Shown here: in pieces, positions 1 through 64,000 of the stretch
How positions within the stretch are numbered: position 1 is the first letter of the stretch
Layout: every line of letters begins with the position of its first letter
IMG/VR virus record: IMGVR_UViG_3300045988_159959
Direction: 5' to 3' (one strand)
DNA: 64,000 bases
Source: a virus
Made by a program: the position numbers and the translations under genes
Notes under the pieces: model-generated
Database searches by the model: none
Told to the model about the DNA's origin: nothing
The model's input: only the letters and a program-made list of their open reading frames with translations

Positions 1-647
1 CAAAAAGGCTGCTATATTTTTACAGTCCATAAATGGAATTTTTAATGGTTGTTATCAAATCGTTTTAATTCTCACAGTACAAAGAAAGCAAAAAAAAACA
101 ATAACAAGCAAACTAACATAAAAAAACTACGTTTCGCAACGTAGTTTCCCGTTTCATTTATAGAATATAAAAATATATCACTTTTGCCACAAAGGTACAA
201 CAAAAAACCGACAAAAACAAAGAACGGCGCGAAAAAGCACCACAGGGCGCATCGCCACAGCACCCGTCTCGCGCGCGCCCGTAGGGTTTCCTTCCCACCC
301 TCCATCCCTAAGTCTTGTTTTCCGATTTTCCCATTCAAGCGCGTATGCGCGTGTTTTCCTTTCCCTCTTTTCTTTAATAGGAGTAATCCTGTTTTTGTTC
401 TTTTCTTTTCACTTCTTTTTCTTTCTTAATAGGAGTATTCCTACTAAAAGAGAAATTTGTTCAGCAAATCGAAAATTCGAAATAATGAGGGAATACTCCT
501 ATTCCCGAATTTTCGAATTTCCAAGGATTATTATATACTACTTTTTTAAAAGTATGTATATATATAATCATGTTAATTATGTCGGGAAAATCCGGCATTG
601 AACGTAGTGTAAACGAGTGAAAATGAAGAGATTTTCTAAATCGACAA

Positions 648-675
648 AGAACCCCCGTAGGGGGTGTGGGGTTCT
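648..675 (-). terminator. Intrinsic-terminator-like GC hairpin downstream of the leftward operon 920-2603
   Basis: On the minus strand, CCCCC-TAC-GGGGG (652-664, extendable to AGAACCCC/GGGGTTCT at 648-675) is followed by TTCTTTGTCGATTT. Confidence 0.45.
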
Positions 676-919
676 TGAAATGGGGTGTGAAGCTTGTCAA
701 AAAGAGGTAGTGGAGATAAAGAAAAATGGGTAGCAAATCAAATGACTGCTACCCACCCATCGAATAGTAAAATAAGAATTTTGAAGAAATCGTTGAGGCT
801 TTGGCGAAAATTATGATTTAATACACTATGTCAGTTTTTGAATTTTGGGTAGGAAGGTATTTCTCAATAGTTCCTACCCTTTTTGATGATCAGAACTTAA
901 TCTTATACATATACCATGA

Positions 920-1363
920 TTAAAATTCTTGGTCTTTTGTTTCGTTTTCTACTCTTTTGCCCAAAGGTAGTAAAGATTCTACAAATGATTCGTCGAATTT
1001 GATAATTCCTTTTTCTTTTTGTTCTTCTATGTATCGTATCTTTTCTTCGTCTGTTACTTCTACAAGACCGGGAAAAGGATTTTGATCCCTGCCATATTCT
1101 CTTCTCATTCGTCTAGCAGCTCTCCAATTAGGATCACGTAGAATACCATCACCTATTCTTAATAGGAATCTCTTTCCTGGAGCAAACCCTACCATCAATA
1201 AATCTTCATTTGATCTGTTTTGTTCTTTGGGAATGACTTCCACATCCATACCTCGCAGAAAGAAGTTCGACAAGAACGCTTTCATCACATCTCCATCCCA
1301 TTCGTAATATAAATACAAAAGCCTTCTTCTTTTGCTTATAAAGTATTTTATTTTCCTTTCCAT
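920..1363 (-). CDS. hypothetical protein (147 aa)
   Basis: ATG ORF, last gene of a tightly packed leftward array (5-nt gap to the next ORF). No recognisable motif. Confidence 0.6.
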   Translation of the reverse strand: MERKIKYFISKRRRLLYLYYEWDGDVMKAFLSNFFLRGMDVEVIPKEQNRSNEDLLMVGFAPGKRFLLRIGDGILRDPNWRAARRMRREYGRDQNPFPGLVEVTDEEKIRYIEEQKEKGIIKFDESFVESLLPLGKRVENETKDQEF

Positions 1364-1367
1364 ATTC

Positions 1368-1961
1368 CTATTTCTTTTTCTGTTTGTTCATGTCGTAATA
1401 GTTGATAAAGATAATGTCAAATCCAATTGCTCCGTTTTGTTTCATTTCAATTGAACTGAATCCACCGTCCCAAATAAGGGCAATAAGTTTGTAATCTGGT
1501 TTATCTACAACCTCGGATATCCCTTCTTTCTTTAACTTTTTCTTTTCTTTCAGATAATCCAGAATCCCATCTATAAAGGTTTTTGTATCTTCCATATCAT
1601 AAATATCGAACTTTGCTTCGAGACTTGTATAAGGAACTATCCCTGATTTTTCATCAAAAACCTCGTTTACACTTAATTTATAACCTGTATTGAGGCTATA
1701 TTTTATAGCTTTTCCTCCAGTCTCTATAGCAACCTTTTCGCTGTAGGCTTCTTTTGGAATGAGTTTATCAGCTTCTTCAACCAAAAAATCTTTAGAAGAA
1801 GCATCCAATATTTTAAATTGAATATCCATAATTTGATAGATGTTCAATTCTTTGGAGGTTTCTTGCTCTTTGGTAATTTCTGATTCTTTAGAGGCTTCCT
1901 GCTTGCATCCACACGTCGAAATAAGTGTAAATAATACACTGATAAAAATTACTCTTTTCAT
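1368..1961 (-). CDS. putative secreted lipoprotein
   Basis: The track ORF is 1368..1988. The internal ATG at 1961 gives MKRVIFISVLFTLISTCGC, a signal peptide followed by Cys. Start choice is uncertain. Confidence 0.6.
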   Translation of the reverse strand: MKRVIFISVLFTLISTCGCKQEASKESEITKEQETSKELNIYQIMDIQFKILDASSKDFLVEEADKLIPKEAYSEKVAIETGGKAIKYSLNTGYKLSVNEVFDEKSGIVPYTSLEAKFDIYDMEDTKTFIDGILDYLKEKKKLKKEGISEVVDKPDYKLIALIWDGGFSSIEMKQNGAIGFDIIFINYYDMNKQKKK

Positions 1962-1962
1962 G

Positions 1963-2289
1963 TTATTTGTTGTTTTTAATGATTTCACGTTTGATATTGT
2001 TGTTTGTATCCTCTGCTAAAGGAACCGCTATCAGGATTGAGAAAATCCAAAATCCGGTAAACCAAAGTAGGTGTTCAACACAGTTCACTAAATCGACCTT
2101 AAATAAGGTCACTATAGCTCCTAAAATATTATACAGAGTACAAATGGTCAGGATGGATGCGATAATGGGTTTACCGGTATAATAAAGCCCAAATCCACCC
2201 CACATACAGGTCATGATAAAAGCCCGGAACGGCTTTTTCTTTCTTGCTTCGTAAAGCAACGCTTGTCTCTCTGTCATTTTTGTTTCCAT
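1963..2289 (-). CDS. small membrane protein, TM2-domain-like
   Basis: 108 aa with hydrophobic helices. WGGFGLYYTGKP resembles the TM2-domain core. Confidence 0.5.
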   Translation of the reverse strand: METKMTERQALLYEARKKKPFRAFIMTCMWGGFGLYYTGKPIIASILTICTLYNILGAIVTLFKVDLVNCVEHLLWFTGFWIFSILIAVPLAEDTNNNIKREIIKNNK

Positions 2290-2297
2290 ACTTCCTA

Positions 2298-2603
2298 TTA
2301 GTTTTTAATTATGTAATTGATCGTTGTATTTTTTTCTGTGCAAGATTGTGTCCAGAGTGAAGGAATTTCCGTTTCATCTTCTGTCATCATTAAATCTGCT
2401 TCAGATTCTTTACCAGTAACGAAAAACGTTCCACTTTCTGTAAAGGTAAATTCTTCATAATCATCTTTACCGAAAAATATTTTTGCCAAAATAGGATAGT
2501 TGTTGTTGCTCGGATTTTCAAAAGAAATGATTTCCACTCTTCTACCATCTCTTGTGCAGACGGGTTTGCCTGCTTTTGCTTCTTCTAAATTAAAAGGTTT
2601 CAT
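2298..2603 (-). CDS. hypothetical protein; N-terminus paralogous to 11514..11894
   Basis: MKPFNLEEAKAGKPVCTRDGRRVEI here versus MKEFDLEKAKVGHPVCTRDGKEARI in the other ORF. Confidence 0.6.
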   Translation of the reverse strand: MKPFNLEEAKAGKPVCTRDGRRVEIISFENPSNNNYPILAKIFFGKDDYEEFTFTESGTFFVTGKESEADLMMTEDETEIPSLWTQSCTEKNTTINYIIKN

Positions 2604-2640
2604 GATTTGTTATTTTTATTGTTGTTACTTGATTGTGTTG

Positions 2641-2648
2641 CAAAAGTA
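2641..2648 (-). promoter_or_regulatory. Bacteroides-type -7 box (TACTTTTG) for the leftward operon
   Basis: The minus strand reads TACTTTTG, a perfect TAnnTTTG match, 37 nt upstream of the ATG at 2603. Confidence 0.45.
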
Positions 2649-2697
2649 ATATCGTTTTTGTACAAAATGTAGTTATCTTAGTTAAATTACTTTAAAA

Positions 2698-2717
2698 TGT
2701 AACATTTTAGTGTTACA
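2698..2717. promoter_or_regulatory. Palindrome TGTAACA-N6-TGTTACA, site 1
   Basis: tgtaacattttagtgttaca lies in the divergent intergenic region between 2603 and 2819. Same 20-bp architecture as the sites at 7265, 7499, 16211, 17582, 26098 and 35040. Confidence 0.5.
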
Positions 2718-2818
2718 CTCTTGTTAATGGAAATAAAAACTCAAGCAATTATATATCAGTTTACAGAAATAATACAATTTAAATAGGAAATTTGGAATAT
2801 TCTATTTAAATTTGCACC

Positions 2819-4030
2819 ATGTATTTAGTAGAACAACATATTATTTCTGTAAATGATAAGAGATACAAAGATTTAGATCGAATTTGCTTCTTATCCAAAA
2901 ACTTGTATAATGCAGCTTTGTATGAGATTAAACAAGAGTTTCTTCGTACAGGTAAATGGATAAGATCAGGAGAACTTAATAAGAAAATGGTAGCAGAAAA
3001 CAATATAGATCATAGAGCTATGAGTGGATCATCCTCTCAACAAGTTCTTATGTCTTTGGATAAAAATTTAAAGTCTTATTTTTCTGCTATTAAAGCATGG
3101 AAAAGAGATAACAAGAAATTTACCGGTTGTCCTAAGTTTCCAAAATACAAACACAAGACTAAAGGTAGGAATGTGTTCTCTTACTCTTATGCACAGTTTA
3201 AACACAGAGGTAATTATATTTTCTTTCCTAAGAAAGAAGGTCTGTCGCCTTTGAAAACAAATTGTAAAGAAGGTTCTGTCAAACAAGTTCGATTTGTTCC
3301 TAAATCAGATTGTTATATCATAGAGGTTGTGTATGAATCAAAAATAAAAGAACAACTTCCTGATAATAATAGAGTTATGTCTATTGATTTGGGTGTAAAT
3401 AATCTTGCTTCTATTGTTACTAATGTAAGTAAGAAAGCTATTTTGATTGATGGAAGAAAATTAAAATCCATTAATCAGTATTACAATAAAAAGAAATCAA
3501 AAATTCAACAACAACTAAAAAAGACAAACGGAAAAGAAAATTCGAGACGATTAATTTATCTAACAAGAAAAAGAAACAATAAAGTAAAAGATTATCTTCA
3601 TAAAGCAAGCAAAGAAATTATCAATATTTGCTTGGAAGATAATATATCAACATTGATAGTAGGACATAATGATGGATGGAAGCAAAGCACCAATCTTGGT
3701 AAAAGAAACAATCAGAATTTTGTAAGCATTCCGTTTGAAACGTTTATATCAATGTTAAAGTATAAATCAGAAAGACAAGGACTAAGATTTGTTGAAGTAA
3801 ACGAATCTCATACGTCAAAATGCAGTTCTTTTGATTTAGAATCTGTGGAACACCATGATACTTACGTTGGTAAAAGAATTAAGAGAGGACTTTTCAGAAC
3901 CAAAGATGGAATCTTACTTAATGCAGATATCAACGGAAGTTATAACATCATGAGAAAAGTAAAAGGGGATGCAGTAATGCCACCCTATACAGGGTTTGGG
4001 TATAACCCAGTTAAGAAATTTATTAACTAA
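2819..4030 (+). CDS. tnpB: TnpB-like RNA-guided endonuclease; subgroup without canonical RuvC-II Glu or zinc finger
   Basis: RuvC-I is SIDLGVNNLA and RuvC-III is LNADINGSYNI. The segment LIVGHNDGWKQSTNLGKRNNQNFVSIP...VNESHTSKCSS replaces the usual xxEDL...TSQxCxxCG. Confidence 0.8.
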   Translation: MYLVEQHIISVNDKRYKDLDRICFLSKNLYNAALYEIKQEFLRTGKWIRSGELNKKMVAENNIDHRAMSGSSSQQVLMSLDKNLKSYFSAIKAWKRDNKKFTGCPKFPKYKHKTKGRNVFSYSYAQFKHRGNYIFFPKKEGLSPLKTNCKEGSVKQVRFVPKSDCYIIEVVYESKIKEQLPDNNRVMSIDLGVNNLASIVTNVSKKAILIDGRKLKSINQYYNKKKSKIQQQLKKTNGKENSRRLIYLTRKRNNKVKDYLHKASKEIINICLEDNISTLIVGHNDGWKQSTNLGKRNNQNFVSIPFETFISMLKYKSERQGLRFVEVNESHTSKCSSFDLESVEHHDTYVGKRIKRGLFRTKDGILLNADINGSYNIMRKVKGDAVMPPYTGFGYNPVKKFIN

Positions 4031-4062
4031 TGTGTATCGGTGTAAACTGACGTACAATTACC
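3900..4062 (+). ncRNA. candidate omega (right-end) RNA of TnpB copy 1
   Basis: Placed by analogy: TnpB guide RNAs overlap the 3' end of tnpB and the right end. A local hairpin GGGTT..AACCC and the conserved right-end motif are present. Boundaries are approximate. Confidence 0.35.
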
Positions 4063-4089
4063 AGAAGAACGGGAGAAAACATGAAAGAA

Positions 4090-5283
4090 TTAACTGTTTA
4101 AAGCAAGTGATTGGACTAACTTCAAGTAACATGACAAAGTTAGGAATTTGACGGGTGATTCCAACGAATTTTCGTCAAATTCATAGTCGTTCAACCATTT
4201 TTCTAACGCTTCTATGTCAATATATTGCCATTTTTCTTGTTTTAAACATTCTGCAAGTGCCGGGAAAGTGTATTCTTTATCCTTATTGAACTTTTTGCAT
4301 ACTCTTTTAAGGTAATTTTTTCTGCTGGCATACCAAACATCACCCGCAGAAGACATGCAATAATAGGAATTGTCTTTTCTTTTTACTCCAAATCGTGTTG
4401 TAATAGGATAATACACCCTATCAGCAAGGAAAATGAAAGGAATATACCAAACACTATACAAAAAGGTTGCAAATCTGTTCAATTTTGCTTCTGGAACAAA
4501 TTTTTTGAGGGTTTTTCTGAATCCATAAGCAAAATACCAGTTGTTCGCACCTCTTTTTACCTTTACAGTGTATTTTAAATGATCGTTCCTATCCTTTACT
4601 CTATCCCAGGGTTTCAATTTTTCTGTGTTCATGGACGGAAGATAAGTCCAAAAATGCTTCAATGCACTGAAATAGGGATTGTAAATGGTGTGTCCATGAT
4701 CGGAAACATAAGAAAGGATGTCATGTAGTATTTCTTTTACCAAATTTCCTATTTCCTGGTCTTTGAAAACGTCTATCAAAAGAGAAAGGGAGGGTAACAA
4801 GTTCCAAATTTGATCTTGCGATACGAAAGGAGAAAAGCAGGGGTCTTCGTTTTCAAGTTCGATCCCATTGGAATAACCACTTTCTACTTTTATAGCATCA
4901 AAAAGACCACAGGAAGCGGATGAAATATCGTCTCGAAGGAAAAACCCTTTTTCGTGTACAAAATACACTTTTGGATTTTTTGATTTTTCATCTTCATAGG
5001 CACTTACCGATAGCCTTTGAATGGATTTCAGACACCAAAGTATTTTGTCGTTACATGATTTATCTCCTAACAACGATTCTATCAAAAGGTAGTGAAGATA
5101 TTCGGCCATGTTGATAGTTCCGTCATACCAATATAGAGATTTCTTACCCAGTCTTGCGCTTTTTGTCACTTTACTGGCAGGAATATTCGTTCCTCTGCAA
5201 GTAGTTTCTTCTGTAGCGACAATAAAGTCTTTGAAGAAGATGTCTTTTAGCTTTGAGTATTTTTCTTCGATTGTCATAAGCAT
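4090..5283 (-). CDS. hypothetical protein (397 aa) sandwiched between the two TnpB elements
   Basis: Long ATG ORF on the opposite strand to both tnpB genes. No motif recognised. Confidence 0.7.
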   Translation of the reverse strand: MLMTIEEKYSKLKDIFFKDFIVATEETTCRGTNIPASKVTKSARLGKKSLYWYDGTINMAEYLHYLLIESLLGDKSCNDKILWCLKSIQRLSVSAYEDEKSKNPKVYFVHEKGFFLRDDISSASCGLFDAIKVESGYSNGIELENEDPCFSPFVSQDQIWNLLPSLSLLIDVFKDQEIGNLVKEILHDILSYVSDHGHTIYNPYFSALKHFWTYLPSMNTEKLKPWDRVKDRNDHLKYTVKVKRGANNWYFAYGFRKTLKKFVPEAKLNRFATFLYSVWYIPFIFLADRVYYPITTRFGVKRKDNSYYCMSSAGDVWYASRKNYLKRVCKKFNKDKEYTFPALAECLKQEKWQYIDIEALEKWLNDYEFDENSLESPVKFLTLSCYLKLVQSLALNS

Positions 5284-5362
5284 ATATATTAATGTATAAA
5301 ACTATGTTTTAAAGCATAAAGTAAATAGAGTCTATTTTACTTTAATTTTGTATGTTTGCACT

Positions 5363-6565
5363 ATGATTAAATCGTTCAAATATAGATTAAATCCTACCAA
5401 AAGTCAAATCGTTCAAATGGAAAAGACTTTTGGATGTTGTCGTTATATCTATAATTGGGCACTTGATAGGAAAATAAAAGCATATCAAGAAAGTAAAAAG
5501 TCTCTATCTGCTATTGACTTATGTAAAGAACTTACTTTATTAAAACAAAAAGAAGATCATCTTTGGCTTAAAGAAGTTTCAAACGAATCTTTACAGCAAT
5601 CTATAAGATGTTTAGATTCTGCTTTTACGAAATTTTTTAGAGAACATACTGGCTTTCCAAAGTTCAAATCCAAGCATCATGATAAATCAACTTTCAAAAA
5701 TATCGGTTCTGTCAAGATTGATTTTGAAAACAGTAAAATCAAAATTCCGATTTTAGGCTGGGTAAAGTTTTATAAAAACCGTTCTTTTGAAGGGAAAATA
5801 GGAACAATAACGGTTTCAAAATCTTCTACTGGTAAATATTATGTAAGTGTATTGGTAAAAGATGGAAATTCTTTACCCGAAAAGAATCCTATTACACCTT
5901 CTACTTCTGTCGGGATAGATGTTGGTTTAAAAGATTTTGCTGTTTTATCAAATGGACAAGTTTTTCAAAATCCAAAATATCTTGAAAAATTTTCTAAAAG
6001 ATTAGCTTGTTTGCAAAGAAGACTTTCAAGAAAAAAGAAGGGGAGCAATAGATACAAAAAGGCAAAATTGGCTGTTACTATCTGCCATGAAAGAATAAGA
6101 AACCGTAGACAGGATTTTCTGCATAAAGTTTCTAAAAGAATAATCAGTGAGAACCAAACTGTTATTATTGAAGATTTGAATGTAGAAGGTATGTTGAAAA
6201 ATCATTGTCTTGCAAAGGGTATTTCTTCCGTTTCTTGGAATGAATTTTTTAGAATGTTGCAATACAAAGCAGAATGGAATGGAGTAAATCTTATTAGAAT
6301 AGGAAGATTTGAGCCTTCTTCAAAGATGTGCTCTTGTGGGTATATCAATAAAGATTTAAAACTTTCAGATAGAAGGTGGATATGTCCTTGTTGTGGTTCT
6401 GAAAATGATAGAGATTTACTTGCAGCGCAAAACATTAAAAGATTTGGCTTAGAAAAACAGAATCTTTTAAGCCAAGAAAATATTTCACCGGTGGTAAACC
6501 GGGCAGAGGACGCGGAGTTGCCGACATTGGTCGGAACAGTGAAACGTCAAATTATATCGGTGTAG
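5363..6565 (+). CDS. tnpB: TnpB RNA-guided endonuclease (canonical RuvC plus zinc finger)
   Basis: N-terminus MIKSFKYRLNPTKSQ; RuvC motifs GIDVGLKDFA, VIIEDLNVEGM and DRDLLAAQNI; zinc finger CSCG...CPCCG. The track start at 5348 is a TTG; the ATG at 5363 is preferred. Confidence 0.9.
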   Translation: MIKSFKYRLNPTKSQIVQMEKTFGCCRYIYNWALDRKIKAYQESKKSLSAIDLCKELTLLKQKEDHLWLKEVSNESLQQSIRCLDSAFTKFFREHTGFPKFKSKHHDKSTFKNIGSVKIDFENSKIKIPILGWVKFYKNRSFEGKIGTITVSKSSTGKYYVSVLVKDGNSLPEKNPITPSTSVGIDVGLKDFAVLSNGQVFQNPKYLEKFSKRLACLQRRLSRKKKGSNRYKKAKLAVTICHERIRNRRQDFLHKVSKRIISENQTVIIEDLNVEGMLKNHCLAKGISSVSWNEFFRMLQYKAEWNGVNLIRIGRFEPSSKMCSCGYINKDLKLSDRRWICPCCGSENDRDLLAAQNIKRFGLEKQNLLSQENISPVVNRAEDAELPTLVGTVKRQIISV

Positions 6566-6581
6566 CTGATATATGATTACC
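6440..6581 (+). ncRNA. candidate omega RNA of TnpB copy 2
   Basis: A GC-rich segment with hairpin CCGAC-attg-GTCGG sits in the 3' end of tnpB and runs into the conserved right-end motif. Boundaries are approximate. Confidence 0.4.
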
Positions 6582-6827
6582 TCCCCAAGCAAACATACCA
6601 AGTCCGATACCAATTACCCAAGAAATGATCCGTTGAACCCATTCCGAAGGTTCCACTTTGAATAGTTTCTTGATAAACTCTGTCACGACTGCTGTAACAC
6701 CCACTACGCCTGCAAAAGTAGCGAAATTTGCAGCGTAATCTACTGTTTCTTCTGGAAGTTCCCCTTGTGCAAAAATACAGGCGACATAGGAGAACATAAA
6801 AGCCAATGTCAATAAAATTCTATTCAT
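6552..6827 (-). CDS. small secreted/membrane protein whose 3' end is supplied by the IS right end
   Basis: Signal-like N-terminus MNRILLTLAFMFSYVACIFAQ and a hydrophobic C-terminal half. The last 8 codons (NHISATPI-stop) are the reverse complement of the TnpB-2 right-end motif. Confidence 0.55.
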   Translation of the reverse strand: MNRILLTLAFMFSYVACIFAQGELPEETVDYAANFATFAGVVGVTAVVTEFIKKLFKVEPSEWVQRIISWVIGIGLGMFAWGGNHISATPI

Positions 6828-6971
6828 GATAAAATATATTTTGAGTTATATAACTGCGTCAAAGATAAAAGAAAAGAGGCACTTTCACAAGCACCCCTTT
6901 CGATCATTCTGTTTATCGCAATGAGAATAATATTAGAGAAATGTATCATCAATTGTCAATTCATTTTTCTT

Positions 6972-7211
6972 TTACACCCCAACTTTTGCTCGGTAAGCCT
7001 GACGAAGATTTTCTACTACGATTTCCAAAGCATTTACATTCATGCTTTCGACAATCCTTACACCCGGCACAACCGTTCTCCAAATAGCATTTCCGTTATC
7101 ATCAATAGTTTGTTCTATTGTTGCATCCGGATAAATCTTTTGCAGTTTTACTTTAGCTGCTTCCAGTCTTTCTTGATAAGTTGCCATAGCTATATTCTTT
7201 TTTGCTTTCAA
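6972..7211 (-). CDS. hypothetical protein (79 aa)
   Basis: ATG ORF downstream of a minus-strand -7 box at 7374-7381. Confidence 0.5.
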   Translation of the reverse strand: MKAKKNIAMATYQERLEAAKVKLQKIYPDATIEQTIDDNGNAIWRTVVPGVRIVESMNVNALEIVVENLRQAYRAKVGV

Positions 7212-7264
7212 AAGTAAGCCCTCTCCTATTCAAAAACAAATACTTTAACAAATGTTAATAATGT

Positions 7265-7294
7265 TGTAACATTATACTGTTACATATATCTTTG
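7265..7294 (+). promoter_or_regulatory. Palindrome site 2 plus -7 box TATCTTTG
   Basis: tgtaacattatactgttaca (7265-7284) is followed by TATCTTTG (7287-7294). Confidence 0.5.
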
Positions 7295-7373
7295 CACCGA
7301 CATGAGAAAAGATGGAAAGAAGAAAGCAGATTAATTAAGTCGGTAATGGTGTACCTTGCAATAGATGGATTTG

Positions 7374-7381
7374 CAAAGATA
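7374..7381 (-). promoter_or_regulatory. -7 box TATCTTTG on the minus strand
   Basis: Inverted copy of the 7287-7294 box, oriented toward 6972..7211. Confidence 0.4.
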
Positions 7382-7478
7382 TGTACCCTCGACAATGAGA
7401 TAATCATTGTTCCTATCACAGTCATTCTTGTTAGTGTTATTTTGACACTAAAGGTTTTTGACTGAATTTCGACAAAAA

Positions 7479-7522
7479 TGTAACATTATATTTTGTCATG
7501 TAACATTAAAGTGTTACATTTG
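7479..7522 (+). promoter_or_regulatory. Tandem operator/promoter upstream of the HTH gene
   Basis: A degenerate palindrome tgtaacattatattttgtca (7479-7498) is immediately followed by the perfect tgtaacattaaagtgttaca (7499-7518). The latter runs into TTTG, giving TACATTTG (7515-7522), 33 nt before the ATG at 7555. Confidence 0.6.
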
Positions 7523-7554
7523 TGGCAGAATAAAGAAAAACGATTTTAAACTTA

Positions 7555-7755
7555 ATGCAAAAAAATGGATTAAAAATTAAAGAGATCATGCAAGAAAAAG
7601 GTATTTCCGTAGCCCAGGTGTCAGAAAAATTGGGAGTAACAAGGCAATCTCTTTATAGGTGTCTGAACGGAAATCCTACCATGAACCGGTTAAAGGAAAT
7701 AGCTGATATTCTTGATGTTTCTCCAAAAGACTTATTTGAAGATGAAAATAATTGA
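7555..7755 (+). CDS. XRE-family helix-turn-helix transcriptional regulator
   Basis: 66 aa. IKEIMQEKGISVAQVSEKLGVTRQSLYRCLNG is a typical HTH_3 motif. Confidence 0.85.
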   Translation: MQKNGLKIKEIMQEKGISVAQVSEKLGVTRQSLYRCLNGNPTMNRLKEIADILDVSPKDLFEDENN

Positions 7756-7792
7756 ATTATTTATAGTAACAAACAATATTAAAAAGAAAAGT

Positions 7793-8365
7793 ATGGAAAC
7801 GAAATTTAAAGAAGGTGATGTTGTCCGAATCAAAAGTATTGAGTGGTACAACATCAACAAAGATAAAAGTGGGAGTATAAATGTAACCGGCTACTCTTGT
7901 TCATTCACAAAGGCGTTAAGCGAATTTTGTGGTAAATGTTTTGTCATTTCTAAAATAGAAGGTACGAATTTCTATTTAAACGATCTGTCTTTCGTATTTT
8001 ATGAATGGATGTTTAAACCGGGAAAATATGAATTAAAATCTTTGGATATAACCAAAAATTCTGTTGCAACCAACAATCCTTTTGTTTTCAATGCTGCAAA
8101 GAAACCTATTTCTGTTTGTGGTGTAATTTCAGTACCTTTATATATCGCAGTAAAGGTTCAGGAAGCACCAAAATTCCAGCCTTTTCAAAAAGTGCTTGTA
8201 AAGGATTGTGAAGAAGGAATATTTGGCGTTTGGCATTGTGATTTGTTTTCTCACATTTCAAAAGAAGGCAAATATTTCACTATTTCCGGTATGTGGGATG
8301 AATGTATTCCCTTTGAAGGAAACGAGCATTTGGTAGGAACGAAAGACGATCCTAAAGAACGATAA
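7793..8365 (+). CDS. hypothetical protein (190 aa)
   Basis: The ATG at 7793 (METKFKEGDVV) is preferred over the overlapping track start at 7712. Same-strand array. Confidence 0.6.
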   Translation: METKFKEGDVVRIKSIEWYNINKDKSGSINVTGYSCSFTKALSEFCGKCFVISKIEGTNFYLNDLSFVFYEWMFKPGKYELKSLDITKNSVATNNPFVFNAAKKPISVCGVISVPLYIAVKVQEAPKFQPFQKVLVKDCEEGIFGVWHCDLFSHISKEGKYFTISGMWDECIPFEGNEHLVGTKDDPKER

Positions 8366-8396
8366 CCCAGCGTTTCCATATATTTTTTAAGTTCCT

Positions 8397-8441
8397 CGGC
8401 GGGATAGTTCATCATCTTCCCGTAAAGATTGGCTCCCGCCG
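8397..8441 (+). terminator. GC-rich hairpin with a T-rich tail (terminator or attenuator-like)
   Basis: CGGCGGGA..(29-nt loop)..TCCCGCCG is followed by GGTTTTATCTCATTTTTT. The loop is long for a classical terminator. Confidence 0.35.
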
Positions 8442-8471
8442 GGTTTTATCTCATTTTTTAACTGTGTCGCA

Positions 8472-8855
8472 ATGGCTTATTTTATCTTACAAAATAGAAG
8501 ACTACCCAAACAAGCTGTTTCTTGTTTTAAATTCCAAGAAGGAACAGCAAATACTTCACCCTATCTTTCTATAAAGATCAGAGGGAAAGAAGAAATTATC
8601 CCCTTCAAAGACAATAAAGAAATAGTCCCGGTTAAAGAACGTTTGACAGCAACATTTCCGGATTTTGTAAAGGTAGGGAACAGTTATATCAAAAAGACTA
8701 TGTTCCGAGAATACAAACCTGTTTCCCGTCCTGATGAAAATGTGTGCTATATCCTATTCAAAACTTCTTTTGGCAGTATAAAAGTTAGATTCAATAATGA
8801 AGAAGATTTGAAAAAGGAACTTGCTTCTATGGATCAACTTTTCGATGTAGAATAA
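8472..8855 (+). CDS. hypothetical protein (127 aa)
   Basis: ATG ORF in the rightward early-type array. Confidence 0.55.
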   Translation: MAYFILQNRRLPKQAVSCFKFQEGTANTSPYLSIKIRGKEEIIPFKDNKEIVPVKERLTATFPDFVKVGNSYIKKTMFREYKPVSRPDENVCYILFKTSFGSIKVRFNNEEDLKKELASMDQLFDVE

Positions 8856-8881
8856 ACTAATCATCTCAAAAACAACAAAAT

Positions 8882-9391
8882 ATGGAAACGAAAGATAGAA
8901 CAAAAACAGAAGTCTCTATTGAATTAAGGGAAGTTCAAAGAGAAATCAGTAAAGCAAGAAGTACAAGAAATTGGGCAAAAATTTCTTTTCTGAATCAAAA
9001 AAGAATACGTCTGCAAGAAGAACTGGATTACTTAAAATCCAAAGACAAGTTCTATTATCAAGAACAAAATTTGGAAAAATCACTTGTTTCTTGGGCAGCG
9101 AAGACACTCAATCTTTCGCTCAATATGGCTGATTTGTCTGTATATTATCTGGACTTGTATTTGCTTCATTTTAAAGAAAGAGGCTTTGTTCCTACCGATG
9201 AATGGAAAGCTAAAGAAAAAGCATTTCATGAAGCTGCAAAAGAGCTTGCAGAATATATGAGATATTTCTTCAAAGGAAAATCCTCTGATGATAATTCTGA
9301 AAGCATGTCGGAACTTATGGATTTGATCGAAAGAGACTACTATACGGATAGAGAAAAAGTTCATCACAAACAATATGAAGAAAAGCTATGA
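8882..9391 (+). CDS. hypothetical protein (169 aa), coiled-coil-like
   Basis: ATG ORF in the same-strand array. Confidence 0.55.
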   Translation: METKDRTKTEVSIELREVQREISKARSTRNWAKISFLNQKRIRLQEELDYLKSKDKFYYQEQNLEKSLVSWAAKTLNLSLNMADLSVYYLDLYLLHFKERGFVPTDEWKAKEKAFHEAAKELAEYMRYFFKGKSSDDNSESMSELMDLIERDYYTDREKVHHKQYEEKL

Positions 9392-9556
9392 TAGACTGGA
9401 ATAAATTTTTGGGAAGATGCGGGATTGCGTTGTTATTCATATCGCTACCTGCAATTGGTTTTAAACTTTATTTTGGGTTGGAATGATCATTCTTGCTATT
9501 GAAATGATTGTCGTAGCTGTTATAGTAGATGAAAATTGTTAAAGTAACTGAACATC

Positions 9557-9901
9557 ATGGACAAATTATATTTTAAAACACGAAAAGAAGAAATTCAATC
9601 TAAGATTGATAGTTGTAAGAAAGAAATGAAAGAATTAGAGAATGAATACATAGTCTCTAATCAAAAATTCCCTATTGGGAGTAAAGTTTGTTTGACTATT
9701 CCCGCTTATGAACTCCGAGGTCTCGGTATTAATAGAATAAGAATAGTTCCAGAAGAAAAGAAATTTGCTTATGTAACTGGATATGAAATTGTGGCAAATG
9801 AAGTTGTTCCTATTCTTATGAAAGCAAAGAAGGATGGAACAATATCTAAATTGAGAGAATACACATCATTTAAACAGGTAACAATTGAATTAGCAGAGTA
9901 G
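9557..9901 (+). CDS. hypothetical protein (114 aa)
   Basis: ATG ORF with a 2-nt gap to the next ORF. Confidence 0.55.
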   Translation: MDKLYFKTRKEEIQSKIDSCKKEMKELENEYIVSNQKFPIGSKVCLTIPAYELRGLGINRIRIVPEEKKFAYVTGYEIVANEVVPILMKAKKDGTISKLREYTSFKQVTIELAE

Positions 9902-9903
9902 GT

Positions 9904-10239
9904 ATGAAAAGAGAAGATATAGCAAAAGCATCTTCTGTCTTTAAAAAGACAGTGAAAAGGGAAATAGGGAACTTTCATAATGATATAAGCCTAAACAGTG
10001 TTGCAGTTGCCTTTAGAGAGGGTGTTAATTGGTTTATAGATTTTGTATGGCACGATAAAACAGTAAAGCCTAAAGTCAGTGAACTTATTGTCTGTATCCA
10101 TGAGAAAGGGAAACTATTGGGTATTCTTCAAGAGGATCAAGTTTTTATATCGTCCCGTCCGGGATGTATTCTGTATGATTTCAATGAAACGATAAAATGG
10201 GCATACTTGAACGACTTGTTAGGTATTATGGAGGATTGA
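9904..10239 (+). CDS. hypothetical protein (111 aa)
   Basis: ATG ORF, tightly packed. Confidence 0.55.
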   Translation: MKREDIAKASSVFKKTVKREIGNFHNDISLNSVAVAFREGVNWFIDFVWHDKTVKPKVSELIVCIHEKGKLLGILQEDQVFISSRPGCILYDFNETIKWAYLNDLLGIMED

Positions 10240-10242
10240 ATT

Positions 10243-10641
10243 ATGACATTTACTAAAGCATGTTTTATACGCAAAAATACCCCAGAGCTTCGCAACAAAT
10301 TAAAAGAGTTGGGGTATGAACCGTCAGAAAGAGTATCTGATGATAATGAATTGTGTTTGGCTACAGGAATGGACAAATTCACTACCATTAAAAACGAAAC
10401 TTTTGATTCTTGTAATCCACATACGACATGGAATTGTGCCGGACGGATAGATTGCAATTATAATGAAGAACTTTTCTTGGCTATTGCCGCAATAAGAAAC
10501 GATACAGACGCAAACCAATGGTTTATATCTCGACAAGGACTTTTTGCTTTCAACAAACAGAATGAAAATATGTCGGAAGTATCTCTTAATTGGCGTAAAG
10601 CTACTGTTGAAGAATTAATTGAATATTTTAAGGAGAATTGA
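10243..10641 (+). CDS. hypothetical protein (132 aa)
   Basis: ATG ORF, tightly packed. Confidence 0.55.
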   Translation: MTFTKACFIRKNTPELRNKLKELGYEPSERVSDDNELCLATGMDKFTTIKNETFDSCNPHTTWNCAGRIDCNYNEELFLAIAAIRNDTDANQWFISRQGLFAFNKQNENMSEVSLNWRKATVEELIEYFKEN

Positions 10642-10644
10642 ATC

Positions 10645-11049
10645 ATGAAAAATCAAGTTTTATCAGTCGACCAGATGCAACGCCTTAAAGAGTTGGGTGT
10701 TGATACAAGCGATGCGAGTGCAAATGAATATGAAGTTTCAGAAGACGAAATATATTGTGGGCGTTCAAGAGAGGTAATAACGGTTGATAGTTACCTTACT
10801 GATTATATAAGTAAAAAGAAGGTATTCACTTTGCAAGATGTTATAGACATTCTCCCTAACTCTATAGACAATAATGTGCTGACTATTAGGAAACATGTCA
10901 ATGGTGTAAGTATTTCTTATGAAGATACCTATACCCGGTCTATTCTTAGTATCTTCGAAAAAGAAGATATTATTGAGGCTGCCTATGAAATGTTGGTGTG
11001 GTGTGTTAAGAATGGATATGTAAAAACAAATAATAAAAACAAGTCATGA
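10645..11049 (+). CDS. hypothetical protein (134 aa)
   Basis: ATG ORF with a 4-nt overlap with the next ORF. Confidence 0.55.
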   Translation: MKNQVLSVDQMQRLKELGVDTSDASANEYEVSEDEIYCGRSREVITVDSYLTDYISKKKVFTLQDVIDILPNSIDNNVLTIRKHVNGVSISYEDTYTRSILSIFEKEDIIEAAYEMLVWCVKNGYVKTNNKNKS

Positions 11050-11255
11050 AAAGAGGAATGCTGACAGCTATGTTAATGATGTTCATATTGGGTGTAAATG
11101 GAAGTACATATCCATTTAAAACGGGTAGCGGAATGAACCCCAATTACCGGAGGCCAGAGAAAAAGAAACAGGAAAAAGAGTTTTGTATAAAAGGAATAAA
11201 AGTAATGGCATATTCCAGAAAAGATGCCATTAAAAGATTAAAACATTTAAAATAA
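11046..11255 (+). CDS. small secreted protein (69 aa)
   Basis: N-terminal signal-like MKRGMLTAMLMMFILGVNG, followed by a basic tail. Confidence 0.5.
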   Translation: MKRGMLTAMLMMFILGVNGSTYPFKTGSGMNPNYRRPEKKKQEKEFCIKGIKVMAYSRKDAIKRLKHLK

Positions 11256-11513
11256 ACAGAATCAAAATGGAAAAGAAAATTTTTGTATTCAAGTATGCTT
11301 TAACAAAAGGTATCATAGAGGTAGATACTGAAATAAAATAAAGTACTTATGGAGAGTATGCTAAGTCAAAAAATCAGATGAATATTATGTGGACAAACAG
11401 AGATTATGTTCACACAAAAGAAGAAGTCTTGAAAAAGGTGGAAGATATGAGACTTAGGAAAATCGAGTCTTTGAAAAAGCAGATTGTCAAACTCGAAAAA
11501 ATGAAATTTTGAA

Positions 11514-11894
11514 ATGAAGGAATTTGATTTAGAAAAAGCGAAAGTCGGACATCCGGTGTGCACAAGAGATGGTAAGGAAGCGAGAATCTTGTGTTTTGAT
11601 AGAATAGGACATCATCCTATTGTGGCCTTAGTAAAAGAGGCTGGTGATGAAACTATCTTTTTTTATAACAAGAAAGGAAGATTCAGTAACGATGGAAGGG
11701 AATGTATGTGTGATCTTTTCATGAAAGCTGTAAAACGAGAAGCATGGATAAACTTGTACAAAGATAAAGATGAACGACTATTCCCAGGACTTAATCTTTT
11801 TGAATCTGAAAAAGAAGCAAAGGATAGAATGGAATCAGGTGAAAAGTCAAGTCGTTTATATTACAAAACAGTAAAAATAGAATGGGAAGAATAA
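11514..11894 (+). CDS. hypothetical protein; N-terminus paralogous to 2298..2603
   Basis: Shares (K/E)F(N/D)LE(E/K)AK.G.PVCTRDG with the 2298..2603 product. Confidence 0.6.
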   Translation: MKEFDLEKAKVGHPVCTRDGKEARILCFDRIGHHPIVALVKEAGDETIFFYNKKGRFSNDGRECMCDLFMKAVKREAWINLYKDKDERLFPGLNLFESEKEAKDRMESGEKSSRLYYKTVKIEWEE

Positions 11895-11912
11895 GGTAAA
11901 AACAAAAAAAGA

Positions 11913-12329
11913 ATGAATATGGAAACGAAGAAAAAGATATGTCCTAAGTGTGGGCAAGAAGATGGGTCGGGACAAAATAAAATCCATGATATGAACCCAG
12001 AGCATTTTGTCAAATGTGATATCCGTACAATCATGGAAAGAGATGGTGTTTGTTATCATTGCGGCTTCTGGATAAGAATGTACGAGCAACACAAAAACGA
12101 TCCCAATTGGCTAATTATAGATGGGGTCTCATACATTGCCAACCCATTCGTTCCTAATACAAATGACATGACAAGACGATTCATGGGTTTTGGTGGTAGG
12201 ATGATGGAAGCTATTAAAAACTCTGGCGAAAAGGTGATATCTAATGATTGGTGGTATCAAGGTGATGTGCCGGAATGTTTTAGAGATATAATGCCGGATA
12301 ACGCTAAGTGGAGCAACAACAAACAATAA
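11913..12329 (+). CDS. zinc-ribbon protein (138 aa)
   Basis: CPKCG ... CYHCG cysteine pairs. Last gene of the array. Confidence 0.55.
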   Translation: MNMETKKKICPKCGQEDGSGQNKIHDMNPEHFVKCDIRTIMERDGVCYHCGFWIRMYEQHKNDPNWLIIDGVSYIANPFVPNTNDMTRRFMGFGGRMMEAIKNSGEKVISNDWWYQGDVPECFRDIMPDNAKWSNNKQ

Positions 12330-12386
12330 AGATCATAGAAAGACTTTTTACTATGAAATAGGATATTGGTTTTTCAATAATCTTGC

Positions 12387-12404
12387 TATATTTGCAGTGC
12401 AAAT
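12387..12404 (+). promoter_or_regulatory. -7 box TATATTTG overlapping the 15-bp palindrome ATTTGCAgTGCAAAT
   Basis: TATATTTG (12387-12394) is a perfect TAnnTTTG match. The palindrome spans 12390-12404. Confidence 0.45.
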
Positions 12405-12472
12405 CATATTAATGTAAGTATAGTAGGTTTCGTAAATATAGAAAACCAATAACCGCTCTATTCATACATACA

Positions 12473-12556
12473 AAAACGGCTTTCGCCTTCCCAAAATTAA
12501 GAACCTTGCTACATTTCTTAATTTGATTTGCAAACCGGGAAAGGCAAAGCCGTTTT
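12473..12556 (+). promoter_or_regulatory. 84-nt nested hairpin (terminator/attenuator-like) in the leader of the Bro-N gene
   Basis: Outer stem AAAACGGCTTTCGCCTTCCC / GGGAAAGGCAAAGCCGTTTT (19 bp, 2 bulges). Inner stem AAATTAAGAA / TTCTTAATTT. Followed by TTTTCTTTTTGT. Confidence 0.5.
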
Positions 12557-12591
12557 CTTTTTGTCTACAAACACAATTAAAATACAAAGTT

Positions 12592-13392
12592 ATGGGTGAA
12601 TTAAAGATTTTCAAAAATGAAGAATTTGGAGAAGTAAGAACAATGTTAGTAAATGGCGAACCTTACTTTGTGGGAAAAGATGTTGCATCTGTTTTGGGTT
12701 ATTCTAACACCAGAAACGCAATTTTACAACATGTTGATAGTGAGGACGCCTTAAAACAGGGCGTCCCTGATAATCAAGGTTTTACACAACAAACAACTTT
12801 GATAAACGAAAGTGGGCTTTACTCTTTAATTTTCGGCAGTAAATTAGAATCTGCAAAGAGTTTTAAAAGATGGGTAACTTCTGAAGTGTTGCCCGCTATT
12901 AGGAAAACCGGAAGCTACAATTTACCATCCTATCAAATAGAGAATCCTATTCAGCGTGCTGAAGCATGGATTCAAGAAGAAAAAGAAAGACAGGCTCTAA
13001 AAGAACAAGCTAAACAGCTTGCCGAAGAAAACAAAATTCTGGAGAACCAGATAGAAGAGGATGTACCTAAAGTAATTTTCGCAATGGCCGTAACCGAATC
13101 CAAGCGTTCTTGTCTTGTTGCGGAGCTTGCAAAGATCATCTGTCAAAACGGAATGGAGGTAGGGCAGAACCGGATGTTTAAATGGCTCCGCAAACGCGGA
13201 TATCTTGGAACAAAAGGAGAATACTACAATCAGCCTATGCAAAGATGGGTAGAAGCAGGAATGTTCGAAATCAAGAAAAGAACGATTACAAAACCGAACG
13301 GTGATCTGATTACAGTAAGTACACCTCTTGTAACCGGCAAAGGGCAAGTGTATCTCGTGAACAAGTTCCTGAAAGAATATGTCTCAAAATGA
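12592..13392 (+). CDS. Bro-N domain / KilA-C-type phage antirepressor-like protein
   Basis: FKNEEFGEVRTMLVNGEPYFVGKDVASVLGY...SGLYSLIF.SKLESAKSFKRWVTSEVLPAIRKTG is a Bro-N signature. The C-terminal half resembles KilA-C. The ATG at 12592 is preferred to the TTG track start at 12523. Confidence 0.8.
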   Translation: MGELKIFKNEEFGEVRTMLVNGEPYFVGKDVASVLGYSNTRNAILQHVDSEDALKQGVPDNQGFTQQTTLINESGLYSLIFGSKLESAKSFKRWVTSEVLPAIRKTGSYNLPSYQIENPIQRAEAWIQEEKERQALKEQAKQLAEENKILENQIEEDVPKVIFAMAVTESKRSCLVAELAKIICQNGMEVGQNRMFKWLRKRGYLGTKGEYYNQPMQRWVEAGMFEIKKRTITKPNGDLITVSTPLVTGKGQVYLVNKFLKEYVSK

Positions 13393-13567
13393 AAATGAAA
13401 AATCATCCAATTTGTCGCAATATAATGTTACATTTTAGTCTGAAAATACTGTTTGACATATTATATTGTGACAAATTCACAAAAAGTTTGTTACTTATAA
13501 ACACTTCTGCCCACTATTTCACCTAAATGTTAAAATCAAAAATCTATATTTTAGACCTTAAAACCAT

Positions 13568-13760
13568 CCTATTTTCAATCAAAAATATACAATAAGTAAA
13601 TTCATTTTCGCCTATAGGGGAAGTCGGAAATTCAAAATTTATAAATCATTGATATTTAATTGTTTAACTTAAAAACTTACAAAAACAGAACTTTTCCACC
13701 TTATTGTAAAAATATACAATAAGCTCTGTAGTCATTTTCTTGTCTCATTTTACCTCAAAT
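13568..13760 (+). repeat. about 190-bp non-coding repeat unit, copy A
   Basis: Contains CCTATTTTCA, TATACAATAAG twice (13586, 13713), ATTTTCGCCTATAG, and the hairpin CTTATTGTA-aaaata-TACAATAAG (13700-13723). Homologous to 15290-15475. Confidence 0.6.
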
Positions 13761-14078
13761 GTTAAAACTAATCTGAAAAAGTAAAAGTAAAGTGTTACAT
13801 TTTGATGTGAAAACAGTTAAGGAAGGTAAAATAGGAGAAATTGTACTTTCAGAGGCTAAAAATTCATTCATTTAGGCGTAATTTGTAACAATCCAGTTGT
13901 GTCCATAGTAGGAGATTTACTCTATTTTGTAAGAATAAACCGTTACATTTTAGTCTGTTTTTGGACTTTTTGTTAGTATCATTTTAATAGGAACAATCTT
14001 TATTTACTTTACAAATAGTCAAAATTCAAAAACAATCGAAAAATAGGGTATGTGAGACCCATCAAAAATCACATAAGT

Positions 14079-14135
14079 CTGAAAATCAATAATTTAAATT
14101 TTTCAATTTTCGTCCACTCCCTTATAGCGAAAAAA
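14079..14135 (-). repeat. partial inverted copy (C) of the same repeat core
   Basis: The reverse complement TTTTTCGCTATAAGGGAGTGGACGAAAATTGAAAAATTTAAATTATTGATTTTCAG aligns at an eye estimate of about 75-80 percent to ATTTTCGCCTATAGTGCGTACTCGAAAATTTGATTCATTTAAAATATTGATTTTCAG in copy B. Confidence 0.5.
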
Positions 14136-14244
14136 GTTTTGAAAACCCGATTTTATTATTATCATTTTGATAGGGAGATTAATTTATTCCATATCATTTT
14201 GTCAAAATAGGGAGATTTTATGTATTGAGCGAAGCGATTATCCC

Positions 14245-14283
14245 TCGGAAGGGATGAAGAATCCGCAAGGATTCCCCTTCCGA
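14245..14283 (+). other. long coaxial hairpin capped by a GCAA (GNRA) tetraloop
   Basis: TCGGAAGGG-atgaa-GAATCC-GCAA-GGATTC-CCCTTCCGA: 9-bp plus 6-bp stems. GC-rich within AT-rich, ORF-free DNA. Confidence 0.5.
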
Positions 14284-15130
14284 AAGAAAATAGGATAGAC
14301 CAACCCACCAAAAATCGCCAATAGAAGTCCAAATCCATATTCTCGTACATACCAACAAAGAAAAACAGGAAAGTCAAACCCATAGGAAAGAAAAGAAATG
14401 TCCTACCCCTTTCTCAATAAAAAAACCAGCTAAAAAGAAAAAAGGAAGGAAGCCTCATATAAAAGAGATTTTCAAAATTTCTATATATGAGAGTAGTGTA
14501 ATTGAAGACAGTATCTATTGTATAGGAAAATAAATACCCTCTCTACCAAACTTCTTTTTGATAATATTTGTACAATATGTTGGTTTTCAAGAAGATAAAT
14601 ATAAACATATCTACAAAAATTTCGCCAGTAGGACACTATTTAGAGGCTTTGTCTTGTGGCATGAAAGAAATAAATGATCATTTGTAAAAACCGCTAATAA
14701 GAGTGTGTTTGAGAATTTTCTATACATAAGATATTGAAAACCAAGAGATTGAAAATATTTCTTTCTGTAAGAAATCCCTATATGGAGAGCAAAATAAAAC
14801 TTTTTCTTGTGACGTATTGGGCACGCCATCTCAATATGGAGAGTCCTCAAACAGTCCCTAAAGATACCCTACCAAAACAAAATACCCCGGATAACCTACT
14901 TTTCCGCTTATTTCTGACACTTTCTTTCCAAAATGATATACCACTACCGCACAGATAAAAACAAAGCTTTAAAAACGATTATTTGAAATCATAGGATCAG
15001 AGCATAGGAACCGGGAAAGGACAGCAACCACTATTCCTATTACATGGAGAAAAGAAAACGATCAGCGAACAGGAACAGAAATATGCGCGGGAAATAGAAG
15101 CGTTATACCGGACAGATCTCTACAAAGAAA

Positions 15131-15166
15131 TTTCTTATATATATAATATATTATATATATAAGAAA
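15131..15166. repeat. 36-bp perfect AT-rich palindrome
   Basis: TTTCTTATATATATAATA|TATTATATATATAAGAAA has 18-bp arms with no spacer or mismatch. Confidence 0.8.
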
Positions 15167-15289
15167 AATGAACAAATGAAGGGAATAACAAGGCAATGAA
15201 GAACAACGACACACGAAGGGTTGCACCCTATCAATGTGATAATAGAAGGGTATTTGTGTCAAATTTGAAAGTTTTTGAACTGAATTTTG

Positions 15290-15475
15290 CCTATTTTCAT
15301 TGTAAAAAATACAATAAGTCAAACTATTTTCGCCTATAGTGCGTACTCGAAAATTTGATTCATTTAAAATATTGATTTTCAGTTAATTAGCTAAATCTGA
15401 TTCGAAAACTCGATTTTTTAGAGTGATCAAAAAATTATACAATAAGTCATTTTGATAATTTTAGTGTCAAAAATG
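15290..15475 (+). repeat. about 190-bp non-coding repeat unit, copy B
   Basis: Same block order as copy A: CCTATTTTCA, (A)TACAATAAG at 15310 and 15436, ATTTTCGCCTATAG at 15326. Confidence 0.6.
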
Positions 15476-15533
15476 AAAGATTTTGAGGTTTTACAGGTGA
15501 AAATAGGTGCATTCCGGTATTAGTATAGCTCTC

Positions 15534-15580
15534 AAAATTGGGTCGTATATGGTGCGTTACAGCGCCGTAGACCCAATTTT
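15534..15580. other. 11-bp-stem hairpin
   Basis: AAAATTGGGTC ..25 nt.. GACCCAATTTT, perfect arms. Confidence 0.55.
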
Positions 15581-16090
15581 AAAAACAATAGATATATTAT
15601 CCCGGGAAGAAAGAAAGTAATATATAGAAGGCTAAAATAGCTGTAGAAGATGATCAACAGCTACAGGGAATAGAAGTGAAAAGTAGGAAGCAAACAAAAC
15701 TACAAACACTCAGAAAAGTGCATAAATAAAGGGGAGGTGAAGAATAAAGAGGGTAAAAGGGAAATGGTTTTGGCGTGTGGTAGTGGCAGGTGCGGCGAGA
15801 TAATCACATACACTATCATTATAAAACGCTTTTTATTCTTATTATCACGTCCAGGCATTACAAAAACAGTCAAATCACACACAATTCAAAAACTCTTTTT
15901 CTACTTACATACATATAACATTCTACTTCTTCCCTATTATGTTATATAGCTATCGTTTCCTATTCTTTTTTCTTTTATTTTGATAGGTATTTGTGTAATT
16001 TATTGATATTCAAATAATTGTGTATCATGCTATTTAGATTCATTCTAAATAAGGTTTTATTTATTGGTACGGGTTATTCCTATTTGTTTT

Positions 16091-16141
16091 AAATTAAAGG
16101 TTCCGCACGCGCTAAGTGCGCTTTCGCTCCGCCTTTAATTT
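16091..16141. other. nested GC-rich hairpin directly upstream of the 93-bp repeat
   Basis: Outer arms AAATTAAAGG / CCTTTAATTT. Inner hairpin CGCAC-gcgctaa-GTGCG. Confidence 0.55.
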
Positions 16142-16143
16142 GA

Positions 16144-16236
16144 TATAAGTAACAAACAAAACAAAGAAAAACAATCAAATTAACCTTTCTTAACTATAAA
16201 ACCTTTGGTATGTAACATTAAAGTGTTACATTTGTA
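16144..16236 (+). repeat. 93-bp perfect direct repeat, copy 1 (promoter module)
   Basis: Identical to 17515-17607 when read by eye. Begins TATAAGTAACAAAC and ends TGTAACATTAAAGTGTTACATTTGTA. Confidence 0.85.
16211..16234 (+). promoter_or_regulatory. Palindrome plus -7 box (TGTAACAttaaagTGTTACATTTG)
   Basis: Perfect 20-bp palindrome. Its 3' half forms TACATTTG (16227-16234), 46 nt before the ATG at 16280. Confidence 0.6.
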
Positions 16237-16279
16237 ATGTGATAAAGAAATAGTAATAACAACATAAACAATAAAGATC

Positions 16280-17086
16280 ATGAAAGCAACGAGAATCAAC
16301 GCAAACCAGGCACAGGAATTAATCAATAACGTAAAGTCTGTTATTCGTTTAGGCGGTTTTGAAACTGGATTAAGAACTAATCTAAATAAGGCAATTTCCT
16401 ATTGCAAAGGCGCATATTCAATGACTTATTCAAGTCCTGAATATTTATTTAAAAAAGAATATCAAATAGAGACAAAAGTACGTTTTACCAACTTTTTGGG
16501 CGAAAGTTATGAAATTTGGTTTGAAGAATCTAAAATCTATACTTTCGAGAACGAAGGCGAAAAATTTCTAATCGTTACCGGTTTGGGCTATTGTAACGTT
16601 TATCAGTTAATCCAAAAAGACGAAAACGAAAGTTTCGACGATCAGCCGGCAATAACTGATAACGGAGATAGTAAAGAAACTTCTATTTCCTACGAAGGCA
16701 AAACGATTAACATTAATTGCTTGCTATCAAATACGAAGGCTTGCGAATGGGATAAAAAATACCCGGAAAGTCACAATCACTATATAGTAACAGTGAGTTA
16801 TGAAGGCAAAAGATTATCTTTTAATTGGTTTGATAGCTTTTATAATTTTCGTTATGGTATCGTTGATAAAAACAGAAAAGAGATGATAGAAATGTTTTAT
16901 TCGTTTTTACAGGATATTATTTACAAAACGAATATTCGGATAAAAAACGACTTTTGTAAAGAAGAGGGAAATGTACCTACTTTATGGAGTGCATTATGCA
17001 AGCATGAAAATAAATATAATAGAGTTTTTGATAACGTAGATATTTACGAACTTGTAAATTATTTGCAAGAAACATTTGAATTATAA
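16280..17086 (+). CDS. hypothetical protein (268 aa)
   Basis: ATG ORF directly downstream of the promoter module. Confidence 0.65.
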   Translation: MKATRINANQAQELINNVKSVIRLGGFETGLRTNLNKAISYCKGAYSMTYSSPEYLFKKEYQIETKVRFTNFLGESYEIWFEESKIYTFENEGEKFLIVTGLGYCNVYQLIQKDENESFDDQPAITDNGDSKETSISYEGKTININCLLSNTKACEWDKKYPESHNHYIVTVSYEGKRLSFNWFDSFYNFRYGIVDKNRKEMIEMFYSFLQDIIYKTNIRIKNDFCKEEGNVPTLWSALCKHENKYNRVFDNVDIYELVNYLQETFEL

Positions 17087-17112
17087 TAACTTGAATATAT
17101 AAAGATAGTGCA

Positions 17113-17325
17113 ATGAAACGCGTATATAAGTGGATAGTTAACGGGCTGGAGTTCTCCAGCCTTCAAAAAGCAAAACAATTTTGCAGGGAAAGCGAAACAG
17201 GTGCAACCGGTATTTATGGAGTTGACAGGAACGGAAATAATGTAACTTTTACACCTATTGAAAATACAAAGCGCGGTATCTCCTTTGGAAAATCCTACAA
17301 AATAAATGTAAACAATACACTTTAA
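17113..17325 (+). CDS. hypothetical protein (70 aa)
   Basis: ATG ORF in the same-strand cassette. Confidence 0.5.
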   Translation: MKRVYKWIVNGLEFSSLQKAKQFCRESETGATGIYGVDRNGNNVTFTPIENTKRGISFGKSYKINVNNTL

Positions 17326-17347
17326 TAAACTGTAAAAGAGCAAAGTT

Positions 17348-17554
17348 ATGAAACTGAAAGTAATACAAACAATATTAGAAGGCTTGAAATTAGTATTTAT
17401 TTCCTTCGTTATCTCTTTGATTTTCTTGTATGTAGATAATAGCAACGTTTTACACGTTATCCTATCCATTCCAATGGTGATTATTTTGTTTTATATTCTG
17501 GTTGAAAAATCATTTATAAGTAACAAACAAAACAAAGAAAAACAATCAAATTAA
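17348..17554 (+). CDS. small membrane protein (68 aa)
   Basis: Two hydrophobic segments. The last 13 codons lie inside copy 2 of the 93-bp repeat. Confidence 0.5.
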   Translation: MKLKVIQTILEGLKLVFISFVISLIFLYVDNSNVLHVILSIPMVIILFYILVEKSFISNKQNKEKQSN

Positions 17555-17607
17555 CCTTTCTTAACTATAAAACCTTTGGTATGTAACATTAAAGTGTTAC
17601 ATTTGTA
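17515..17607 (+). repeat. 93-bp perfect direct repeat, copy 2
   Basis: Identical to 16144-16236. Confidence 0.85.
17582..17605 (+). promoter_or_regulatory. Palindrome plus -7 box
   Basis: TGTAACAttaaagTGTTACATTTG, upstream of the ATG at 17685. Confidence 0.6.
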
Positions 17608-17684
17608 TCAAAGAAAAACAAGTAATAACAGTAACTAAACTAATTAAACAAGGTGCGCAAACCTTGACAAAACGCAATCAAATT

Positions 17685-18650
17685 ATGGCAACTACAGTAA
17701 ATAACAGTAATGAAAGTAAAGTAGTAGTAAATAGTATTGGCTTTTCTGGATCATTTTCTAAGTTCTTCAAAGAGAACACACAAATAGATGATACCTTTTT
17801 TGAAGGCGGTAAAAATTATTTGTTCACCTATTCTATAAAATTAGATGATAATTGTAAAAACGGACATTTAACCTTTAGTTTTACGGGGGAAATCAAAGTT
17901 AAAAAAGGAAATGGAAGGCTTTACGATTATATAAGTGGCGCAATTGCTGATATAATTGTTTATTTTAAGCCGGAACTTGAAAAATTTAACCAGTTGCATA
18001 CTTGCAACCATTTAGGACAATTAATGTATATTGATGATATTAGATACTTCATTAATGAAGGTAAAACTAACAAGCAAATAGCGGAAATGTATAATATTTC
18101 GAATTTGGAAGCTATTGAAACGTTGCGAAATGCTTCCGACAATAAAGAACTATTCTATTACCTTGTTTTCCGCTTGGGTATCGCTGAAACCTGGGAAAAG
18201 CAAGCGAAAGAAGCTATTCGAGAAATGGAAGCAAAAACGGGCTTAACTTTGAAAATTGAAAATAAGGATAAAGTTTACAAGCAATTTGACGCAGAAAAGT
18301 GTAACGACATGGCCTATTTGTTTAAACATGGTTACGCGACAAAAGAAATGAAACAAGCGCGTGAAGAAACTGCAAGAACAAAGAAACGGTTAGAAGAACT
18401 TGCAGAGATTGAAAAAGAGTTTGCCAAAAGTGTAGAAAAAGCAAAAAGAATTTACGAAGTAAAAAAGGCGGTTGTCTCTTTCGGCATAAGTTGGGATAAC
18501 GTTACCCTTTACGATCATAGAAACGAGCTTTGTTTTAATTGGTTAGATTGCTGCAAAAAGGTTCCTTCTGATTTAATCAACGAACTTGTGTGCAGTAACA
18601 CCCTACCAGAAGGAATAGAGGTAACGAACCTGGACAAAGGTAGGGAATAA
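17685..18650 (+). CDS. hypothetical protein (321 aa)
   Basis: The ATG at 17685 (MATTVNNS) is preferred to the TTG track start at 17664. Confidence 0.65.
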   Translation: MATTVNNSNESKVVVNSIGFSGSFSKFFKENTQIDDTFFEGGKNYLFTYSIKLDDNCKNGHLTFSFTGEIKVKKGNGRLYDYISGAIADIIVYFKPELEKFNQLHTCNHLGQLMYIDDIRYFINEGKTNKQIAEMYNISNLEAIETLRNASDNKELFYYLVFRLGIAETWEKQAKEAIREMEAKTGLTLKIENKDKVYKQFDAEKCNDMAYLFKHGYATKEMKQAREETARTKKRLEELAEIEKEFAKSVEKAKRIYEVKKAVVSFGISWDNVTLYDHRNELCFNWLDCCKKVPSDLINELVCSNTLPEGIEVTNLDKGRE

Positions 18651-18731
18651 TGACCCTACCTATTTTATCAATCAATTTATAAAGCATAAACAATTTATTA
18701 ACAATAATATAAACTAATAGGAGATATTAAA

Positions 18732-20771
18732 ATGAAAGCAACTAATAATAACACAGATACTTTATTTATGGAAATTTTTGTTGAATTATTGACAATTGCT
18801 AAAGCATATTTTCAGGAACTTTTTAAAAACGAAAAACCGGGCGTATATACATTAAAGGACATTTATAACTATATAGCAAATTGTGATAGTCTTGAAACAA
18901 AACTAGGGAAAGCGGAAAGATTAACAGAGAGAGAAAAAGAACAAGCGATAAAATACTATACAAAAAGTCCTTACTATTCAAATATTAATCCTACTTTAAT
19001 AAACAGTATGCTATACTTGTGCAAAGTTTCAAATAACATTGTTTTTATTGAAAAAGGCAGTTTCAAATGTAGTTTTGATGTGATCAAAGTATTTGAATAT
19101 CTGGAAAGATTCAAACAGTTGTCGGGTGCAAAAGAAAAATTAGAATTTGTCAAAGAAGAAACTGGAAATAATGAACAAAACGAAAATAATTGTCTTTGCG
19201 CTTTTGACATCGCATTTGACAAGAAAGATAAAACGTTTCTAACTGCAAAAACCAAAAATTCAGCTTATTATTTTTGTAACAATGTTTTGATAGATATAAA
19301 TTTAAGCAAAATATATGCTACTGATTCGTTTATTTGCAAAAGTAGAAATGTGAGAATATCTAATCTTTCCGGTAGTTGGGATAAGCATGTATGTATATCT
19401 TTTAACGTTTTCAAAAAGGTAGTAGGGAAAAGTTGTAGAATTATGGTTGATCGCGACAACAAAGAAGATCAAGTAATTGTAACGATCAAAACAGCTAACG
19501 GTGAAATTTTCGAATGTCGCTACTATGATTTTGACAAGAACGTAAATATAGAGGGCGTTCGTCCTATTTTATACAAGGAATTAAAATTGACGGTTAAGGA
19601 CGGCAAACAGCTTGTAAAGGACTTAAAAACTATATCTAAAGTCTTTGAATTTGTTTCTTTCGAGGCAGAAAAGGGATCAGACCGGCTAAAAGTAAATTAT
19701 ATTACAGAGTTTGGCGCAAGCAACAAAAAAAATAAATACGGAGAGTTTTATGTACAATTGTCTGAACCTTCTAATTTTACATATAGAACGGATAACAAGA
19801 TAGATAGGATCATTTCTTGTTTAAATGATTGGAACGGCGAAATATACATTACAAAAGAAAGCTATTGTAACAAACTTTCTTTTGTCTCTGATAGTTGTGA
19901 TAATTGTTTTATGGTTGCCGGCAGTAAAATGAATTGTTTCGATCAGATCAGAAATAAAGCAGACTATTTCCCGAACCAATTAACGCCTGTTTATTGCGAA
20001 AAAGAAACAAAAGAGCCGGACACAAATATTAAGCCTGTAGGAATTTTGGAAAATCAAAACGACACAAACCTACAGGAAAGCAAAGAAAGTGCCTTAAATG
20101 CGATAGGAATAAGTGAAAATGAGTGGGGAAAGATAGAGTTATCTCTAAAAGATATTTACAATATAGTGTACGAAGACGGAATGATATCTTTTGTCACTAA
20201 AAATAGTAGCAACCTTGTAAGCAAAATTTATATCTGGACTTATACAAAACGTTTGGGGATATATTCAAAAGTAGGCGTTAGTTTGGAAAAGGATATAGAT
20301 ACAAGCATTCCTTTTGTTGAATTTTTAGAGCGGTCTTTGATGGATTTAAAGAGACACGCCACAAATAAAGTATTTTTCTTCATGGAGAAAGAGGGTTATC
20401 GTTGGAAACAACCGAACGCGCAAACATTCCACCTATTCAAGAACGGGAAAGAAAAGACGTTTGAAAATGAGTTTGAAGCATATAACTTTGTTCGAGACAA
20501 AGAGAATAAAAAATACTTTGACTTTAATGTCTCTGACTATACGGACGATATGATAGAAGTAACCGGACTTGACCCGGAAAGCATTACGTCTAAAGTAAAA
20601 CAGGATAGCCCAAAAGAGTTAAAAGTTATACAGGATATAAAGCTATATGATAAAACCGGAAAGATAGTGTTTATTTATGATAATGGAAGTGTAAGCACTG
20701 TAATAGAAACAACTTTCAACGGTGATAGTGTGCTGCAAAGTGTATTACAAAAGATAAACGAAAACATGTAA
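18732..20771 (+). CDS. 679-aa protein with a central DnaN (beta sliding clamp)-like two-domain region
   Basis: AYYFCNNVLIDINLSKIYATDSFICKS aligns by eye with clamp RYYLNGMLFE....VATDGHRLAV. Downstream patterns (..RYYDFDKNVNIEGVRP.., ..CFMVAGSKMN) parallel LVDGRFPDYRRVLP and YVVMPMRL. The N- and C-terminal extensions are unrecognised. Confidence 0.45.
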   Translation: MKATNNNTDTLFMEIFVELLTIAKAYFQELFKNEKPGVYTLKDIYNYIANCDSLETKLGKAERLTEREKEQAIKYYTKSPYYSNINPTLINSMLYLCKVSNNIVFIEKGSFKCSFDVIKVFEYLERFKQLSGAKEKLEFVKEETGNNEQNENNCLCAFDIAFDKKDKTFLTAKTKNSAYYFCNNVLIDINLSKIYATDSFICKSRNVRISNLSGSWDKHVCISFNVFKKVVGKSCRIMVDRDNKEDQVIVTIKTANGEIFECRYYDFDKNVNIEGVRPILYKELKLTVKDGKQLVKDLKTISKVFEFVSFEAEKGSDRLKVNYITEFGASNKKNKYGEFYVQLSEPSNFTYRTDNKIDRIISCLNDWNGEIYITKESYCNKLSFVSDSCDNCFMVAGSKMNCFDQIRNKADYFPNQLTPVYCEKETKEPDTNIKPVGILENQNDTNLQESKESALNAIGISENEWGKIELSLKDIYNIVYEDGMISFVTKNSSNLVSKIYIWTYTKRLGIYSKVGVSLEKDIDTSIPFVEFLERSLMDLKRHATNKVFFFMEKEGYRWKQPNAQTFHLFKNGKEKTFENEFEAYNFVRDKENKKYFDFNVSDYTDDMIEVTGLDPESITSKVKQDSPKELKVIQDIKLYDKTGKIVFIYDNGSVSTVIETTFNGDSVLQSVLQKINENM

Positions 20772-20775
20772 CACT

Positions 20776-21165
20776 ATGATTAGGTTAAATAAATTTCTTT
20801 CCTTGTTTGTCTCTAAAAAGGCAGATAAGGAAAGAGTAAAAGGAAAGAACAGAATGAAGTATTATACAAAAGACAATATCAAGTTTGTGACATGGAAATA
20901 CAACGCTGGCGTACCGTGTTTCTATCTGAACCAATCTGTAGATATTGTAAAGGTACTTCTACTGAACGATTCAAGAAAATTACAAGGTTTTTTCTGTAAA
21001 GGGTATTTTGTAAAGAATATTCTAAAGAAGAACAAGAAGAAATTTTTGCCGGGCAACTTTTATCAGTTCCTTTATAAATTGGTATATGTCGGCTACAAAA
21101 TAGAAAACGGAGAAAGACTGAAAATGTATCAGCTAAAAGAGGTTGCATGTTTTGAAAGTGTTTGA
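20776..21165 (+). CDS. hypothetical basic protein (129 aa)
   Basis: The ATG ORF starts 5 nt after the previous stop. An internal ATG at 20854 is also possible. Confidence 0.5.
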   Translation: MIRLNKFLSLFVSKKADKERVKGKNRMKYYTKDNIKFVTWKYNAGVPCFYLNQSVDIVKVLLLNDSRKLQGFFCKGYFVKNILKKNKKKFLPGNFYQFLYKLVYVGYKIENGERLKMYQLKEVACFESV

Positions 21166-21283
21166 CCCGACAAGAAAAGATTTGTATATCTTTGCTATGT
21201 GTAGAAAATTTTATGTTTGTTATATTATTAGTTTAGCTATCCAATTGGTATTTAGTAGTTTAATTAGTTTATGTTATTATTTT

Positions 21284-21316
21284 GTCCTTACTGGTACGCG
21301 ATGTATAGGTAAGGAC
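21284..21316 (+). terminator. intrinsic terminator-like hairpin
   Basis: GTCCTTAC..17 nt..GTAAGGAC is followed by TTTTGTTTTTG. It ends the 16.2-21.2 kb rightward unit. Confidence 0.5.
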
Positions 21317-21341
21317 TTTTGTTTTTGTCCTTTCTTTAGTG

Positions 21342-21349
21342 TAGCTTTG
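21342..21349 (+). promoter_or_regulatory. -7 box TAGCTTTG
   Basis: Perfect TAnnTTTG match, 30 nt upstream of the ATG at 21380. Confidence 0.4.
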
Positions 21350-21379
21350 CCATATAATAACCATTAAATTTTTGTCAAA

Positions 21380-21550
21380 ATGAAACTACAAAAGTCTGTA
21401 GACAAACCTTCTATAGTTTGCGATAACTGTAGATACAGAGTCGAATGTCCCTATGTGGACAAATCAGAATGTTTTGAATATAACAGTGCACAACTTTCCA
21501 AATCTCAAATAGAGGAATTAAACAATGAAGAAGGGGAAACAACTTACTAA
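21380..21550 (+). CDS. small Cys-rich protein (56 aa, not in the ORF track)
   Basis: Read by hand: MKLQKSVDKPSIVCDNCRYRVECPYVDKSECFEYN.. with 4 Cys. Overlaps the next gene start. Confidence 0.4.
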   Translation: MKLQKSVDKPSIVCDNCRYRVECPYVDKSECFEYNSAQLSKSQIEELNNEEGETTY

Positions 21551-22664
21551 TAAAGATTTACCGGCTATTTCCCAAAAGGACTTTGTGGAAATAATAGAAC
21601 AAGCTCCAGAAGTGATCCAGACCGCTTCCAGTGAACTGAAAAACGCTTTTGTTGCTTTGGAAACGGCGGAAAGGGCTCTCTCTGAATCGTCTTACCGTTT
21701 CTTTGTCTTTGAAGGCAAGGACGGGGAGGAGATTACAGCCGATTTGAAAAGCTATTCTGCGAAGGGTTTTATCCTTCGTCACGGTGGAAAAGAATCGGAC
21801 GTAAAGAAAGCACAACGACATAAAGAAATGTATGTTATGCCTCTCATAGAAGAAATAAAGAGGTGCAAAGAGGCATTCAACGACATTTATCGAAAAGAAA
21901 TGCTTTCTTCCGTCACGCCGGAGATCATGTCCTATATCGTGAAACTGTTTGGGGAGATGAACGGCGTTGATGATGTCCAGAAAATCCTAAAGGAAGAAAA
22001 GAAGATAAAACTTACCCAAAAGGAACTGCAAGCCATCTTCGCCAAAAAGAAAGCGGAAATTGAAAGCAAACGTGCCGTATTTCTTGCTTCATCCAATCAA
22101 TATAAGGTGGCAACGGAAGCCGGTAGGCTACAGATCATAAACACTATCATAATAGACCTACAGCACCGGTATCAAAAATACCTTGCAGAAGAAAAGGAAG
22201 AAAAGGCATTGATATTCGAGCGGGAAATAAGAAACATGCTCGAACAAGCCCGGAAAGAAGTAAAAGGCAATGAACTAAAGCTGACTGTAGACGGGAAAAT
22301 AGACATTGTCGCTACTTTGCACGGGCAGGAAAACGTTTCTCGTGTGTTCCGTACACTTCCCATCAATTCTATTATAATAGGTCTTGTCGCTGCAAAATCC
22401 GGACTTGATCCTACAGTATTGGTGCATCAGCTTGCAACAAGCTACTACAAGGACTTCAACGGTTTCAACAAAACTATTCTGGGTAGGGAAAAGATTATGC
22501 TTCCGGGCGATCTGATCCGTGCAGCCAATTGGGAAGAACTGGAAAAGCAAAACAAGAAGTTCTTAGACGAAATGACGCCTTATGAAGTGCAGGAGGCTAC
22601 TTATATAGATGATGAAAGAAAAGCCTCTGTAAAGGACAGATTAAAGGCTTTACGGCTTAAATAA
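21525..22664 (+). CDS. hypothetical protein (379 aa)
   Basis: Long ATG ORF, helical and charged. No motif recognised. Confidence 0.65.
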   Translation: MKKGKQLTNKDLPAISQKDFVEIIEQAPEVIQTASSELKNAFVALETAERALSESSYRFFVFEGKDGEEITADLKSYSAKGFILRHGGKESDVKKAQRHKEMYVMPLIEEIKRCKEAFNDIYRKEMLSSVTPEIMSYIVKLFGEMNGVDDVQKILKEEKKIKLTQKELQAIFAKKKAEIESKRAVFLASSNQYKVATEAGRLQIINTIIIDLQHRYQKYLAEEKEEKALIFEREIRNMLEQARKEVKGNELKLTVDGKIDIVATLHGQENVSRVFRTLPINSIIIGLVAAKSGLDPTVLVHQLATSYYKDFNGFNKTILGREKIMLPGDLIRAANWEELEKQNKKFLDEMTPYEVQEATYIDDERKASVKDRLKALRLK

Positions 22665-22676
22665 GAAAGGGAGGCT

Positions 22677-23192
22677 ATGACGAACAAGGAAAGAAAGATA
22701 AACCTCTATGTAAAAAGAGTGGAAAGGTTTAACGAGCTTTGCCCCTCCAATGGTTTCCTGTGGGGAAGCACGATCATAAAACCCATCACAAGGCGGAATT
22801 TGAAAATAGCTCTGTCGGAAGAAAAAGAAGAAAGCATAGACCGGAAGATAAAAGGAGTAGAAAAGTTTATAAAGTATCTGGAAGGGGATGCAGGCAGTGA
22901 CGGGAGAAAAAGAATGCTGCCGGAACTGAAAAAGTATCTGGTAAATGTAAAGGATGCGAAAATAAAAATATCCCCATCTATAAAAGTGTTTGTAAATGGG
23001 GATATAAGATCGCGCTTGTCTCTTTTGGAAAAGAAAGACGGAAAATGGACTGTATCGGATTATCGGGGAACAGTATTGAAACTGAAAAACCAAGAATCAG
23101 CCCTTCAAAGGGAAATCTTGTTCAGATTGAAAGCAAAATATGACCGGTCGATCATACCTAATACAAAAACTATTTTCCGGGCTTATTCTTAA
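22677..23192 (+). CDS. hypothetical protein (171 aa)
   Basis: ATG ORF, last gene of the rightward block. Confidence 0.6.
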   Translation: MTNKERKINLYVKRVERFNELCPSNGFLWGSTIIKPITRRNLKIALSEEKEESIDRKIKGVEKFIKYLEGDAGSDGRKRMLPELKKYLVNVKDAKIKISPSIKVFVNGDIRSRLSLLEKKDGKWTVSDYRGTVLKLKNQESALQREILFRLKAKYDRSIIPNTKTIFRAYS

Positions 23193-23344
23193 CCCAGATA
23201 CATCTCTCCATGAAGTTCGGGATATTTGGAATCACGCATAATGTTCCGTACCTTTGTCTTTGTCCAAGCAGGAATAGCATTCTTTACCGGGATGATTACA
23301 GGTTTCTTTTTGGGAGTTTCAACATTCTTCTTTTCGTGAAGCAT
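23189..23344 (-). CDS. small basic ORF (51 aa, not in the track)
   Basis: Read by hand: MLHEKKNVETPKKKPVIIPVKNAIPAWTKTKVRNIMRDSKYPELHGEMYLG. Convergent with 22677..23192. Confidence 0.3.
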   Translation of the reverse strand: MLHEKKNVETPKKKPVIIPVKNAIPAWTKTKVRNIMRDSKYPELHGEMYLG

Positions 23345-23610
23345 TACTATTAGTTTTTAAAGACGAAAGGGCTAAGAACCGATTTTTACAGATTGTGTTC
23401 AAAGCCCTTTCTTGATTAACGTAATTAATTAACAACGAGATTGTTAATGTGCCTACTCTGTTAAGGATTTTCGGCATCCTCCTTTATTAAAAACTTTAGA
23501 TTTATATAGAGGAATATAGAATAGATTTTATTATTTCATGATCTCACCTCCTTTCTTTAATAGGGTTTGCAACTCGATTGACTATGTGAATAATTATACA
23601 GGAAAATCAG

Positions 23611-24048
23611 TTATTCTATTGTGATCCAAATATCTTCCTCTTTGTCTTGCACTTCTTTTAGGATAGAGACAAGTTTTTGCTCATAGGGAGTGGAGTTGAT
23701 AACTTTCCCTTTTACTTTGTTTTCCCCCACAAGGATACATCCGGAACTATCCTTGTCTGTATTCCCTCTGTGGATTCTAATACCTTCAAAATGGGGAACA
23801 TTTAACAATAAGGGTAGTTCTCTTTTAAACCGGGGAGATATGTTCACGACAACTTTATATCGTCCGTAAGGAATAGCGGTTTCGCCAGCTATCTTTGTTT
23901 CTCCATTGTCGAATGTTCCGTTTTTGTTGATGTCCCTTACTTTGTCTTCCAGAGTATCGCAAAAATAAGTGCCATCAATATACATTTTTCCTATTGTGTA
24001 AGGATAATCAATAGGAGTTATTCTTTTCACTTTAATTTCCATAATCAA
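23611..24048 (-). CDS. DUF5675/YkuD-like (L,D-transpeptidase-fold) protein; candidate cell-wall enzyme
   Basis: GIRIHRGNTDKDSSGCILVGEN resembles the His...Ser-x-Gly-Cys catalytic signature of the YkuD fold. Family assignment is from memory. Confidence 0.45.
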   Translation of the reverse strand: MIMEIKVKRITPIDYPYTIGKMYIDGTYFCDTLEDKVRDINKNGTFDNGETKIAGETAIPYGRYKVVVNISPRFKRELPLLLNVPHFEGIRIHRGNTDKDSSGCILVGENKVKGKVINSTPYEQKLVSILKEVQDKEEDIWITIE

Positions 24049-24063
24049 TTGATTTTAAAAAGT

Positions 24064-24351
24064 TTATAGCAAATTAATCATATCGTCTATCGTCACTTCC
24101 TTTAGATTTATACCGGGGTATTCATCTTTGATCAGTTCATCTATGTATTCCACATCTTCAAACCTTTCTTGCTGGATCAAGAGGTTTCTAAGACCGATAA
24201 GGTAGTTAAGTCTTACGGAATCAATTCTTGAATCTATTGCCATGCAATAGTGTTTCAAATTCTTCACTCTCAACCAAAGAACAAATACAGTTCCCAATAG
24301 GAAAACCGTTATTATTCCCAGTAATACAATGCAAATTGTCGAAAATTCCAT
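24064..24351 (-). CDS. single-pass membrane protein (95 aa)
   Basis: N-terminal TM segment ICIVLLGIITVFLLGTVFVLWL, then a charged soluble tail. Confidence 0.55.
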   Translation of the reverse strand: MEFSTICIVLLGIITVFLLGTVFVLWLRVKNLKHYCMAIDSRIDSVRLNYLIGLRNLLIQQERFEDVEYIDELIKDEYPGINLKEVTIDDMINLL

Positions 24352-24356
24352 ATCTT

Positions 24357-24605
24357 TTATCGTTTGTAAGCCATTTTTTCTAACTCCACAGTAGTTATAT
24401 TCTCCGGGATTGTTTTAAGGCGTTTATAACGTCCTCTTTCAATCCGTTCTATAAATCCCGCTCTGTAAAGATAGGTAATAGTTTTCCTAAGTGTACCGTT
24501 AAAGAATAAATTGCATCTCGATACATCGAAAAACTCAAACGGACGATCTATGGAATTGATATGTCTAATAAGTTTTTGAAGTTCTGTTTCTTTCTTTCTG
24601 CTCAT
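24357..24605 (-). CDS. small winged-helix-like DNA-binding protein (82 aa)
   Basis: LRKTITYLYRAGFIERIERGRYKRL resembles a wHTH recognition helix plus wing. Confidence 0.4.
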   Translation of the reverse strand: MSRKKETELQKLIRHINSIDRPFEFFDVSRCNLFFNGTLRKTITYLYRAGFIERIERGRYKRLKTIPENITTVELEKMAYKR

Positions 24606-24713
24606 ATCTTGTTGTTTTTAAATTGTACTTGTGAAAAGTAGGGAAAGCATATCTTCATTAAAGCAAGATTTGGGTGTTTACTATCAACTGGAAATAAACC
24701 TATTCTGTCCATA

Positions 24714-25139
24714 TCAATCTATCTTTAGATACGTTTCTATTTCTGTAAGAGTGACAGATTTAATAACCAGATCGTTAATATCCGGCAGAAAATCAAAATA
24801 CAGTTTTGCCCTTTCAATAGCTTCTGTATCGGAACCTGATTGAACCATCAAAACAGCTTTTTGCATTTTTACTTTTCCTTTAGGCGTTGTTTCTGGATAA
24901 TAGGAAACGACTTTGAAAAATTTCTCTCCCTCTCCTACTACAGAAATAATATCTGTTTCCTTGATAGGAGAAATCCTAAAGTCTTCATTTGTTTCTTTCG
25001 CTCCCCAATCAGTAGTGATCGCTTCTACTTCCGTATAGGTGTAAGCCCTGACAAGAATAGTTCTTTTAACAGGTATTCTTGGCGGTTTAAAACCGTCTGG
25101 ATTGTCTGTCCAGTAATTTATAGTTGATTCGAAATACAT
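24714..25139 (-). CDS. hypothetical protein (141 aa)
   Basis: ATG ORF in the leftward array. Confidence 0.6.
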   Translation of the reverse strand: MYFESTINYWTDNPDGFKPPRIPVKRTILVRAYTYTEVEAITTDWGAKETNEDFRISPIKETDIISVVGEGEKFFKVVSYYPETTPKGKVKMQKAVLMVQSGSDTEAIERAKLYFDFLPDINDLVIKSVTLTEIETYLKID

Positions 25140-25146
25140 ACTGTCA

Positions 25147-25632
25147 TTAGATTAATGATTGTAAAATAATTCCTTTTGTAAAATCGCATTCTTCGCTACC
25201 TCTTGGAATGATAACGAAATTCTTAGACGGTGATTCTATCTTGAAATTGTAGGTTATCTCCGGGTCGGGAAGGAAAGATGCTTTTTCTATGTATAAAAAC
25301 TTTTTGGCTTTCTTTCTCCATGCGGAAAAATCGTAAGAAAAAAGCGGTATCCCCTCTGCCGATAACAAAGATATCCAGTTTCCCCACATATCCATTACAA
25401 GAAGTCCTGCTGTTGCTTTGAAACTGTCGCCGGTATTCAAAGTAAAATTCATTACATGGTTGTAACCGTCTTTGATACACTCTGCAAGTTCCCTTCCAAA
25501 TTCCGAATGGTTTTTTAGGGTAACCGCAAGAGCGAGATGCCCAGTTTCGTATATCTCGTCACATCTCATGGCTCTTGCGTCACTGTCTAAAGCAATAAGG
25601 ACATCTTTTGTGATTCCGTCATTCTTCCCCAT
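25147..25632 (-). CDS. hypothetical protein (161 aa)
   Basis: The ATG at 25632 (MGKNDGITKD) overlaps the upstream stop. The track start at 25671 is less likely. Confidence 0.6.
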   Translation of the reverse strand: MGKNDGITKDVLIALDSDARAMRCDEIYETGHLALAVTLKNHSEFGRELAECIKDGYNHVMNFTLNTGDSFKATAGLLVMDMWGNWISLLSAEGIPLFSYDFSAWRKKAKKFLYIEKASFLPDPEITYNFKIESPSKNFVIIPRGSEECDFTKGIILQSLI

Positions 25633-25942
25633 CTTCCTTTTTATTGGGAATAAGAAGAACAGACGGCACACCGTTACAGCCTTGGTTCAAAGGAATTTCA
25701 TTCCATTTACCTTTTGTAATGGCTTTCACTTTCAAGAATACATCCAAAGGAACACCCAACATTAACGGTTGCGGCTTATAAGAATTGTCCCTTTCCCATT
25801 TTGCTACTTGAAGTTCAATGTTTGTTTTTACAGCTTCCATAGACGGCAAATAGGGTTCCAACCCTTCTATTTTGCTTGCATTGAAAAGCGATACATTCCC
25901 ATTTTCATGAGGAACAATGGTGTAAAATTTATTCTTCTTCAT
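25619..25942 (-). CDS. hypothetical protein (107 aa)
   Basis: The ATG at 25942 (MKKNKFYTIV) is preferred over the low-complexity Lys-rich extension. Confidence 0.55.
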   Translation of the reverse strand: MKKNKFYTIVPHENGNVSLFNASKIEGLEPYLPSMEAVKTNIELQVAKWERDNSYKPQPLMLGVPLDVFLKVKAITKGKWNEIPLNQGCNGVPSVLLIPNKKEDGEE

Positions 25943-26072
25943 CTTCTTCTGTTTCTTTGTTTTGTTCAAGTTGTTCTATTTTATAATAGATGTAATTATC
26001 AAACATGCAATGTACTGTGATACAAATTGCAATTATGATAATTGTAAGAAAAATCCAACCTGTAGTACTCAT
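25929..26072 (-). CDS. small single-TM protein with an acidic tail (47 aa, not in the track)
   Basis: Read by hand: MSTTGWIFLTIIIIAICITVHCMFDNYIYYKIEQLEQNKETEEDEEE. First ORF after the promoter palindrome at 26098-26117. Confidence 0.45.
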   Translation of the reverse strand: MSTTGWIFLTIIIIAICITVHCMFDNYIYYKIEQLEQNKETEEDEEE

Positions 26073-26093
26073 GTCTTTTTATTTTTGATGTTG

Positions 26094-26117
26094 CAAATGT
26101 AACATTATACTGTTACA
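26094..26117 (-). promoter_or_regulatory. Palindrome plus -7 box on the minus strand
   Basis: The minus strand reads TGTAACAgtataaTGTTACATTTG, 21 nt before the ATG at 26072. A diverged copy of the 93-bp module extends to 26198. Confidence 0.6.
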
Positions 26118-26190
26118 TAATTATCCTTTTATAGTTAAAATATGTAAAATTGTTAGTTTTTATAGTGTTACACTTACAATTTTTTGTTAC

Positions 26191-27663
26191 TTATAAACGC
26201 CATTCTCCTGTATTTATATGACAATAAACCAATTCTTCTTTTGCTCTTGTAATAGCAACAAATTTCAAACATTCTTCTGCATACAGAGCTTTAGGTGTCT
26301 TTGCAAATTTAGAAGGAATGAGTTCAGGGTTTAAAAAGAAAACCCGTTTTGCTTCCAATCCTTTGCTTTTATGTATGGTAGAGAGAATGATGCCGGTTTT
26401 ATCATCAGAGAAAATGTTTTTGATCTTTTGTTTCAAAGCTAAAAAAGAACCGGGGAAACGCTTGTATAGAATTTCAATGATAGAAACTTTTTCTTTCAAA
26501 GCTACATAAGAAGCGTTGTTAGTTATAGCGATTTCAGACAAACCTCTTTTTTTTAGTTTAGAGGCTTTATCTTCCAATAGGAGGTATAGGTCGTCCAAGC
26601 GTTCCTGTCCATCTAAAAGCCGGCAAAGACTTTCCCCGAAGTCCCGTCCCATGATGGATACTTTCTTTCCTCTTTCCAGCAACATAATAAAAGTGACAAC
26701 TAAAGGATAATTGTTCCTACAAAGAATAAAATCCCCATTTTCAGCTTCAAAAATGTCACCACTTCTTACAATGCCTTCTTTTGCTGTGGGAACACATTCT
26801 GTACCGGGAAACACTTCATTCGCTACTTCGACAATTTTCTTTGCACATCTGTAAGTAACAGAAAGCGGTAGACAAATGGTATTCGGCATTTCTTTTATGG
26901 AATTAAACACATCCAAGTCAGAACCCATAAAATTATAAATAAGCTGTTTTGAATCTCCTACAGCAATAAATCTTCCTCTTGGCTTGATGTATCTTTGTAA
27001 AATTTCCTTTTGAAGTGTGAATAAATCCTGTCCTTCATCTGCCATAACAACTTGATACTTAGGAAAGTTTATTTCATCCACAAAATTATATGGAATCCAT
27101 AGCATGTCTGGAAAGTCCATTTTGAAAGATTTGTTGCCTTGTATTTTAGCACAATCTTTTCTCCATCTTTCATTGATTTTATTTAGATTACTTATCATTG
27201 ATTTTTCATAATCCAAATCATATTCAATACAAAGCGCAGAGATATTTTCTTCGTTGATTTCACAAAGCGACAACCTAATCTTTTCCCATAATTCTTGTAA
27301 GGCAAAATAATATCGCATTTTCTCTTTGTATTCTTTTTTCCTAAAATCAAATAATTCCATACAAAGAGAAAAACATTTATTCTCTTCAAGCTGCATACGG
27401 AACCTAAAATTTTTCATTAATGTACGAAGTCCCATTGAATGAAAAGTATTACATTCTACTGTAGTAGGCAGTTTTGTTTTTAATTCTTCTGCAATACTTT
27501 TGTTGAACGCCATAAACAAACAACTTGTTCCTGTCGGCGTTCTGTTGCATAACTCTTTTAGTGTAAAGGTTTTACCGCTACCCGCCGTTGCTTCTATTAC
27601 CATGTTTTTATTGGTATTCTCGTAAGCATCGAAAATAGCCAACTGGTACTTGCTCCATTCCAT
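26191..27663 (-). CDS. UvrD/PcrA-like superfamily 1 DNA helicase
   Basis: Walker A EATAGSGKTFTL; VMADEGQDL; TIHKSKGLEA; VAITRAKEEL. Confidence 0.85.
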   Translation of the reverse strand: MEWSKYQLAIFDAYENTNKNMVIEATAGSGKTFTLKELCNRTPTGTSCLFMAFNKSIAEELKTKLPTTVECNTFHSMGLRTLMKNFRFRMQLEENKCFSLCMELFDFRKKEYKEKMRYYFALQELWEKIRLSLCEINEENISALCIEYDLDYEKSMISNLNKINERWRKDCAKIQGNKSFKMDFPDMLWIPYNFVDEINFPKYQVVMADEGQDLFTLQKEILQRYIKPRGRFIAVGDSKQLIYNFMGSDLDVFNSIKEMPNTICLPLSVTYRCAKKIVEVANEVFPGTECVPTAKEGIVRSGDIFEAENGDFILCRNNYPLVVTFIMLLERGKKVSIMGRDFGESLCRLLDGQERLDDLYLLLEDKASKLKKRGLSEIAITNNASYVALKEKVSIIEILYKRFPGSFLALKQKIKNIFSDDKTGIILSTIHKSKGLEAKRVFFLNPELIPSKFAKTPKALYAEECLKFVAITRAKEELVYCHINTGEWRL

Positions 27664-27690
27664 AATTCTTTTCGTTTGCTTTTATTGTTG

Positions 27691-28038
27691 TTAATCTTCT
27701 TTCCTTAGATAATGAAGAAACTCGAATGGTTTTCTTGTTCCTTCCAGATAACGATCGTCTTTATCATTGGCAAAAGCCTCCTTTTCAAAAGAGATATTTT
27801 TGTAAGCCTTTTTAAAGCTCCAATAACGTATTGCTCTAAATAGGTATTCTGTTCTATACCAAATAAAGAACGGTATTACCAGTAATTCCATCTGTTGTCG
27901 CAGGTGTATGCTTTCATGATTGATCGTCCTCTTTCCTATTGGTTTATACTCTCTCCTTACAAAAATGAAAGGAAAGATGGTCATTGCTACATATCCCTTA
28001 AAGGGGATCAGCTTATTGTAAATAATTATCCCTTTCAT
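27691..28038 (-). CDS. membrane-associated HExxH protein (putative metallopeptidase-like)
   Basis: HESIH motif after a hydrophobic segment AMTIFPFIFV. The ATG at 28038 is preferred to the track start at 28119. Confidence 0.45.
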   Translation of the reverse strand: MKGIIIYNKLIPFKGYVAMTIFPFIFVRREYKPIGKRTINHESIHLRQQMELLVIPFFIWYRTEYLFRAIRYWSFKKAYKNISFEKEAFANDKDDRYLEGTRKPFEFLHYLRKED

Positions 28039-28510
28039 ATTCACTAAATTTCTTGTAATCCGCCAAATAGTCAGCAATGAAATTTCCGCAAACAATAGGG
28101 TCATTATAGTTTTTCCCATGTCCCGGGATCCATTTGACCTTTATTCTTAGTTTTGTGTGTTCCAAGACTTCCATGAAGATTTTCTCCCACAAATCCTGAT
28201 TTTCTACACGCAAGTCTTCTCTTACCCAATCTACAAATTTATACCTCAATTGATCGGCCACATACTGACTATCTATATAGAAGGTAACGGTTGCCCTTAA
28301 ATCCTTTCGAATAGCTTTTAAAGCCATTAAGACAGCTTCCGTTTCCCTTCTGCCTATAGTGGTATGAGAAAACCCTTTTCTTATGCTATATTCTTTGTCT
28401 TTCCATTTGATGTAAACAGCAGAACCACCCAATCTTTTAGGATGTTTTGCATAGCAGCTTCCATCTGTCCAAACTTCAAGAACCTTTCCTTTTCTTTGTT
28501 TTTTCGCCAT
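28013..28510 (-). CDS. rnhA: RNase H (type 1)
   Basis: VWTDGSC, ETEAVLMAL, YIDSQYV and WIPGHG..GN..AD: the DEDD catalytic pattern of RNase HI. Confidence 0.85.
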   Translation of the reverse strand: MAKKQRKGKVLEVWTDGSCYAKHPKRLGGSAVYIKWKDKEYSIRKGFSHTTIGRRETEAVLMALKAIRKDLRATVTFYIDSQYVADQLRYKFVDWVREDLRVENQDLWEKIFMEVLEHTKLRIKVKWIPGHGKNYNDPIVCGNFIADYLADYKKFSEYERDNYLQ

Positions 28511-30182
28511 ACTTCTTTAAAATCATCAAACTTGAATCATCCTCAAAACCCTTGTTCAACATATCGGTAACCGATTTCTTGTTTTTCAACATTTCCCATA
28601 AATCCTTGTCTATGGTAGAAGATGAAAGCAAGTATTGGATTGTGACCGGATTTTCCTGTCCGCTCCTTTCCAATCTTCCTATTACCTGTACAAGATCGCT
28701 TGGACGAGGTGGCAATTCCAAAATAGCCATGTTTGAGCAAACCTTTTGAAGTCCATCCACTCCTGTCCCCAAGCATCCCATATTGGCAAATAAAAGTCTC
28801 TTAGAAGGTTCGGAAGAAAAGTCGGATAATACCTTTTCTCTTTTCTTCCCGGTCGTCTCACCTATGACAAGCAGGCTGTTTTTGAAAAGTTTCTGAATGT
28901 CTTTCAAAATAGTGGAATGAGAACCGAATACGAGTAATTTGTCATCTTCGTTTGCTTCTAACCATTCTTCTATCCATTTTTTAATTGCTTTCACCTTTCC
29001 TTCCAAAGAAAGCTGTTTTAGAAGATTCATCTTTACCAAAAACTCCGCTCTTGCAGCTTTTTCCACCTTTTCTTCATCCTTGAAATGCTTAAAGATAAAT
29101 TCCAATAAATCTTCTTCCGCAGACTTGTAAGCCTTCTTGTTGGTTATCTCGCATTCCACCATGTTTTCGGTTACAGGCGGAAGCTCTTTTAAAGCATCCC
29201 GTTTACTTACATGGAAATAGCAACATTTGATGAGAAGGTCGTTCAGTTCCTTGATATTGGATGCACCTGTCACGTCCATTCCAAAAAAAGTTTCTTTCAT
29301 GTTGCAATATCTTTCAAAGAAATAGTGATGGTAAGGGTCATCCGGCGCAATCTCTTTCAATCTTCCTATAAGTGCAAGTATGTTCAACAGTTCTGACGGA
29401 CGGTTCATGATAAGCGTACCGGTTAACCCTATGATGGCAGAGGATTTTCCTGCCAGTTTTTTGAATGTCTTGCTCCGTATGGATTTTCTGTTTTTCAGAA
29501 AATGAATTTCGTCAGCTATAACAAGAGAGAATTTCTTTTTCTTCATCCCGTCCAGTCTTATTTCGATAGAGGTCTTGCCGTTCTTTTCTGTTCTTCTCCC
29601 CAGAATGTCGTAATTGATCACAAGAACATCGGCATCAAAATCTTCTGCCGGTGAAGTAGTGGAAATGACAGATACCCGTCTATTGGGATTTGTTTCTTTC
29701 CACTCTCTCAACCAACCGGATTTCACAGAAGCCGGACATACTACCATACAAGGGAAAAGATCAAGGATTTCTGCATAGAAAATGGACGAAGCGGTCTTCC
29801 CTGTTCCGACCGAAGAACCGTTTACATGGTTTCCGTGATTGATAGCGTAATAAAGATAGTCCATTTGATAGCTTCTCGGCTTTTTTAAGAGAGAAAGTCC
29901 TTCTATCAATAGTTCTATATCCTTTCTTGACAAAAGTTCCTTAAAAGGCTTTATTTCAGCTTTGCAACCTGTACGAACAATAGAAAGAGGATCAACTTCT
30001 TCTATTCCGCAATCCGATACAAATTCTTTGAGCAGAATTTCTTTAGCAGGATCAGATTTGATGTACAGTTCCTTGTTGGCAGAATTTCTTTTGTAAGAAG
30101 AAATGAATTTAAGCCTAAGTAACGCTTCCTTATCCAATCCGGCAAAATACCAATAGTCTTTTTCCTTGTAGTAGTACATCAT
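28476..30182 (-). CDS. SNF2-family (SF2) helicase/translocase
   Basis: GSSVGTGKTASS (motif I), VIADEIHFLKN (DExH), GTLIMNRP, and a C-terminal helicase lobe with GTGVDGLQ. Confidence 0.85.
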   Translation of the reverse strand: MMYYYKEKDYWYFAGLDKEALLRLKFISSYKRNSANKELYIKSDPAKEILLKEFVSDCGIEEVDPLSIVRTGCKAEIKPFKELLSRKDIELLIEGLSLLKKPRSYQMDYLYYAINHGNHVNGSSVGTGKTASSIFYAEILDLFPCMVVCPASVKSGWLREWKETNPNRRVSVISTTSPAEDFDADVLVINYDILGRRTEKNGKTSIEIRLDGMKKKKFSLVIADEIHFLKNRKSIRSKTFKKLAGKSSAIIGLTGTLIMNRPSELLNILALIGRLKEIAPDDPYHHYFFERYCNMKETFFGMDVTGASNIKELNDLLIKCCYFHVSKRDALKELPPVTENMVECEITNKKAYKSAEEDLLEFIFKHFKDEEKVEKAARAEFLVKMNLLKQLSLEGKVKAIKKWIEEWLEANEDDKLLVFGSHSTILKDIQKLFKNSLLVIGETTGKKREKVLSDFSSEPSKRLLFANMGCLGTGVDGLQKVCSNMAILELPPRPSDLVQVIGRLERSGQENPVTIQYLLSSSTIDKDLWEMLKNKKSVTDMLNKGFEDDSSLMILKKYGEKTKKRKGS

Positions 30183-30676
30183 TGATTCAATTTTATGTAT
30201 TTACCTGATAATGATAAATTTTTGAGAATATTGTCAGCTTTACTCCCATAAGCAACAAAGCAACTATCTGTTCCTGGACTTCCGCCTTCTTTTCCGTGTT
30301 CATCAATAAACTTGATTCTTTTCCTTAGAAAATAAATAGAAGAGGCTTTATTCCATACAAATTCATGAAACATTGTGTTTCCTACTCGTGCATAAATAAG
30401 AGCTATTCCATTGTTGTGTTCTGATAATTTTCCCATAAATAGCTTTATTGTAGGGTTTGAGTAAGGTGGATTAAGAAACACAAACCCTTTCCAATCCTGT
30501 ACAAGTCCATCATCTTCTTTGGTAAAGCATTTCTTTGCAGTGTACCAATCTTTTTTAGGAGCACAAGGATCAAGATCAAAATCATTTCCTAACGCTTCTA
30601 TAATGTAAGGTGGTGTGTACCATTCTACTGTTGCTGATTTACCACCTCCAAATTTTGTTTCAAAATTAGTGTTCAT
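30179..30676 (-). CDS. dam: phage-type DNA N6-adenine methyltransferase
   Basis: EWYTPPYIIEALG..DLDPCA...VFLNPPYS, the NPPY catalytic motif. No cognate nuclease is adjacent. Confidence 0.8.
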   Translation of the reverse strand: MNTNFETKFGGGKSATVEWYTPPYIIEALGNDFDLDPCAPKKDWYTAKKCFTKEDDGLVQDWKGFVFLNPPYSNPTIKLFMGKLSEHNNGIALIYARVGNTMFHEFVWNKASSIYFLRKRIKFIDEHGKEGGSPGTDSCFVAYGSKADNILKNLSLSGKYIKLNQ

Positions 30677-30924
30677 TTCTTTCTATTGTCTATAAATTCA
30701 AAATAATACTTGCCATTCTTACACTTAATCTTCTTAATGATACAGAAATTCTTAATATTGACTTTTCCATCTCTTTCCAGTTTGTCAAATATGACTTCAA
30801 AGAGTAGGGAGATAATCTTGTCTACAGACCGCATGGAAATAAAACTTCTGGCATTTGTTCTAAACCCGGCTTTATTCAATGCTTTCATGAAGTTGAAAGT
30901 TACCTCCCTGTAAATCTTACTCAT
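30673..30924 (-). CDS. small DNA-binding-like protein (HU/IHF-like, tentative)
   Basis: 83 aa, basic. The layout is reminiscent of the HU fold (..VNIKNFCIIK..). Weak call. Confidence 0.35.
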   Translation of the reverse strand: MSKIYREVTFNFMKALNKAGFRTNARSFISMRSVDKIISLLFEVIFDKLERDGKVNIKNFCIIKKIKCKNGKYYFEFIDNRKK

Positions 30925-31010
30925 TCGTTTTTATTTCAAATTAAACTACTCGAATTGATCGTCTTCATTAGGATCGCAATCTTCATCTTCGAAGTCGTTA
31001 ATCCAATCTT

Positions 31011-32939
31011 CTATATCTCTTTCCATCCTATTTTGATTTCAAACTCTTCCGGTGTCAAAATAGGAATGTTTAAATCCTTTGCTTTCTTCACTTTGGATGA
31101 AGAGCTTTCCTTGTCTTTTGTTACAAGAATTGTGGTGTTTTTAGATACGCCGGAAACAATTTTGTGGCCTTCTTTTACAAGACGTTCTTCCCACTGTTTG
31201 TTTCTGAATCCCGTAAAACAAACCGATTCGGGATTGTCGTTTTCTACCGTTTCTTCTTGGATAAAAGAAATAGAAACAGGTGTACCACTGCAAAGATCAA
31301 AGAATGCCTTTAGTCCGTCATTGAAAGATTTTGCAGTAGTCTCGGCAATACCATCAATAGAAAGCAAGTCTTTCATAGGAACTTCCTCGTTTTCGAACAT
31401 ATAATCTATCTGGTCTTTGGATAGACTGTTGAAAATCATCTGACAGGTCTTTTCTCCTATCACACCATTAAACACATTGTAAGCGGTCAAAATTCTTGCA
31501 AAAGGAACCCCATCATCTACATAGGAATCAAATTGCTTTCGCAGCTTTTTAGAAAGACTTTTTCCTATTCCTTCGATTTTTTCAAGTTCCTTTTCTGTTG
31601 CATTTACAATGTCTTCAATAGAGAAAAGTCCACCTTTATAGAGCTTTCTTACGGTTGCTTCCTGCATTTCTTCCGTACCCAATGTAGCAAAGAAATAGAC
31701 AAGTTGCTTCACTGCTTTTTCATCACAATTTGGGTTCACACAAACAAGATCAGTTAGATTTGCATCCCATCTCAATGGTTCTCCACAAGAAGGACAAAAC
31801 ATCATGCTATCACACATTCCCTCAAAACATTCCACACTATATTTTAGTGTTTCCAAGTGTTTAGGGATAACATCTCCGCTTCTTGTAACCACTATATAGG
31901 CATTAGGACAAATATGATTATCAGTAATGTATCTTGCATTGTAACCGGTACAACGTGTGACTGTAGCACCATCAAATTCAACCGGCTCAAAAACGATTAC
32001 AGGTTTGCTTTTGCCATCTTTTGAAATACTCCATTCAATAGAAGTAACTTTGGTTGTATATCTTTCTTGCCAATCCGGGTTTTTATAAGCAATAGCGTAA
32101 CGCGGGTTCCCATTAGGAAGTCTGCCTAAAGTATTACGAATGTTTTTGTTGTCCACTTCAATTACAAGACCGTCACATTTGAAATTTTTGGTAAGTTCAA
32201 ACAGTTCATTCAAGTAATTGAAAGCGGATTTTTCATCATCAAAAACAGAAGCGGAAGTCACCCAATACTGCGTAGCATACGGTTCGTAAGCATTGTAAAG
32301 CACTGCAAGCTGCATAGACTTATCTCTATCCAAGTCCATAATACCGTACCGGATATAAGCGGTGTTCCCTAAAACCTGCGGGTTTATTTCATCCGCATTG
32401 AAAGCTCCTGCCACAGAATTTCTTGCACTTTTGTAACCAAGTGGTTTTACGTTTTTCAAAAACATACCTACCGGGATAATGGCTTCACCGAAAGTAAACT
32501 TGTTCAAACGGTCAATCGGTCTACCAGAGTTGATATACTTATAATGCTCATTGCTTTTCTGTCCTTCTATTCCGTCACCCCTTGTCCAACAATCACCTAT
32601 GATTTCATCCACCAAAAGAGAAATACCGTCATATTTAGGTGTAATGACAATTTTATCATTTGGGTGAAGTTCCCACACATCTTTAACCCATCTTCTGATC
32701 TCACTGATTGTTTTTACCTTTTCCAAAGAAAACATAGGATACGGCAATCTTTCCATCCGATTACCCTTTTTGTTTTCTTCAATGATAGGCTTTGTCAGGA
32801 TTTCGCTATCAGGATATTCTTTTTTCAACTGGTCGATCAAAAGATCATACTCCTTATCACTCATAATAGGAGCACCTTCTCTGTATTTTTGGTTGGCTTC
32901 TATGATTTTGCCTTCCAATTCTTTTTGCTTCTTTGTCAT
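31011..32939 (-). CDS. ligA: NAD-dependent DNA ligase
   Basis: N-terminal Ia-like YREGAPIMSDKEYDLL, adenylation motif KYDG, four-Cys zinc finger CPSCG..CVNPNC, HhH region, C-terminal BRCT-like VCFTGFR. Confidence 0.9.
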   Translation of the reverse strand: MTKKQKELEGKIIEANQKYREGAPIMSDKEYDLLIDQLKKEYPDSEILTKPIIEENKKGNRMERLPYPMFSLEKVKTISEIRRWVKDVWELHPNDKIVITPKYDGISLLVDEIIGDCWTRGDGIEGQKSNEHYKYINSGRPIDRLNKFTFGEAIIPVGMFLKNVKPLGYKSARNSVAGAFNADEINPQVLGNTAYIRYGIMDLDRDKSMQLAVLYNAYEPYATQYWVTSASVFDDEKSAFNYLNELFELTKNFKCDGLVIEVDNKNIRNTLGRLPNGNPRYAIAYKNPDWQERYTTKVTSIEWSISKDGKSKPVIVFEPVEFDGATVTRCTGYNARYITDNHICPNAYIVVTRSGDVIPKHLETLKYSVECFEGMCDSMMFCPSCGEPLRWDANLTDLVCVNPNCDEKAVKQLVYFFATLGTEEMQEATVRKLYKGGLFSIEDIVNATEKELEKIEGIGKSLSKKLRKQFDSYVDDGVPFARILTAYNVFNGVIGEKTCQMIFNSLSKDQIDYMFENEEVPMKDLLSIDGIAETTAKSFNDGLKAFFDLCSGTPVSISFIQEETVENDNPESVCFTGFRNKQWEERLVKEGHKIVSGVSKNTTILVTKDKESSSSKVKKAKDLNIPILTPEEFEIKIGWKEI

Positions 32940-32943
32940 GTTT

Positions 32944-33498
32944 TTATTTGTCTAAGGATGAAAGAAATGCTCTGGTATTCTCTACAGAATCACACTTGTT
33001 TTCTTCTTTTTGTTTGCCCCTGATTTCTATCAAAATCTTATAGGCTTCCGGGAAGTTGTCTTGCAATTGCTTTTCTGTGTTGATATAGTCAAGAGCACAG
33101 GCAACCCTGTTTCTGGTTTCGTTTTCCAGTCTTCTAAATTCATACGCTTTCTTGCTCCATTCCAAAATATCTTTTTCAAAAAAGCATTTAAAATCGTCCA
33201 GATATTCACCATAAAACATTTTAGGCATCCCTATTCCATCCAAAGGAATGGGTTCATAGATACGAGCATCCTTTGTTGTTTTTAAAAGTTCATCCGTAGA
33301 GATGTGACTATAAAACAAAAGTGGTTTCATGGACGGGTATCTGTCTACAATGGATTTTATTTCTGGCGGCAGAATAGCATCCACTCTATTTTGCAATTGT
33401 GTTCCAATTCCCTCCAAATAATCACTTAATTTCTTTCTTGCTTTTTGGGCAAATTGATTTCTAATCATTTCTTTGTCCGCTACTAATAGTTTAGCCAT
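32944..33498 (-). CDS. hypothetical protein (184 aa)
   Basis: ATG ORF in the array. Confidence 0.6.
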   Translation of the reverse strand: MAKLLVADKEMIRNQFAQKARKKLSDYLEGIGTQLQNRVDAILPPEIKSIVDRYPSMKPLLFYSHISTDELLKTTKDARIYEPIPLDGIGMPKMFYGEYLDDFKCFFEKDILEWSKKAYEFRRLENETRNRVACALDYINTEKQLQDNFPEAYKILIEIRGKQKEENKCDSVENTRAFLSSLDK

Positions 33499-33502
33499 AA
33501 TC

Positions 33503-33985
33503 TTAAATTCTTTTCGTTATTTTTAGTAATATGAATAATGCAATCAAAACTGTAAAAGCACCTATCCCCATACCTCCCATAAAAGAAAGCAATCTATTAG
33601 GAGCCGCCTTTACTTCTTCTTTCAAGTTTTCGTTTTCTTTGCTTACTTTAGACAGCTTTTCTTTGAGGCTTTTTACAACCAATTCCAGACTATCGCAAGA
33701 AGCTACTATAACAATAGTGTCACCTTTCTTTTGAACTGAAAGGTTAGCTTGTCCTTTACTTGTTTCCCTTTTTTCTCCATCTTCCATTTTTTGAGGATTG
33801 ATAGTGAGATTTACAATTGAATAGGGAATCTTTACAAGCGTATCTGCTAACTCTCTTTCCCAGAATAGGGAATCTTTTAGTGTGAAGTTATAGTCTGTCT
33901 TTTGGGAAGGACGGGATTTGCACCCGCCCAAACCAATAAAACAACAAAATAACAAACAAAAAGCAATTACCGAATTTCTTTTCAT
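33503..33985 (-). CDS. lipoprotein with a C-terminal transmembrane anchor (u-spanin-like topology)
   Basis: Lipobox FIGLGGC after the signal peptide, a central coiled-coil, and a C-terminal TM GMGIGAFTVLIALFILL. Confidence 0.55.
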   Translation of the reverse strand: MKRNSVIAFCLLFCCFIGLGGCKSRPSQKTDYNFTLKDSLFWERELADTLVKIPYSIVNLTINPQKMEDGEKRETSKGQANLSVQKKGDTIVIVASCDSLELVVKSLKEKLSKVSKENENLKEEVKAAPNRLLSFMGGMGIGAFTVLIALFILLKITKRI

Positions 33986-34191
33986 ATACTTTCTTTTATG
34001 ATCGCTGACTTTAAAAATCCTGTTATTCCCATCCGAAAGGATTTCAATTTTCCGTTCCGAATAACATCCAGCTCAATGTTTCTAAAATCCCTTGCCACCC
34101 TCACACCTTTGATTGTAGCTTCTCCTATTCCGGGAAGTTCTATCGTCTTATCTCTTAATCTGTTTAGGATACAGTTATTCTTCGAGTTCAT
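33982..34191 (-). CDS. hypothetical protein (69 aa)
   Basis: ATG ORF with overlapping stop/start on both sides. Confidence 0.5.
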   Translation of the reverse strand: MNSKNNCILNRLRDKTIELPGIGEATIKGVRVARDFRNIELDVIRNGKLKSFRMGITGFLKSAIIKESI

Positions 34192-34495
34192 GCGGTTTTA
34201 GAACGCTTTTGTAAATCACGAAGTTATCATGCCCGAAACCGATAGAGACAGAATCGCATTCCTTTATCCACCCCCTTATTGTCCCTTCCGAATAATTAGA
34301 AAGATTGGCTTTCAAAACAATGCTTGTAACGTCTTGTCCAATTGCTTCATTTTGATAGAAGTCCCTTGTCTTTCCGTTGAAATTATCCAAAAGGATAGTT
34401 CTTTCCATCTTTCCGTCTGCCGACATAATAGCAAGAACAGGCTTCTTTCCTATTCGTTGCATGTGGCTAATAGCCATATAAAGAATATGTTCCAT
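34175..34495 (-). CDS. hypothetical protein (106 aa)
   Basis: ATG ORF in the array. Confidence 0.55.
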   Translation of the reverse strand: MEHILYMAISHMQRIGKKPVLAIMSADGKMERTILLDNFNGKTRDFYQNEAIGQDVTSIVLKANLSNYSEGTIRGWIKECDSVSIGFGHDNFVIYKSVLKPHELEE

Positions 34496-34501
34496 GATTA
34501 A

Positions 34502-34831
34502 TTACTTATAATTCAACATGTTCTTAATCGCTTTTTCTTGATAGAAGCGTTTCTTGTCTTCGCCTCCATCTTTCTTAGAAAAGTTGTTCGCCCTTTTCTT
34601 CAATATCTTTGCCTTGCTTTCGGTAGACATCATCTTAAATTCTCCTATAGAAATGTCGGGAACCTTTTCGTTCTTTTCTTCTTCATAAGAGACTTGCTTA
34701 CCGCATACCGGACATTTGGGAAGATTGGAAGGAACAAGTTTATTGTAACGAAAGACGAACTTTGCATTTGTCATGGGAGACTTTATCCCAAACCTTTCGC
34801 AATTTTCATTGCCACAATATATTCTTATCAT
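34502..34831 (-). CDS. zinc-ribbon protein (109 aa)
   Basis: CGNENC ... CPVCG cysteine pairs and a basic C-terminus. Confidence 0.55.
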   Translation of the reverse strand: MIRIYCGNENCERFGIKSPMTNAKFVFRYNKLVPSNLPKCPVCGKQVSYEEEKNEKVPDISIGEFKMMSTESKAKILKKRANNFSKKDGGEDKKRFYQEKAIKNMLNYK

Positions 34832-35000
34832 TCTGAATCTGTTTGATTTTATCCTTCAAAAGAAAAAGTTGCTTTTCCGCTTCTTCCAATCTTGAAGGGT
34901 CGTTTACATTGTTTTTGAGGTAGGAAAGATCGTGTTCAATACTTTCCAGTCTGTCCAAGAAAGACAAGACAAAAATGTTCAAATACTTATTACTCGCCAT
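34806..35000 (-). CDS. hypothetical coiled-coil protein (64 aa)
   Basis: First ORF after the promoter palindrome at 35040-35059. Confidence 0.5.
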   Translation of the reverse strand: MASNKYLNIFVLSFLDRLESIEHDLSYLKNNVNDPSRLEEAEKQLFLLKDKIKQIQNDKNILWQ

Positions 35001-35035
35001 AGTCTAAATTATTTGTTTGTTACTTATAACGGACG

Positions 35036-35059
35036 CAAATGTAACAATATACTGTTACA
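35036..35059 (-). promoter_or_regulatory. Palindrome plus -7 box on the minus strand
   Basis: The minus strand reads TGTAACAgtatatTGTTACATTTG, followed by TTATAAGTAACAAAC and then the ATG at 35000. Confidence 0.6.
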
Positions 35060-35104
35060 TCTCCAAGTAATTTTGTACATTTTTGTCTTGAAATTGTCAG
35101 ATTT

Positions 35105-35617
35105 CTAAATCAGCCCTTTTCGTCTTGCATATTCGGCAATCAAAATACCATCCCTATCCGGGTGTTTTATAAGTACTTCCGGGAACAACCTTTTCCCTAT
35201 ATCCAAAGAAGCCTTTTTAAGCTCTGGTGCACCTGTAATCCCCTTTGGTAATAGCTCTCTTTGCCATTCCTTAGAATCCACAAAAATGTATGGCACTTGG
35301 TAAAGCTCCAGTACGGTTAATTCTGCCTCCAATGCACGCATAGCAGAACAAGTCGCTTCAAAGCGTGCAGGATTCTTCATGGGACGTTCAACGATCGCAA
35401 CGCATGGTGCGTGTTCTTGTAGGTCTGCAATAATTTCCGCCAACACCTTTACATCCACACGAGAGATATTTTTCTTTGTTTTTGTATAATCCTGACCGGA
35501 AATAACAGGTGTTTTTACCATATTGTAATAGGTGAGGTCTTTCCCTACTGTTCCGATCGAACCGGTTACACCGTTGTCTATCCCAATGTAAAATTTCAAT
35601 TCTGTTTCTTTACTCAT
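35105..35617 (-). CDS. ruvC: RuvC-like Holliday junction resolvase
   Basis: YIGIDNGVTGS (first Asp), VAIVERP (Glu), C-terminal HPDRDGILIAEYA. Size and order fit the RuvC fold. Confidence 0.65.
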   Translation of the reverse strand: MSKETELKFYIGIDNGVTGSIGTVGKDLTYYNMVKTPVISGQDYTKTKKNISRVDVKVLAEIIADLQEHAPCVAIVERPMKNPARFEATCSAMRALEAELTVLELYQVPYIFVDSKEWQRELLPKGITGAPELKKASLDIGKRLFPEVLIKHPDRDGILIAEYARRKGLI

Positions 35618-38025
35618 TGTTCAATACGGCTTATACCGTTCTCCTTTATTATTTTAAGTGTTTTACACTTAGCGTTTTCATTCGAAATATGGGTAGTAAC
35701 CAAAATAGGATACTGAATAAATTCCAATGCTTCGATCACATCATACAGACTTTCTTTCGATAACCCTTCTGTGATTTCATCAATGGATAGGAATTGTAAG
35801 CCTCCCCATCTGTTTGTTTCGTTTATCATATTCTGGATAGCGATAATAAGAGCTATTTCTACCCTTGCACGCTCGCCACCACTGTAGTACCAAAAGTTTT
35901 CTGCTTCGTCCCGGACGACATACGGAGTTATTTCTTCTTTGATATCTCCGTCCGCTTTTGTCTTAAATCCTTCTATTAAGATACGAAGGTCGCTATTTTC
36001 TGCTTTCAGGATATTGTTCGCTCTTGATTGAATATTTTTCAACTGTTCCAACGCAAGGTACATTTTGAAAGACTTAAACCTACCGATCCATTCTTTTTTC
36101 TTGAATAGAAGGGCATCCAAATCGGAAAGCTCTTTGTCGTATCCGGCAATCGAAAGCATAGTGTCCTCTATTTGTTTTTCTTGTGAAGACACATCCACTT
36201 TCGTAGCTTTTTCTTTCTTGATTTCCTTTATCTGCTTTTCATTGTCTTTGATATCGACCAAGTTGGATTCAACCTTTTCAGACAAAGATTTCTTTTTTCT
36301 TTCCAAAAAAGAAATGGTACTTTTAGTCTGTTCAATATCATCATTGATCTTGTAAAGAGAAGTATTGATTTCTTGTGCCGACTGACGAATCTTGTCGATT
36401 TCATCTTCTTGTTCGTTTTTCAATTGAATGAAAGAAGAAATAAGTTCTTCATATTCTTTCAAAGATTCGTCCAAGGATTCCATCTCGGTAACAACTTCCT
36501 TCTCCTGTTTTCCTATTTTCACCTTCTTCTTTTCTTCCTGTTCCAGTGTAGTGTCTTTCAGTGTAAGGAATTTGTGCTTACATTTTGGGCAAGTAATCGC
36601 ACCGGATAAGTTTACAAGGACTTTTCTAAGGGACACTTTCAGTTCATCATGAATTTTTGAAAGTTCTTCTTTCATTTCCAACACTTCATTCTGATTTGCT
36701 TTTGTTTCCCCCAATTCCTTTTTAACAGATTCAATCACTTCCTGAATTTCTTTGGTAGAAGGAAGTTGGTTTTTCTTCTTTTCTTCTTCTTTTAAAAGAG
36801 CTTCCAGTTCTTCCAAAGTGGAATTATTTTCCTTGATGCTTTTGTCTGCACGACCAATTTCATACCGGAAAGAATCAATTTCTTCTTTCAGAGATTTTAT
36901 CATACCTTCTCTTTTTTCGATACGAAATAGTTTGTCGGCTTCAAAGTCAAAATTGGCAGCATCTTCTATTACCTGTTTTAGTGCCTCTATACTACCTTCC
37001 GCACGATCCTTTTTGCTTTGAATAGCAAGTTTTTGAGAAGATAAAGTATCCAGTTCTTTTTGAATGATATCTTTTGTTCCGTCCAAAAAGTCGTAATTAA
37101 TAAACCGGCTGATAAGAGCCAACTTATCCGTATTGGAGCTTTTAAAGAACGATTTGTAGTATTCCTTACAAATAAGGAAATAGCTTTTCAAATCTTCCGG
37201 AGAAATAGCGATCCAAGAAAGGATATAGTTATTCCCATCTTTTACGGTAGCAAGTTCTACCGGTTTACCGTTCAAAGACACATTTAGTTTACTGCTTCCT
37301 TTTAAGGGCAAAATGCGCTCGATAGAGAGAGTTTCTTTTCTTATTGGACACTCTATATCTAAAGAAACTTTTGCTTCCTTCTCACCCCTTCTAATGAGCT
37401 TTTTATCCACACTGCTTCGGTAATTGTTCCCGGTAACGGCAAAATAGACAGCTTGCTGCATGGATGAATTATGGGTAGGAATGTAGTTGTTTGTAACAAA
37501 CATACCGTCTTCACTGGAAACAGTTATGCACTGTTGTTCTTCCGCACCCAAACAAGTGAAGGCAATCATCTTTCGGGAAGGTTTACTCAAGCATTCCGGC
37601 ACTTCAAAAAAGACTTCTTCGTCTTTCGATCTTTTCATGATTTCTTCAAGCGAGATTACATACCAGTCTTCGCCTTTATGCAAACGTACTTTCCATAAGT
37701 GACTTCTGTTGCATTTGACTTCCGTCCCGTCAGAAAATGTAATCTTATAGGCAATGTCAATGTCATGGAAAGGAATAGCTCTTACCACTTGATACGCACC
37801 GGAAGGATGAAGGATAACATCTCCTACCTTTATTTCTCTCATTTTTACAAACCCATTAGGAGTAAGGATGTCTGCATCCATTGTTAAGGCTTTCCCGCTA
37901 CCATTACTTCCTTGATTGTCGTCTGTTTTATTTAACCCTACAAGTGCAGTTACCCCATCTTGAAATTCGTATTTAAAGTGTTCAAATGACACGAAATTTG
38001 TTGCTTCAATTCTAATCGGCTTCAT
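35614..38025 (-). CDS. sbcC: SbcC/Rad50-like (T4 gp46-like) ATPase, interrupted by a mini-intein
   Basis: The Walker A motif GSNGSGK|..|SS is split by an intein. Long coiled-coil with a CPKC zinc hook; signature YSGGERA; Walker B LQFLSIDE. The ATG at 38025 is preferred to 38100. Confidence 0.85.
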   Translation of the reverse strand: MKPIRIEATNFVSFEHFKYEFQDGVTALVGLNKTDDNQGSNGSGKALTMDADILTPNGFVKMREIKVGDVILHPSGAYQVVRAIPFHDIDIAYKITFSDGTEVKCNRSHLWKVRLHKGEDWYVISLEEIMKRSKDEEVFFEVPECLSKPSRKMIAFTCLGAEEQQCITVSSEDGMFVTNNYIPTHNSSMQQAVYFAVTGNNYRSSVDKKLIRRGEKEAKVSLDIECPIRKETLSIERILPLKGSSKLNVSLNGKPVELATVKDGNNYILSWIAISPEDLKSYFLICKEYYKSFFKSSNTDKLALISRFINYDFLDGTKDIIQKELDTLSSQKLAIQSKKDRAEGSIEALKQVIEDAANFDFEADKLFRIEKREGMIKSLKEEIDSFRYEIGRADKSIKENNSTLEELEALLKEEEKKKNQLPSTKEIQEVIESVKKELGETKANQNEVLEMKEELSKIHDELKVSLRKVLVNLSGAITCPKCKHKFLTLKDTTLEQEEKKKVKIGKQEKEVVTEMESLDESLKEYEELISSFIQLKNEQEDEIDKIRQSAQEINTSLYKINDDIEQTKSTISFLERKKKSLSEKVESNLVDIKDNEKQIKEIKKEKATKVDVSSQEKQIEDTMLSIAGYDKELSDLDALLFKKKEWIGRFKSFKMYLALEQLKNIQSRANNILKAENSDLRILIEGFKTKADGDIKEEITPYVVRDEAENFWYYSGGERARVEIALIIAIQNMINETNRWGGLQFLSIDEITEGLSKESLYDVIEALEFIQYPILVTTHISNENAKCKTLKIIKENGISRIEQ
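37468..37890 (-). mobile_element. 141-aa mini-intein, Ala1 with a WCT triplet (class 3-like)
   Basis: Starts ALTMDADILTPNG directly after GSGK and ends IPTHN|SS. Block B is NRSHLW (His then Trp two residues later). Block F is QQCITV (Cys where Asp is usual). Block G is THN. No endonuclease domain. Confidence 0.7.
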
Positions 38026-39094
38026 TTTCTTCTTCCTTGTTTTCAAATGTTGTTTCTTTCTTTCTGAACGTATCAAGAACGTCCTTTTTGATCTTTTCAA
38101 ACAGTTTTGTGTCTTCCAAAAGGCGTTTTCTTGCTTTCGGGAACCCGAATCCTATTTTTTCTTCCCCATAATAGATGTAGGTTCCCTTTTTGGAAAGCAC
38201 ACTCAAATCAAGTCCCATATTTACAATTTCCATCACCTTGTCAATACCTACCCCAAACCGGATAATGATTTGACAAGTTTTAAAAGGCGGTGCAACCTTA
38301 TTCTTTTTACAGGTTATTTTCACCTTATTGGAAACTTGCGTTTCCCCTTCCTTTTCCGATCCCACACGAGCAAGTTCAATTCTCTGACTTGCATAGAAAG
38401 GGATAGCAAAACCTCCCGGTGTTGTGGTGGCTGCGCCATATCCACCTATATTAGATCGGATTTGATTGATACAAAAAAGAATACATCCGGTCTGCTTACA
38501 GATATTTTTCAAAATATTTACCTGGGAACTTAAAAGGCGTGCCGTAAGCCCTATATGTGCGTCCCCTGCTTCTCCATTCAAAAGAGCGGTAGGAACAAGA
38601 CCGGCAATAGAATCAATCACAACAAGACCAATAGATTCTTCATTGCACATTTCCTTTGCTATTTCAAGCACTTCTTCTGCGGTAGAAGGTTGGGAAAGGA
38701 TAAACTTGTCAGGGGACAAATCAATTCCTATTGCTTGCATGTATTTTGGGTCAACAGCGTTTTCCGTATCAAGATACCCTACTGCTTTCCCTGATTTCTG
38801 CATTTCTGTTACCAAGTGAAAAGCAATGCTTGTCTTGCCGGAAGAAAAACCTCCATAGGCTTCCACAACACGACCTTTTGCCCATCCTCCACCAAGTATT
38901 TCATCCAGCAAATAAGAACCGGAATGAACAAACTCAACATCTTGCCTTCTTCCGGCTATAGCATCCTTACCAAAACGATCTTCTATTCTTGAAATAAGAT
39001 CGCCCAAACGATTAGGTTTTTTGACTTCTACAGGTTGTTCTTCTGTTACCGTCTGGACTTCTTCTACCTTTTTAGTTTCCTTCTTTTTCGACAT
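38012..39094 (-). CDS. recA: RecA recombinase
   Basis: Walker A GGFSSGKTS; VVIDSIAGL; GDAHIGLTARLLSSQ; CINQIR; TTPGGFAIPFYASQRIEL. Collinear with bacterial RecA. Confidence 0.85.
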   Translation of the reverse strand: MSKKKETKKVEEVQTVTEEQPVEVKKPNRLGDLISRIEDRFGKDAIAGRRQDVEFVHSGSYLLDEILGGGWAKGRVVEAYGGFSSGKTSIAFHLVTEMQKSGKAVGYLDTENAVDPKYMQAIGIDLSPDKFILSQPSTAEEVLEIAKEMCNEESIGLVVIDSIAGLVPTALLNGEAGDAHIGLTARLLSSQVNILKNICKQTGCILFCINQIRSNIGGYGAATTTPGGFAIPFYASQRIELARVGSEKEGETQVSNKVKITCKKNKVAPPFKTCQIIIRFGVGIDKVMEIVNMGLDLSVLSKKGTYIYYGEEKIGFGFPKARKRLLEDTKLFEKIKKDVLDTFRKKETTFENKEEENEAD

Positions 39095-40127
39095 ACAGCA
39101 ATTTGTTTAAAATTTCCTTTCCCTCTTTTTCGTCATATCCGTTTTCTTTACAGAAAGACGAAAATCTATCTTCTATGTCCTTTGTTTCCAAAGTCTTCAC
39201 TTCTACAGTAGGAGCAAGGACTTCCTTTATTTCAATTTCCTTGAATTTCTTTTTGATATCCACACCTTCTTTTGTAAAAGCATCTTTATCAAAAGCATCA
39301 AGTGAAGATTGCTCTCCCCAAACCTCTACCCTTACACGAGCGGTAGGGTTTTCTTTCTTGAACTTGTTAATAAGTGCCACCGCTTGCTTGTGTGGTGTTT
39401 CTTCTAAGTCAATTTCCAGTTTTTTGAATACTGTCCCTTTTGTGGAAGGGATAAGATCGACTTCCAAATCAGAATCCAGAAGCCAAAAACCCTTCTTTTC
39501 ATCTTCCCCAAAATTGTTCTGTTGGACACTTCCCAAATGGTAAATGTTACTACCTACGCGTTGGTAATTATGATAGTGTCCTAAATACACTTTTTTGAAC
39601 ATCTCAAACATGGAAGGCTTTAGTTCACTTTTTACTTCTGTTCCGTCCATGTTTTTACTACCGGTTACAGCAAAATGCCCAAATAGGATATTCTTCTTTC
39701 TCTTGTCCCCGATTTCTGCCAATTCGTCAAGTAAAATGTCATCAGTGAAAAATGGCAGGAAAAAGCAATAAACCCCTTCTATCTGCATACCGTCCAATTC
39801 TTCCACCAAAGTAAAAGAAGGATGATGTTTAAAGGCTGTAAGAAATGACTTTTGACTTGAATAGGATGTTTTGTCATGATTACCGGGAATACAAACTATT
39901 TGATGTCCGTTTTCATCATACGCTTCCAGTATTTCATGAAGTGTAGAAAGGCATACTTCCCTTTGAGATACCCTGTTGTCAAAAACATCACCCAGCCAGA
40001 TATGAGTTTTAATACCCTTTTTGTCGGCTATATCCATTTCTTCCAATAAAATATCTTTTATGGTAGAAGCGTTTCCCTCTGACAGATGATGGTCGGTTGA
40101 GATTATAGCTAAATATTTTTTGCTCAT
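39072..40127 (-). CDS. sbcD: SbcD/Mre11-like (gp47-like) nuclease
   Basis: Calcineurin-type phosphoesterase motifs: STDHH, GDVFD, GNHD, GHFAV, GHYH. Confidence 0.8.
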   Translation of the reverse strand: MSKKYLAIISTDHHLSEGNASTIKDILLEEMDIADKKGIKTHIWLGDVFDNRVSQREVCLSTLHEILEAYDENGHQIVCIPGNHDKTSYSSQKSFLTAFKHHPSFTLVEELDGMQIEGVYCFFLPFFTDDILLDELAEIGDKRKKNILFGHFAVTGSKNMDGTEVKSELKPSMFEMFKKVYLGHYHNYQRVGSNIYHLGSVQQNNFGEDEKKGFWLLDSDLEVDLIPSTKGTVFKKLEIDLEETPHKQAVALINKFKKENPTARVRVEVWGEQSSLDAFDKDAFTKEGVDIKKKFKEIEIKEVLAPTVEVKTLETKDIEDRFSSFCKENGYDEKEGKEILNKLLYVEKEGN

Positions 40128-40148
40128 GTTTGTTTTGTTAGAAAGGAA

Positions 40149-40170
40149 GGGGACTGTATTTCAAGTCCCC
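40149..40170 (-). terminator. intrinsic terminator-like hairpin after the SSB gene
   Basis: GGGGACT-8 nt-AGTCCCC. On the minus strand it is followed by TTCCTTTCT. Confidence 0.45.
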
Positions 40171-40209
40171 AACCAAATTAGAAAAATATGAAAAACTAAA
40201 AAGAAGAAA

Positions 40210-41643
40210 TTATTTCTTTTTCATTCTGGCTTTCAGAGCTTGCAATCTTGCTTTAGCCTTTGAAAGTTCTTCGTCCTTATCCGTAGCATCTTCATCGACC
40301 GGGGATTCTTCTTTTGATTCTTCCTCGTTTTCCGGTTCATCGTCCGACTCCGAATCGGCTGCCGTTTCCGTAGGAGCTTCATGAAGGGTAGAATCCATGT
40401 CTTCTTCTTCCGGGAAAGGAAGTGCCTCGCCAGCTTGTGCCAGATCATACCAAGAACGAACCTCTGCTATTGTCAGATCGTCCGGCAATTCAGCTTCCGG
40501 GTATTCTTCTCCAATATAATCTTCCAAGAACTTTTTCATCTTTGAAAGAGGTGGATAAGAAGCTACTTTTGCTGCTTTTTCTTTTGCCGGTGCACTTGCC
40601 GGATTCTTTCTCGGAGCAGATTTTTCTTCTTCCTCATCTTCGTTTTCCGGTTCTTCCGCTTTCTTTGACTTAGAAGTGGATTTTGTCTTTTTGGGAGCTT
40701 CATCTTCCCCCTCATCGTCTTTGCTACCCTCTTCCGGGATCAATGCAGCCATCTCCTCTATTTCAGTAAGGAAGCCATCATCAGCAAAAATATCGTATCC
40801 GTTTTCTTCGTCAAAACGCTTCAACCCGTCAAGAGCCATATTGAAATCTTTCTGTGAATAAACGTCCTTGTAGATTTCTTCCAGCGTAGGAACTTCATTC
40901 AAGAAATATTCCATGTCTTCGTCAGGAATAGCAGTTTCTTCAAAGAAATCATCCCAAGTTTGTCCTTTTTTTGGAATACCGGCAGACAAAGAGTAAGTTT
41001 TCTTTCCTTTGTCGTCTTCCCCCATTGTGATCACAAGCGGGTATGCTCCTTCCAATTGTGAGAAGATATCGAAAGAAACCGTTTCATCGTCTGACATCTC
41101 AACCGAGATTTCTTTTATGCGCTTCATCCATGTTCCATACAACTGCAAACGGGCAAAGTCTTTCGAGCCTTGATATACGTAGCAAACATACGCCAAAGTA
41201 GGATTAATACCCCACACAAACTTGTTTCCTTTCTTGTACCCCATGATAGGATTGAGGAACTTTCTGCGCTCTGCATCATCCTGATATTCTTCGGAAGCCT
41301 TTTTCCTCACATAGTCGCAGTACAGAACAATAGGGTCTTTCCCTTTCAAAAGACTATTTCCATGAATGTCGGCACAGAAAACATTCTTGTCTTTTACCTC
41401 CTTACCGGTCACTTTACCATTCTCGTCATAAGTAGGCACTTCTACACGTAATTTGGACATTTTGCAAGCTACATAAGCCTTGCCCATTGCCGGAACAACA
41501 CGGAATACGTTCTTTCCTTTCTGGACAGTCGCAAAGCCTGTATAGCTCTTATTGCCTTTGTACATTGTTTTTTCAGCCTGCTTTACTTCCGCTTCTACAT
41601 CTTCAATTGATTGCTTCTTGAATTTCGATTTGTCAAATTTCAT
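40210..41643 (-). CDS. gp32-like single-stranded DNA-binding protein with a long acidic tail
   Basis: The layout parallels T4 gp32: N-terminal basic region, VFRVVP strand, Cys/His cluster (FCADIHG..LYCDY). The C-terminal 150 aa are rich in D/E. Sits in the replication module. Confidence 0.55.
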   Translation of the reverse strand: MKFDKSKFKKQSIEDVEAEVKQAEKTMYKGNKSYTGFATVQKGKNVFRVVPAMGKAYVACKMSKLRVEVPTYDENGKVTGKEVKDKNVFCADIHGNSLLKGKDPIVLYCDYVRKKASEEYQDDAERRKFLNPIMGYKKGNKFVWGINPTLAYVCYVYQGSKDFARLQLYGTWMKRIKEISVEMSDDETVSFDIFSQLEGAYPLVITMGEDDKGKKTYSLSAGIPKKGQTWDDFFEETAIPDEDMEYFLNEVPTLEEIYKDVYSQKDFNMALDGLKRFDEENGYDIFADDGFLTEIEEMAALIPEEGSKDDEGEDEAPKKTKSTSKSKKAEEPENEDEEEEKSAPRKNPASAPAKEKAAKVASYPPLSKMKKFLEDYIGEEYPEAELPDDLTIAEVRSWYDLAQAGEALPFPEEEDMDSTLHEAPTETAADSESDDEPENEEESKEESPVDEDATDKDEELSKAKARLQALKARMKKK

Positions 41644-41679
41644 GATTCTTTTTAATTTAATTGATTGATAAATAAATCG

Positions 41680-42210
41680 TTATTTCTCTTTTATGATTAA
41701 AAATGTGTTGATCTCACCTTCTACCAGATTGTCCAGAAATTCTTCCGGTGTCACCTTCGGAACCAACCCTGTCAATTTCTTGTCCTTTGACTGTAAAGCC
41801 CAATAGAGACTGTCTATTTCCGCCAAATGCTTTTTCTTTTTGACCAAATCCTTTTGCATGGCATGTAGTTCCGGGTTGATTGTCAAAATATCGTCCAAAG
41901 AACTTTCCGTAAGTTTCACAAGTCCTATGTCTTCTACCTTCACCTTTCCACCGTTTACAATAGATTCACGTCTTATCTGTGTGGCAAGTTGCGCTTTATA
42001 GACATTAAATTCCACTTTTGCAGATTCATATTCCGATTCTGCTTGTGACCTAAGAAGCCCTACTTTATTCAGTAAGACGGAACAAGTAGCGATTTCTCCA
42101 TATAAATTAGCGTGATCTATGGAAGTTACTGCGTCCATGTCCAATTCGTTTTTCAAATCATTGGAGAGTAAAACTATTGCTTTATCTCCTATATTTCTTA
42201 CCAATTTCAT
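41680..42210 (-). CDS. hypothetical protein (176 aa) between SSB and DnaE
   Basis: ATG ORF overlapping the dnaE stop. Helical and charged. Confidence 0.6.
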   Translation of the reverse strand: MKLVRNIGDKAIVLLSNDLKNELDMDAVTSIDHANLYGEIATCSVLLNKVGLLRSQAESEYESAKVEFNVYKAQLATQIRRESIVNGGKVKVEDIGLVKLTESSLDDILTINPELHAMQKDLVKKKKHLAEIDSLYWALQSKDKKLTGLVPKVTPEEFLDNLVEGEINTFLIIKEK

Positions 42211-45101
42211 ACCCCAAGTTTTATGAATTTACTATTACTGTTTACTTGCAATACATATTCTTCTTTGAACTTGTCAAAGTTAGCCTTTCCGCTTAATAGG
42301 AGAAGGTTTTTCTTTGTGGACTGAAAGAACTCTGCGTTTTCCTCATAATCGTCCGGGAAAATGACTACACGAAGGAACTTGTAATTGCTTTCAAGCAAAA
42401 GATTGGCAAACCGTCCTTTCTTTCCTTCTCTTTCTTCCACTTCTAAAACGTAACCGCCTACCATAACCATTTCATAGGTTGATCCGTCATAGTTCTGCAA
42501 ATCTTCCACATTGTAGAAAACCCCATTTTTGACTTTTGGTTTTAAATATTCTCTTACCAGCTCTTCATAGTCGAAGAAAGCAAATCCGGACTTGTTCTTT
42601 TGCTGCAATAGCCACCACCAATCCTTACCAATCTTTTTCTTTTCAAAGGCAAGAAAATATTCATCCTTTTCTTTATCAATTTTGATCTTATTCTTTTCTC
42701 GGCACTTTCCAAGCATGAACTCCCTTGCAGAAAAGATATTGGAAAATTCCCTTGTTTCATCCATCATATCGAACGCACCAGAATAGATAAGATTTTCAAT
42801 AACGGATTTATTCACTGCCGATCCTTTGAACGTATGACGATCAATAAATTCAGCCAAAGAAAAATACTCCCCATTTTTAGAGCGTTCTTCCATAATCTGA
42901 TTCTGTGCCTTTTCTCCTACTTGTTTTGTTGCATTGATTGCCCAATAGATACTATTATCTTTTTTGTCAGCCACAATGTTTATATCAGACTTGTTGATAT
43001 TTACAGGTTTGATTTCGATCCCTTCTGTCTGCTGCATTTCATTGACGTATTGAGGAAAGTCATCTTCACTTGCACGGGACAGAGCAACCGACCAAAATTC
43101 CAAAGGATAATGCACTTTCAGCCATAAAGAATTGTAAGCATTAATAGCGTAACTTGCTGAATGACTGTTACATGTTATAATCCCTTGATCTGTACAATAA
43201 TTATGATTCGGATCATCTATTTCCACATCGTAAACATTTTCTATTTTATCCAGTTCAATACTTACTATTTTCGATAAAGCAGATGGATATCCTTTCTCAC
43301 CTCTTTTCATCCTGCCAAATTCACGATAATGAATTTTCTTGTGACAAGAAGGACAGATAGCAATAAGATTTTCATCTTCATTATTTCTCCTGTTCCCGTC
43401 TCTATGGTGAATTTCCAATCTGCCTTCTTTCCCACAATTTTTACAAACTCCAAATCCACCATTTTTCTCTCTGAAAGATCCAAACTTAGAAGATTCTCCA
43501 TTTGTTTTTACAAAACCCATGTGTCCTTTTTTAGAGTTTAAAGATTCCGGATTGTATTTACTCCAATTTTTACCCCTCATATCGGTAAAATTGTATCGCT
43601 GACTATCCGTTTTCTCATACGGCATTTGCACATACAGATTATCTTCTCCTACTCTCAAATCTTTGCACATAACTTTACCTCTTTGAGTAGGGAATTTATG
43701 GTTGTCTGTTACAGATACAAAACGACCGTCCTCTAAAGTTATTTTATAAGTTTGCCTTACCCCAGCAAACCTAATATCTTTAATTTTTCGATCTCTTATA
43801 CGTCCATCTTCACACATAGTAAGACAAGTTCCATAGCCAACTCTCAAATATTTACTCCTAAGAGGAGTCCAATTGTTTGCTTTTGCAAATGCAAGATCGT
43901 TCTTAATCAAATACATTTCTTCGATAGTAGGTTGTCTTTTGTTTTTGGGACAAGAGTTTCTTAAAATTCTGTAACTGCCTGATATACAGCGGTTAAAAGC
44001 ATACAAACCAAATTTTTCCATCTGTTTCCAGAGTGCTTCTGCGCTTTCTTTCGTTACCCCTTTTGAAGCAAATCTCTTTACATACCCATCCACAAATTTA
44101 GGATGAATTTTCTCTACTTTGTCCTTCTTTTTTTTTGCAATTGCAGCACGAGCAACATCTGCTTCTTCTTCCGAAAAACCAGCAAGAACTTGCACCATTT
44201 TAACGATCTGTTCTTGGTATACTTGCACAGAATAAGTATTTTTCAGAATTTCTTCCGCTCCAATAGGGTATTCCGGCTCTTTTTCTCCGTTTTTCAAAGC
44301 AATGTAGTCCATGTGAAAACCATTTTCCATTGGCCCGGGACGGAACAAGGAAAGTGCTGCCACTACATCATCCATGTTTTTAGGCTTCAATTTTTGAGTA
44401 TAAGCGCACAATCCTTTTGCTGAAAACTGAAATATATCGCTAAGCCAACCGTTTGCAAAATATCTGTAAACCTCTGGATCATCATATTCTATATCAGAAT
44501 AGAGATTGATTTTCCTACCCGTATTCTTTTCAATCAGATTCAGAATATCAGTGAATTTGTCCAATTGCTCAATACCAAGAATATCTTCTTTCAAAAAACC
44601 GGCTTCGTCCATTTCTCCACCTTCCCATTCACTGACAATTAAATCGCCTGATTTTCTAACCGGACACCACTCATACATTGTCTTTTCTTTTGGAAAGATC
44701 ATCATAGCACAAGCATGAATAGAAGCTGCCTTTTGTTGTCCAAGAAGAAGAAAAACAATATTCATCATTTCTGGATATTTATTCAGAAATTGATTTACTT
44801 CTGACTTCTTGCAAGCAAGTTTCAAAAAATCTTCTTCTGTCTTTACATCTTCTATCATTTTAGTAAGCCTCCTAAGAGTAGGAATTGAGACTCCATAGAG
44901 CTTTCCTACATCGTTTATAGCCTGTTTTATCTGTAAAGTGGTATATGTACCCACAGAACAAACTTGCGAAGCTCCAAAACGATTTTCCATATATTGTTTT
45001 ACTGCCGGTCGGTATTCTCCCGGCACATCTGTATCAATGTCTAACGCTCCCCCTTGTCCGAAAACAAGGGGGAAATTGATCGGGGAGCGATCCCGGTACA
45101 A
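42207..45101 (-). CDS. dnaE: DNA polymerase III alpha (DnaE-type), C-terminal fragment (palm catalytic Asp onward), containing an intein
   Basis: GGALDIDTDVPG..R..V..Y....FG...VCSVGTYTT aligns with DnaE PDFDVDF...YG...V..I.TFGT; later FN(R)|intein|SHSASYA. The track start is a TTG; homology begins near codon 18. There is no credible independent start. Confidence 0.85.
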   Translation of the reverse strand: MYRDRSPINFPLVFGQGGALDIDTDVPGEYRPAVKQYMENRFGASQVCSVGTYTTLQIKQAINDVGKLYGVSIPTLRRLTKMIEDVKTEEDFLKLACKKSEVNQFLNKYPEMMNIVFLLLGQQKAASIHACAMMIFPKEKTMYEWCPVRKSGDLIVSEWEGGEMDEAGFLKEDILGIEQLDKFTDILNLIEKNTGRKINLYSDIEYDDPEVYRYFANGWLSDIFQFSAKGLCAYTQKLKPKNMDDVVAALSLFRPGPMENGFHMDYIALKNGEKEPEYPIGAEEILKNTYSVQVYQEQIVKMVQVLAGFSEEEADVARAAIAKKKKDKVEKIHPKFVDGYVKRFASKGVTKESAEALWKQMEKFGLYAFNRCISGSYRILRNSCPKNKRQPTIEEMYLIKNDLAFAKANNWTPLRSKYLRVGYGTCLTMCEDGRIRDRKIKDIRFAGVRQTYKITLEDGRFVSVTDNHKFPTQRGKVMCKDLRVGEDNLYVQMPYEKTDSQRYNFTDMRGKNWSKYNPESLNSKKGHMGFVKTNGESSKFGSFREKNGGFGVCKNCGKEGRLEIHHRDGNRRNNEDENLIAICPSCHKKIHYREFGRMKRGEKGYPSALSKIVSIELDKIENVYDVEIDDPNHNYCTDQGIITCNSHSASYAINAYNSLWLKVHYPLEFWSVALSRASEDDFPQYVNEMQQTEGIEIKPVNINKSDINIVADKKDNSIYWAINATKQVGEKAQNQIMEERSKNGEYFSLAEFIDRHTFKGSAVNKSVIENLIYSGAFDMMDETREFSNIFSAREFMLGKCREKNKIKIDKEKDEYFLAFEKKKIGKDWWWLLQQKNKSGFAFFDYEELVREYLKPKVKNGVFYNVEDLQNYDGSTYEMVMVGGYVLEVEEREGKKGRFANLLLESNYKFLRVVIFPDDYEENAEFFQSTKKNLLLLSGKANFDKFKEEYVLQVNSNSKFIKLGV
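43167..43988 (-). mobile_element. 274-aa intein with an HNH endonuclease domain in DnaE
   Basis: Inserted between YAFNR and SHSASYA. Starts CISGSY. Block B is SVTDNHKF. HNH domain CKNCGKEGRLEIHHRDGNRRNN..NLIAICPSCHKKIH. Ends VYDVEIDD..GIITCN|S. Confidence 0.8.
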
Positions 45102-45109
45102 ATCGCTCC
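45049..45109 (-). other. two adjacent GC-rich hairpins at the downstream edge of the IscB insertion
   Basis: On the minus strand: GGAGCGAT-10 nt-ATCGCTCC (45109-45084), then CCCCCTTG-ttttcgga-CAAGGGGG (45072-45049). Perfect 8-bp stems in AT-rich DNA. Confidence 0.6.
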
Positions 45110-45170
45110 ACCTCTATTTCTTTAATTTTTTCTATTTTCATATACCAAAATATATTAAAATTAATAAAAA

Positions 45171-46400
45171 CTATTCATTTTCTTTAATACACATAGGATG
45201 TCTCTTCCCTCTGCATAATTTGATTTTCCTATACGAAGCATCTTTTGGATTATTCCCTTCGATATCCCGGATATTGAAACTACCTGTTTTTCTTCTACCA
45301 TATATAAACATTATTTTATTGTTATATAATACTTTATCAAATAAACGAAATCCAAAAACCTCAAATGGAGATTGATTCATACGTTTCAATCCTCCCTTCT
45401 GAATCTTTATTTTATGAATCTGGCGATTATGTCTTCTAATCAATTTTATCCTATAAAGGCAATTAATTCTATCAGCTTCGAAGTTCTTGGATATAATAAA
45501 AGCATCAGATGCATGAGATTTCTTTATGTTATGAATTATACGGTTGTGTTTCGTTACATAACCGTATGTCATGAATACGTTTGGATACAAACCTTTTAAA
45601 CAATCACACAACCTCCATCTCATTATCCCCATTACGGCAGCGTCGCGAAGCGACTTGCCTCTCCGTATCTTCAAGTCTATCTTACCTTTATGATAATCAT
45701 CATGACATGTCTCACATAAGGTTATTAAATTGGATGGAGAATCACCACCGGTTTTCCTTGATTCAATATGATGAACGTTAAGGACCTTGTTTTTTGACTT
45801 ACCCTTGCAATGACAGCATTTGTGACCATCACGGTATAAGACATATTCCCTTACGTTCCAAAAACCAAGTTGTTCTCCTTCTTGATATAATTTACCCTCT
45901 ATGTCAGGATTCTTGATCTTTTGTGTATCAAATTGAGCTACTTCAATAACGAGGCGAGTAATTGGCAAAATAGAATACACATTTTGAATAACGCGAATAT
46001 GAGCGTCTATCTTGTTCTGCACCGAAGGTGCTAACCATCCTTCACGTTTTGATTTTATCCTATTATCAAAACGAGGTTTTCTATACCTCAATCTTGACCG
46101 CCTTGTCCGTCTTAGCTCTCTCCTTGTAGACAAAAGATCTACCATATCACTTCTCAGAGTCACTTCACTCGCATAAAGCTCTTTGCTTTTCGTCGTTGCT
46201 GACAAACCAACATGTTTGGTTCCGGCATCAACGCCTAACGTAATTTCTTGTTTGTAACTATCGGATATGTACGTCAATCGGATGGTAAACGGACATAGGT
46301 TTACAACGACCGCCTGTTTTGTTTTAAGCAGTCTCCTAACCTTTCCATGCCTTGTTGTTGGCATAAGCGGTTTACCTTCTATGTTCTGTACATACACCAT
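45171..46400 (-). CDS. iscB: IscB RNA-guided nuclease (PLMP, split RuvC, bridge helix, HNH)
   Basis: EGKPLMPTTRHGKVRRLL (PLMP domain); LGVDAGTKHVG (RuvC-I); RRELRRTRRSRLRYRKPRFDNR (Arg-rich bridge helix); LVIEVAQFD (RuvC-II); CCHCKG..NVHHI..NLITLCETCHDDYH (HNH); SHASDAFII (RuvC-III); C-terminal FRLFDKV..GRRKTGSF. Confidence 0.9.
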   Translation of the reverse strand: MVYVQNIEGKPLMPTTRHGKVRRLLKTKQAVVVNLCPFTIRLTYISDSYKQEITLGVDAGTKHVGLSATTKSKELYASEVTLRSDMVDLLSTRRELRRTRRSRLRYRKPRFDNRIKSKREGWLAPSVQNKIDAHIRVIQNVYSILPITRLVIEVAQFDTQKIKNPDIEGKLYQEGEQLGFWNVREYVLYRDGHKCCHCKGKSKNKVLNVHHIESRKTGGDSPSNLITLCETCHDDYHKGKIDLKIRRGKSLRDAAVMGIMRWRLCDCLKGLYPNVFMTYGYVTKHNRIIHNIKKSHASDAFIISKNFEADRINCLYRIKLIRRHNRQIHKIKIQKGGLKRMNQSPFEVFGFRLFDKVLYNNKIMFIYGRRKTGSFNIRDIEGNNPKDASYRKIKLCRGKRHPMCIKENE

Positions 46401-46709
46401 TATTCACAAACAACATAATGTTTATTCAACATAAGTCAGGATAAAAATCCTGTTAGTACCCATCGCCAATGTTATCAAAGGTTTGTTGTAAGCAACACTG
46501 TTTCCCAAATACAAAAACTGTTTAATCACTTACCTTAGAACTACAGACTTGGGCAAATATCCGTAGGTAACTATCTATTCTTTAATAACGTAGTTCTTGT
46601 TTCAGAACTTAGGCTAATAACCAGATCCGATTTTACGGATGTATTAAAATGGGATAATGATTTTATCTGATTTTAATACTATTTGCGGTTATATTCTTGT
46701 TACTTGATA
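46401..46709 (-). ncRNA. candidate IscB omega RNA (HEARO-type) or other structured RNA upstream of iscB
   Basis: 309 nt without an ORF, directly 5' of iscB, where IscB guide RNAs are encoded. Minus-strand hairpins: ATCCG-taaaat-CGGAT, GTTCT-gaaaca-AGAAC, CAGGAT-tttt-ATCCTG. It may extend 5' to about 46829. Confidence 0.5.
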
Positions 46710-48263
46710 TTAGACTAAAATGTCATCTCCTACTTTCAACGCTTTAGTTGTTATATTGATAGGAAGGATTTTCTTTTTCCCGTCTGCAAGAGTTACCTCA
46801 TACATCTTTTTCTTTTCAAAATGTCCTAATCGTCCTCTTGTCAAAAATCTTTCAAAAAGTAAGTTAAACTTCAAAGGATGTGTATTTATGATACCAAAAA
46901 GATAAGAAATTAAAGAACCGCTTGCACTTCCGCGACCCGCACCTAACAAAATGTTATTCTTTTTACACCAATTGACAATATCACGCAAAATCAAAAAGTA
47001 ATCCACAACATCACCAAACTTAATAATCTTAGATTCTCTTTCGATCCTTTCCACAAGCACATCTTCCGAGTAATCTTCCAAAAGTTCCGGTTTGTTCTCC
47101 AACCCTTCATAAATCAAAGAATCAAACATATCTTCATTGGAAGTGTATTTTTTCTTTTCTTCTTTTGTCATTTCATAACGGGGAAGATGTCGACTGTCAG
47201 TAGGAATTTCAAAGTTGCAATTTTCCGCAATCATATCAGCGTTAGTCCTTGCTACCATATAAAATTCCTCCCCTCTTTCACTATCCCCGAACAAAGAAAG
47301 AAGTTCTTCCATGTAAGTCGCTTCATCTTTGAAATACTGATTGCCGGATTTGTAGTTTACTTTCCCGTCAATCTTATTTACGACTTCCCGAAGTATGGCA
47401 TATTCCGGCTCAATATAATAAGCATCACAAATAGCTACGGGCTTCATTTTGGACTTATAGAACTGTTCAAAGTTCATCAAATAGAAGGTATCCCTATCGT
47501 TCTTTGTGTATTTCACGGTATCTACTTGCCAAAACACATTGGGTTTGTTTCTCAAAAGGATAGGAACATCTTCAAGCTGTATTGTTTTTGGATCGAATAC
47601 AATGTACACATCTGAAACATGTTCCGACATGTCTTTTGGAGAAACGAATTTTCCATTATCACCACAGTTCAAAATCTTGTTTAATGCAAGCAAATGCTGC
47701 CAGCCCTTTTCATTCTTTGCATAGACTTTGTAAGTATAGACAATATCCTTCTTTTCATCCTTTACCGGGACTTCCAGACCAAACACAGGGATGATTCCTT
47801 CTGCCTTGCAAGCGTTTTGAAATTTGAGCGCACCTGCCAAAGTTGCTTTTTCAACAATCCCCAATCTTTCTATTCCTAAGAATTTGGCTTTCTTTACCCA
47901 ATCCGGGTACAATCCCGTACCATTCAAAAGTTCAAACGATCCATGTACTCCCAAAAAATTAGTGGAAAGACCTGCCATTTCACTTTGTCCTCTCCATTTT
48001 ACCCGGTTAAGTTTAGGCTCGTTTTCCTTCCCTTTGTCCAATGTGTACCATACACCACCAAGACGAAAGATGTAACCATCTTCTTCGGTGCGTTCACAAT
48101 CCCAACGAAAATCCTCTGAAAAGAAATATCCATCTTCGTTAGGCTCAAAAACTTCGTATGATTTTCCCTCAAAGAAAACAGTGTAATTTTCTTTGTCGAG
48201 AGAGTATTGTATGGTATTGGAAGAAAGGTATTCTTCCAACTCATTTAAAAGTCGATCCATCAT
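46710..48263 (-). CDS. dnaE: DNA polymerase III alpha (DnaE-type), N-terminal fragment (PHP domain to LFERFL), with a 39-codon read-through tail
   Basis: PHP-like LGVHGSFELLNG..AKFLGIERLGIVEK..GIIPVFGLEV; later GAGRGSASGSLISYLFGII..HPLKFNLLFERFLTRGR, then non-homologous LGHFEKKKMYEVTLADGKKKILPINITTKALKVGDDILV-stop. Confidence 0.85.
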   Translation of the reverse strand: MMDRLLNELEEYLSSNTIQYSLDKENYTVFFEGKSYEVFEPNEDGYFFSEDFRWDCERTEEDGYIFRLGGVWYTLDKGKENEPKLNRVKWRGQSEMAGLSTNFLGVHGSFELLNGTGLYPDWVKKAKFLGIERLGIVEKATLAGALKFQNACKAEGIIPVFGLEVPVKDEKKDIVYTYKVYAKNEKGWQHLLALNKILNCGDNGKFVSPKDMSEHVSDVYIVFDPKTIQLEDVPILLRNKPNVFWQVDTVKYTKNDRDTFYLMNFEQFYKSKMKPVAICDAYYIEPEYAILREVVNKIDGKVNYKSGNQYFKDEATYMEELLSLFGDSERGEEFYMVARTNADMIAENCNFEIPTDSRHLPRYEMTKEEKKKYTSNEDMFDSLIYEGLENKPELLEDYSEDVLVERIERESKIIKFGDVVDYFLILRDIVNWCKKNNILLGAGRGSASGSLISYLFGIINTHPLKFNLLFERFLTRGRLGHFEKKKMYEVTLADGKKKILPINITTKALKVGDDILV

Positions 48264-48288
48264 GTTTTCTTCTTTTCGTTTTCACAAG

Positions 48289-48320
48289 CAAACATACAAC
48301 TTTTGTATGCAATCATTGTA
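48289..48320 (-). promoter_or_regulatory. -7 box TATGTTTG within a 32-nt element that recurs inverted at 58056-58087
   Basis: Minus-strand TATGTTTG (48296-48289) lies 25 nt upstream of the dnaE ATG. Contains the hairpin CATACAA-ctt-TTGTATG. Confidence 0.45.
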
Positions 48321-48345
48321 TGTTTTTACAATCCTTAACCCTGTT

Positions 48346-48894
48346 TTAACCTAAGTTCATTCTTGTGCTAAGTACACTTTTTATAAACTTCAATCGATTA
48401 AAAGGAGTGTCATTTGGTACTACTTCATAAGATAATCTTCTTTCCATCAAAAACTTTCTTATTTCTGCATCCCAACATTTTCTTCTTTCTGCGTCCGCCA
48501 TTCTTTCCCCATCACTCTCTACTTCCCAATAAATAGGGAAATAAAAGATAACAGGAAGGAAATATTCACTAACGTTTATAAAATCCAATTGTCTTTTCAG
48601 TTCTACATCTCTTTGAATAGAAGCAGGTATTGTTTTTGTAAACGTATGCACATCTATTATACCTCTATCGGAAACATAGCAATCTGTGTTCAGTAGTTCC
48701 GCATACTTGTCAAAAATCAGTTTTTGATTTTGGACAGAAGTAAAGGAAGGTTCTATCTTCCCTTCCTTTACCAACTGTCTTGTTATGCTATCTATTTTGT
48801 CGAACCGGTCAAATGATCTGTCTTTCTTTAAAAGCTCAAACACAGAAGTTTTTCCAACACACGAAGCTCCCAAAAAAGTTATAGCCCTAACCAT
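48346..48894 (-). CDS. P-loop nucleotide/nucleoside kinase-like protein
   Basis: N-terminal Walker A FLGASCVGKTS, about 180 aa. Adjacent to MazG. Confidence 0.55.
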   Translation of the reverse strand: MVRAITFLGASCVGKTSVFELLKKDRSFDRFDKIDSITRQLVKEGKIEPSFTSVQNQKLIFDKYAELLNTDCYVSDRGIIDVHTFTKTIPASIQRDVELKRQLDFINVSEYFLPVIFYFPIYWEVESDGERMADAERRKCWDAEIRKFLMERRLSYEVVPNDTPFNRLKFIKSVLSTRMNLG

Positions 48895-49448
48895 TACCGA
48901 TTATCTCCGTCACCATGAATTTTGTTTTCTGCCTTTCTCTTTGCCAGCTTTTCTACATTCTGCTTTGCAATGGATACCAAAGACTGATCTTGTTCCTTCC
49001 CTTCAATGAAAGTAACAAGATTCTGTAATCCTACAAGAATCTGTTCCAACGCCATATGACAAAGTTCTTTTCTCTTTTCAGGGAAAGGTTTACTGTAATC
49101 ATCGTCCCGGAAGTATTTCTTCACCTGTCCGTTAATGATACCTACTTGTTGAAGCAAATAGGACGGGTCTGCCCTGCGAATATCTTCACCATCCAATCTG
49201 TCTATTCCAATGTGTAATTCTTTGGGGAACTCAACCGGCGGCAATTGCAATTCCTGTCTTGTCATAGCGACATACCAAAGGACGTCTCCTATTTCCTTCA
49301 TGATCTCCTTTGCTTCGGCAGCGTTATCTACCTTTTCATAAACTTCTGCCAATTCATTGGTAAGTCCCATTATCACATACGGGATAGCTACCTCTTTTGC
49401 ATAACACGCTGTTGAAGCCGCGTGCGCTTCATACTCTTTAAAAGTCAT
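48894..49448 (-). CDS. mazG: MazG-like nucleoside triphosphate pyrophosphohydrolase
   Basis: LTNELAEVYEKV ... EIGDVLWYVAM (the EExxE/D helix pair) and a C-terminal KLAKRK. Confidence 0.7.
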   Translation of the reverse strand: MTFKEYEAHAASTACYAKEVAIPYVIMGLTNELAEVYEKVDNAAEAKEIMKEIGDVLWYVAMTRQELQLPPVEFPKELHIGIDRLDGEDIRRADPSYLLQQVGIINGQVKKYFRDDDYSKPFPEKRKELCHMALEQILVGLQNLVTFIEGKEQDQSLVSIAKQNVEKLAKRKAENKIHGDGDNR

Positions 49449-49471
49449 AATACGAATTTAAATTAATTGAT

Positions 49472-49960
49472 TTACAACAACTTACCATCAAAACACATGA
49501 TAAGCCTTTTTATTTTGATGTTTGAATATTCCACATCTTTTTTCTTTCCGTTTACTTTGATAGTGACCGTTTGATTCTTTATATCGTTCTTCAAAATCCG
49601 ATACTCCTTGTCGTCATAAATGACAATCTGATCCTTCCCAAGTAAATAGATCATATCCCAAAACCACTGTGAGTTTCTTTTCTGCTCATTGGTGGAATAC
49701 TGGAAATTAGGAATACCAGTAGGGTTCAAAAATTCTTTCTCATAGAAAGAAAAGTATTCTTCTACTGAAAAGAAAATAGACCGTTTGAAATGTTTCTTTG
49801 CCAACAATTCAATCCGTTCTTTCTTAAATTCTGCAATATCATTTGCCATCTTGATAAATTCCGGCTTATCAAAGATAAGGCTCCTTACCTTATGGGTAAA
49901 GTATTCCAATTGGAGCACTTTCAAATATTCGTCTATCGACAATTCTCTGCTTCTATCCAT
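49472..49960 (-). CDS. hypothetical protein (162 aa)
   Basis: ATG ORF in the array. Confidence 0.6.
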   Translation of the reverse strand: MDRSRELSIDEYLKVLQLEYFTHKVRSLIFDKPEFIKMANDIAEFKKERIELLAKKHFKRSIFFSVEEYFSFYEKEFLNPTGIPNFQYSTNEQKRNSQWFWDMIYLLGKDQIVIYDDKEYRILKNDIKNQTVTIKVNGKKKDVEYSNIKIKRLIMCFDGKLL

Positions 49961-50002
49961 CTGATCTTATGATTTGTAGTTTTCAACAAAAGTAGGAATA
50001 AC

Positions 50003-51007
50003 CTACCACATTTTCTTGATTTTAGAGACGTAAAAATTAATAGGATCATACAAGTTACTTAACACATCGTCCAGATAATCCATATCCATATCTCCCGGAT
50101 CAATACCGGGCTTATAAAGATAAGCTATCTTAGTGTTGAATGTTTTTGCAAGCATTAGTCCTGCACTTTTGGATTCTTCAACAGTTGCATCATCATACAT
50201 CAAGATCACATTCTCTACTCCTTTTCTTTCCAAATAGGATATTTGTTCCTTGCTTATACTGTTTCCAAAAGTAAACACACACTTCAAATCCCTGCAATCC
50301 CAAAGTTTTAAAAGATTATCTATACCTACCTTGTCAAACAATCCTTCTACTATTATCACATCTTTTACAGCAGGAGAAAGCTCATTGTAACCACCTAATA
50401 TTTTTGTAAAGTTCGTGCCTATACTGTTTTCGTACCGTAAATGCGGCTTAGTTCCGGTTTCTTTTGCCCTCTCCAAGTCTCTTTTATGCCACTCTTTAGA
50501 ATGCCTGCTTCTACCGAGCCACCCTACCAACTTATCATCCATTTTCATTTTAAAAATGATGTAGTTTTTCAAATCCTTCTCTAAAATAGATTTGGTTTCA
50601 GAAGGTTCAAAAAGTGCATAATGATACGCCCTAAACCCTCTTTCGTCCAAATAAGGGTCAGATTTCAGTCTTTCAAGACGAAGGGGAAGTTTTACTTCCG
50701 GCAGTTCTTCGGACACATCTTCGTCCTCATCATCTTTCAAAGGTGTAAGTTTTACACTTAATGAATTTTGATATTCCATTCGTATAAGGTCTTTCCTTCC
50801 TATCTTGTCCAGAAAATCCTTCAATGGTTTTTTGCTACCACATTTCCAACAATGAAATACTCCCCCGTGAGGATTTAAAAGAATCCCCCATTTCTTCGAC
50901 TTCCCACAATAGGGACAATCCATGTTTTTATTGGAGAGCCACCCTTGCGAACCAAACAACCGAAGTCCAATCGCTGCTTTTACTTCTTCTTCGTCTATCC
51001 GTATCAT
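50003..51007 (-). CDS. DnaG-like DNA primase (zinc finger plus TOPRIM)
   Basis: CPYCGKSKK..FHCWKCG zinc ribbon. TOPRIM motifs VIIVEGLFD and ILMYDDA. Confidence 0.75.
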   Translation of the reverse strand: MIRIDEEEVKAAIGLRLFGSQGWLSNKNMDCPYCGKSKKWGILLNPHGGVFHCWKCGSKKPLKDFLDKIGRKDLIRMEYQNSLSVKLTPLKDDEDEDVSEELPEVKLPLRLERLKSDPYLDERGFRAYHYALFEPSETKSILEKDLKNYIIFKMKMDDKLVGWLGRSRHSKEWHKRDLERAKETGTKPHLRYENSIGTNFTKILGGYNELSPAVKDVIIVEGLFDKVGIDNLLKLWDCRDLKCVFTFGNSISKEQISYLERKGVENVILMYDDATVEESKSAGLMLAKTFNTKIAYLYKPGIDPGDMDMDYLDDVLSNLYDPINFYVSKIKKMW

Positions 51008-51011
51008 AAAC

Positions 51012-52445
51012 CTAAATGCTTTCCATTTTCTCTGCTTCCGCCTTTTTCTTACGTGCCTGTTTTTTTACCTCTTTCCTTTCGGAAATTTGATTGTACATTT
51101 CCATCGTCCGCCCTCTGTGATAGAATCGTCTTTTGTCATAATTGGTAGCAATTGTAATCACTTCTTGACTTTCCTTGTAATCACGGAGCTTATCGACATA
51201 AATACGGGCTGTTGCATTTTCCTTTTCTTCTATTGTCATGTTCAAAGTAAACACAAAAGAAAAAGGCTTTACAAGCGTTTTGTCACCCTCCGTATAAGAA
51301 CGGTCAATTACCTTATCTGGATTGTTCCATACTTCAAACGGAACATCACTTGTCTGTGTGGCCGTAATAATAGGAGCACCTATTTCATCAGCCAAGTTCT
51401 TTAATAACTGGGCACAAGTCTGTAACTTTTCTTTCTTGTGGTCGGGATCGGAATCTATCTTTTTGGATATACCGGTCTTTACCAAATCCAGAGAATCGAG
51501 TATTACCAATCCGGGGAACTTGCCATGTGTATTAAAATAGTCATAACAAAGTTGCCGGACATCCCCCATAGAAGCCTGTCCGAACTTTTTAAATCCATAC
51601 ACTTCAATATCAGAACTAAGTTCCTTTACTTCTTTGATAGCCTGTTCTATCTTCTTTCTGTCCTTTGGACTGATATTGCCGGATTTAATATCGGAATAGG
51701 ATTGGGCAGACCATAATTGATCGTATATTTGCATACAGGCTTTAACGCCTCCTTCCAATTGAATATGAAGAACCGGTACACCTCTAATAGCAGCAGAATA
51801 CCCATGCCATTTTAATACACTGCTCTTACCAACTCCGCTTCGAGCAATCCAAAGAGATGTATCTCCTATTTCCATCCCACCAAAAGAAACATCATCCAAC
51901 CTATCTATTCCAAAAGGCACTTTTACGGGCTTTTCAGAGGCAATATCTCCTTCCATGCGTCTTTCTACCATCCGTTCATGAAAACCTCCAAAAACAGACT
52001 GAAAACCACCTGATTTGGAACGAAACGACATTTCCAATATCCTTTGGGATTCTTCGGCATTGACACGTATTGCTTCTTCCTTCTTTCCTTCTTCGTACAA
52101 GTCATGCACTTTTCTTGAAAGAAGTTCAAATTCTGTTTCCTTGACAAAAGACTGCAATTGGTCTATTGCAATTTCCCTATCTATCAAAGCCGCCTTCTTT
52201 ATTTCCTTTGCCGCATCTTGTACGACATCTTCATCAGCAAATTTCTGACAAATAGCACCAATAGAAGGTAACTTATTCTTTTCTGTATATTGTATGATCG
52301 CTTCCCTAAGAATGAATTTATAGCCCGACCATTCTTTAGGAATCAATTCATATTTCAAATATTCCGAAGCTATACGCATTATGACTTCATCAGAAAACAT
52401 CAATTTAAAGATTTCTGCCATGAAGCCGGGATTCAGTTTGCCCAT
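51012..52445 (-). CDS. DnaB-family replicative helicase
   Basis: RecA-like C-terminal domain with Walker A ARSGVGKSS and Walker B LVILDSLDL. Located next to the primase. Confidence 0.75.
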   Translation of the reverse strand: MGKLNPGFMAEIFKLMFSDEVIMRIASEYLKYELIPKEWSGYKFILREAIIQYTEKNKLPSIGAICQKFADEDVVQDAAKEIKKAALIDREIAIDQLQSFVKETEFELLSRKVHDLYEEGKKEEAIRVNAEESQRILEMSFRSKSGGFQSVFGGFHERMVERRMEGDIASEKPVKVPFGIDRLDDVSFGGMEIGDTSLWIARSGVGKSSVLKWHGYSAAIRGVPVLHIQLEGGVKACMQIYDQLWSAQSYSDIKSGNISPKDRKKIEQAIKEVKELSSDIEVYGFKKFGQASMGDVRQLCYDYFNTHGKFPGLVILDSLDLVKTGISKKIDSDPDHKKEKLQTCAQLLKNLADEIGAPIITATQTSDVPFEVWNNPDKVIDRSYTEGDKTLVKPFSFVFTLNMTIEEKENATARIYVDKLRDYKESQEVITIATNYDKRRFYHRGRTMEMYNQISERKEVKKQARKKKAEAEKMESI

Positions 52446-52458
52446 TTCCTATATTGTT

Positions 52459-55248
52459 TTACACCATGTTTATGCTAAAACTATTGCCTGATCCGTTTTC
52501 TTCACGAAGGGTATGTATAGATAAAAAGTTTGACATCACAATGTCGTCATGTCCTGAACTCGCTTCCAATTTCCCTTTATCGCTTCTGAAAGTAACGGAT
52601 GCAAACTCACTAAACATCAACTCTATTTTTTGTCTTGTCTCCCCTTCCTTGTAAGGAACTTTAATCTGCCCTCTTTCAAACATAGCAGATAAGGATGGTA
52701 GACCGGAATAGAGGTCTTTCTTATTTCCTTCTGTTGTTGTAAACTGCTCGATATTGGAAAGCCCCCTTTCCCTTGCAAGTGCAGACAAAATTCCCTGAAA
52801 ACCATTTGATTCACATACTATTTTATCCGGTTTGTATAAGCGGTTAAAAAGAACAATCTTATCTACCTGTTCGTTATGAGACATTCCTTTCGCACGAAAA
52901 TAGTTTATCAAATAAAAATTATTCGAATAGTCGATACCCCAAACAGAATAAACAGTGTAGTCCGCACCAATATTACCGGATACAGCAAAGTCACATCCTA
53001 CCACTACTCTTTGAAGCTCAAACGGGAAAAATTCTATACTGTCAGCAAAAGAAACCTTGTCCATTCCCACAGTTGACCTTCTTAAATACTCATAAGGGAA
53101 AATGGTTGAGTTATCAGAAATAGGGATAACCAAATACTCACGAGCAAATACAATAGAACCAAGTTCTATTCTTTTTGTCTTTATATCTTCAAAGGTGTAC
53201 CTATCCGGTGCAAGTGGTCTGCCATCCGGGAAAACAATAGGATATTCAAACGAATAGAAGCGTTTATCACCTTTTATCACATTGTACAATTCATTCGGAG
53301 CAGTTGAGTAAGGTGTACCGGATACAATTAAATATCCGTATGGTTCTACAATAGGTGTAATCGTACCTCTAAAAACTTCTTTTAGTTTTTCCCTTTGCTC
53401 GTCACTATACAAAGAACTCTCGTCCGGCATATCGTCTATAATCGCCGCGCCAACGTGAAGCCCACGAATAAACCCATCCTTACCGCGAACATGAAGAATG
53501 GCTCCGTTCTCACCTTCTATCGCTGTTTCACCCAGCTTTGCTTTCCCATTCGGATCAATCTTTTCCTTTAGAATATCGTTAGTAGTGATTTCTTCTATGA
53601 TCTTGTTCACATGCACTTTTGCAAGTGTCATAGTGTTTGTGATCATAGCCGTCTCTTTCCGGTTCTTATTGTCAACCGTATCACCTCCATATAACATAGG
53701 ACGTGTGTAGGAATACAAACGCCACAAGGGGAAAGAGTAGCACCACATATAGCTGTTATGAACTACTGTACCGTCTGCAAGCAGAAACTTATGATCTCCA
53801 TCACAGGTAAAACCGTAATAGTCGTCATCACCAACTGGCGTTACCGTTAAAGATGAAACCTGCGTATCTTGAACTTGTTCTATAAATTCTACTTGCTTTC
53901 TTTTGATCTTTGTTGGCACGTTATGTAGCTTTCCAGAAATATGCAATCTATAAAAAACATAATCTTTCAAAACATATTCGCCTCTTTTTTCTGTTTTTAC
54001 TTTAATATCCTTTCTTTCTTCCGTTACGGTTTTACACCTTAAACCAAGTGACCATGCTAATTGCTGAACCTGATAAGCCAAAATTTTACTTTTAGAAGAA
54101 TATTCAAAACTTCTATTTGTTTTATTAAGTCCTTTCCTTTTGGCTCTGTCGGCATCACAACTTCCATCTGTATCTAATATTCCTGCCAATAGCTCCATTC
54201 TTTGCTGATAAGAAGCTCGCATATAAATATCCGGGATATGCTTGTTTTTTATAAGATCAAGTTCTTTCAACTCTTTGTTAAGATTGATATTTCCTTCGTG
54301 AATGGAAATAGACATCTTACTTGCTCTCGTCCCATCTTTCCAGCTTTTCACATATCCTCCAATCCTATCTGCATATCCTTTTATATATTCATATATTTCA
54401 TCATCTGGATTACAAATAACAGAATTGTCCGAATACCCATCACCCAGCCAAATTCCCAAAAAATAAGGCTCAATGGGAAGGCTCTGCTCTGGAAGTTCCC
54501 ATCCGTTTACTCTATACCCCAATACCTTCTTTTGAGAATACCCAACGTGTGTTGGTATCTTTTCAACAGGAATATCTTCATATTCAATAACGGTATGGCT
54601 ACGATATGGCTTAACTCCTTTTACTCTTTTTGTGTACCTTACTCTTGCGCAAACCAAATGACCTTCGTTTACTGTATAGGACATTGCGTAAGATTGATCT
54701 ACCCGATACATAGGTGCTCTACCTCTATGTAACTGCAATACCGTTCTTGGAGTTGAATCAACCCCCATCACCTTGTCCCCAACTTTAATATTTTGGATTT
54801 TCTCTATCGAACCATCCGCCATAACTATCGGAGTATCAATAAGATTGCACTTACCGGCTCCGCGCGCGCACAAATAACTACTCCACGGAAAGAGTTGTGT
54901 AAGGTTCCCCCATTCCAAATTTCTCCATCCTAAATTAAAATTAGAAAGGACAGTCGCATTGAAATAGTTATATGAAAGGATTCTTAGGTTTTCATCCATT
55001 GAAGCAAACAAATTATCCACATATCCCAATTTTTCAGTATCGAGAGATCGTCCAAAATTCATTGCATACTCTGTCTGATCTATAATAGTTTCAAGCATCT
55101 TGTCCATATCCCTTTTATATCCCCCTGAAAAGAGTTGAGATATAGTAGGAGAAGGAAGCCTGTCTATTATATCGTCCACAGTAGTAAACAACCTCTTTGC
55201 TTGCAAATCGGTCAGAATCCCACCTTTTGAATTATATACTATCGCCAT
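52459..55248 (-). CDS. terL: terminase large subunit, interrupted by an intein
   Basis: Walker A CARGAGK|intein|S; Walker B AAIIDDMPDE; VSGTP coupling motif; RNase-H-like nuclease motifs VVGCDFAVS..DYTV, CESNGFQ, GHDDIVMS. Confidence 0.85.
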   Translation of the reverse strand: MAIVYNSKGGILTDLQAKRLFTTVDDIIDRLPSPTISQLFSGGYKRDMDKMLETIIDQTEYAMNFGRSLDTEKLGYVDNLFASMDENLRILSYNYFNATVLSNFNLGWRNLEWGNLTQLFPWSSYLCARGAGKCNLIDTPIVMADGSIEKIQNIKVGDKVMGVDSTPRTVLQLHRGRAPMYRVDQSYAMSYTVNEGHLVCARVRYTKRVKGVKPYRSHTVIEYEDIPVEKIPTHVGYSQKKVLGYRVNGWELPEQSLPIEPYFLGIWLGDGYSDNSVICNPDDEIYEYIKGYADRIGGYVKSWKDGTRASKMSISIHEGNINLNKELKELDLIKNKHIPDIYMRASYQQRMELLAGILDTDGSCDADRAKRKGLNKTNRSFEYSSKSKILAYQVQQLAWSLGLRCKTVTEERKDIKVKTEKRGEYVLKDYVFYRLHISGKLHNVPTKIKRKQVEFIEQVQDTQVSSLTVTPVGDDDYYGFTCDGDHKFLLADGTVVHNSYMWCYSFPLWRLYSYTRPMLYGGDTVDNKNRKETAMITNTMTLAKVHVNKIIEEITTNDILKEKIDPNGKAKLGETAIEGENGAILHVRGKDGFIRGLHVGAAIIDDMPDESSLYSDEQREKLKEVFRGTITPIVEPYGYLIVSGTPYSTAPNELYNVIKGDKRFYSFEYPIVFPDGRPLAPDRYTFEDIKTKRIELGSIVFAREYLVIPISDNSTIFPYEYLRRSTVGMDKVSFADSIEFFPFELQRVVVGCDFAVSGNIGADYTVYSVWGIDYSNNFYLINYFRAKGMSHNEQVDKIVLFNRLYKPDKIVCESNGFQGILSALARERGLSNIEQFTTTEGNKKDLYSGLPSLSAMFERGQIKVPYKEGETRQKIELMFSEFASVTFRSDKGKLEASSGHDDIVMSNFLSIHTLREENGSGNSFSINMV
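53755..54849 (-). mobile_element. 365-aa intein with a LAGLIDADG homing endonuclease in the TerL P-loop
   Basis: Starts CNLIDTPIVMADG after GAGK. Block B-like TVNEGH. LAGLIDADG motifs LGIWLGDGY and LAGILDTDGS. Ends LLADGTVVHN|S. Confidence 0.85.
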
Positions 55249-55251
55249 GCT

Positions 55252-55908
55252 TTACAAAGCAAATTTTTCTCGGAAAGGATTCTTGACCGTCATACCAGCT
55301 TGTTCGGTAGCTGTTCCTTCTCCTCGAAGTTTCTTTACGAAATTTATCATAAGTAGTGCGTTTGCATAGGTATCGTCACCGGCGCGGTGAGCATGAACCA
55401 AATCAATGCCTTCTTTGTCACAAATGGTATGTAGTTGATAGTTTTCCGATTCTGTATAAGCCATGTGAGACAATTGCATCGTATCTACCGAAAACTTTAC
55501 ATACTTGCTTAGATCGTCTCCCATGAACTTGAAAAAGTTCTCCAAAAAAGCATTATCAAACCCTACTATATTGTGTCCACAAAGCGTACATAATTGACGC
55601 GGGTTTTTGTACCTTTTAAAAATCTCCAGACACTTTTTGTAAGCCTCTTTTAACGAAATTGCCTTTTCATTCTGGATAGATTCAGTAATGCCATGTATTA
55701 CTTCCGCTTCTGCGCTATAAACCAACCCTTCTTTATAGTCATGTGGCAAAATCATAGACACTTCTTCACATATCTCCAGTTTTTCCATATCTATGACCAC
55801 AAACGCAATTTCTATAAGTGCAATCGTATCAAAAGCCAGCCTATCCTTTGAAGGTAGACCTCCAGTCTCCACGTCATAACATATCAAATACTTACTCGAA
55901 CTTTTCAT
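55252..55908 (-). CDS. DEDDh 3'-5' exonuclease (DnaQ/epsilon-like)
   Basis: Exo I LICYDVETGG, Exo II GHNIVGFDNAFL, Exo III HRAGDDTYANA. Confidence 0.8.
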   Translation of the reverse strand: MKSSSKYLICYDVETGGLPSKDRLAFDTIALIEIAFVVIDMEKLEICEEVSMILPHDYKEGLVYSAEAEVIHGITESIQNEKAISLKEAYKKCLEIFKRYKNPRQLCTLCGHNIVGFDNAFLENFFKFMGDDLSKYVKFSVDTMQLSHMAYTESENYQLHTICDKEGIDLVHAHRAGDDTYANALLMINFVKKLRGEGTATEQAGMTVKNPFREKFAL

Positions 55909-55921
55909 TTTCTTCTCCTTT

Positions 55922-56149
55922 CTATTTTGTTTCTTTCACAAGTTTCCACAACCTTACATTGCTACCTGCCGGTACACAAGGAACAATACTCAACCCTTCT
56001 CCCAAATAGGAAGGGACTTTGCCCGTTGCCGCATAAGCCCTGATATTCCAGTATGAAAACTTTCCACCATCTTTCTTTTTATAATGCTCATTGAAATAGT
56101 CTGTCATTCCAACGAGATTCAAATTTTTTACTATAATTTCCGTTGCCAT
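55922..56149 (-). CDS. hypothetical protein (75 aa)
   Basis: ATG ORF in the array. Confidence 0.5.
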   Translation of the reverse strand: MATEIIVKNLNLVGMTDYFNEHYKKKDGGKFSYWNIRAYAATGKVPSYLGEGLSIVPCVPAGSNVRLWKLVKETK

Positions 56150-56155
56150 TAATTG

Positions 56156-56560
56156 TTAATTCAACACTAATTTCAGTCTATCGAAATCACGAGAACAAGT
56201 TTCCTCGCTTTCATACCGGACATGAATGTTTTTGTAAGGATTATCCTTTAACGTTACATCGTCCGGCATTCTATTTATGATTATTTCCGGTACACCTTCA
56301 TCTGTATAATCCATTTCTGCGGAAACAATAAATATCCTTGTCAGTGCCAATTTCCCATCAGAGAACACAAACATACGCTGTTTTTTTGTATAGTCTCTTT
56401 CTGACCACTTAATACATTCTTCGGTAAAGTCAACAATACTTTCCGTATCTTGAAGTACTATCACATCTTCCAGCTTTCCTTTCAGAACGTTTAACTTCAA
56501 ATCCCCAAATAAATTTGCAATGGATTGAAGTAATACCTCTATGTTTTCATCTATTCGCAT
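56156..56560 (-). CDS. hypothetical protein (134 aa)
   Basis: ATG ORF in the array. Confidence 0.6.
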   Translation of the reverse strand: MRIDENIEVLLQSIANLFGDLKLNVLKGKLEDVIVLQDTESIVDFTEECIKWSERDYTKKQRMFVFSDGKLALTRIFIVSAEMDYTDEGVPEIIINRMPDDVTLKDNPYKNIHVRYESEETCSRDFDRLKLVLN

Positions 56561-56715
56561 ACATCCAATTCAATTAAATGTTCATATTCTCTAAGGACTT
56601 CCCTTGTTCTCCCATTCTGTACTTTCACTACCAGCATAGTACCATCTTCCGTTTGATAGGAATCGGCTACCTCACCTTCAAAGTAGTAACATCCTTCTGT
56701 CCAACATACTGTCAT
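56551..56715 (-). CDS. small ORF (54 aa, not in the track)
   Basis: Read by hand: MTVCWTEGCYYFEGEVADSYQTEDGTMLVVKVQNGRTREVLREYEHLIELDVCE. Overlaps the next start by 10 nt. Confidence 0.4.
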   Translation of the reverse strand: MTVCWTEGCYYFEGEVADSYQTEDGTMLVVKVQNGRTREVLREYEHLIELDVCE

Positions 56716-56735
56716 GATATTTTTTAATTTAAAAG

Positions 56736-57080
56736 TTATACAATCTCTCTTTCGTTAAATTCATGTAATCTGTGGCAAGCGGAACAAAGAAGTTCAATAT
56801 TGTTCTTGTCCATCTTCAAATCCGGTCTTGCACCTCTTGATCTGATATGAGAAAAGAAAATAGCTTTCGGTTCGTCCCCTAAAGGCTTTCCACATTTTAC
56901 ACAAACATGTGGTCTTTCTTCCCATATCTCCATAAATAGGGATTGAAGATCGCCCCTGCGTTCTTTGGTTGTTTCCGTATCGCATTCCTTACAGAGCCAC
57001 TTCATCCTATTGTAGATATAATGGTTTTCACCACATCTTTTACAAGGACGATACTGCCATTTCTCTTTTTTTTTCAACAT
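56736..57080 (-). CDS. zinc-ribbon plus HNH-like nuclease (NinG-like)
   Basis: CKRCG..CKEC then CVKCG..FSHIRSRGARPDL..NNIELLCSACH. Confidence 0.5.
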   Translation of the reverse strand: MLKKKEKWQYRPCKRCGENHYIYNRMKWLCKECDTETTKERRGDLQSLFMEIWEERPHVCVKCGKPLGDEPKAIFFSHIRSRGARPDLKMDKNNIELLCSACHRLHEFNEREIV

Positions 57081-57081
57081 A

Positions 57082-57309
57082 TCACCAATTCCCCATTAAC
57101 TTACCATCTTTCACAAAAGCCCAAAAACCTACCGGTTCCTCCTTTGTCCGTAAAGGAATAAACAGTATATCGCCAGAAGTATTCCCTCTACATAAGACTT
57201 TCTTTCCATTATTAGCAGGAACGTATCCCCACATACCCCTTTCCAACTTTTCTTCTTCCGACAAAGAATCCAGGAATCTCTGTCTTGCTTTACGTTTTCT
57301 CTTTCCCAT
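57082..57309 (-). CDS. hypothetical protein (75 aa)
   Basis: ATG ORF with a 1-nt gap on both sides. Confidence 0.5.
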   Translation of the reverse strand: MGKRKRKARQRFLDSLSEEEKLERGMWGYVPANNGKKVLCRGNTSGDILFIPLRTKEEPVGFWAFVKDGKLMGNW

Positions 57310-57310
57310 A

Positions 57311-57532
57311 CTATCTGTTTTTGTTTTGTATTCTGTTAAACCTTTCTACAATTTTGCATACATAATCCAGCTTTGCTTCACTTTCTTTGCTTGAAAAATA
57401 GATGAATCCGTAACTTTTGATCCACAATGTATTTCCAAAGCAAGCGTACCTTACAACAAACAATTCAGCTCTTTTCGTATCATAAAAACAAGGAACGATC
57501 CTTACTTCCAATTCTTTTCCTTTCTTTCCCAT
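57311..57532 (-). CDS. hypothetical protein (73 aa)
   Basis: ATG ORF in the array. Confidence 0.5.
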   Translation of the reverse strand: MGKKGKELEVRIVPCFYDTKRAELFVVRYACFGNTLWIKSYGFIYFSSKESEAKLDYVCKIVERFNRIQNKNR

Positions 57533-57537
57533 ATTCT

Positions 57538-58035
57538 TTAGTTTTTGTACTTTTCTTCACACAGCTTTATATACCGACATCCCTTACATTTTTCGTCATG
57601 ATATAAAAAACCATCGTAGCTTTCACAAAGGATATAGCCTCTCGGAGAATTGAAATAAAGGCATCTTTCTTTGTCCAAATAGGATTCTGTGATACATTCT
57701 TCTTTCTTGATAGGATTGCAAAGATCATGCTCCATTACAAATTTAGAAACAAACCACATATCTCTTTGCGTTCGGTTTCTCCATCTTTCAATAGCTGCCT
57801 TTCCTATTACATTTGCAAGAGGAACCATGCTCAACTTTGACACTGACAAAAGAAAAACTTGTCTGTGGAATTGAAAGGTAAGATAGTTCCACAAATCGCC
57901 CACTATCTCGTTTTCAAGAAAATTACTTATCTTTTCCTTGTCTTTTCTTTTCATACGAAACTCGTACATAGGGTTGTTTGTCAGTTTCCCTTGTAAGTAT
58001 TCGTAAATCTCCTTAAATTCTTCTTTTCTTGTCAT
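57538..58035 (-). CDS. hypothetical protein (165 aa)
   Basis: ATG ORF, first gene after the terminator at 58101-58121. Confidence 0.6.
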   Translation of the reverse strand: MTRKEEFKEIYEYLQGKLTNNPMYEFRMKRKDKEKISNFLENEIVGDLWNYLTFQFHRQVFLLSVSKLSMVPLANVIGKAAIERWRNRTQRDMWFVSKFVMEHDLCNPIKKEECITESYLDKERCLYFNSPRGYILCESYDGFLYHDEKCKGCRYIKLCEEKYKN

Positions 58036-58055
58036 TGCTATCGAAATTAGATTTA

Positions 58056-58087
58056 TACAATCATTGCATACAAAAGTTGCATGTTTT
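58056..58087 (+). repeat. 32-nt intergenic element, inverted copy of 48289-48320
   Basis: TACAATCATTGCATACAAAAGTTGCATGTTTT versus the reverse complement of 48289-48320: 3 mismatches in 32. Confidence 0.6.
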
Positions 58088-58100
58088 AAGTGATAAAAGA

Positions 58101-58121
58101 AGGGGAAGTTTTTGTTCCCCT
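58101..58121 (-). terminator. intrinsic terminator-like hairpin
   Basis: AGGGGAA-7 nt-TTCCCCT. On the minus strand it is followed by TCTTTTAT. Lies downstream of 58152..58718. Confidence 0.5.
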
Positions 58122-58151
58122 ATCTCGTCAGCAAAACTACAACTTTTGTAA

Positions 58152-58718
58152 TTATTCCCAAACCAAATTAATGTTAAAAATCTCGTCAGTCTCTTTTTCA
58201 ACCTTCTTGTAGCGGTTTTGAGTGTTCGTATCTCTCTCTGCCACATTGTTATAATCTTCTCGGATAATTTTTCCGTCAAGCACCCGTGAAAACCACAAAC
58301 AAATTTCAGCGTCCGGTTCAAAATCACCCAATGTAACCTTATCTTCTTCTGTAGCATCATAGAGTTGAATCCAATAGGGCTTCTCGTAAATAGAAGACGT
58401 TCTTGGTGTAACAGGATTGTCGTTTTCATCCTTGTTCATCTCTATTGCTCCTACCATGATTTTTCCATACGGATTCTCTGTTACAGCAGAAAACCACATA
58501 TTGACGTTTTTAAGCGTTTCTGTGCCCTCATTTTTCAAAATGACAGCAATGTATTGATCGCGAGGATTCGCTGCCAAATTAAGGCTTATTTCATCAAATA
58601 AATTACTGAACATATCGTTAGGCACAGGGGTGGATGATTTGTACCCACCCAAAGAATCAGAAATCTTAGTCTGCTGATTATTGTACCCTGCGCTTGTTGT
58701 ATAATAAAACTTCAACAT
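58152..58718 (-). CDS. putative virion/tail-associated protein (188 aa)
   Basis: ATG ORF immediately downstream of the fibre genes. Function assigned by position only. Confidence 0.5.
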   Translation of the reverse strand: MLKFYYTTSAGYNNQQTKISDSLGGYKSSTPVPNDMFSNLFDEISLNLAANPRDQYIAVILKNEGTETLKNVNMWFSAVTENPYGKIMVGAIEMNKDENDNPVTPRTSSIYEKPYWIQLYDATEEDKVTLGDFEPDAEICLWFSRVLDGKIIREDYNNVAERDTNTQNRYKKVEKETDEIFNINLVWE

Positions 58719-58724
58719 AGTCCT

Positions 58725-59576
58725 TTAGCTTTTAGGAGTTGACATAAAGATGTTTCCCAGTGACCAATATTCACTTTTTACTTCATTGGAAACGGAAACT
58801 GTACCACCGGAATTTTGAACACGGGCAATATAATATTCATCCGCTTCTTTTTCAGGTGGTGTAGAAACACTTACTTCCGGCACTAAAGAAATAACATAAT
58901 CGTCATAGGTGTATAGCCCATTTCTTTGTTCAGAAGTTAAAACACCACCCAAAGGAAGTGTACCCAATACAATTACTCGAAGATTGGATTCTGCAACAAA
59001 AGTAGAAGCAGATGTAAGCAACAAGTTCTGATTGTCAATTACATTTACGATTTGATAAACCCCATTATTAATAGGAACGGAGCCATCTTGTTTTTCAAAC
59101 CGGATAGAAACGGGCGTTGATGAAGATTGTCCCCTTACCTTGCCTGAAAAGTTTACAGAACCCGAAACAACACCTTGTGAGTTGACACTCACGTAACCCT
59201 TTTCGTAATTGCGTGTTTGATATCCTATTTTAACCCAATAGAAGTTGCTGTCATTTGGAACAGCAATATTGTCCTCTACACCAATATCAATAAATTCTCC
59301 TTGACTTGTAAGAGCCATACCGGGAAGAATTTTAATTGTCCCGGAGTTCGTACCGGTTTCCACTTTGAAAGGATCAACCAAATTATCTTCATTCGTCGGC
59401 TTATTGACCGTATTCGGGCTAATCTTTGAAGGATCATTTGTTATCATCCCAAAAGAATAAGAAGCCTGTAGCACCGCCTTCATTAGCGGTGCTGTAGCAA
59501 AGAAAGACAACATATTCGTCAATTCCTCTCTTTCCAAAAACACATTTCTGCTGATGTTAATCTTACTCATTTTCAA
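58725..59576 (-). CDS. putative virion/tail-associated protein (283 aa)
   Basis: ATG ORF next to the large fibre gene, with beta-rich composition. Function assigned by position only. Confidence 0.5.
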   Translation of the reverse strand: MKMSKINISRNVFLEREELTNMLSFFATAPLMKAVLQASYSFGMITNDPSKISPNTVNKPTNEDNLVDPFKVETGTNSGTIKILPGMALTSQGEFIDIGVEDNIAVPNDSNFYWVKIGYQTRNYEKGYVSVNSQGVVSGSVNFSGKVRGQSSSTPVSIRFEKQDGSVPINNGVYQIVNVIDNQNLLLTSASTFVAESNLRVIVLGTLPLGGVLTSEQRNGLYTYDDYVISLVPEVSVSTPPEKEADEYYIARVQNSGGTVSVSNEVKSEYWSLGNIFMSTPKS

Positions 59577-59599
59577 TATCTTTTAAAAATTAATACTTA

Positions 59600-62500
59600 C
59601 TATTTCCAACCACTTGGTACATTCTCACAATTTGTACCATAGAATGTTTGTGAATGACTTGTCACACTACTATCCGTACTGTCTGTTATCAATCTATAGT
59701 TAGGCGAACCACTTGATAATTCGTAAACCGGTACAGTAGCCAATTTTGAACAATTATAAAACATTCTGTCCATATTCACTTTTCCTACGCCCGGTGCAGA
59801 AGCTCTTGCGAATAAAGAAGTATAAGATATCGCATAAGCACTTTGTGTTCCAAGTGAAAGATTGGTACAACCGGAGAACATTTCTGTACAATCCAATGTG
59901 TTACCTAAAATATCCATAGGTGTATTCTCAAACTGATTACCTCTGTCCACATTAATAGGTCTCATTGTTGTAGAAGGCATCCCCACATAATTCCCTGTTC
60001 TTCCAAAAGAAGTCAAAGAAGTACAACTTGCAAAACATCTTCTAAGGTTAGTGAGTGTTGTCATTCCGTTAAAGAAATTTGCCGGAACCTGCTGCACTCC
60101 TGATCCTTCAAACATACTTGCAGCATTTTGTAGCTTTCCATTCTTCATATTAAAAGAAGTAATGTCAGCTACACTCTTACAATTAGCAAACATTCTTGAA
60201 GCGTTTGTTACGCTTGACGGAAGTGCTTCTCCATACGGAATTGAAAGATATGTACAGTTCTCAAAAAGAGACTGCATGTTAGTTGCTTTCGTATTAAAAG
60301 CAAACATGGCAGTAGACCATAAATCAACAAGACTTGTACAACCCACAAAACATCCCACAAATGAAACGATATTCGTACAATTCCTAAACCATATAACAGG
60401 AAGCGAGCTTATCTTTGTACAGCCTTGAAACGTATATTGCATATACTTAGCGTTCGTAGCATTGCTAAATGGTGAAGATGTAGCAGAAAGCCCACCTGTA
60501 TTTGTCAAAGCTGTACAATCTGCAAATACTGCATGAAAATCATCTACTCCACCCCCTCGTCCAAAAGTGCCACTTCCAACACAAGAAGCCAAACTTTTAC
60601 ATTCCCGGAACATAGAAGAATGGTATATACAAGAAAGGGGAACAAGTTGCCCACCCGGAAGTGATGTTACTCCACTACCATAAAAAGCACCGGCGCAAGA
60701 ATTTCCTGTCATTTTAGTAAACAACCCTGACGGAATTGATTTCAAAGACGTACAGCCTCTAAACCAACTTATAACACCTCCTGAAATAGAAGGAATTGCA
60801 TTTGTAGCAATGGAAGAAAGACTTGTACAACCCATAAAAGCACCGGGGTTTCCACCTGTAGCATCAATATTAAATGTACCCGTACTTCCTTGAATAGAAA
60901 AAGATTCAGGCCACTGCTTGATTGCTGTAGCTCTTGTATGGTTTTTGAAATTGGCACGAACTGTACCGGGACTATTTGTATTTCTACTTCCAGCTTGTAC
61001 CCTCACTTCACTTCCTACAATTTCATACACACCACTTGAAACAGAAGGTGTCTGTGGTGAACCACTATAAGTAACAATAAGGGCTTTCCATAAATAGAGG
61101 TAAATACTGCTACCGCCTGCATCCGTAATTTCTTCCCCTGTACTCACACATTGAGAATCGGAAGCAGAAGCATATACATATCCGCCGGAAGGAGAAGAAA
61201 CAGTTACCCTACCACTACCATTTGTTTGTTCTGTAGTGTTAGAATAGGTTGATCCGTCCGGCGCAGTAGTTCTTACACTAACAGAAGTATAAGCCTGTAA
61301 TACATTTTCTTTTCTTAAATAAATGTAAGTGGTTACAAGATCGTAATCCAACACAAAATCAATGTACACGTCAGAACCGGACATCGCCACATTATACTTT
61401 GTCTGCGATTGATAATTGGTAGCCGTACAAGTTGCATCGTATGTACCTGATTGAATACCTGTAAGTGTAAGTAAACCGGATGAATTTGTGTAACCACTCT
61501 TTCCTCCATAAGTTACATACGCCCTATTGATATTGTAACCATTTCTTGATTTTACAGTAATATGTGCATTGTATGTCTTATTCGATATACCAACCCTTTG
61601 CTGCGGCATGGATTCTTGATTGACCGTTACCGAATAGGTTGTTGTCTGATAATCGTAAACAGACACTTCACACACATACGTTTTCCCCATTTGCATGGTA
61701 AAGGTAGTTGTACCATCCGATCCGGTATTCTGTGTACTTAACCCTTCGGGCTTAATAGAAGCACCAGACACCGGAAGTCCCGTGTCCGAATTGTAAACAT
61801 AGAATTGCACCCTTACTTCTTTTCGCGGCATTGCAACATATACCGTTTTTGGAAGATCGTTCGGTTGCACCACTCCTACTTGATTTTCAAAATATTGTTT
61901 ACTTGCGACCCAATTGTACAGATTTCTTGGAACTTTAAAAACAACTTGTCCATTATTCGTCAAACCTTCCTGTTCACCACTGTTCAAACTGATTTTTGTT
62001 CCATTTGAAACAGAACTATTATCTTCTGTTACCACAAAAATAAGGTTGTATAAAATTTGAGACATATCAATAGTGACAGTCTGCGCGGCTCTATTTACAG
62101 TAAAAGACTGCTCCTTGTCGTTGTATTCTTCATAAGAAGCTACCGCCTTATATGTACCATTTGGAAGGTCTAATACAATTCCAGAAGAATCTTTTTGAGT
62201 ATAGGTATGCGTTTCATCCACTACAACAGTAGCACCCGTCAAAGCTACACCACCTGCTCCGATCACTTTAATAGTGGTTTTGTATGTCAGCCTTGCCAAA
62301 TCAATAGTCAAATTAGCATCCCCATAAAACTCATAGTTCTCTACAGTTACTCTTTGATAGTCATTCGTATAGCGAATATCATAAGTATATTTACCACCTA
62401 AAACGCCTTCAAAAAGAGCCTGACCGCTATCGTCCGTTACCTTCGTAAGTCCGGCAAAAGAAACTGTAACACCCTGTAAAGGAACTTTTTCACCAGTAAA

Positions 62501-63982
62501 GGTGTTGTAGTCATTTACAGTAAACACCATGTTGTAAGTAGGCATAGGATTAAAGTCAATAGCTACTTCTTTGTCACTATCCAAAGTAAGATTTCCATTT
62601 ACAGGAATCCAATTCTGTTTTTCAACCAAATAAGAGTAACTACCACCTAACAAATCATTAAAAACAGCCTTACCGTCTGTTCCTGTTCTTCTACTTTGTG
62701 AAACTACCAATGCGTTTTCATCCGATCTTTCGTTTGACACCAAAGTAACGTTTGCACCTTCTACTGCACCGGTAGAAGCATTTGTTACTGTAAATGTTAA
62801 ATCATAAAGCGGAATCAAAATCATTTCAACCGGTTCAGATTGGTCGTCCTGTACATTGATATTCTTGTTTATGGTATAATATCCATCTTTTGTGACAGTG
62901 TAAGGATAAAGACCGGGAAAAGCATAAAACACCGCATTACCATAAGAATCCGTATTTTTAAACTCTCCATTAAAAACTATCTGTGCACCGGAAATAGGAA
63001 GTCCTTGTCCATTCCTTACAATGAAAGTGATTTTTCTTTCGTAAATATCGCCTTGCAGCAAGATATATTCGATTTGAGTATCTTCTTCATCTTCCAAAAC
63101 CGATAAAAGATTATCTTTTATCGGTAAGAACAAGTTTTTCTCCACATCAACAGAATAATCACCAGGGAACAAAACTATATCAGCCTCCCCGTTTCTATTG
63201 GTTGTAAGAACATCTTCCAGAATAGAAATTTTTGCTCCCTCGATATAAGAGCCCCTATCAGAAATAACCTTGAAAATAACTTTCTTTTGAACCAAAGGAC
63301 GTATTTCATTATCTCCTATTATGTTTTTATAAGCAACCAAATAGGTTTCCATAAAGTCTTTCACACCTTCATTGCTTACCAAAGAGTTGTTTTTATAATA
63401 GGCGGCTATCACATCCTTTTCTCCCAAATGCCCTTGATAAAACGGCAAGAAAATAGGTTTTATCTTGATATCATAGATATAAACACTACTTGATGCTTGC
63501 GATCTGTCTTGGGTGAGAGAAAGCGACAAATAAGAAGTTCCTTCTTTCATTTGAAGTCCTCTGCCGTATAGGAAGTTCAAATCTACAGGACTTGCATAAG
63601 CTCTGTCTTTTCTTGACAAAATACCTCTACATTCGTAATAAACACCCGCAAATGGCAATCTTAAAATACCGTCCGTTACAGGAGCCTGTGAAGTTGTAAT
63701 TTTACTTACTTCATTTATATTCAGAACCCAACTATCATAATTGCTTGTAGAAGCAGACGTAACTTCAATATATTCCATAAATACCATACCGGCAGGTATG
63801 TCATATTTTGTATCGTACAAAGTCATTTCTACAGGCATATTTCCAGCTTCAATCGTTACAGCTTCGATCGTTGTTTCTTGTGTTTGGAACCTTACCTTTC
63901 TTGTTAATGTAATAGGATATTTAAAACTGGGAATCCAAAAAGAATAAGTTACGGGCATCGGTTCAGCGGTAGAAGCTATCAT
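59600..63982 (-). CDS. giant tail fibre/adhesin: tandem prealbumin-like (carboxypeptidase-regulatory-like) domains plus C-terminal BspA-type leucine-rich repeats
   Basis: At least 8 successive 80-90-aa units of the type ..V.V.....G.P..GA.V.......T...G...F..L..G.Y.Y.V....Y. The C-terminal about 450 aa carry repeated (M)F..C..L motifs (FMGCTSLSSI, WFRGCTSLKSIP, MFRECKSLAS, LFENCTYLSIP, MFANCKSVADI, MFYNCSKLATVP). The frame stays open to the window edge, so the start may lie beyond 64000. Confidence 0.75.
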   Translation of the reverse strand: MIASTAEPMPVTYSFWIPSFKYPITLTRKVRFQTQETTIEAVTIEAGNMPVEMTLYDTKYDIPAGMVFMEYIEVTSASTSNYDSWVLNINEVSKITTSQAPVTDGILRLPFAGVYYECRGILSRKDRAYASPVDLNFLYGRGLQMKEGTSYLSLSLTQDRSQASSSVYIYDIKIKPIFLPFYQGHLGEKDVIAAYYKNNSLVSNEGVKDFMETYLVAYKNIIGDNEIRPLVQKKVIFKVISDRGSYIEGAKISILEDVLTTNRNGEADIVLFPGDYSVDVEKNLFLPIKDNLLSVLEDEEDTQIEYILLQGDIYERKITFIVRNGQGLPISGAQIVFNGEFKNTDSYGNAVFYAFPGLYPYTVTKDGYYTINKNINVQDDQSEPVEMILIPLYDLTFTVTNASTGAVEGANVTLVSNERSDENALVVSQSRRTGTDGKAVFNDLLGGSYSYLVEKQNWIPVNGNLTLDSDKEVAIDFNPMPTYNMVFTVNDYNTFTGEKVPLQGVTVSFAGLTKVTDDSGQALFEGVLGGKYTYDIRYTNDYQRVTVENYEFYGDANLTIDLARLTYKTTIKVIGAGGVALTGATVVVDETHTYTQKDSSGIVLDLPNGTYKAVASYEEYNDKEQSFTVNRAAQTVTIDMSQILYNLIFVVTEDNSSVSNGTKISLNSGEQEGLTNNGQVVFKVPRNLYNWVASKQYFENQVGVVQPNDLPKTVYVAMPRKEVRVQFYVYNSDTGLPVSGASIKPEGLSTQNTGSDGTTTFTMQMGKTYVCEVSVYDYQTTTYSVTVNQESMPQQRVGISNKTYNAHITVKSRNGYNINRAYVTYGGKSGYTNSSGLLTLTGIQSGTYDATCTATNYQSQTKYNVAMSGSDVYIDFVLDYDLVTTYIYLRKENVLQAYTSVSVRTTAPDGSTYSNTTEQTNGSGRVTVSSPSGGYVYASASDSQCVSTGEEITDAGGSSIYLYLWKALIVTYSGSPQTPSVSSGVYEIVGSEVRVQAGSRNTNSPGTVRANFKNHTRATAIKQWPESFSIQGSTGTFNIDATGGNPGAFMGCTSLSSIATNAIPSISGGVISWFRGCTSLKSIPSGLFTKMTGNSCAGAFYGSGVTSLPGGQLVPLSCIYHSSMFRECKSLASCVGSGTFGRGGGVDDFHAVFADCTALTNTGGLSATSSPFSNATNAKYMQYTFQGCTKISSLPVIWFRNCTNIVSFVGCFVGCTSLVDLWSTAMFAFNTKATNMQSLFENCTYLSIPYGEALPSSVTNASRMFANCKSVADITSFNMKNGKLQNAASMFEGSGVQQVPANFFNGMTTLTNLRRCFASCTSLTSFGRTGNYVGMPSTTMRPINVDRGNQFENTPMDILGNTLDCTEMFSGCTNLSLGTQSAYAISYTSLFARASAPGVGKVNMDRMFYNCSKLATVPVYELSSGSPNYRLITDSTDSSVTSHSQTFYGTNCENVPSGWK

Positions 63983-64000
63983 CTCTGGCGGAAGACCTTC

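Follow-up and report, generated by a model that had tools for sequence, protein, structure and literature searches.

Stand-alone XRE proteins of about 66–80 aa with five helices, among them CylR2 of Enterococcus faecalis and the C proteins C.AhdI and C.BclI, are among the closest described parallels to the regulator considered here, which is a protein of the same kind. They act as homodimers on ~20-bp palindromes lying within promoters, the arrangement we propose for this locus, and C proteins autoregulate by way of a pair of neighbouring operators in front of their gene. SinR of Bacillus subtilis, a further relative, binds inverted 7-bp repeats. The primary-sigma promoter of Bacteroides, reportedly described by Bayley et al. 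in 2000, consists of a -33 TTTG and a -7 TAnnTTTG. A Cro-like repressor seated over core promoter elements is a textbook mechanism, and a probable case of it is here defined for the first time in a family of gut phages.

We analysed a window of 64,000 nucleotides from an uncultured human-gut phage of ~100 kb (IMGVR_UViG_3300045988_159959; positions count from the first letter of the window) for a 20-bp palindrome, TGTAACA-N6-TGTTACA, that a sequence-only reading had placed at operon starts on both strands. Exactly seven perfect copies occur in the window, starting at 2698, 7265, 7499, 16211, 17582, 26098 and 35040, and all coincide with those listed in that reading. Its degenerate copies at 7479 and 13413 were likewise recovered and two more, at 13780 and 13928, were added, giving four degenerate copies and 11 copies overall. 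Perfect palindromes were absent from 100 dinucleotide-preserving shuffles of the window, and matches with up to two mismatches numbered 11 against 0.33 expected. Three of the four extra matches are the degenerate copies at 13413, 13780 and 13928; the 7479 copy has three mismatches, every one in its right half. Isolated half-sites were about as frequent as base composition predicts (~16 versus ~14 expected), so only the paired arrangement is enriched, and the spacer between the halves is conserved in part (nTAwAn). The copies are intergenic, as had been claimed: all 11 lie outside codon-usage gene calls, which occupy 87% of the window, and the chance that the seven perfect copies would all fall in the 13% non-coding fraction is ~6e-7. 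A similar density inside coding regions, which would have spoken against an operator, was not seen, as no coding copy carries both half-sites. The fourth extra match, at 19275, was set aside as a likely chance match; it sits inside a 679-aa gene, has the left half-site only and is not followed by TTT. The sites and the two genes discussed with them are as follows.

2698–2717, minus strand: perfect palindrome, followed by TTTT on the minus strand (TACATTTT)
7265–7284, plus strand: perfect palindrome, unfused, with a separate TATCTTTG box at 7287–7294
7302–7465, plus strand: small gene of 54 aa; positively charged N-terminus and one hydrophobic helix
7479–7498, plus strand: O2, copy degenerate in one half, TGTAACATTATATTTTGTCA, immediately next to O1 (centres 20 bp apart)
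7499–7518, plus strand: O1, perfect palindrome TGTAACATTAAAGTGTTACA in the predicted XRE gene promoter, with the -7 box TACATTTG at 7515–7522
7555–7755, plus strand: gene that leads the rightward small-gene operon and encodes a 66-aa HTH protein of XRE/Cro type, our candidate repressor
13413–13432, plus strand: degenerate copy TGTCGCAATATAATGTTACA with TTTT after it, where an ORF-free 2.9-kb region begins
13780–13799, plus strand: degenerate copy; right half and TTTT intact, left half decayed
13928–13947, plus strand: degenerate copy TGTAAGAATAAACCGTTACA, followed by TTTT
16211–16230, plus strand: perfect palindrome; -7 box at 16227–16234, -33 TTTG at 16204–16207
17582–17601, plus strand: perfect palindrome; -7 box at 17598–17605, -33 TTTG at 17575–17578
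26098–26117, minus strand: perfect palindrome; -7 box TACATTTG at 26094–26101, no -33 TTTG
35040–35059, minus strand: perfect palindrome; -7 box at 35036–35043

In five of the seven perfect copies (7499, 16211 and 17582 on the plus strand; 26098 and 35040 on the minus strand), the right half-site continues into TTTG and the two together form TACATTTG, a Bacteroidota -7 box (TAnnTTTG), with perfect boxes at 7515, 16227 and 17598 on the plus strand and at 26094 and 35036 on the minus strand. Half-site and box thereby have four bases in common, TGT[TACA]TTTG. Each of the five aims at the next gene on the same strand, the G of TTTG lying 32, 45, 79, 21 and 35 nt from the ATG, respectively, and the fusions and orientations proposed earlier are thus confirmed over distances of 21–79 nt. 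TTACATTTG occurs six times in the window: five are the fused palindromes, and the sixth is isolated inside a coding region and has no left half-site. A -33 TTTG stands exactly 19 nt upstream of the -7 TA in three promoters (7499, 16211 and 17582); the -33 position holds no TTTG at 26098 and TTGG at 35040, and G is found there in 50% of 26 non-redundant family contexts. The lack of a -33 box at 26098 and 35040 would also fit an activator. A variant ending, TACATTTT, is found at 2698 and 7479 on the minus strand and at 13413, 13780 and 13928.

The predicted 16211 promoter serves a 268-aa gene (16280–17086) and the genes after it, and the 17582 promoter 17685–18650, 18732–20771 and those beyond; the 26098 promoter serves a 47-aa gene (26072–25929) and small genes down to ~23611, and the 35040 promoter a 64-aa gene (35000–34806) and the block to 26191, which includes an NAD-dependent ligase and two helicases. 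A degenerate copy abuts the 35040 site upstream. Ahead of the XRE gene, the right half of O2 holds the -33 TTTG of the 7499 promoter (7492–7495), 19 nt upstream of the -7 TA, so that dyads of dimer size overlap the predicted -7 box at O1 and the predicted -33 box at O2. The 2698 copy is also oriented: it lies upstream of leftward genes (2603 to 920), with a separate TACTTTTG box at 2641–2648, and its homologous counterpart in relatives free of the IS insertions sits near -2460 relative to the XRE gene. The 7265 site lies between divergent promoters, one for a 71-aa gene (6972–7187, minus strand) and one for the 54-aa membrane-protein gene, which carries a frameshift in our window and is whole in 28 of 29 distinct relatives; as the ATG of the latter is 7 nt past the -7 box, its mRNA probably has little or no leader. 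At 13928, the left half is a G variant common among relatives. Elsewhere in the window, promoters carry a -7 box and no palindrome, so the latter labels only some of the promoters, which lie in the small-gene block and in part of the replication block, and the earlier proposal of an operator-like palindrome over host-type -7 boxes at operon starts on both strands is supported at the level of predicted promoter elements.

Relative to the fused class, the -7 box at 7265 is shifted 6 bp downstream. Both registers, fused and +6 bp, recur in both variant lineages, and the second register at 7265 indicates that the palindrome is an element separate from the -7 box. With the right half as the only seed for finding sites, the left half was 73–96% conserved per position in 26 non-redundant contexts, equal to the right half, and no host promoter element explains this, which argues for a symmetric binder. 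Half-site centres are ~13 bp apart when the whole 7-mer is read, a wider spacing than the usual 10–11 bp of HTH dimers, which speaks against this reading. The best explanation, which we rate a little better than even, is that the dyad is the operator of a dimeric phage-encoded factor acting over host Bacteroidota primary-sigma promoters.

The same sites might instead represent a strong host-type promoter cassette that has no dedicated repressor and spread by duplication and recombination within the genome and among mosaic relatives. The 16211 and 17582 sites do lie in identical 93-nt cassettes (16144–16236 and 17515–17607), conserved as whole units, beyond the dyad, at 90% or more in 57 sequences; because the cassette and not just the palindrome is conserved, some of the conservation reflects recent duplication. 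There are just three spacer families over 202 copies, and the double cassette precedes different operons in different relatives. The symmetry would then have arisen by accident or be left over from use in both directions, a half-site plus TTTG being able to become a -7 box, and at 7479/7499 both outward half-sites are indeed followed by TTT(T)G. Yet a TTT run is present on both sides in 1 of 202 copies (TTT on one side, TTTG on the other), contexts whose flanks are unrelated still share the left half, a divergent lineage keeps the dyad, including a fully symmetric form, TGTAAGAATATATTCTTACA, and the dyad also occurs displaced by 6 bp from the -7 box. We therefore consider spread of an unregulated cassette unlikely, and are similarly doubtful of incidental symmetry.

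If the dyad is an operator, the likeliest binder is the 66-aa XRE protein, a candidate nominated from sequence. It matches PHROG 8 (1.7e-17) and the Pfam families HTH_26 (8.6e-15) and HTH_3 (6.4e-12), both above gathering scores. Its AF2 model has five helices (pLDDT 84.5) and, in Foldseek, matches the SinR DNA-binding domain (DBD), CylR2, C.BclI and lambda repressor, making this a five-helix, 434/SinR/CylR2/C-protein-like domain. Pfam searches of 29 other proteins revealed no further DNA-binding domain, and PHROGs gave one more DNA-binding candidate, an Ant/Bro protein at 12592–13392; these two are the only recognisable regulators.

Conservation of the element extends to more than 57 related gut phage contigs of ~100 kb, with the family consensus TGTAAnA-nTAwAn-TnTTACA. 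In 57 XRE loci sampled without reference to the motif, the palindrome preceded the XRE gene in all 57 and the tandem O2–O1 pair in 55, although gene and operator are only ~50 bp apart, so that the constant association could be linkage alone. The same O2–O1 cassette precedes the ligase/helicase operon, at the position of the 35040 promoter, in other relatives. Across XRE clades 56–98% identical, the recognition-helix start TRQS-Y is invariant, as are half-site positions TGTAA-A. Among motif-selected loci, half-site position 6 (C versus G/T) looked linked to the helix-3 variant (LYRCL versus FYSIV), but the motif-independent sample contains both mismatched combinations, L291 and L296, and the apparent link is gone.

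A different binder has also been considered. The dyad could define a phage-specific promoter class, bound by a phage activator, sigma-like factor or polymerase-modifying protein that transcription needs. This reading accommodates the restriction of the motif to this phage family and the fused promoters at 26098 and 35040, where the -33 TTTG is missing, and MerR-type activators bind in the -33/-7 spacer, where the dyad sits. However, three promoters, with host -33 and -7 elements both complete and at consensus spacing, should need no activator; two copies over both elements at the regulator's own promoter are the usual layout of negative autoregulation; and a scan of ~60 window proteins turned up no gene for an RNA polymerase, a sigma factor or a MerR-type protein. 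The complete host elements, together with the lack of an RNA polymerase or sigma gene in the window, make the polymerase alternative raised in the sequence-only reading less likely. Overall we regard a phage-specific class as quite unlikely, and take much the same view of its variants, namely a MerR-like activator in the spacer, a middle-gene activator or a factor that re-targets host sigma. A second dyad/-7 fusion, TACAAAAGTTGTAnnTTTG, occurs at 48289 and 58132. If the phage-specific class were true, the 24-bp block would be a promoter class of a virulent Bacteroidota phage and, with TACAAAAGTTGTAnnTTTG, gene classes would be timed by different dimer sites, each in register with the host -7 box.

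A host transcription factor, such as a Bacteroidales CRP/FNR-type dimer through which the phage would sense host physiology, is very unlikely. CRP-type sites have a 5-6-5 architecture that the dyad resembles, but the exact 24-mer including TTTG gave just 23 scattered single matches in 596 Gb (185,579 species genomes), none of them in gut Bacteroides, which argues against a host regulon.

Least probable of all, to the point of being barely credible, is a role for DNA or RNA structure, with the sites serving as an N4-type hairpin or cruciform promoter, as a terminator, or as a signal for replication or packaging. Folded as single strands of DNA, they give -4.3 to -5.6 kcal/mol (z-scores -1.7 to -4.8), and degenerate copies cluster in the ORF-free 2.9-kb region. 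Against this, the stems are weak and A/T-rich, the dyad precedes the inferred start and hence is not part of the RNA of its own promoter, and 28 of 30 sites in the variant lineage have unlike half-sites at position 6 (TG or GT). With that stem pair broken, the pairing is not under selection, and the conserved hairpin pairing characteristic of N4-type promoters was not found. Nor was a virion, single-subunit or crAss-type RNA polymerase gene seen among the scanned window proteins, ~40 kb of the genome lying outside the window.

Returning to the operator reading, and placing the start a few bases past the -7 box, the site would span about -30 to -10, in the interval separating the -33 element from the -7 element, where a bound protein would keep RNA polymerase off and so repress. 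At the regulator's own promoter, O2 would cover the -33 box and O1 the -7 box, one operator per element. The XRE protein, as the first product of one such promoter, would silence about nine promoters besides its own, including those of several small-gene operons with no assigned function, the ligase/helicase operon and the sites of the ORF-free region. The outcome would be a co-regulated, self-limiting temporal class, here taken as early. The analysis directly shows the motif with its enrichment, placement, orientation, promoter context and family-wide conservation, and the fold of the XRE protein; where transcription starts, when it occurs, which protein binds and that it represses instead of activating are inferred.

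To our knowledge, almost nothing is known of the timing of gene expression in the abundant, uncultured phages of gut Bacteroidales. Our analysis offers a candidate regulon for a widespread ~100-kb family, comprising about ten promoters, a 24-bp operator–promoter consensus, a tandem autoregulatory operator and one 66-aa repressor candidate. If true, it would give a shared temporal class to dozens of genes without assigned function and provide, for Bacteroides engineering, a compact repressor–operator pair pre-matched to the Bacteroides -7 box.

Compared with known systems, the phage arrangement resembles lambdoid Cro/cI control (434 Cro, OR) in having a small HTH_3 protein beside tandem dyads over its own core promoter, more operators at a second early promoter and an A/T-rich dyad centre. 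The N-terminal domain of 434 repressor (2r63) matches the XRE protein in sequence (E = 3e-3), and the start of its recognition helix, TQQS, resembles the TRQS of the phage protein. The lambdoid dyad is 14–17 bp long, however, whereas that of the phage is 20 bp; the phage promoters are Bacteroidota -33/-7 promoters in which -7 box and half-site overlap by four bases; and about ten sites are scattered across 32 kb, where lambdoid phages have two operator regions. We saw neither a cI partner nor an integrase nor prophage copies, which makes a lysis–lysogeny switch improbable. CylR2 and the C proteins match in fold (TM-scores 0.70–0.77, query-normalised) at an identity of only 20–27%, and their systems involve one or two promoters where that of the phage extends across the genome; C proteins, moreover, both activate and repress according to operator occupancy. 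The DNA-binding domain of SinR is the closest solved structure in both sequence (E = 1e-6, ~36% identity) and fold, but SinR adds a C-terminal tetramerisation domain and has an antagonist, SinI, whereas the phage protein is the HTH domain alone. The phage promoters share with the Bacteroides primary-sigma promoter a perfect TAnnTTTG at five sites and a TTTG 19 nt upstream at three; in the phage, though, the nn is fixed as CA and 12 upstream bases are fixed by the dyad, a constraint that ordinary host promoters do not carry.

All seven perfect copies of the 20-bp palindrome TGTAACA-N6-TGTTACA reported by the sequence-only reading (2698, 7265, 7499, 16211, 17582, 26098 and 35040) are present in the window, compared with 0 in 100 shuffles, and allowing up to two mismatches adds four more matches, giving 11 against 0.33 expected. 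Lone half-sites are about as frequent as base composition predicts, and enrichment is restricted to the paired arrangement. The degenerate copies that had been proposed at 7479 and 13413 were also recovered; the former departs from the motif at three positions, none of them in the left half. A match at 19275 was discarded as chance: it lies within a 679-aa gene, has the left half-site alone and is not followed by TTT.

Degenerate copies with up to two mismatches:
13413, degenerate palindrome
13780, degenerate palindrome
13928, degenerate palindrome

All 11 copies, counting that at 7479 and leaving out the 19275 match, fall outside the genes called by codon usage, which cover 87% of the window, in line with the intergenic placement claimed; the motif does not occur at similar density inside coding regions.

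We next considered how the palindrome relates to the host promoter, whose -7 consensus in Bacteroides is TAnnTTTG. The sequence TTACATTTG occurs six times in the window, once as an isolated copy within a coding region and otherwise as the right ends of palindromes 7499, 16211 and 17582 (plus strand) and 26098 and 35040 (minus strand). The fusion to a -7 box asserted for these five palindromes holds, since their TACATTTG matches the consensus, as does their orientation, each box facing the next gene with 21–79 nt to the ATG. TTTT replaces TTTG after the copies at 2698 (minus), 7479 (minus), 13413, 13780 and 13928. Sigma-70-type hexamers showed no enrichment over shuffles in a promoter scan of the window, as expected for a Bacteroidota host. 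At 7499, 16211 and 17582, TTTG also stands exactly 19 nt 5' of the TA, the spacing of a -33 element. That the other two fused promoters lack a -33 box would suit an activator or a phage-specific polymerase reading the dyad, yet three of the promoters are complete host promoters and we saw no polymerase or sigma gene within the window, making such a reader less likely. Intergenic TAnnTTTG boxes also exist without the palindrome, which therefore marks a subset of promoters.

Intergenic TAnnTTTG boxes without a palindrome:
6860, minus strand
7209, minus strand
12387
21187
21342
48289, minus strand
49987, minus strand
58132, minus strand

To define the element, we seeded a conservation set on the right half plus TTT[GT] alone and reduced it to 26 contexts with unrelated flanks. 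Across these, the left half is kept at 73–96% per position and, within the spacer, the T, A and A at positions 2, 3 and 5 at 96–100%, yielding the oriented consensus (TTTG) N3 TGTAAnA nTAwAn TnTTACA TTTG. Because host promoter elements do not explain the conservation of the left half, a symmetric reader is indicated. At 7265, the -7 box (TATCTTTG, 7287–7294) lies 6 bp further 3' than in the fused class, and the homologous site in divergent relatives keeps this +6 register with another box, TACTTTTG; palindrome and -7 box can thus be separated. The gene behind this promoter (7302–7465), its ATG 7 nt past the box, encodes a small membrane protein of 54 aa whose N-terminus is charged and which has a single hydrophobic helix. 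Of 29 distinct relatives, 28 have an unbroken copy; in the window, a 1-nt deletion near 7320 shifts the frame, which reflects either faulty assembly or a gene that recently became a pseudogene.

Upstream of the gene for a 66-aa XRE-type helix–turn–helix protein (7555–7755, plus strand), the copy at 7479–7498 adjoins that at 7499–7518, with centres 20 bp apart; the degenerate right half of the former (TTTGTCA) holds the -33 TTTG and the matching -7 box is fused to the latter, so that there is one copy per promoter element. In 57 family loci picked by XRE protein homology with the motif ignored, a fused palindrome lies 44–57 nt 5' of the XRE gene in every case, and an abutting upstream copy is present in 55, the other two loci having a deletion and an IS element insertion, respectively. 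The double cassette also fronts an operon homologous to 35000–26191 in many relatives. The rival reading as a plain promoter cassette finds support in the few spacer families, in two 93-nt repeats of identical sequence (16144 and 17515) and in a cassette conserved along its whole length, but it is unlikely, as it leaves the symmetry, the second register and the tandem layout unaccounted for.

The sites likewise keep conserved distances from the XRE gene, at about -2460, -291, -56, +5.4 to +7.5 kb, +8.9 kb and +9.9 kb. The window's leftmost site is 4.9 kb from the XRE gene because of about 2.4 kb of extra DNA between them, including two TnpB genes; in relatives without this DNA, the 2698-type site is about 2.4 kb nearer.

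Genes separating the 2698 site from the leftward genes:
2819–4030, plus strand, TnpB-type transposase gene (PHROG 506)
4090–5283, minus strand, 397-aa ORF
5363–6565, plus strand, TnpB-type transposase gene (PHROG 506)

In two related loci (L116 and L270), a similar element interrupts the 54-aa gene or the upstream copy of the operator.

The XRE protein scores above threshold for Pfam HTH_26 and HTH_3 and falls in PHROG transcriptional regulator families, and AlphaFold models it with confidence (pLDDT 84.5) as a domain of five helices. A Pfam scan of 29 other proteins revealed no further DNA-binding domain; PHROGs added one candidate, an Ant/Bro-type protein (12592–13392). A large protein search for distant XRE homologues returned family members only, at 75% identity or above.

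Divergent relatives carry half-sites TGTAAGA or TGTAATA rather than TGTAACA, and their XRE recognition helix, helix 3, reads TRQSFYSIVNG rather than TRQSLYRCLNG. Among loci fetched by motif, linkage was perfect, LYRCL occurring with TGTAACA and FYSIV with TGTAAKA. In the mosaic loci L118/L119, moreover, a patch of about 300 bp (9800–10100) spans the tandem operator and the first ~35 XRE codons, the reading head; its central ~200 bp is 98–100% identical to the window, whereas the remaining backbone resembles the related locus L117. Promoter cassettes have clearly been exchanged between lineages. Linkage and patch together suggested an exchangeable specificity module of helix and operator, an idea overturned by the 57 motif-blind loci, which include both mismatched combinations: L291 has an LYRCL helix behind G/T-type operators, and L296 an FYSIV helix with C-type distal sites. 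Half-site position 6 is thus a tolerated position that recombination shuffles and is no specificity switch, and we rejected covariation as evidence for the XRE protein as binder. A weaker pointer is that the invariant helix residues TRQS-Y accompany the invariant half-site positions TGTAA-A in clades only 56–64% identical.

Operation of the dyad as a hairpin is also unlikely, and was rejected because it would rely on weak stems whose pairing has not been maintained, the variable position being mismatched between arms in 28 of 30 variant sites. So too is binding by a host factor: the exact 24-mer pattern gave 23 scattered single matches in 596 Gb of genome sequence from bacteria and archaea, a chance level, with 0 in gut Bacteroides, indicating that the motif belongs neither to a host regulon nor to prophages in reference genomes; both origins were rejected. 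In IMG/VR, by contrast, the pattern occurs in 115 stretches, on contigs that often hold several copies and are nearly all 55–108 kb long and from human gut metagenomes. The exact 24-mer pattern has matches in three contigs of one Terracidiphilus metagenome-assembled genome (L243, L250, L253) and in one contig each of three Pontibacter species (L234, L242, L251); these may be coincidental or stem from a repeated element of another kind. We found no mention in the literature of the motif in a Bacteroides phage context.

The minus strand of the window encodes a DnaB-like helicase, primase, split family-A polymerase, UvsX-like recombinase, SbcCD, NAD-dependent ligase, two further helicases, an intein-bearing terminase and a tail-fibre-like protein, and the plus strand a block of small genes without assigned function. 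The closest terminases, at 33% identity, are those of DAC16-group phages of Bacteroides thetaiotaomicron, and GenBank has a single close record, a human-faecal contig without annotation, leaving a crAss-like identity unsupported. The source is a widespread, uncultured Bacteroidales phage family of about 100 kb.

Several further features accompany these genes. The polymerase gene appears split by an IscB/HEARO mobile element, as both flanking ORFs match family-A DNA polymerase; the larger piece has an HNH-like insert at residues about 534–613. The terminase intein combines Pfam Hint (8e-22) with a LAGLIDADG homing endonuclease.

42207–45101, ORF matching family-A DNA polymerase
45171–46661 region, minus strand, IscB-like HNH protein (409 aa, PHROG 119)
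46452–46661, HEARO/omega RNA (Rfam RF02033, 97.9 bits)
46710–48263, ORF matching family-A DNA polymerase
52459–55248, minus strand, large terminase subunit with intein
23450–23484, minus strand, DUF805b RNA motif (Rfam RF02914, 53.6 bits versus a gathering score of 35.6), in the gap separating two convergent gene blocks

The sequence TTATAAGTAACAAAC has five copies (13486, 16143, 17514, 26182 and 35015) against 0.5 expected, all within about 100 nt of a palindrome: roughly 65–80 nt 5' of it at 16211, 17582 and 26098, and about 8 nt 3' of the -7 box at 35040, as well as in the relatives' double cassette. It includes one GTAACA half-site and retains the C even where the genome's operators are of the G/T type. 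A second dyad fused to a -7 box, TACAAAAGTTGTAnnTTTG (arms TACAA/TTGTA; two perfect copies only), lies upstream of replication and structural block genes (48289–48307 and 58132–58150, minus strand; 58069–58087, plus strand) and may be an operator or promoter of another temporal class. The interval 13393–16279, 2.9 kb without a credible ORF, is collinear in more than 30 relatives at 66–90% identity, even in the most divergent ones. Within it lie the three degenerate palindromes, a perfect A/T palindrome of 36 bp (15131–15166), stems rich in G+C and several internal repeats. It had 0 Rfam matches even at E = 1, and may serve as a replication origin or encode a long non-coding RNA.

The dyad is best explained by a Cro-like autoregulated repressor with operators over host-type promoters, for which the XRE protein is the candidate binder and repression is what we infer. 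Such a repressor would regulate itself negatively, and its operator would overlie the promoters of about ten operons. The repressor–operator design is itself classical; new are that it is now defined for a Bacteroidales phage family not characterised before, and that half-site and phylum-specific -7 box share four bases in register. The solved structures nearest to the XRE protein are the SinR DNA-binding domain, CylR2, the controller proteins C.BclI and C.AhdI, and the lambda and 434 repressor heads, several of which are stand-alone dimers of about 66–80 aa that bind ~20-bp palindromes within promoters.

Follow-up and report, generated by a model that had tools for sequence, protein, structure and literature searches.

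Two unrelated tnpB genes of a gut phage probably reside in separate non-autonomous transposons of the IS1595 family

We describe two tnpB genes in a stretch of phage DNA of 64,000 nucleotides (IMG/VR record IMGVR_UViG_3300045988_159959, hereafter the window) and propose that each of them is probably its own small non-autonomous IS1595-family transposon, with tnpB and an omega-RNA in place of the transposase gene; neither window copy has both terminal inverted repeats (TIRs) or a target site duplication (TSD), and the class assignment is drawn from relatives and from the right junctions. A cut-and-paste IS1595 chassis, common in gut phages, has captured two unrelated RNA-guided nucleases. The main features are arranged as follows.

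2744 to 4062, plus strand: element 1, 1319 bp, probable non-autonomous IS1595-type TIR cassette with tnpB-1 and omega-RNA
2819 to 4030, plus strand: tnpB-1, 403 aa, without CxxC zinc finger
4090 to 5283, minus strand: resident phage gene, 397 aa, between the two elements
5302 to 6581, plus strand: element 2, probable left-truncated IS1595-type cassette with tnpB-2
5363 to 6565, plus strand: tnpB-2, real start ATG at 5363, 400 aa, ISDra2-like, with HTH, RuvC and C4 zinc finger
6552 to 6827, minus strand: gene for a small membrane protein, cut short by element 2 to 91 aa (roughly 140 aa in relatives)

Both tnpB genes are intact and lie on the plus strand in the same orientation, with a gap of 1.33 kb. 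A preliminary description had assigned them to different clades, one canonical with a zinc finger and one of another type; this is borne out by an identity of 22% over 324 aa and by a CxxC..CxxC pattern that is present in TnpB-2 and missing from TnpB-1. TnpB-1 matches the Pfam families OrfB_IS605 (3e-24) and TNB (9e-12), contains by motif the RuvC residues D190, E329 and D370, and is 40-46% identical to TnpBs of other phages, among them Helicobacter phage TnpBs adjoining a serine resolvase (about 42%); its relatives are located in IS607-type elements. TnpB-2 matches HTH_OrfB, OrfB_IS605 and TNB, its RuvC motif positions are D186, E270 and DRD 349-351, and it matches ISDra2 TnpB (PDB entries 8exa and 8h1j) at E = 9e-80, in an alignment that pairs the catalytic motifs. 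Judged by sequence, the family-2 TnpB is ISDra2-like and of IS605 background, and the family-1 TnpB, without zinc finger, is of IS607 background. Two unrelated TnpB lineages are found in one IS1595 chassis, whose ends are listed below.

2744 to 2765, plus strand: left TIR of element 1, degenerate AGCAATTATATATCAGTTTACA (family consensus GGTAAYTATATACMAGTTTACA)
2776 to 2814, plus strand: conserved palindrome TAAATAGGA..TTCTATTTA, overlapping a Bacteroidota-type TAnnTTTG box at 2807-2814, 4 nt 5' of the ATG
4041 to 4062, minus strand: right TIR of element 1, GGTAATTGTACGTCAGTTTACA, making up most of the 28-nt motif
6560 to 6581, minus strand: right TIR of element 2, GGTAATCATATATCAGCTACA, lacking 1 nt of the consensus

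The motif of about 28 nt that had been reported at both right ends is confirmed at 4035-4062 (TATCGGTGTAAACTGACGTACAATTACC) and 6555-6581 (TATCGGTGTAGCTGATATATGATTACC), with agreement at 22 of 28 aligned positions. Its consensus pattern has no third match in the 64 kb at up to 3 mismatches, and none in 100 shuffles. Element-free relatives place the junction with phage DNA precisely where each copy stops, and the left end of element 1 (2744-2765), overlooked earlier, is an inverted copy of the same motif. Since the motif has a hairpin and sits at gene ends, it could be taken for ordinary intergenic phage sequence, for example a terminator, without a role in mobility. This has next to no probability: the motif is missing from the same intergenic sites of element-free relatives, is confined to the tnpB ends within the window, and accompanies the elements into dozens of unrelated flanking contexts. 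The right-end motif is the right terminal inverted repeat and RNA hairpin of an IS1595-family transposon, and the earlier view that it is a genuine transposon end holds. Because two unrelated TnpB clades have the same type of ends, one transposase family acting in trans is indicated. An exchange of interiors or of ends, the latter also suggested before, is evidenced by the degenerate left junction CTCAAGCAATTATATATCAGTTT, which is followed by a family-1 interior in the window and by a family-2 interior in locus L108.

The preliminary description placed an AAATAG..CTATTT hairpin on both left ends. The letters are present as inverted repeats 5' of both tnpB genes (2781-2807 and 5324-5338), a short way before TAnnTTTG boxes (2807-2814 and 5351-5358), but covariation, checked for the left-end hairpins of both elements, gives no support, and the CTATTT arm of family 2 is peculiar to the window copy, relatives having CCATTTT or TATATTAC and conserved arms AAAGTAAA/TTTACTTT. 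The common hairpin is therefore literally present and not demonstrated as a common structure. The palindrome at 2776-2814 is invariant in 11 family-1 copies, which leaves a folded structure without support; it is probably a promoter or operator.

Relatives identify the chassis. Among about 130 related phage copies examined, TIRs of 22-24 bp (GGTAAYTATATACMAGTTTACA) and clean 8-bp TSDs are found: 15 of 36 distinct family-1 flank pairs have a perfect 8-bp TSD and 5 more agree at 7/8, and family 2 has two perfect 8-bp TSDs and one at 7/8. The same TIR pattern occurs in bacterial genomes as pairs 130 bp to 4.8 kb apart with perfect TSDs, and the ORF of about 305 aa inside them is PF12762 DDE_Tnp_IS1595 (E = 1e-44). 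The transposase is present in 27 of 120 genome loci; autonomous elements have KilA-N or RhuM passengers alongside it, and MITEs of 130-230 bp belong to the same TIR family. Viral contigs contain 539 relatives of the transposase, with TIRs such as GGTAATTATATACCAGTTTACA and 8-bp TSDs, so that autonomous elements with these TIRs exist in Bacteroidota genomes and in gut phages alike. IS1595 transposases are of DDE type and related to eukaryotic Merlin. The IS1595 family is known for 8-bp TSDs and for Zn_Tnp_IS1595 and DDE_Tnp_IS1595 domains, and the TIRs of the related Merlin elements have GG termini (PMC8101967). As elements with the same TIRs encode DDE_Tnp_IS1595 and the cassettes have no transposase, the cassettes must move in trans. 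The 64-kb window contains no transposase, and a single phage contig, 3300045988_059086, holds both the transposase (L370) and tnpB cassettes (L118), so the helper of the window cassettes is putative.

The 3' parts of the elements, together with their flanks, contain the following features.

3854 to 4062, plus strand: predicted omega-RNA-1 scaffold, overlapping the tnpB-1 3' end and ending at the element boundary; terminal hairpin 4034-4053
4063 to 4082, plus strand: flank readable as omega-RNA-1 guide, AGAAGAACGGGAGAAAACAT
6444 to 6581, plus strand: predicted omega-RNA-2 scaffold, ending at the element boundary; stems 6444-6475, 6488-6502 and 6509-6548, terminal hairpin 6553-6573
6582 to 6601, plus strand: flank readable as omega-RNA-2 guide, TCCCCAAGCAAACATACCAA

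In family 1 the terminal ~200 nt of the element, and in family 2 the terminal ~140 nt, form a covarying RNA, and its final hairpin is made from the inner portion of the right repeat. For omega-RNA-1 (17 sequences), 98.6% of cells are paired, 7 pairs have compensatory changes and covariation is 0.206 versus 0.139 in shuffles (reached by 0/500) and 0.03-0.08 with partners slid; for omega-RNA-2 (22 sequences) the corresponding values are 98.2%, 5 pairs, and 0.244 versus 0.187 (0/500) and 0.03-0.06, conservation being inflated by the overlap of the predicted structures with coding sequence. The terminal hairpin of omega-RNA-2 is rich in G-U pairs, which fits a plus-strand RNA. Neither candidate matches an Rfam family. 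We infer that the covarying 3' RNA is an omega-RNA whose guide would consist of the flanking duplication and downstream DNA. The same right-end hairpin is found in an autonomous element without tnpB (L329), and is thus not exclusive to tnpB cassettes.

Directly 5' of the TSD, nTAA is found in every TSD-bearing family-1 insertion. TAA precedes the TSD in 15/15 family-1 cases, not all of them independent (L127 and L137 may represent one ancestral site), versus 8/49 IS1595 elements without tnpB (Fisher p = 3e-9); IS1595 elements favour AT-rich targets, and those 8 controls amount to 16%. The target of element 1 likewise follows ATAA in empty sites: L001, L403 and L416 read ..CTCAATAA up to the insertion point and AGAAGAACGGGAGAAAACATG after it, ATAA preceding the guide-flank sequence. 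The empty site of L400 has the flank of element 2, TCCCCAAGCAAACATACCAA, letter for letter, after ..AAATGGAA. TAA looks like the TAM of family 1, and seven junctions tentatively suggest A then T as that of family 2.

The preliminary description considered mobilisation by a TnpA in trans and suggested looking for one of the Y1 (HUH) type, and the cassettes do resemble tnpB-only members of the IS200/IS605 family (IS1341 type; compare ISDra2 and IS608), with the motif as a hairpin recognised by TnpA. The nuclease is a TnpB, which in family 2 is closely homologous to that of ISDra2; gene and omega-RNA overlap at the 3' end of the gene, and the RNA stops at the right boundary, making the flank the guide; the right end is a hairpin followed by an 8-9-nt linker, superficially IS608-like; and the insertion point has a conserved motif on its 5' side. 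However, TIRs are absent from IS200/IS605 elements, which insert without TSDs (PMC13565253), whereas both are directly shown in these cassettes, where an IS200/IS605 element would have asymmetric hairpin ends and leave no scar. The hairpin of the right end has no counterpart on the left, and the TAM is parted from the left end by the duplication. As noted earlier, the window is free of TnpA; by tblastn, no Y1 TnpA turned up there or near the ~130 cassette copies, although the probe detected, as positive control, a Y1 fragment adjoining the TIR-less outgroup locus L116. Every transposase found inside these TIRs is DDE_Tnp_IS1595, and Y1 mobilization is very unlikely.

The IS1595-type cassettes of the window can be delimited with element-free relatives, which the preliminary description had proposed to seek. 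Loci L001, L400, L401 and L403 lack element 1 and align to 2742, resuming at 4063; L400 lacks element 2 and aligns to 5301, resuming at 6582. Relatives of element 1 measure 1317-1328 bp and have TIRs and 8-bp TSDs. In the window, its left TIR matches the reverse complement of 4041-4062 at 17/22 positions, its terminus is AGC where GGT is expected, and the left TSD has been lost with ~14 nt of phage DNA. In element 2 the left TIR is gone altogether: about 24 nt are missing relative to full-length relatives, which begin GGTAACTATATACCAGTTTTCGTAATTATG.., as are ~217 bp of adjoining phage DNA (196-217 bp across the relatives compared). Its right end contains the last codons and stop of the truncated membrane-protein gene, which has a weak Colicin_V match. 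With both left ends damaged, mobilization of the window copies by the transposase has probably ceased. Their genes and right ends are intact, so they could still be active in homing or as nucleases.

The opposite-strand ORF noted earlier between the elements is indeed present on the minus strand, without a match in Pfam or PHROG. It had been proposed to move as cargo of a composite transposon bounded on the left by the outer end of element 1 and on the right by that of element 2. The elements are alike in orientation and end type, DDE transposases could in principle use any pair of inverted ends, and on two other contigs (L073/L130 and L074/L131) family-1 and family-2 elements lie 3.6 kb apart in the same orientation. 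We nevertheless regard a composite as extremely improbable. The gene keeps this position in 62 related phage loci, and no tnpB lies within 3.5 kb of it in about 45 of 60; the three genes are not always fixed together, both tnpB sites being empty in L400, L001 and L403; and no locus carries a copy of the three-gene block elsewhere. The outer ends are damaged as well, the left terminus of element 1 being mutated and devoid of its TSD and that of element 2 lacking. In the L073/L130 pair, the family-1 element of L130 has its own perfect TSD (AAACAGTT), and the inter-element DNA bears no relation to the window. The two tnpB genes were inserted separately, each site with an independent junction, and the 397-aa gene is ordinary resident phage DNA, not cargo.

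TnpBs associated with DDE transposons are already known in kind, and the present cassettes are a variant on an IS1595 chassis. DDE-associated TnpB branches bounded by inverted terminal repeats have been described (Altae-Tran et al. 2023, PMC10691335), and IS630, ISL2 and IS1031 are named as DDE families with TnpB (PMC13565253). As in those branches and in eukaryotic Fanzor1 of TIR transposons, TnpB lies here within symmetrical ends of a DDE transposon; the tnpB 3' end is likewise within 250 bp of the transposon end, and solo tnpB copies have ends matching transposase-bearing elements. IS1595 is mentioned neither in the main text of PMC10691335 nor in a 2026 review, and differences from the elements described there are the transposase family, two distant TnpB clades on one chassis, the gut-phage setting and a visible TAM-plus-TSD rule. 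The cassettes share with the IS1595 family, including its passenger members and its derivatives without transposase (MITEs and mobile insertion cassettes), GG-initiated TIRs of ~22-24 bp, AT-rich 8-bp TSDs, and a TIR sequence that also bounds transposase-encoding elements, KilA-N/RhuM passengers and 130-230-bp MITEs. Unlike these, they have no transposase, an RNA-guided nuclease and its guide RNA being the sole cargo; their right TIR doubles as the guide-RNA 3' end, and family 1 adjoins TAA, which other IS1595 elements do not require. The resemblance of TnpB-1 to Helicobacter phage TnpBs beside a resolvase-type gene recalls the IS607 tnpB elements, whose TnpA is a serine recombinase; the cassettes, however, have no such recombinase, and IS607 has neither TIRs nor TSDs.

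The TAA bias at family-1 insertions suggests that empty sites are invaded by RNA-guided homing. New sites would first be reached by means of the DDE transposase in trans, using IS1595 TIRs and producing the 8-bp duplication. The guide would then comprise the TSD and downstream flank, the same sequence being preceded by the TAM in an unoccupied genome; TnpB would cut the empty sites of relatives in a co-infection, and repair by recombination would bring a copy of the cassette into the cut site. In the occupied site the target would be preceded by ..TTACC, and so be protected. A cut-and-paste footprint with two TSD copies would not restore the TAM-target arrangement, and the benefit would have to be homing into naive sites. 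Such behaviour would parallel phage homing endonuclease genes (T4 seg, mob, intron-encoded nucleases), which likewise vary among close phages in presence at fixed sites, with flanks shuffled around insertions and a nuclease predicted to cut the empty allele. Unlike theirs, the target would be RNA-specified and reset at each transposition, and a DDE transposase would provide the initial spread.

The same architecture might serve another role, which we consider rather unlikely: tnpB and omega-RNA could be retained as a weapon against co-infecting relatives or as a driver of recombination, copies without left ends being domesticated. Intact tnpB genes and right ends outlast independent losses of the left TIR (window, L073-75 and the L163-186 group), guides exactly match empty sites in close relatives, and many copies have one flank in common and the other different, as at recombination boundaries; phage nuclease genes are known to mark exchange boundaries (PMC10055350). 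On the other hand, cutting of an empty site and repair from the occupied genome would amount to homing anyway, so the readings overlap, and the truncation of a phage gene by element 2 looks selfish rather than beneficial.

Empty and occupied states of another family-1 target could be compared directly.

2608 to 2618, minus strand: empty target site of another family-1 insertion, TAA then AAATAACA

This site is filled in L416/L126, with TGTTATTT duplicated: the window and L403 have one copy of TGTTATTT, and L416 has two, around the element.

The region 2744-6581 contains three genes, listed here together with a small membrane-protein gene at its right-hand end.

2819-4030, plus strand: tnpB-1, 403 aa, with Pfam OrfB_IS605 and TNB domains and without zinc finger
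4090-5283, minus strand: ORF of 397 aa, function unassigned, between both tnpB genes
5363 (ATG) to 6565, plus strand: tnpB-2, 400 aa, with Pfam HTH_OrfB, OrfB_IS605 and TNB domains and a C4 zinc finger
6552-6827, minus strand: small membrane-protein gene, last ~50 codons lost at element 2

The tnpB-1 gene lies in element 1, a family-1 cassette at 2744-4062, and tnpB-2 in element 2, a family-2 cassette at 5302-6581. The window consists of AT-rich phage DNA that encodes a DNA polymerase and a large terminase and contains Bacteroidota-type TAnnTTTG boxes. Identity between the two TnpB proteins is 22%; Pfam matches and motifs place the RuvC D-E-D residues and the TnpB domain architecture in both of them, those of TnpB-1 being D190, E329 and D370 by motif inspection only. 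The preliminary description correctly recognized a common right-end motif of ~28 nt in both genes' surroundings: its copies at 4035-4062 and 6555-6581 agree at 22 of 28 aligned positions, no further copy is present within the window, and none arose in 100 shuffles. As a search pattern (TATCGGTGTA N10-13 ATTACC) the motif failed in viral contigs, 67 of 68 matches being chance ones with unrelated middles and no tnpB; the only genuine match, L069, lies on the same contig as the family-2 copy L108. Cassette copies were collected by protein-seeded retrieval, yielding 50 loci of family 2 and, for family 1, the best 80 of 290 matches.

Right ends of family 1 read ..TAA-ATACAAG-TGTAAA-CTTGTAT-ATAATTACC, followed by diverse flanks, and those of family 2 read ..GTGAARCGTCAAAWTGTACTGGTGTAAACTGGTATATAATCACC. 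Left ends of both families begin with GGTAAYTATATACMAGTTTACA, the reverse complement of the right terminus; the common motif thus consists of a right terminal inverted repeat (TIR) and an inner hairpin arm. Most relatives carry this GG-initial TIR consensus at both ends. The window copies keep both right TIRs; on the left, element 1 retains a degenerate TIR matching at 17 of 22 positions, and element 2 has lost its own by deletion. ISfinder gives the ends of the ISNwi1 group as 'ggnnatTAT', which is mentioned as background and forms no part of the evidence.

Target-site duplications (TSDs) accompany these repeats. Among 36 distinct family-1 flank pairs, 8-bp direct repeats are perfect in 15 and match at seven of eight positions in another 5; family 2 provides two perfect 8-bp TSDs and one of seven out of eight. 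Comparison of empty and occupied sites gives the same picture: TGTTATTT is single at 2608-2615 in the window and likewise in the related locus L403, and in L416 it stands on both sides of a family-1 element in reverse orientation. The window copies of both elements have lost their left duplications. TIRs and TSDs are lacking in both IS200/IS605 and IS607 elements, the former of which insert 3' of a fixed tetra- or pentanucleotide (PMC13565253); the relatives of our cassettes, in contrast, possess both TIRs and 8-bp TSDs. Another difference concerns subterminal hairpins, which in IS200/IS605 elements are similar at left and right on one strand, whereas in the cassettes a stable covarying hairpin exists at the right only. 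The 45-nt left ends have folding energies of 0 to -7 kcal/mol and no matching arm. As RNAalifold returned an invariant palindrome for family 1 and no consensus hairpin for family 2, we claim no left-end structure. That the cassettes are nonautonomous elements of IS1595 type is well supported.

A transposase with matching ends was found outside the cassettes. Scanning one genome per prokaryotic species with the TIR pattern gave at least 120 loci, many of them with TIRs in inverted pairs and perfect duplications of 8 bp. The paired elements measure 130-230 bp (MITEs), 2.0-2.3 kb or up to 4.8 kb; among the matches listed, 25 pairs have a TSD match of at least 7/8. The larger elements encode a protein of ~305 aa belonging to PF12762, DDE_Tnp_IS1595 (E = 1e-44; genomic loci L236 and L267), usually together with a KilA-N or RhuM passenger gene. 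This transposase is present in 27 of the matches listed (at least 120), including metagenome-assembled genomes of Bacteroidaceae, Prevotella and Alloprevotella, and no homologue of tnpB-1 or tnpB-2 was found among the same listed loci, a negative of little weight. A profile built from these transposases detected 539 relatives in viral contigs. Phage-borne transposase elements have 8-bp TSDs and TIRs such as GGTAATTATATACCAGTTTACA, identical to those of the cassettes, and one contig, 3300045988_059086, carries both a transposase (L370) and tnpB cassettes (L118). No IS1595 transposase is encoded in the window or inside the cassettes, and none of the best 80 phage loci contains an autonomous element combining transposase and tnpB.

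The preliminary description had named one TnpA acting in trans, to be sought as a Y1 (HUH) enzyme in the host, as one of two explanations of the shared ends. The Y1-TnpA reading is rejected. Shared ends and mobilization in trans are upheld in another form, with an IS1595 DDE enzyme as the probable transposase: TIRs and 8-bp TSDs are present, and elements with the same ends encode DDE_Tnp_IS1595 proteins. With an approximate query sequence, so that the negative carries little weight, no Y1 TnpA was detected in the window, near any cassette or elsewhere in the 3.35 Mb of loci retrieved, apart from a Y1 fragment beside L116, a family-2 outgroup without TIRs. A 127-aa phage protein in L133 (6674-7057; contig 3300045988_162789) corresponds only to the N-terminal zinc-ribbon/DNA-binding part of the IS1595 transposase (41% identity over 122 aa, no DDE domain) and is followed by a passenger-like ORF; it might bind TIRs as a regulator or inhibit transposition.

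The same common ends had suggested a composite transposon, in which both elements and the DNA between them would move as one unit with the 397-aa gene as cargo. The related phage MT835500.1 (L001), ~90% identical, aligns up to 2742, over 4063-5296 and again from 6583; it contains the 397-aa gene, with 14 nt in place of element 1 and 211 nt in place of element 2. Search with the 397-aa protein yielded 62 loci from viral contigs of a gut-phage lineage, mostly 55-108 kb long. In ~45 of 60 loci tnpB is absent within 3.5 kb of the gene, and in the closest one (L400, 98.7% amino acid identity) both insertion sites are empty. The three-gene block was not found at another position in any of the 62 loci. 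Because the middle gene is a fixed resident of the locus in relatives without elements, and the block occurs nowhere else, the composite-cargo idea is rejected by the preliminary description's own standard; the outer left end, which such a unit would use, is also defective. The closest relative with tnpB-2 at site A, the insertion site of element 1, is L402 (contig 3300045988_166299, reverse-complemented to window orientation), which encodes a further TnpB (5928-6998, 43% identical to TnpB-2) to the right of empty site B, that of element 2.

Both window copies are damaged at the left. Element 1 has a recognizable right TIR, AGCAAT in place of GGTAAT at its left terminus, and has lost its left duplication with ~14 nt of a terminator loop; a simple single deletion does not explain this junction, and at least two small events are required. 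The same odd junction is found in L108, whose interior is of family 2 (99% identical to tnpB-2) and whose right junction lies 48 nt further on than in element 1, which points to an interior swapped by recombination within shared ends. An exchange of ends, offered earlier as the alternative to transposition in trans, is thus partly vindicated: it is the interior that differs, family 1 in the window and family 2 in L108, inside common ends. Element 2 lacks ~24 nt of the left TIR and about 217 bp of adjacent phage DNA, comprising a terminator and the end of the membrane-protein gene. Loss of the left TIR recurs at other junctions (family-2 L073-75 and a large family-1 group, L163-186), and right ends are kept in nearly all copies.

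The group L163-L186, located on phage contigs of ~150 kb, consists of about a dozen family-1 copies that have one left flank in common and lack the left TIR; their right TIR is intact and borders immediately on right flanks of at least six unrelated kinds, as if it marked a recombination boundary or the omega-RNA end had undergone one-ended events. Four family-2 loci (L070, L071, L072 and L107) similarly have a common left flank and four different right flanks, L072 with a tandem pair of right ends (..ATCACC-TTATATCGGTGTAAACTGGTATATAGTTACC). A family-1 cassette is nested in a family-2 tnpB in L118 (2911-4651), and L180 contains a MITE-like TIR pair of 331 bp (650-980). In L184/L188, a family-2-sized element of ~1.35 kb (1150-2496) and a family-1 cassette (2924-4243) lie ~430 bp apart, each with a perfect TSD of its own.

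The right ends are predicted to encode a structured RNA that overlaps the 3' end of tnpB and abuts the element boundary. In family 2, the alignment of the last 260 nt of 22 sequences contains five helices over ~140 nt, with 38 predicted pairs (98.2% paired, five with compensatory changes) and a covariation score of 0.244, compared with 0.187 for shuffles (0/500 reach the score) and 0.03-0.06 for slid partners. Family 1 (17 sequences) gave 50 pairs, 98.6% paired and seven compensatory, with covariation of 0.206 versus 0.139 in shuffles (0/500). G-U pairs abound in the terminal hairpin, which therefore fits an RNA transcribed from the tnpB strand rather than a DNA hairpin or the opposite strand; 8-9 nt of TIR follow, and then the flank. 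We infer that this RNA is the omega-RNA scaffold, and that duplication and downstream DNA would serve as guide. Rfam omega-RNA families have no match to the right-end region at gathering thresholds or at E <= 10. The hairpin is not exclusive to tnpB elements: L329 (2878-5948; contig 3300045988_157488), an autonomous IS1595 element with transposase, unrelated passenger ORFs and no tnpB, shares the strong hairpin of family-1 right ends (GTACCAGTGCAAACTGGTAT, about -22 kcal/mol), which may be older than tnpB capture or gained by recombination.

A candidate TAM, the motif 5' of the target that TnpB would cut, adjoins the duplication. The left TSD is immediately preceded by TAA in all family-1 insertions that keep their TSD, and the sequence of the window's own right flank, AGAAGAAC.., comes after ATAA where L001, L403 and L416 have empty sites. 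TAA stands beside the TSD in 15/15 family-1 insertions, some of which may share ancestry, versus 8/49 IS1595 elements without tnpB (Fisher p = 3e-9), the latter comprising 3/25 genomic elements among the matches listed and 5/24 phage elements. An empty site, TAA followed by duplication and flank, has the layout required by a TnpB guide that reads duplication and flank; once the site is occupied, ..TTACC stands before this target. In family 2, position -1 is A and the duplication begins with T, in seven junctions only, a thin sample compatible with an ISDra2-like TAM ending in AT. Comparative evidence supports the predicted omega-RNA and the candidate TAM. At site A, the TAA before the target of element 1 in L001, L403 and L416 is replaced by TGA in the empty sites of L400 and L401 (CAATGAAGAAGA vs CAATAAAGAAGA), which could be neutral variation or TAM escape.

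The two proteins have relatives in different transposon backgrounds. TnpB-2 matches ISDra2 TnpB structures with E = 9e-80 and conserved catalytic motifs. TnpB-1 is 40-46% identical to TnpBs of other phages, including Helicobacter phage copies adjoining serine resolvases, the arrangement of IS607. Two TnpB lineages of different transposon origin thus share one DDE chassis. As a joint reading, plausible though a little less likely than not, IS605-like and IS607-like modules of tnpB and omega-RNA would have been captured independently by an IS1595 chassis circulating among human-gut Bacteroidota phages, and its right TIR recruited to form the 3' end of the scaffold of the guide RNA. Homing would then drive through phage populations only those insertions that lie directly after a TAM, and copies losing the left TIR later, including both in the window, would persist as pure RNA-guided homing elements. 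Homing, which we infer from sequence comparison, would here be uncoupled from scarless HUH or serine transposition.

DDE-associated TnpBs as such are already known. The main text of Altae-Tran et al. 2023 (PMC10691335) presents six such branches with inverted terminal repeats, naming IS630, and solo tnpB copies with ends like those of elements that carry a transposase; a 2026 review adds ISL2 and IS1031 and argues that the association is rare in prokaryotes owing to the poor fit of TSD-forming, break-leaving transposition to the system (PMC13565253). IS1595 is mentioned in the main text of neither, and one DDE branch of PMC10691335 may still be IS1595. Our literature search found no paper linking IS1595 mechanistically with TnpB. 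Two TnpBs of epsilon crAss-like phages, 18% identical, have been treated as transposases (PMC11054128). Both tnpB genes would be filed as IS200/IS605 transposases, an annotation habit to be corrected, since the cassettes derive from IS1595. Accounts of TnpB usually rely on its alliance with scarless transposases (IS605, IS607). The cassettes, present in gut phages in hundreds of copies and placing two unrelated TnpBs on one DDE chassis, now offer an abundant natural case, and insertions flanked by TSDs allow a direct reading of the candidate TAM. This opens a test of guide and TAM adaptation to target duplications and of TnpB as a homing drive in phage co-infections. It also adds two compact nucleases, for which guides are predicted and the candidate TAMs are AT-rich.

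A third OMEGA-type element of the window occupies 45171-46661 (minus strand), with the DNA polymerase gene on one side and the next ORF on the other. A full-length HEARO RNA (Rfam RF02033, 97.9 bits, 46452-46661, minus strand) immediately precedes its 409-aa HNH/IscB-like ORF (PHROG 119, E = 1e-64). The neighboring DNA polymerase ORF (42207-45101, minus strand, 964 aa) has HNH-endonuclease matches only in its central part, residues ~535-614, which may represent an inserted HNH or intein-like module. A DUF805b RNA motif (RF02914) is located at 23450-23484 (minus strand), with 53.6 bits where the gathering score is 35.6.

Follow-up and report, generated by a model that had tools for sequence, protein, structure and literature searches.

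Why would an uncultured human-gut phage of ~104 kb keep a gene-free island of 2.9 kb, about 3% of its genome? We studied this island in a window of 64,000 nucleotides, by which we mean the whole stretch of viral DNA that was analysed. The island lies between an Ant/Bro-N gene (12523-13392) and the gene of a 268-aa protein (16280-17086), 10-13 kb downstream of a strand switch and following a block of small early genes. A sequence-only reading had described it as an ORF-free exception in a genome whose genes are elsewhere separated by 0-100 nt, and had offered as roles a replication origin, a cluster of non-coding RNAs, one large structured RNA, or a packaging or terminal region. On the list of ORFs of at least 100 aa the island is by far the largest gap, but there are other gaps of ~0.25-1.1 kb (e.g., 6566-7711 and 23193-23610), and the spacing given for the remaining genes is thus too narrow.

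The absence of genes was borne out, both under genetic code 11 and with stop codons reassigned. With table 11, the longest ORFs of the island are 86, 79, 74, 73 and 70 aa, with both strands represented, and upon reassigning TAG, TGA or TAA singly across the island no reading frame exceeded 137 codons. Among ~30 relatives, none of the ten island ATG-ORFs of at least 25 aa is kept intact, and the six-frame translation of the island has no match among PHROG families. The short ORFs on both strands could be read as remnants of decaying genes or as coding hidden by recoding or micro-ORFs, and the 73-aa minus-strand ORF at 14162-14383 resembles a small membrane protein. However, this ORF is truncated or frameshifted in several relatives, and the ORFs in general are not maintained, showing frameshifts, lost starts and non-synonymous turnover; stop reassignment opens no gene.

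More than 60 phage contigs from the human gut, about 100-108 kb in size, carry the island in synteny. In them it measures 2.2-3.3 kb and is non-coding in every relative examined, and both its ORF-free state and its size are maintained in two diverged subgroups (1a and 1b). Conserved blocks of the island are 90-96% identical, versus ~79% identity at third codon positions of the flanking genes. Since these blocks exceed synonymous-site conservation, the island is not decayed DNA, and none of the relatives has genes in it, which is what the sequence-only reading had named as the mark of a decayed pseudogene region. Decay or hidden coding is therefore largely refuted and hardly credible. The comparison indicates that purifying selection is acting on the conserved blocks, and some parts of the island are as constrained as the first and second codon positions of protein genes. 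The suggested survey of related phages thus returned synteny, slowly evolving blocks and, as described below, compensatory changes in hairpins. More distant phages with the PF26890 early protein have neither the island nor any of its motifs. The island is a mosaic of discrete elements, namely hairpins, A/C-rich blocks, repeat modules and an AT palindrome (Table 1).

Table 1. Coordinates of the island and its elements in the window.
Feature	Position	Strand	Description
Whole ORF-free island	13393-16279	.	Syntenic in relatives
S1, inverted repeat	13409-13477	+	18-20 bp arms, 33-nt spacer
GTTACATTT half-sites, promoter/operator-like	13427-13435, 13794-13802, 13942-13950	+	Degenerate copies of TGTAACA-N7-TGTTACATTTG
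Repeat module A	13568-13760	+	Two copies of the 18-mer AAAAATATACAATAAGTA, 13581-13598 and 13708-13723
Repeat module C	about 14060-14215	-	Inverted, degenerate module copy
Block B1, candidate ncRNA-1	14191-14400	+	94-98% identical in 50 loci
S2, hairpin	14245-14283	+	Basal 9-bp stem TCGGAAGGG/CCCTTCCGA invariant; apical AATCC-GCAA-GGATT
Variable spacer	14430-14830	.	17-60% identity, indel-rich, many gaps
Block B2, unstructured A/C-rich, conserved	14833-14990	+	Core ATATGGAGAGTCCTCAAACAGTCCCTAAAGATACCCT, 14834-14870, almost invariant
S3, perfect AT-rich palindrome	15131-15166	.	36 bp in this phage
Repeat module B	15290-15480	+	18-mer pair at ~15303-15318 and 15431-15446, 128 nt apart
S4, A-run, hairpin and U-run	15535-15581	+	Resembles intrinsic terminator for rightward transcripts
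Candidate ncRNA-2	15966-16147	+	ATTTTGATAGG 15977-15987, body 15993-16072, S5 16085-16147
S5, terminator-like hairpin	16085-16147	+	22 pairs, 5 compensatory, 3 invariant G-U (+ strand)
Promoter/operator element of next gene	16144-16289	+	TTTG-19 nt-TACATTTG with TGTAACA-N7-TGTTACA palindrome

The long hairpins (S1, S4 and S5) and the hairpin with a GNRA loop (S2, loop GCAA) that had been noticed earlier are all present. The description of the island as dense in hairpins holds only to a modest degree: windows with a z-score below -2.5 make up 12-17% of the island and 7-10% of its flanks, and the mean folding z-score is the same as in the flanks (-0.8 versus -0.7, 100-nt windows). Structure is confined to 5-6 discrete hairpins, and the sequence between them is unusually unstructured. 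S1, S2, S4 and S5 retain their structure through compensatory changes or replacement of arms, and the wobble pairs in S2, S4 and S5 are compatible only with folding of + strand RNA. In S4, 8 of the 17 pairs show compensatory double changes, and its wobbles comprise 9 U-G cells, valid only on the + strand, versus one A-C-type cell; its + strand z-score is -4.1 to -4.5, and additional arm variants were seen in subgroup 1b. The loop of S2 varies only among GCAA, GTAA and GTGA, one-sided changes preserve its pairing via G-U on the + strand, and in subgroup 1b the apical hairpin is swapped for GGCGGC-TTTA-GCCGAC while the basal stem is unchanged. An outer stem (GCGATT/AATCGC) that alifold placed around S2 was dropped because it is not conserved in subgroup 1b. 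The two-tier form of S5 recurs in subgroup 1b, where the sequence of the outer stem is unrelated (z = -4.2). S1 begins 17 nt past the Ant stop codon and encloses a GTTACATTT site (z = -5 to -6), and its place is taken in subgroup 1b by a 17-bp stem whose arms are unrelated in sequence (z = -4.45). G-U and A-C states both occur in S1 within subgroup 1a and thus favour neither strand; S1 probably serves the upstream operon as an operator, a processing site or a 3' hairpin. We also note that templated correction at the DNA level can yield compensatory change in inverted repeats.

Conserved blocks of the island start at promoter-like motifs. In B1, a -7-box-like TCATTTTG / AGATTTTA precedes a conserved 5' stem-loop, after which come ~110 nt of A/C-rich tail without structure; the candidate RNA folds with z = -2.9 relative to shuffles, and the folding energy of the tail window 14300-14399 is only -1.4 kcal/mol. 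In subgroup 1b, a TCATTTT box lies immediately upstream of the conserved ATGTATTGAGCG, and CATTTT boxes are conserved directly upstream of conserved blocks in both subgroups, although the candidate promoters agree with the -7 box of Bacteroidota at only 7/8 positions. The 37-nt core of B2 is ~100% identical in subgroup 1b, where the Ant gene is only ~74% identical, and an 18-mer of this core was found in 54 viral contigs. The alifold energy of B2 is -1.5. Because the most conserved blocks show no covariation and no predicted structure, their conservation fits DNA-binding sites equally. The body of candidate ncRNA-2 is 94-96% identical, and this candidate folds with z = -3.5, none of 200 shuffles folding as well. 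The motif ahead of it, ATTTTGATAGG, was rejected as a general promoter; it is island-specific and absent upstream of protein genes, and is thus not validated as a promoter.

Promoter-like half-sites without genes had also been reported, and the three + strand copies of GTTACATTT indeed have no genes downstream. This motif occurs 11 times in the window versus 1.1 expected, and the full TGTAACA-N7-TGTTACATTTG element is found elsewhere upstream of genes. Subgroup 1b islands do not have the exact 9-mer, and a TTACATTTTG box remains at the position of the third site. The promoter/operator element of the next gene, a 130-nt repeat, is duplicated at 17515-17651. No phage RNA polymerase gene was seen within the window; a 1460-aa protein considered for this role was rejected, being instead a tail-fibre-like adhesin.

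Searches against known RNA classes further limit what the island can be. The covariance-model scan proposed earlier was run with Rfam 15 (including GOLLD, ROOL, HEARO, group I/II introns, riboswitches, 6S and tmRNA) and found no island match at the gathering threshold, while at E up to 10 only three chance-level matches of snoRNA type appeared in the island. ARAGORN found no tRNA or tmRNA gene in the whole window. A HEARO RNA is located elsewhere in the window, at 46452-46661. The role of one large structured RNA was rejected: segments of 230-500 nt fold like shuffles on either strand (z = -0.5 to -2.1), Rfam is empty here, and the conserved cores are unstructured. A tandem-repeat search for a CRISPR array or ToxI-like RNA in the island returned trivial short tandem repeats only, and when TR/VR pairs of a DGR were sought by comparing the island with the whole window along diagonals, with adenine differences tolerated, only the known 130-nt promoter repeat came up. 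IS605/TnpB ends and omega-RNA remnants were rejected as well, the island having no similarity to tnpB loci. Upon comparing a B1 22-mer with 185,579 species representatives, one genome matched, within an ORF of Clostridium that shows no further resemblance, and this match is therefore due to chance; as it was the sole lead, a host or prophage origin or an attachment region was rejected. No integrase gene was seen within the window.

Taken together, we favour, with a probability of about 0.45, a non-coding RNA locus that is transcribed early and rightward and has DNA-level sites embedded in it. On this view the island is neither inert DNA nor one RNA, but a few non-coding transcription units clustered together. 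Among the roles offered by the sequence-only reading, the cluster of non-coding RNAs is the best supported, by the structure-preserving hairpins, the G-U pairs valid only on the + strand and the -7-box-like starts of the blocks. Transcripts would start at the CATTTT(G/A) motifs. Candidate ncRNA-1 would run from ~14215 to at least 14400, consisting of a 5' stem-loop and the long unstructured A/C-rich tail, and possibly extend through B2, and candidate ncRNA-2 would span about 15990-16147. Transcripts are predicted to end or be processed at S4 (15581) and S5 (16147), which would leave the downstream operon insulated and driven by its own operator-controlled promoter (16204-16234). Against such ends, a consensus terminator scan found no canonical terminators, and the U-runs of S4 and S5 are only 3-5 nt long and partly paired within the stems. 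The working parts may be the near-invariant single-stranded cores, that is the B1 tail and the B2 core, which could act by base-pairing or by titrating a phage or host RNA-binding factor. The perfect palindrome S3 and the phased 18-mer pairs would be DNA-acting sites interleaved with the RNA units.

The same + strand hairpins could serve a transcriptional barrier or timing device between the two early operons, the RNA having no function in trans. Terminator or RNase III-type hairpins, together with C-rich rut-like RNA, would hold back early transcription until control passes to an antiterminator or to the operator-controlled promoter at 16.2 kb, as in the lambda tR1/nin region and at the early RNase III sites of T7. 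The position of S1 just past the Ant gene agrees with this, as do S4 and S5, which have A- and U-runs on their flanks and immediately precede the conserved promoter/operator, and the long unstructured stretches with C in excess of G. A barrier needs neither 2.2-3.3 kb nor stretches of 37-200 nt at 94-100% conservation, since rut sites have little sequence specificity, and it leaves the DNA palindrome and the 18-mer pairs unexplained. We consider such a device unlikely.

The elements that appear to act as DNA bear on a different explanation. The 36-bp perfect AT palindrome that had been noticed is present, and its 11 sequence variants across ~50 loci, 32-38 nt in length, are all perfect palindromes, without G-T or mismatch intermediates. 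S4 and S5 do have wobble pairs; S3, perfect in every variant, has none, which places the constraint on it at the level of DNA. It is nearly the sole perfect palindrome with arms of at least 12 nt in 530 kb of related sequence, and the contigs of three relatives break in or beside it. The three copies of a diverged repeat unit are likewise present, as modules A, B and C. A module hairpin, ATTTTCG...CGGAAAT, was dropped, as it was no better than shuffles in either subgroup. The 18-mer AAAAATATACAATAAGTA is island-specific and occurs as two pairs with spacings of 127 nt (module A) and 128 nt (module B). The second copy of module A lies inside the palindrome CTTATTGTA-N6-TACAATAAG (13700-13723), and this pair and its spacing are retained in subgroup 1b. 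Module B is polymorphic for presence or absence among relatives, and is not a precise mobile element, as the deletions in three of them (L006, L008 and L011) have differing end points. A version of the pair spaced by 129 nt was found in a distantly related phage group, whose early proteins are only 25-36% identical and which otherwise has no DNA similarity; this suggests a phased protein-binding architecture, and the pairs are probable binding sites for a regulator or replication protein that both groups have conserved.

A replication origin or other cis-acting DNA control region is the main rival, which we consider less likely than not. Here, an initiator would bind the phased 18-mers and the AAAATAGG repeats, the AT palindrome would extrude or melt as an unwinding element, and activation would come from local promoters, as it does at the primary origin of T7 or at T4 oriF/oriG; island transcription could coexist with this. 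In its favour are the DNA-level constraint on S3, the paired 18-mers and their recurrence in a distant group, the 7 of 18 window copies of AAAATAGG that fall in the island, and a GC content of only 25-28% across 13.4-14.2 kb. The phage also encodes DnaB, primase, a DnaC-like module, SbcCD and UvsX, with no recognised initiator among them. However, DnaA boxes (TTWTNCACA) number 10 in the window versus 11 expected, with none in the island, and the GC skew tracks gene orientation: it switches near 2.5 and 23.3 kb and only levels off at the island, so that the skew check gave no support to an origin there. The replication genes are at least 10 kb distant on the opposite strand, and no initiator or DNA-binding domain was detected in the proteins next to the island; these neighbours (268, 328, 679 aa and others) had no informative match in Pfam, PHROGs, NCBIfam or PDB sequences. 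Furthermore, whereas an iteron origin would have directly repeated initiator sites of 17-22 bp beside an AT-rich unwinding element, the four 18-mers form two pairs spaced ~128 nt and are not tandem iterons, a length of 2.2-3.3 kb with RNA-type hairpins exceeds the needs of an origin, and the palindrome, sought in the second phage group with the 18-mer pair, is absent there. The DNA-level palindrome and the repeated 18-mers thus speak for the origin proposal, and the lack of DnaA boxes, of a skew switch and of an adjacent initiator speaks against it. Like the T7 primary origin and T4 oriF/oriG, the island has tandem promoter-like motifs beside very AT-rich DNA in an early intergenic region; unlike them, its 18-mer is not a validated promoter, it has no skew signal, and it is ten times larger. 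Should the DNA elements prove to mark an origin, they would establish an origin type for the lineage of this phage.

Contig ends raise the last alternative, namely a packaging site, a genome terminus or a signal that stops DNA entry. Several relatives' contigs end near the island. These ends fall in the 130-nt repeat (both copies) or in the AT palindrome, not at one nucleotide, and both sites are ordinary assembly breakpoints; the island is also mid-contig in many contigs, and 36 kb separate it from the terminase gene. Assemblies break at the repeat and at the palindrome, which explains the clustering of ends, and the ends were therefore rejected as physical termini, leaving a packaging or terminal region without support. 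As a practical matter, public "complete" contigs break at the 130-nt repeat beside the island. In phage T5, the injection stop signal (iss) lies in an untranslated repeat region, the description of which closely fits the island, and the placement past the strand switch, after small early genes, would also agree. Like the iss regions of T5 and its relatives, the island is a non-coding region on the 1.2-1.7-kb scale in the early part of the genome. The T5 region is characterised by eight DnaA boxes in paired inverted repeats, of which the island has none, and it lies inside a long terminal repeat with the A1/A2 genes; no A1/A2 homologues were among the PHROG scan matches, the two regions share no sequence similarity, and their host phyla are different. 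We regard this family of explanations as very unlikely.

Returning to the non-coding RNA locus, the analysis offers elements concrete enough for testing. Ends are predicted for two candidate ncRNAs, four hairpins are conserved in structure, a core of 37 nt is nearly invariant, the palindrome is perfect in every variant, and an 18-mer pair is common to phage groups. Regulation in gut Bacteroidota phages has hardly been characterised at all, abundant as these phages are. A bolder version, which we hold to be doubtful, is that the island encodes a new class of early phage ncRNAs that would sponge or redirect a Bacteroidota host RNA-binding factor or RNA via the A/C-rich segments, coupled to a DNA-level switch formed by the AT palindrome and the phased 18-mer pair. 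An origin of cruciform type primed by transcription, or a site of programmed SbcCD cleavage, would be examples of such a switch.

Among known systems, the island resembles GOLLD, ROOL, HEARO/omega RNA and OLE in being kilobase-scale non-coding DNA in a phage, and differs from them in that it has no Rfam match and its long segments fold like shuffles. A closer parallel comes from phi14:2, a ~100-kb Bacteroidota phage in which two long intergenic regions among the rightward early genes are transcribed early, yielding long non-coding RNAs at levels above most genes (bioRxiv 10.1101/2020.03.07.982082). No sequence or motif similarity to the island was found. In addition, phi14:2 is crAss-like and carries an RNA polymerase in its virion, whereas no crAss markers are present in our window, and part of its region scores as tmRNA (46 bits, threshold 47), whereas the island has no tmRNA signal. 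Common to both is a kilobase-scale ORF-free stretch among rightward early genes, ~1.7 kb in the Cellulophaga phage phi14:2 (g004-g006 junctions), where rightward transcription is high from the earliest time point, while that of the island is inferred. If RNAs are made from the island, it would be the second case, after phi14:2, of abundant early long ncRNAs in Bacteroidota phages, and the first with a comparative anatomy.

The window is a portion of an uncultured human-gut phage of ~104 kb, whose closest GenBank record, the unannotated faecal scaffold MT835500.1, is 88% identical across half of the island, and the same locus is carried by over 60 gut-metagenome contigs (~95-108 kb) from IMG/VR and ENA. 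The host phylum is probably Bacteroidota, as indicated by the few Shine-Dalgarno matches (even a weak one at just nine of 36 genes), by gene-proximal promoters that the pattern TTTG-19 nt-TAnnTTTG fits, and by the hosts of the nearest isolated phages (helicase ~34% identity), which infect Chryseobacterium and Bacteroides. Another host clue was rejected as a chance match, namely a 22-mer of a Clostridium sp. MCC353 contig (5682-5703) that exactly matches the S2 hairpin region; the match falls within an ORF of 978 aa in a GC-rich genome that shows no similarity otherwise. The island sits within a rightward gene block (2.8-23.2 kb) of mostly small, unannotated genes, with an Ant/Bro-N protein gene upstream and the replication module (DnaB, primase, split PolA, SbcCD, UvsX, ligase) further right on the opposite strand. 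The 126-aa early protein encoded at 11514-11894 (+) belongs to Pfam PF26890 (Phage_HP1_YO09), a family not reported by the local Pfam scan, and has hundreds of homologues, among them one encoded by a Bacteroidales MAG contig of 331 kb.

We found the island to be ORF-free, as the sequence-only reading had proposed. Its longest ORFs measure 70-86 aa, stop reassignment creates no gene in it, and its six-frame translation matches no PHROG family. Each ATG-initiated ORF of at least 25 aa is intact in at most two of ~30 relatives, and a 73-aa minus-strand ORF, membrane-protein-like, shows frameshift, truncation or start loss in several of them. Island length ranges from 2459 to 3271 nt in 13 distinct full-length relatives, where stop-free runs reach at most 146 codons, and is ~2.2-2.6 kb in subgroup 1b, the more diverged relatives. 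The identity of its conserved blocks equals that of the flanking genes' first and second codon positions (0.88-0.98) and lies clearly above that of their third positions (0.67-0.91, typically 0.79), for which reason decaying DNA was rejected; decay or hidden coding is largely refuted and hardly credible. Subgroup 1b, with an Ant gene just ~74% identical, retains in unchanged order module A, blocks B1 and B2, the AT palindrome and S4, along with a portion of the candidate ncRNA-2 body and the promoter element downstream. The statement that genes elsewhere are 0-100 nt apart needs softening, as the window has other gaps of 0.25-1.1 kb. The 1.1-kb gap at 6566-7711 follows the second of two early-region TnpB genes (OrfB_IS605 and Cas12f-like TNB; 2819-4030 and 5348-6565, both +) and contains operator-like GTTACATTT/TGTAACA sites that face each other (7476-7521).

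Features of the island and its surroundings, in window coordinates
Feature	Position	Observation
S1 hairpin	13409-13477	17 nt 3' of the Ant stop codon
S2 hairpin	14245-14283	basal stem invariant; loop exclusively GCAA, GTAA or GTGA
S3, AT palindrome	15131-15166	
S4 hairpin	15535-15581	compensatory double changes at 8/17 pairs; up to five pair types
S5 hairpin	16085-16147	5/22 pairs compensatory; three + strand G-U pairs invariant
Repeat modules A and B	13568-13760, 15290-15480	
A/C-rich blocks B1 and B2	14191-14400, 14833-14990	
Conserved blocks	13433-13512, 13593-13672, 13913-14032, 14193-14392, 14833-14900, 15993-16072, 16153-16232	90-96% identical across relatives
Indel-rich spacers between blocks	14430-14830, 15030-15130, 15830-15950	
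Candidate ncRNA-1	~14215 to at least 14400	5' stem-loop S2 and A/C-rich tail; z = -2.9
Candidate ncRNA-2	~15990-16147	ends in S5; z = -3.5, 0/200 shuffles as good
TGTAACA-N7-TGTTACA promoters	2703, 7484, 7513, 16225, 17596, 26103, 35045	seven, gene-proximal

Next, we compared the hairpins across relatives; they are conserved as structures and are mostly readable as + strand RNA. Nine wobble cells of S4 are U-G (C-A on the other strand) versus one cell of the opposite kind, and further arm variants occur in subgroup 1b. One-sided changes in S2 give G-U on the + strand, and its apical stem-loop is replaced by GGCGGC-TTTA-GCCGAC in subgroup 1b. S5 there keeps its two-tier fold (z = -4.2) with an outer stem of unrelated sequence, CCAAAG.../...CTTTGG, that encloses another GC hairpin. 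S1 is replaced there by a 17-bp stem whose arms are unrelated in sequence and whose loop, at 35 nt, is similar; in subgroup 1a, the window phage and its close relatives, both G-U and A-C states of S1 are seen, a mix that favours no single strand or level. S4 and S5, with A-runs ahead of the stem and U-runs behind, are read as putative terminators of rightward transcripts or as hairpins at their 3' ends; a simple consensus terminator scan called neither. That the island is purely a terminator or processing barrier is unlikely, as this would leave the ultra-conserved cores unexplained.

The positions first given were confirmed for the repeats, the perfect palindrome of 36 bp, the hairpin with the GNRA loop and the promoter-like sites that lack genes. 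Hairpin density is only modestly above that of the flanks, with structure concentrated in five or six hairpins amid exceptionally unstructured sequence, and the suggestion of one large structured RNA fails, with island segments of 230-500 nt folding no better than shuffles. The two best-conserved blocks are predicted to be largely single-stranded; the predicted fold of the B1 tail (14300-14399) is -1.4 kcal/mol, and the alifold energy of B2 is -1.5. For the island, Rfam gave no match with E values up to 10, nor did ARAGORN give any. Elsewhere in the window Rfam matched a HEARO RNA and the DUF805b motif, the latter (RF02914, 53.6 bits) at 23450-23484 (-), where the rightward and leftward gene blocks converge.

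CATTTT(G/A) boxes agree with the Bacteroidota -7 element at 7/8 positions; both subgroups conserve them at 13944, 13981, 14164 and 14196/14216, and a further box lies at 15975. Block B1 starts exactly at such a box, and in subgroup 1b a TCATTTT box (TCATTTTG; TCATTTTT in some members) abuts the conserved ATGTATTGAGCG. Since the ATTTTGATAGG motif is island-specific, being absent upstream of protein genes, we treat it only as a putative promoter. Two transcription units, candidate ncRNA-1 and candidate ncRNA-2, are proposed. Because the hairpins are strand-specific and structure-preserving and the anatomy is one of block plus box, we favour a rightward non-coding RNA locus, with a probability of roughly 0.45. 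Published work on phi14:2 shows that Bacteroidota phages of ~100 kb do transcribe gaps of this type into abundant long non-coding RNAs early in infection (bioRxiv 10.1101/2020.03.07.982082).

The AT palindrome and the 18-mer pairs behave as DNA sites. Across ~50 loci the palindrome occurs in 11 sequence variants of 32-38 nt, each one perfect and differing solely by symmetric double changes; in contrast to S4 and S5, no G-T or mismatch intermediate was found among them. It is nearly the sole perfect palindrome with arms of at least 12 nt in 530 kb of related sequence. The 18-mer AAAAATATACAATAAGTA is confined to the island, where its four copies form two pairs at 127/128-nt spacing within the duplicated modules A and B; subgroup 1b keeps the 127-nt spacing and also has the core just 3' of S5, heading the promoter element. 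An identical pair at 129-nt spacing occurs in non-coding DNA by early genes in a second gut-phage group (46 loci), whose early proteins are just 25-36% identical to those of the window phage and which shares no further DNA similarity with it. This conservation of motif and phasing across groups points to a DNA-reading protein, which could be a regulator, a polymerase-associated protein or an initiator. In the second group (L058-L175, contigs of 82-160 kb) the pair, exactly 129 nt apart (e.g. 9068-9215 in L077), lies in a sparsely coding stretch adjoining the early operon and is followed by a highly conserved non-coding segment of ~250 nt and a hairpin (9436-9471 in L077); PF26890 homologues in this group are 33-37% identical to the window's 126-aa protein. 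A replication origin or other DNA-level control region, with which the palindrome and phased 18-mers agree, is possible if doubtful, given the lack of DnaA boxes, skew switch and neighbouring initiator; it is compatible with the non-coding RNA locus, and the two are not exclusive.

Among shorter motifs, AAAATAGG is enriched in the island (seven of 18 window copies). The GTTACATTT sites outside the island are halves of TGTAACA-N7-TGTTACA palindromes that overlap -7 boxes, and therefore mark operator-controlled promoters. Those in the island are degenerate half-sites, not retained as such in subgroup 1b. Seven gene-proximal promoters have in common this palindrome overlapping the -7 box TACATTTG, which suggests that one phage-encoded dimeric regulator governs the class on both strands. 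Additionally, a 130-nt promoter/operator element is present in two copies (16144-16289 and 17515-17651), 1.37 kb apart and flanking the 268-aa gene, and at least six near-full-length relatives have a contig start or end inside a copy. For this phage group, contigs that are public as 'complete' may hence be interrupted at the repeat, or lack the intervening 1.2-1.4-kb segment. A terminal role for the island is very improbable given this technical cause behind the clustered contig ends, as is a T5-iss-like role, of which the description fits but the DnaA-box feature fails.

Further right, an IscB-like gene (RRXRR and HNH, 409 aa) with a HEARO/omega RNA (RF02033, 97.9 bits) at 45171-46661 (-) lies between two DNA polymerase A fragments (42207-45101 and 46710-48263), and the polymerase gene thus appears to be split by the IscB element; the larger fragment also has an HNH insert at ~aa 535-615. 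The large terminase subunit (929 aa; 52459-55248, -) contains an intein with Hint and LAGLIDADG homing-endonuclease domains, and its gene adjoins DnaB and primase rather than lying in a structural module.

None of the island's elements matches a described family. In Cellulophaga phage phi14:2 (NC_021806), 4031-4502 (+) scores 46 bits with the Rfam tmRNA model (gathering score 47; E = 2.6e-16). This stretch lies in the long intergenic region whose early long non-coding RNA is reported to be highly expressed, and a portion of that RNA may be a phage-encoded tmRNA-like gene. A conserved non-coding island in the early region of a large phage is known from both T5 and phi14:2, and what is new here is the anatomy established by comparison, a palindrome that is always perfect, the 18-mer pair shared across groups and the near-invariant unstructured cores.
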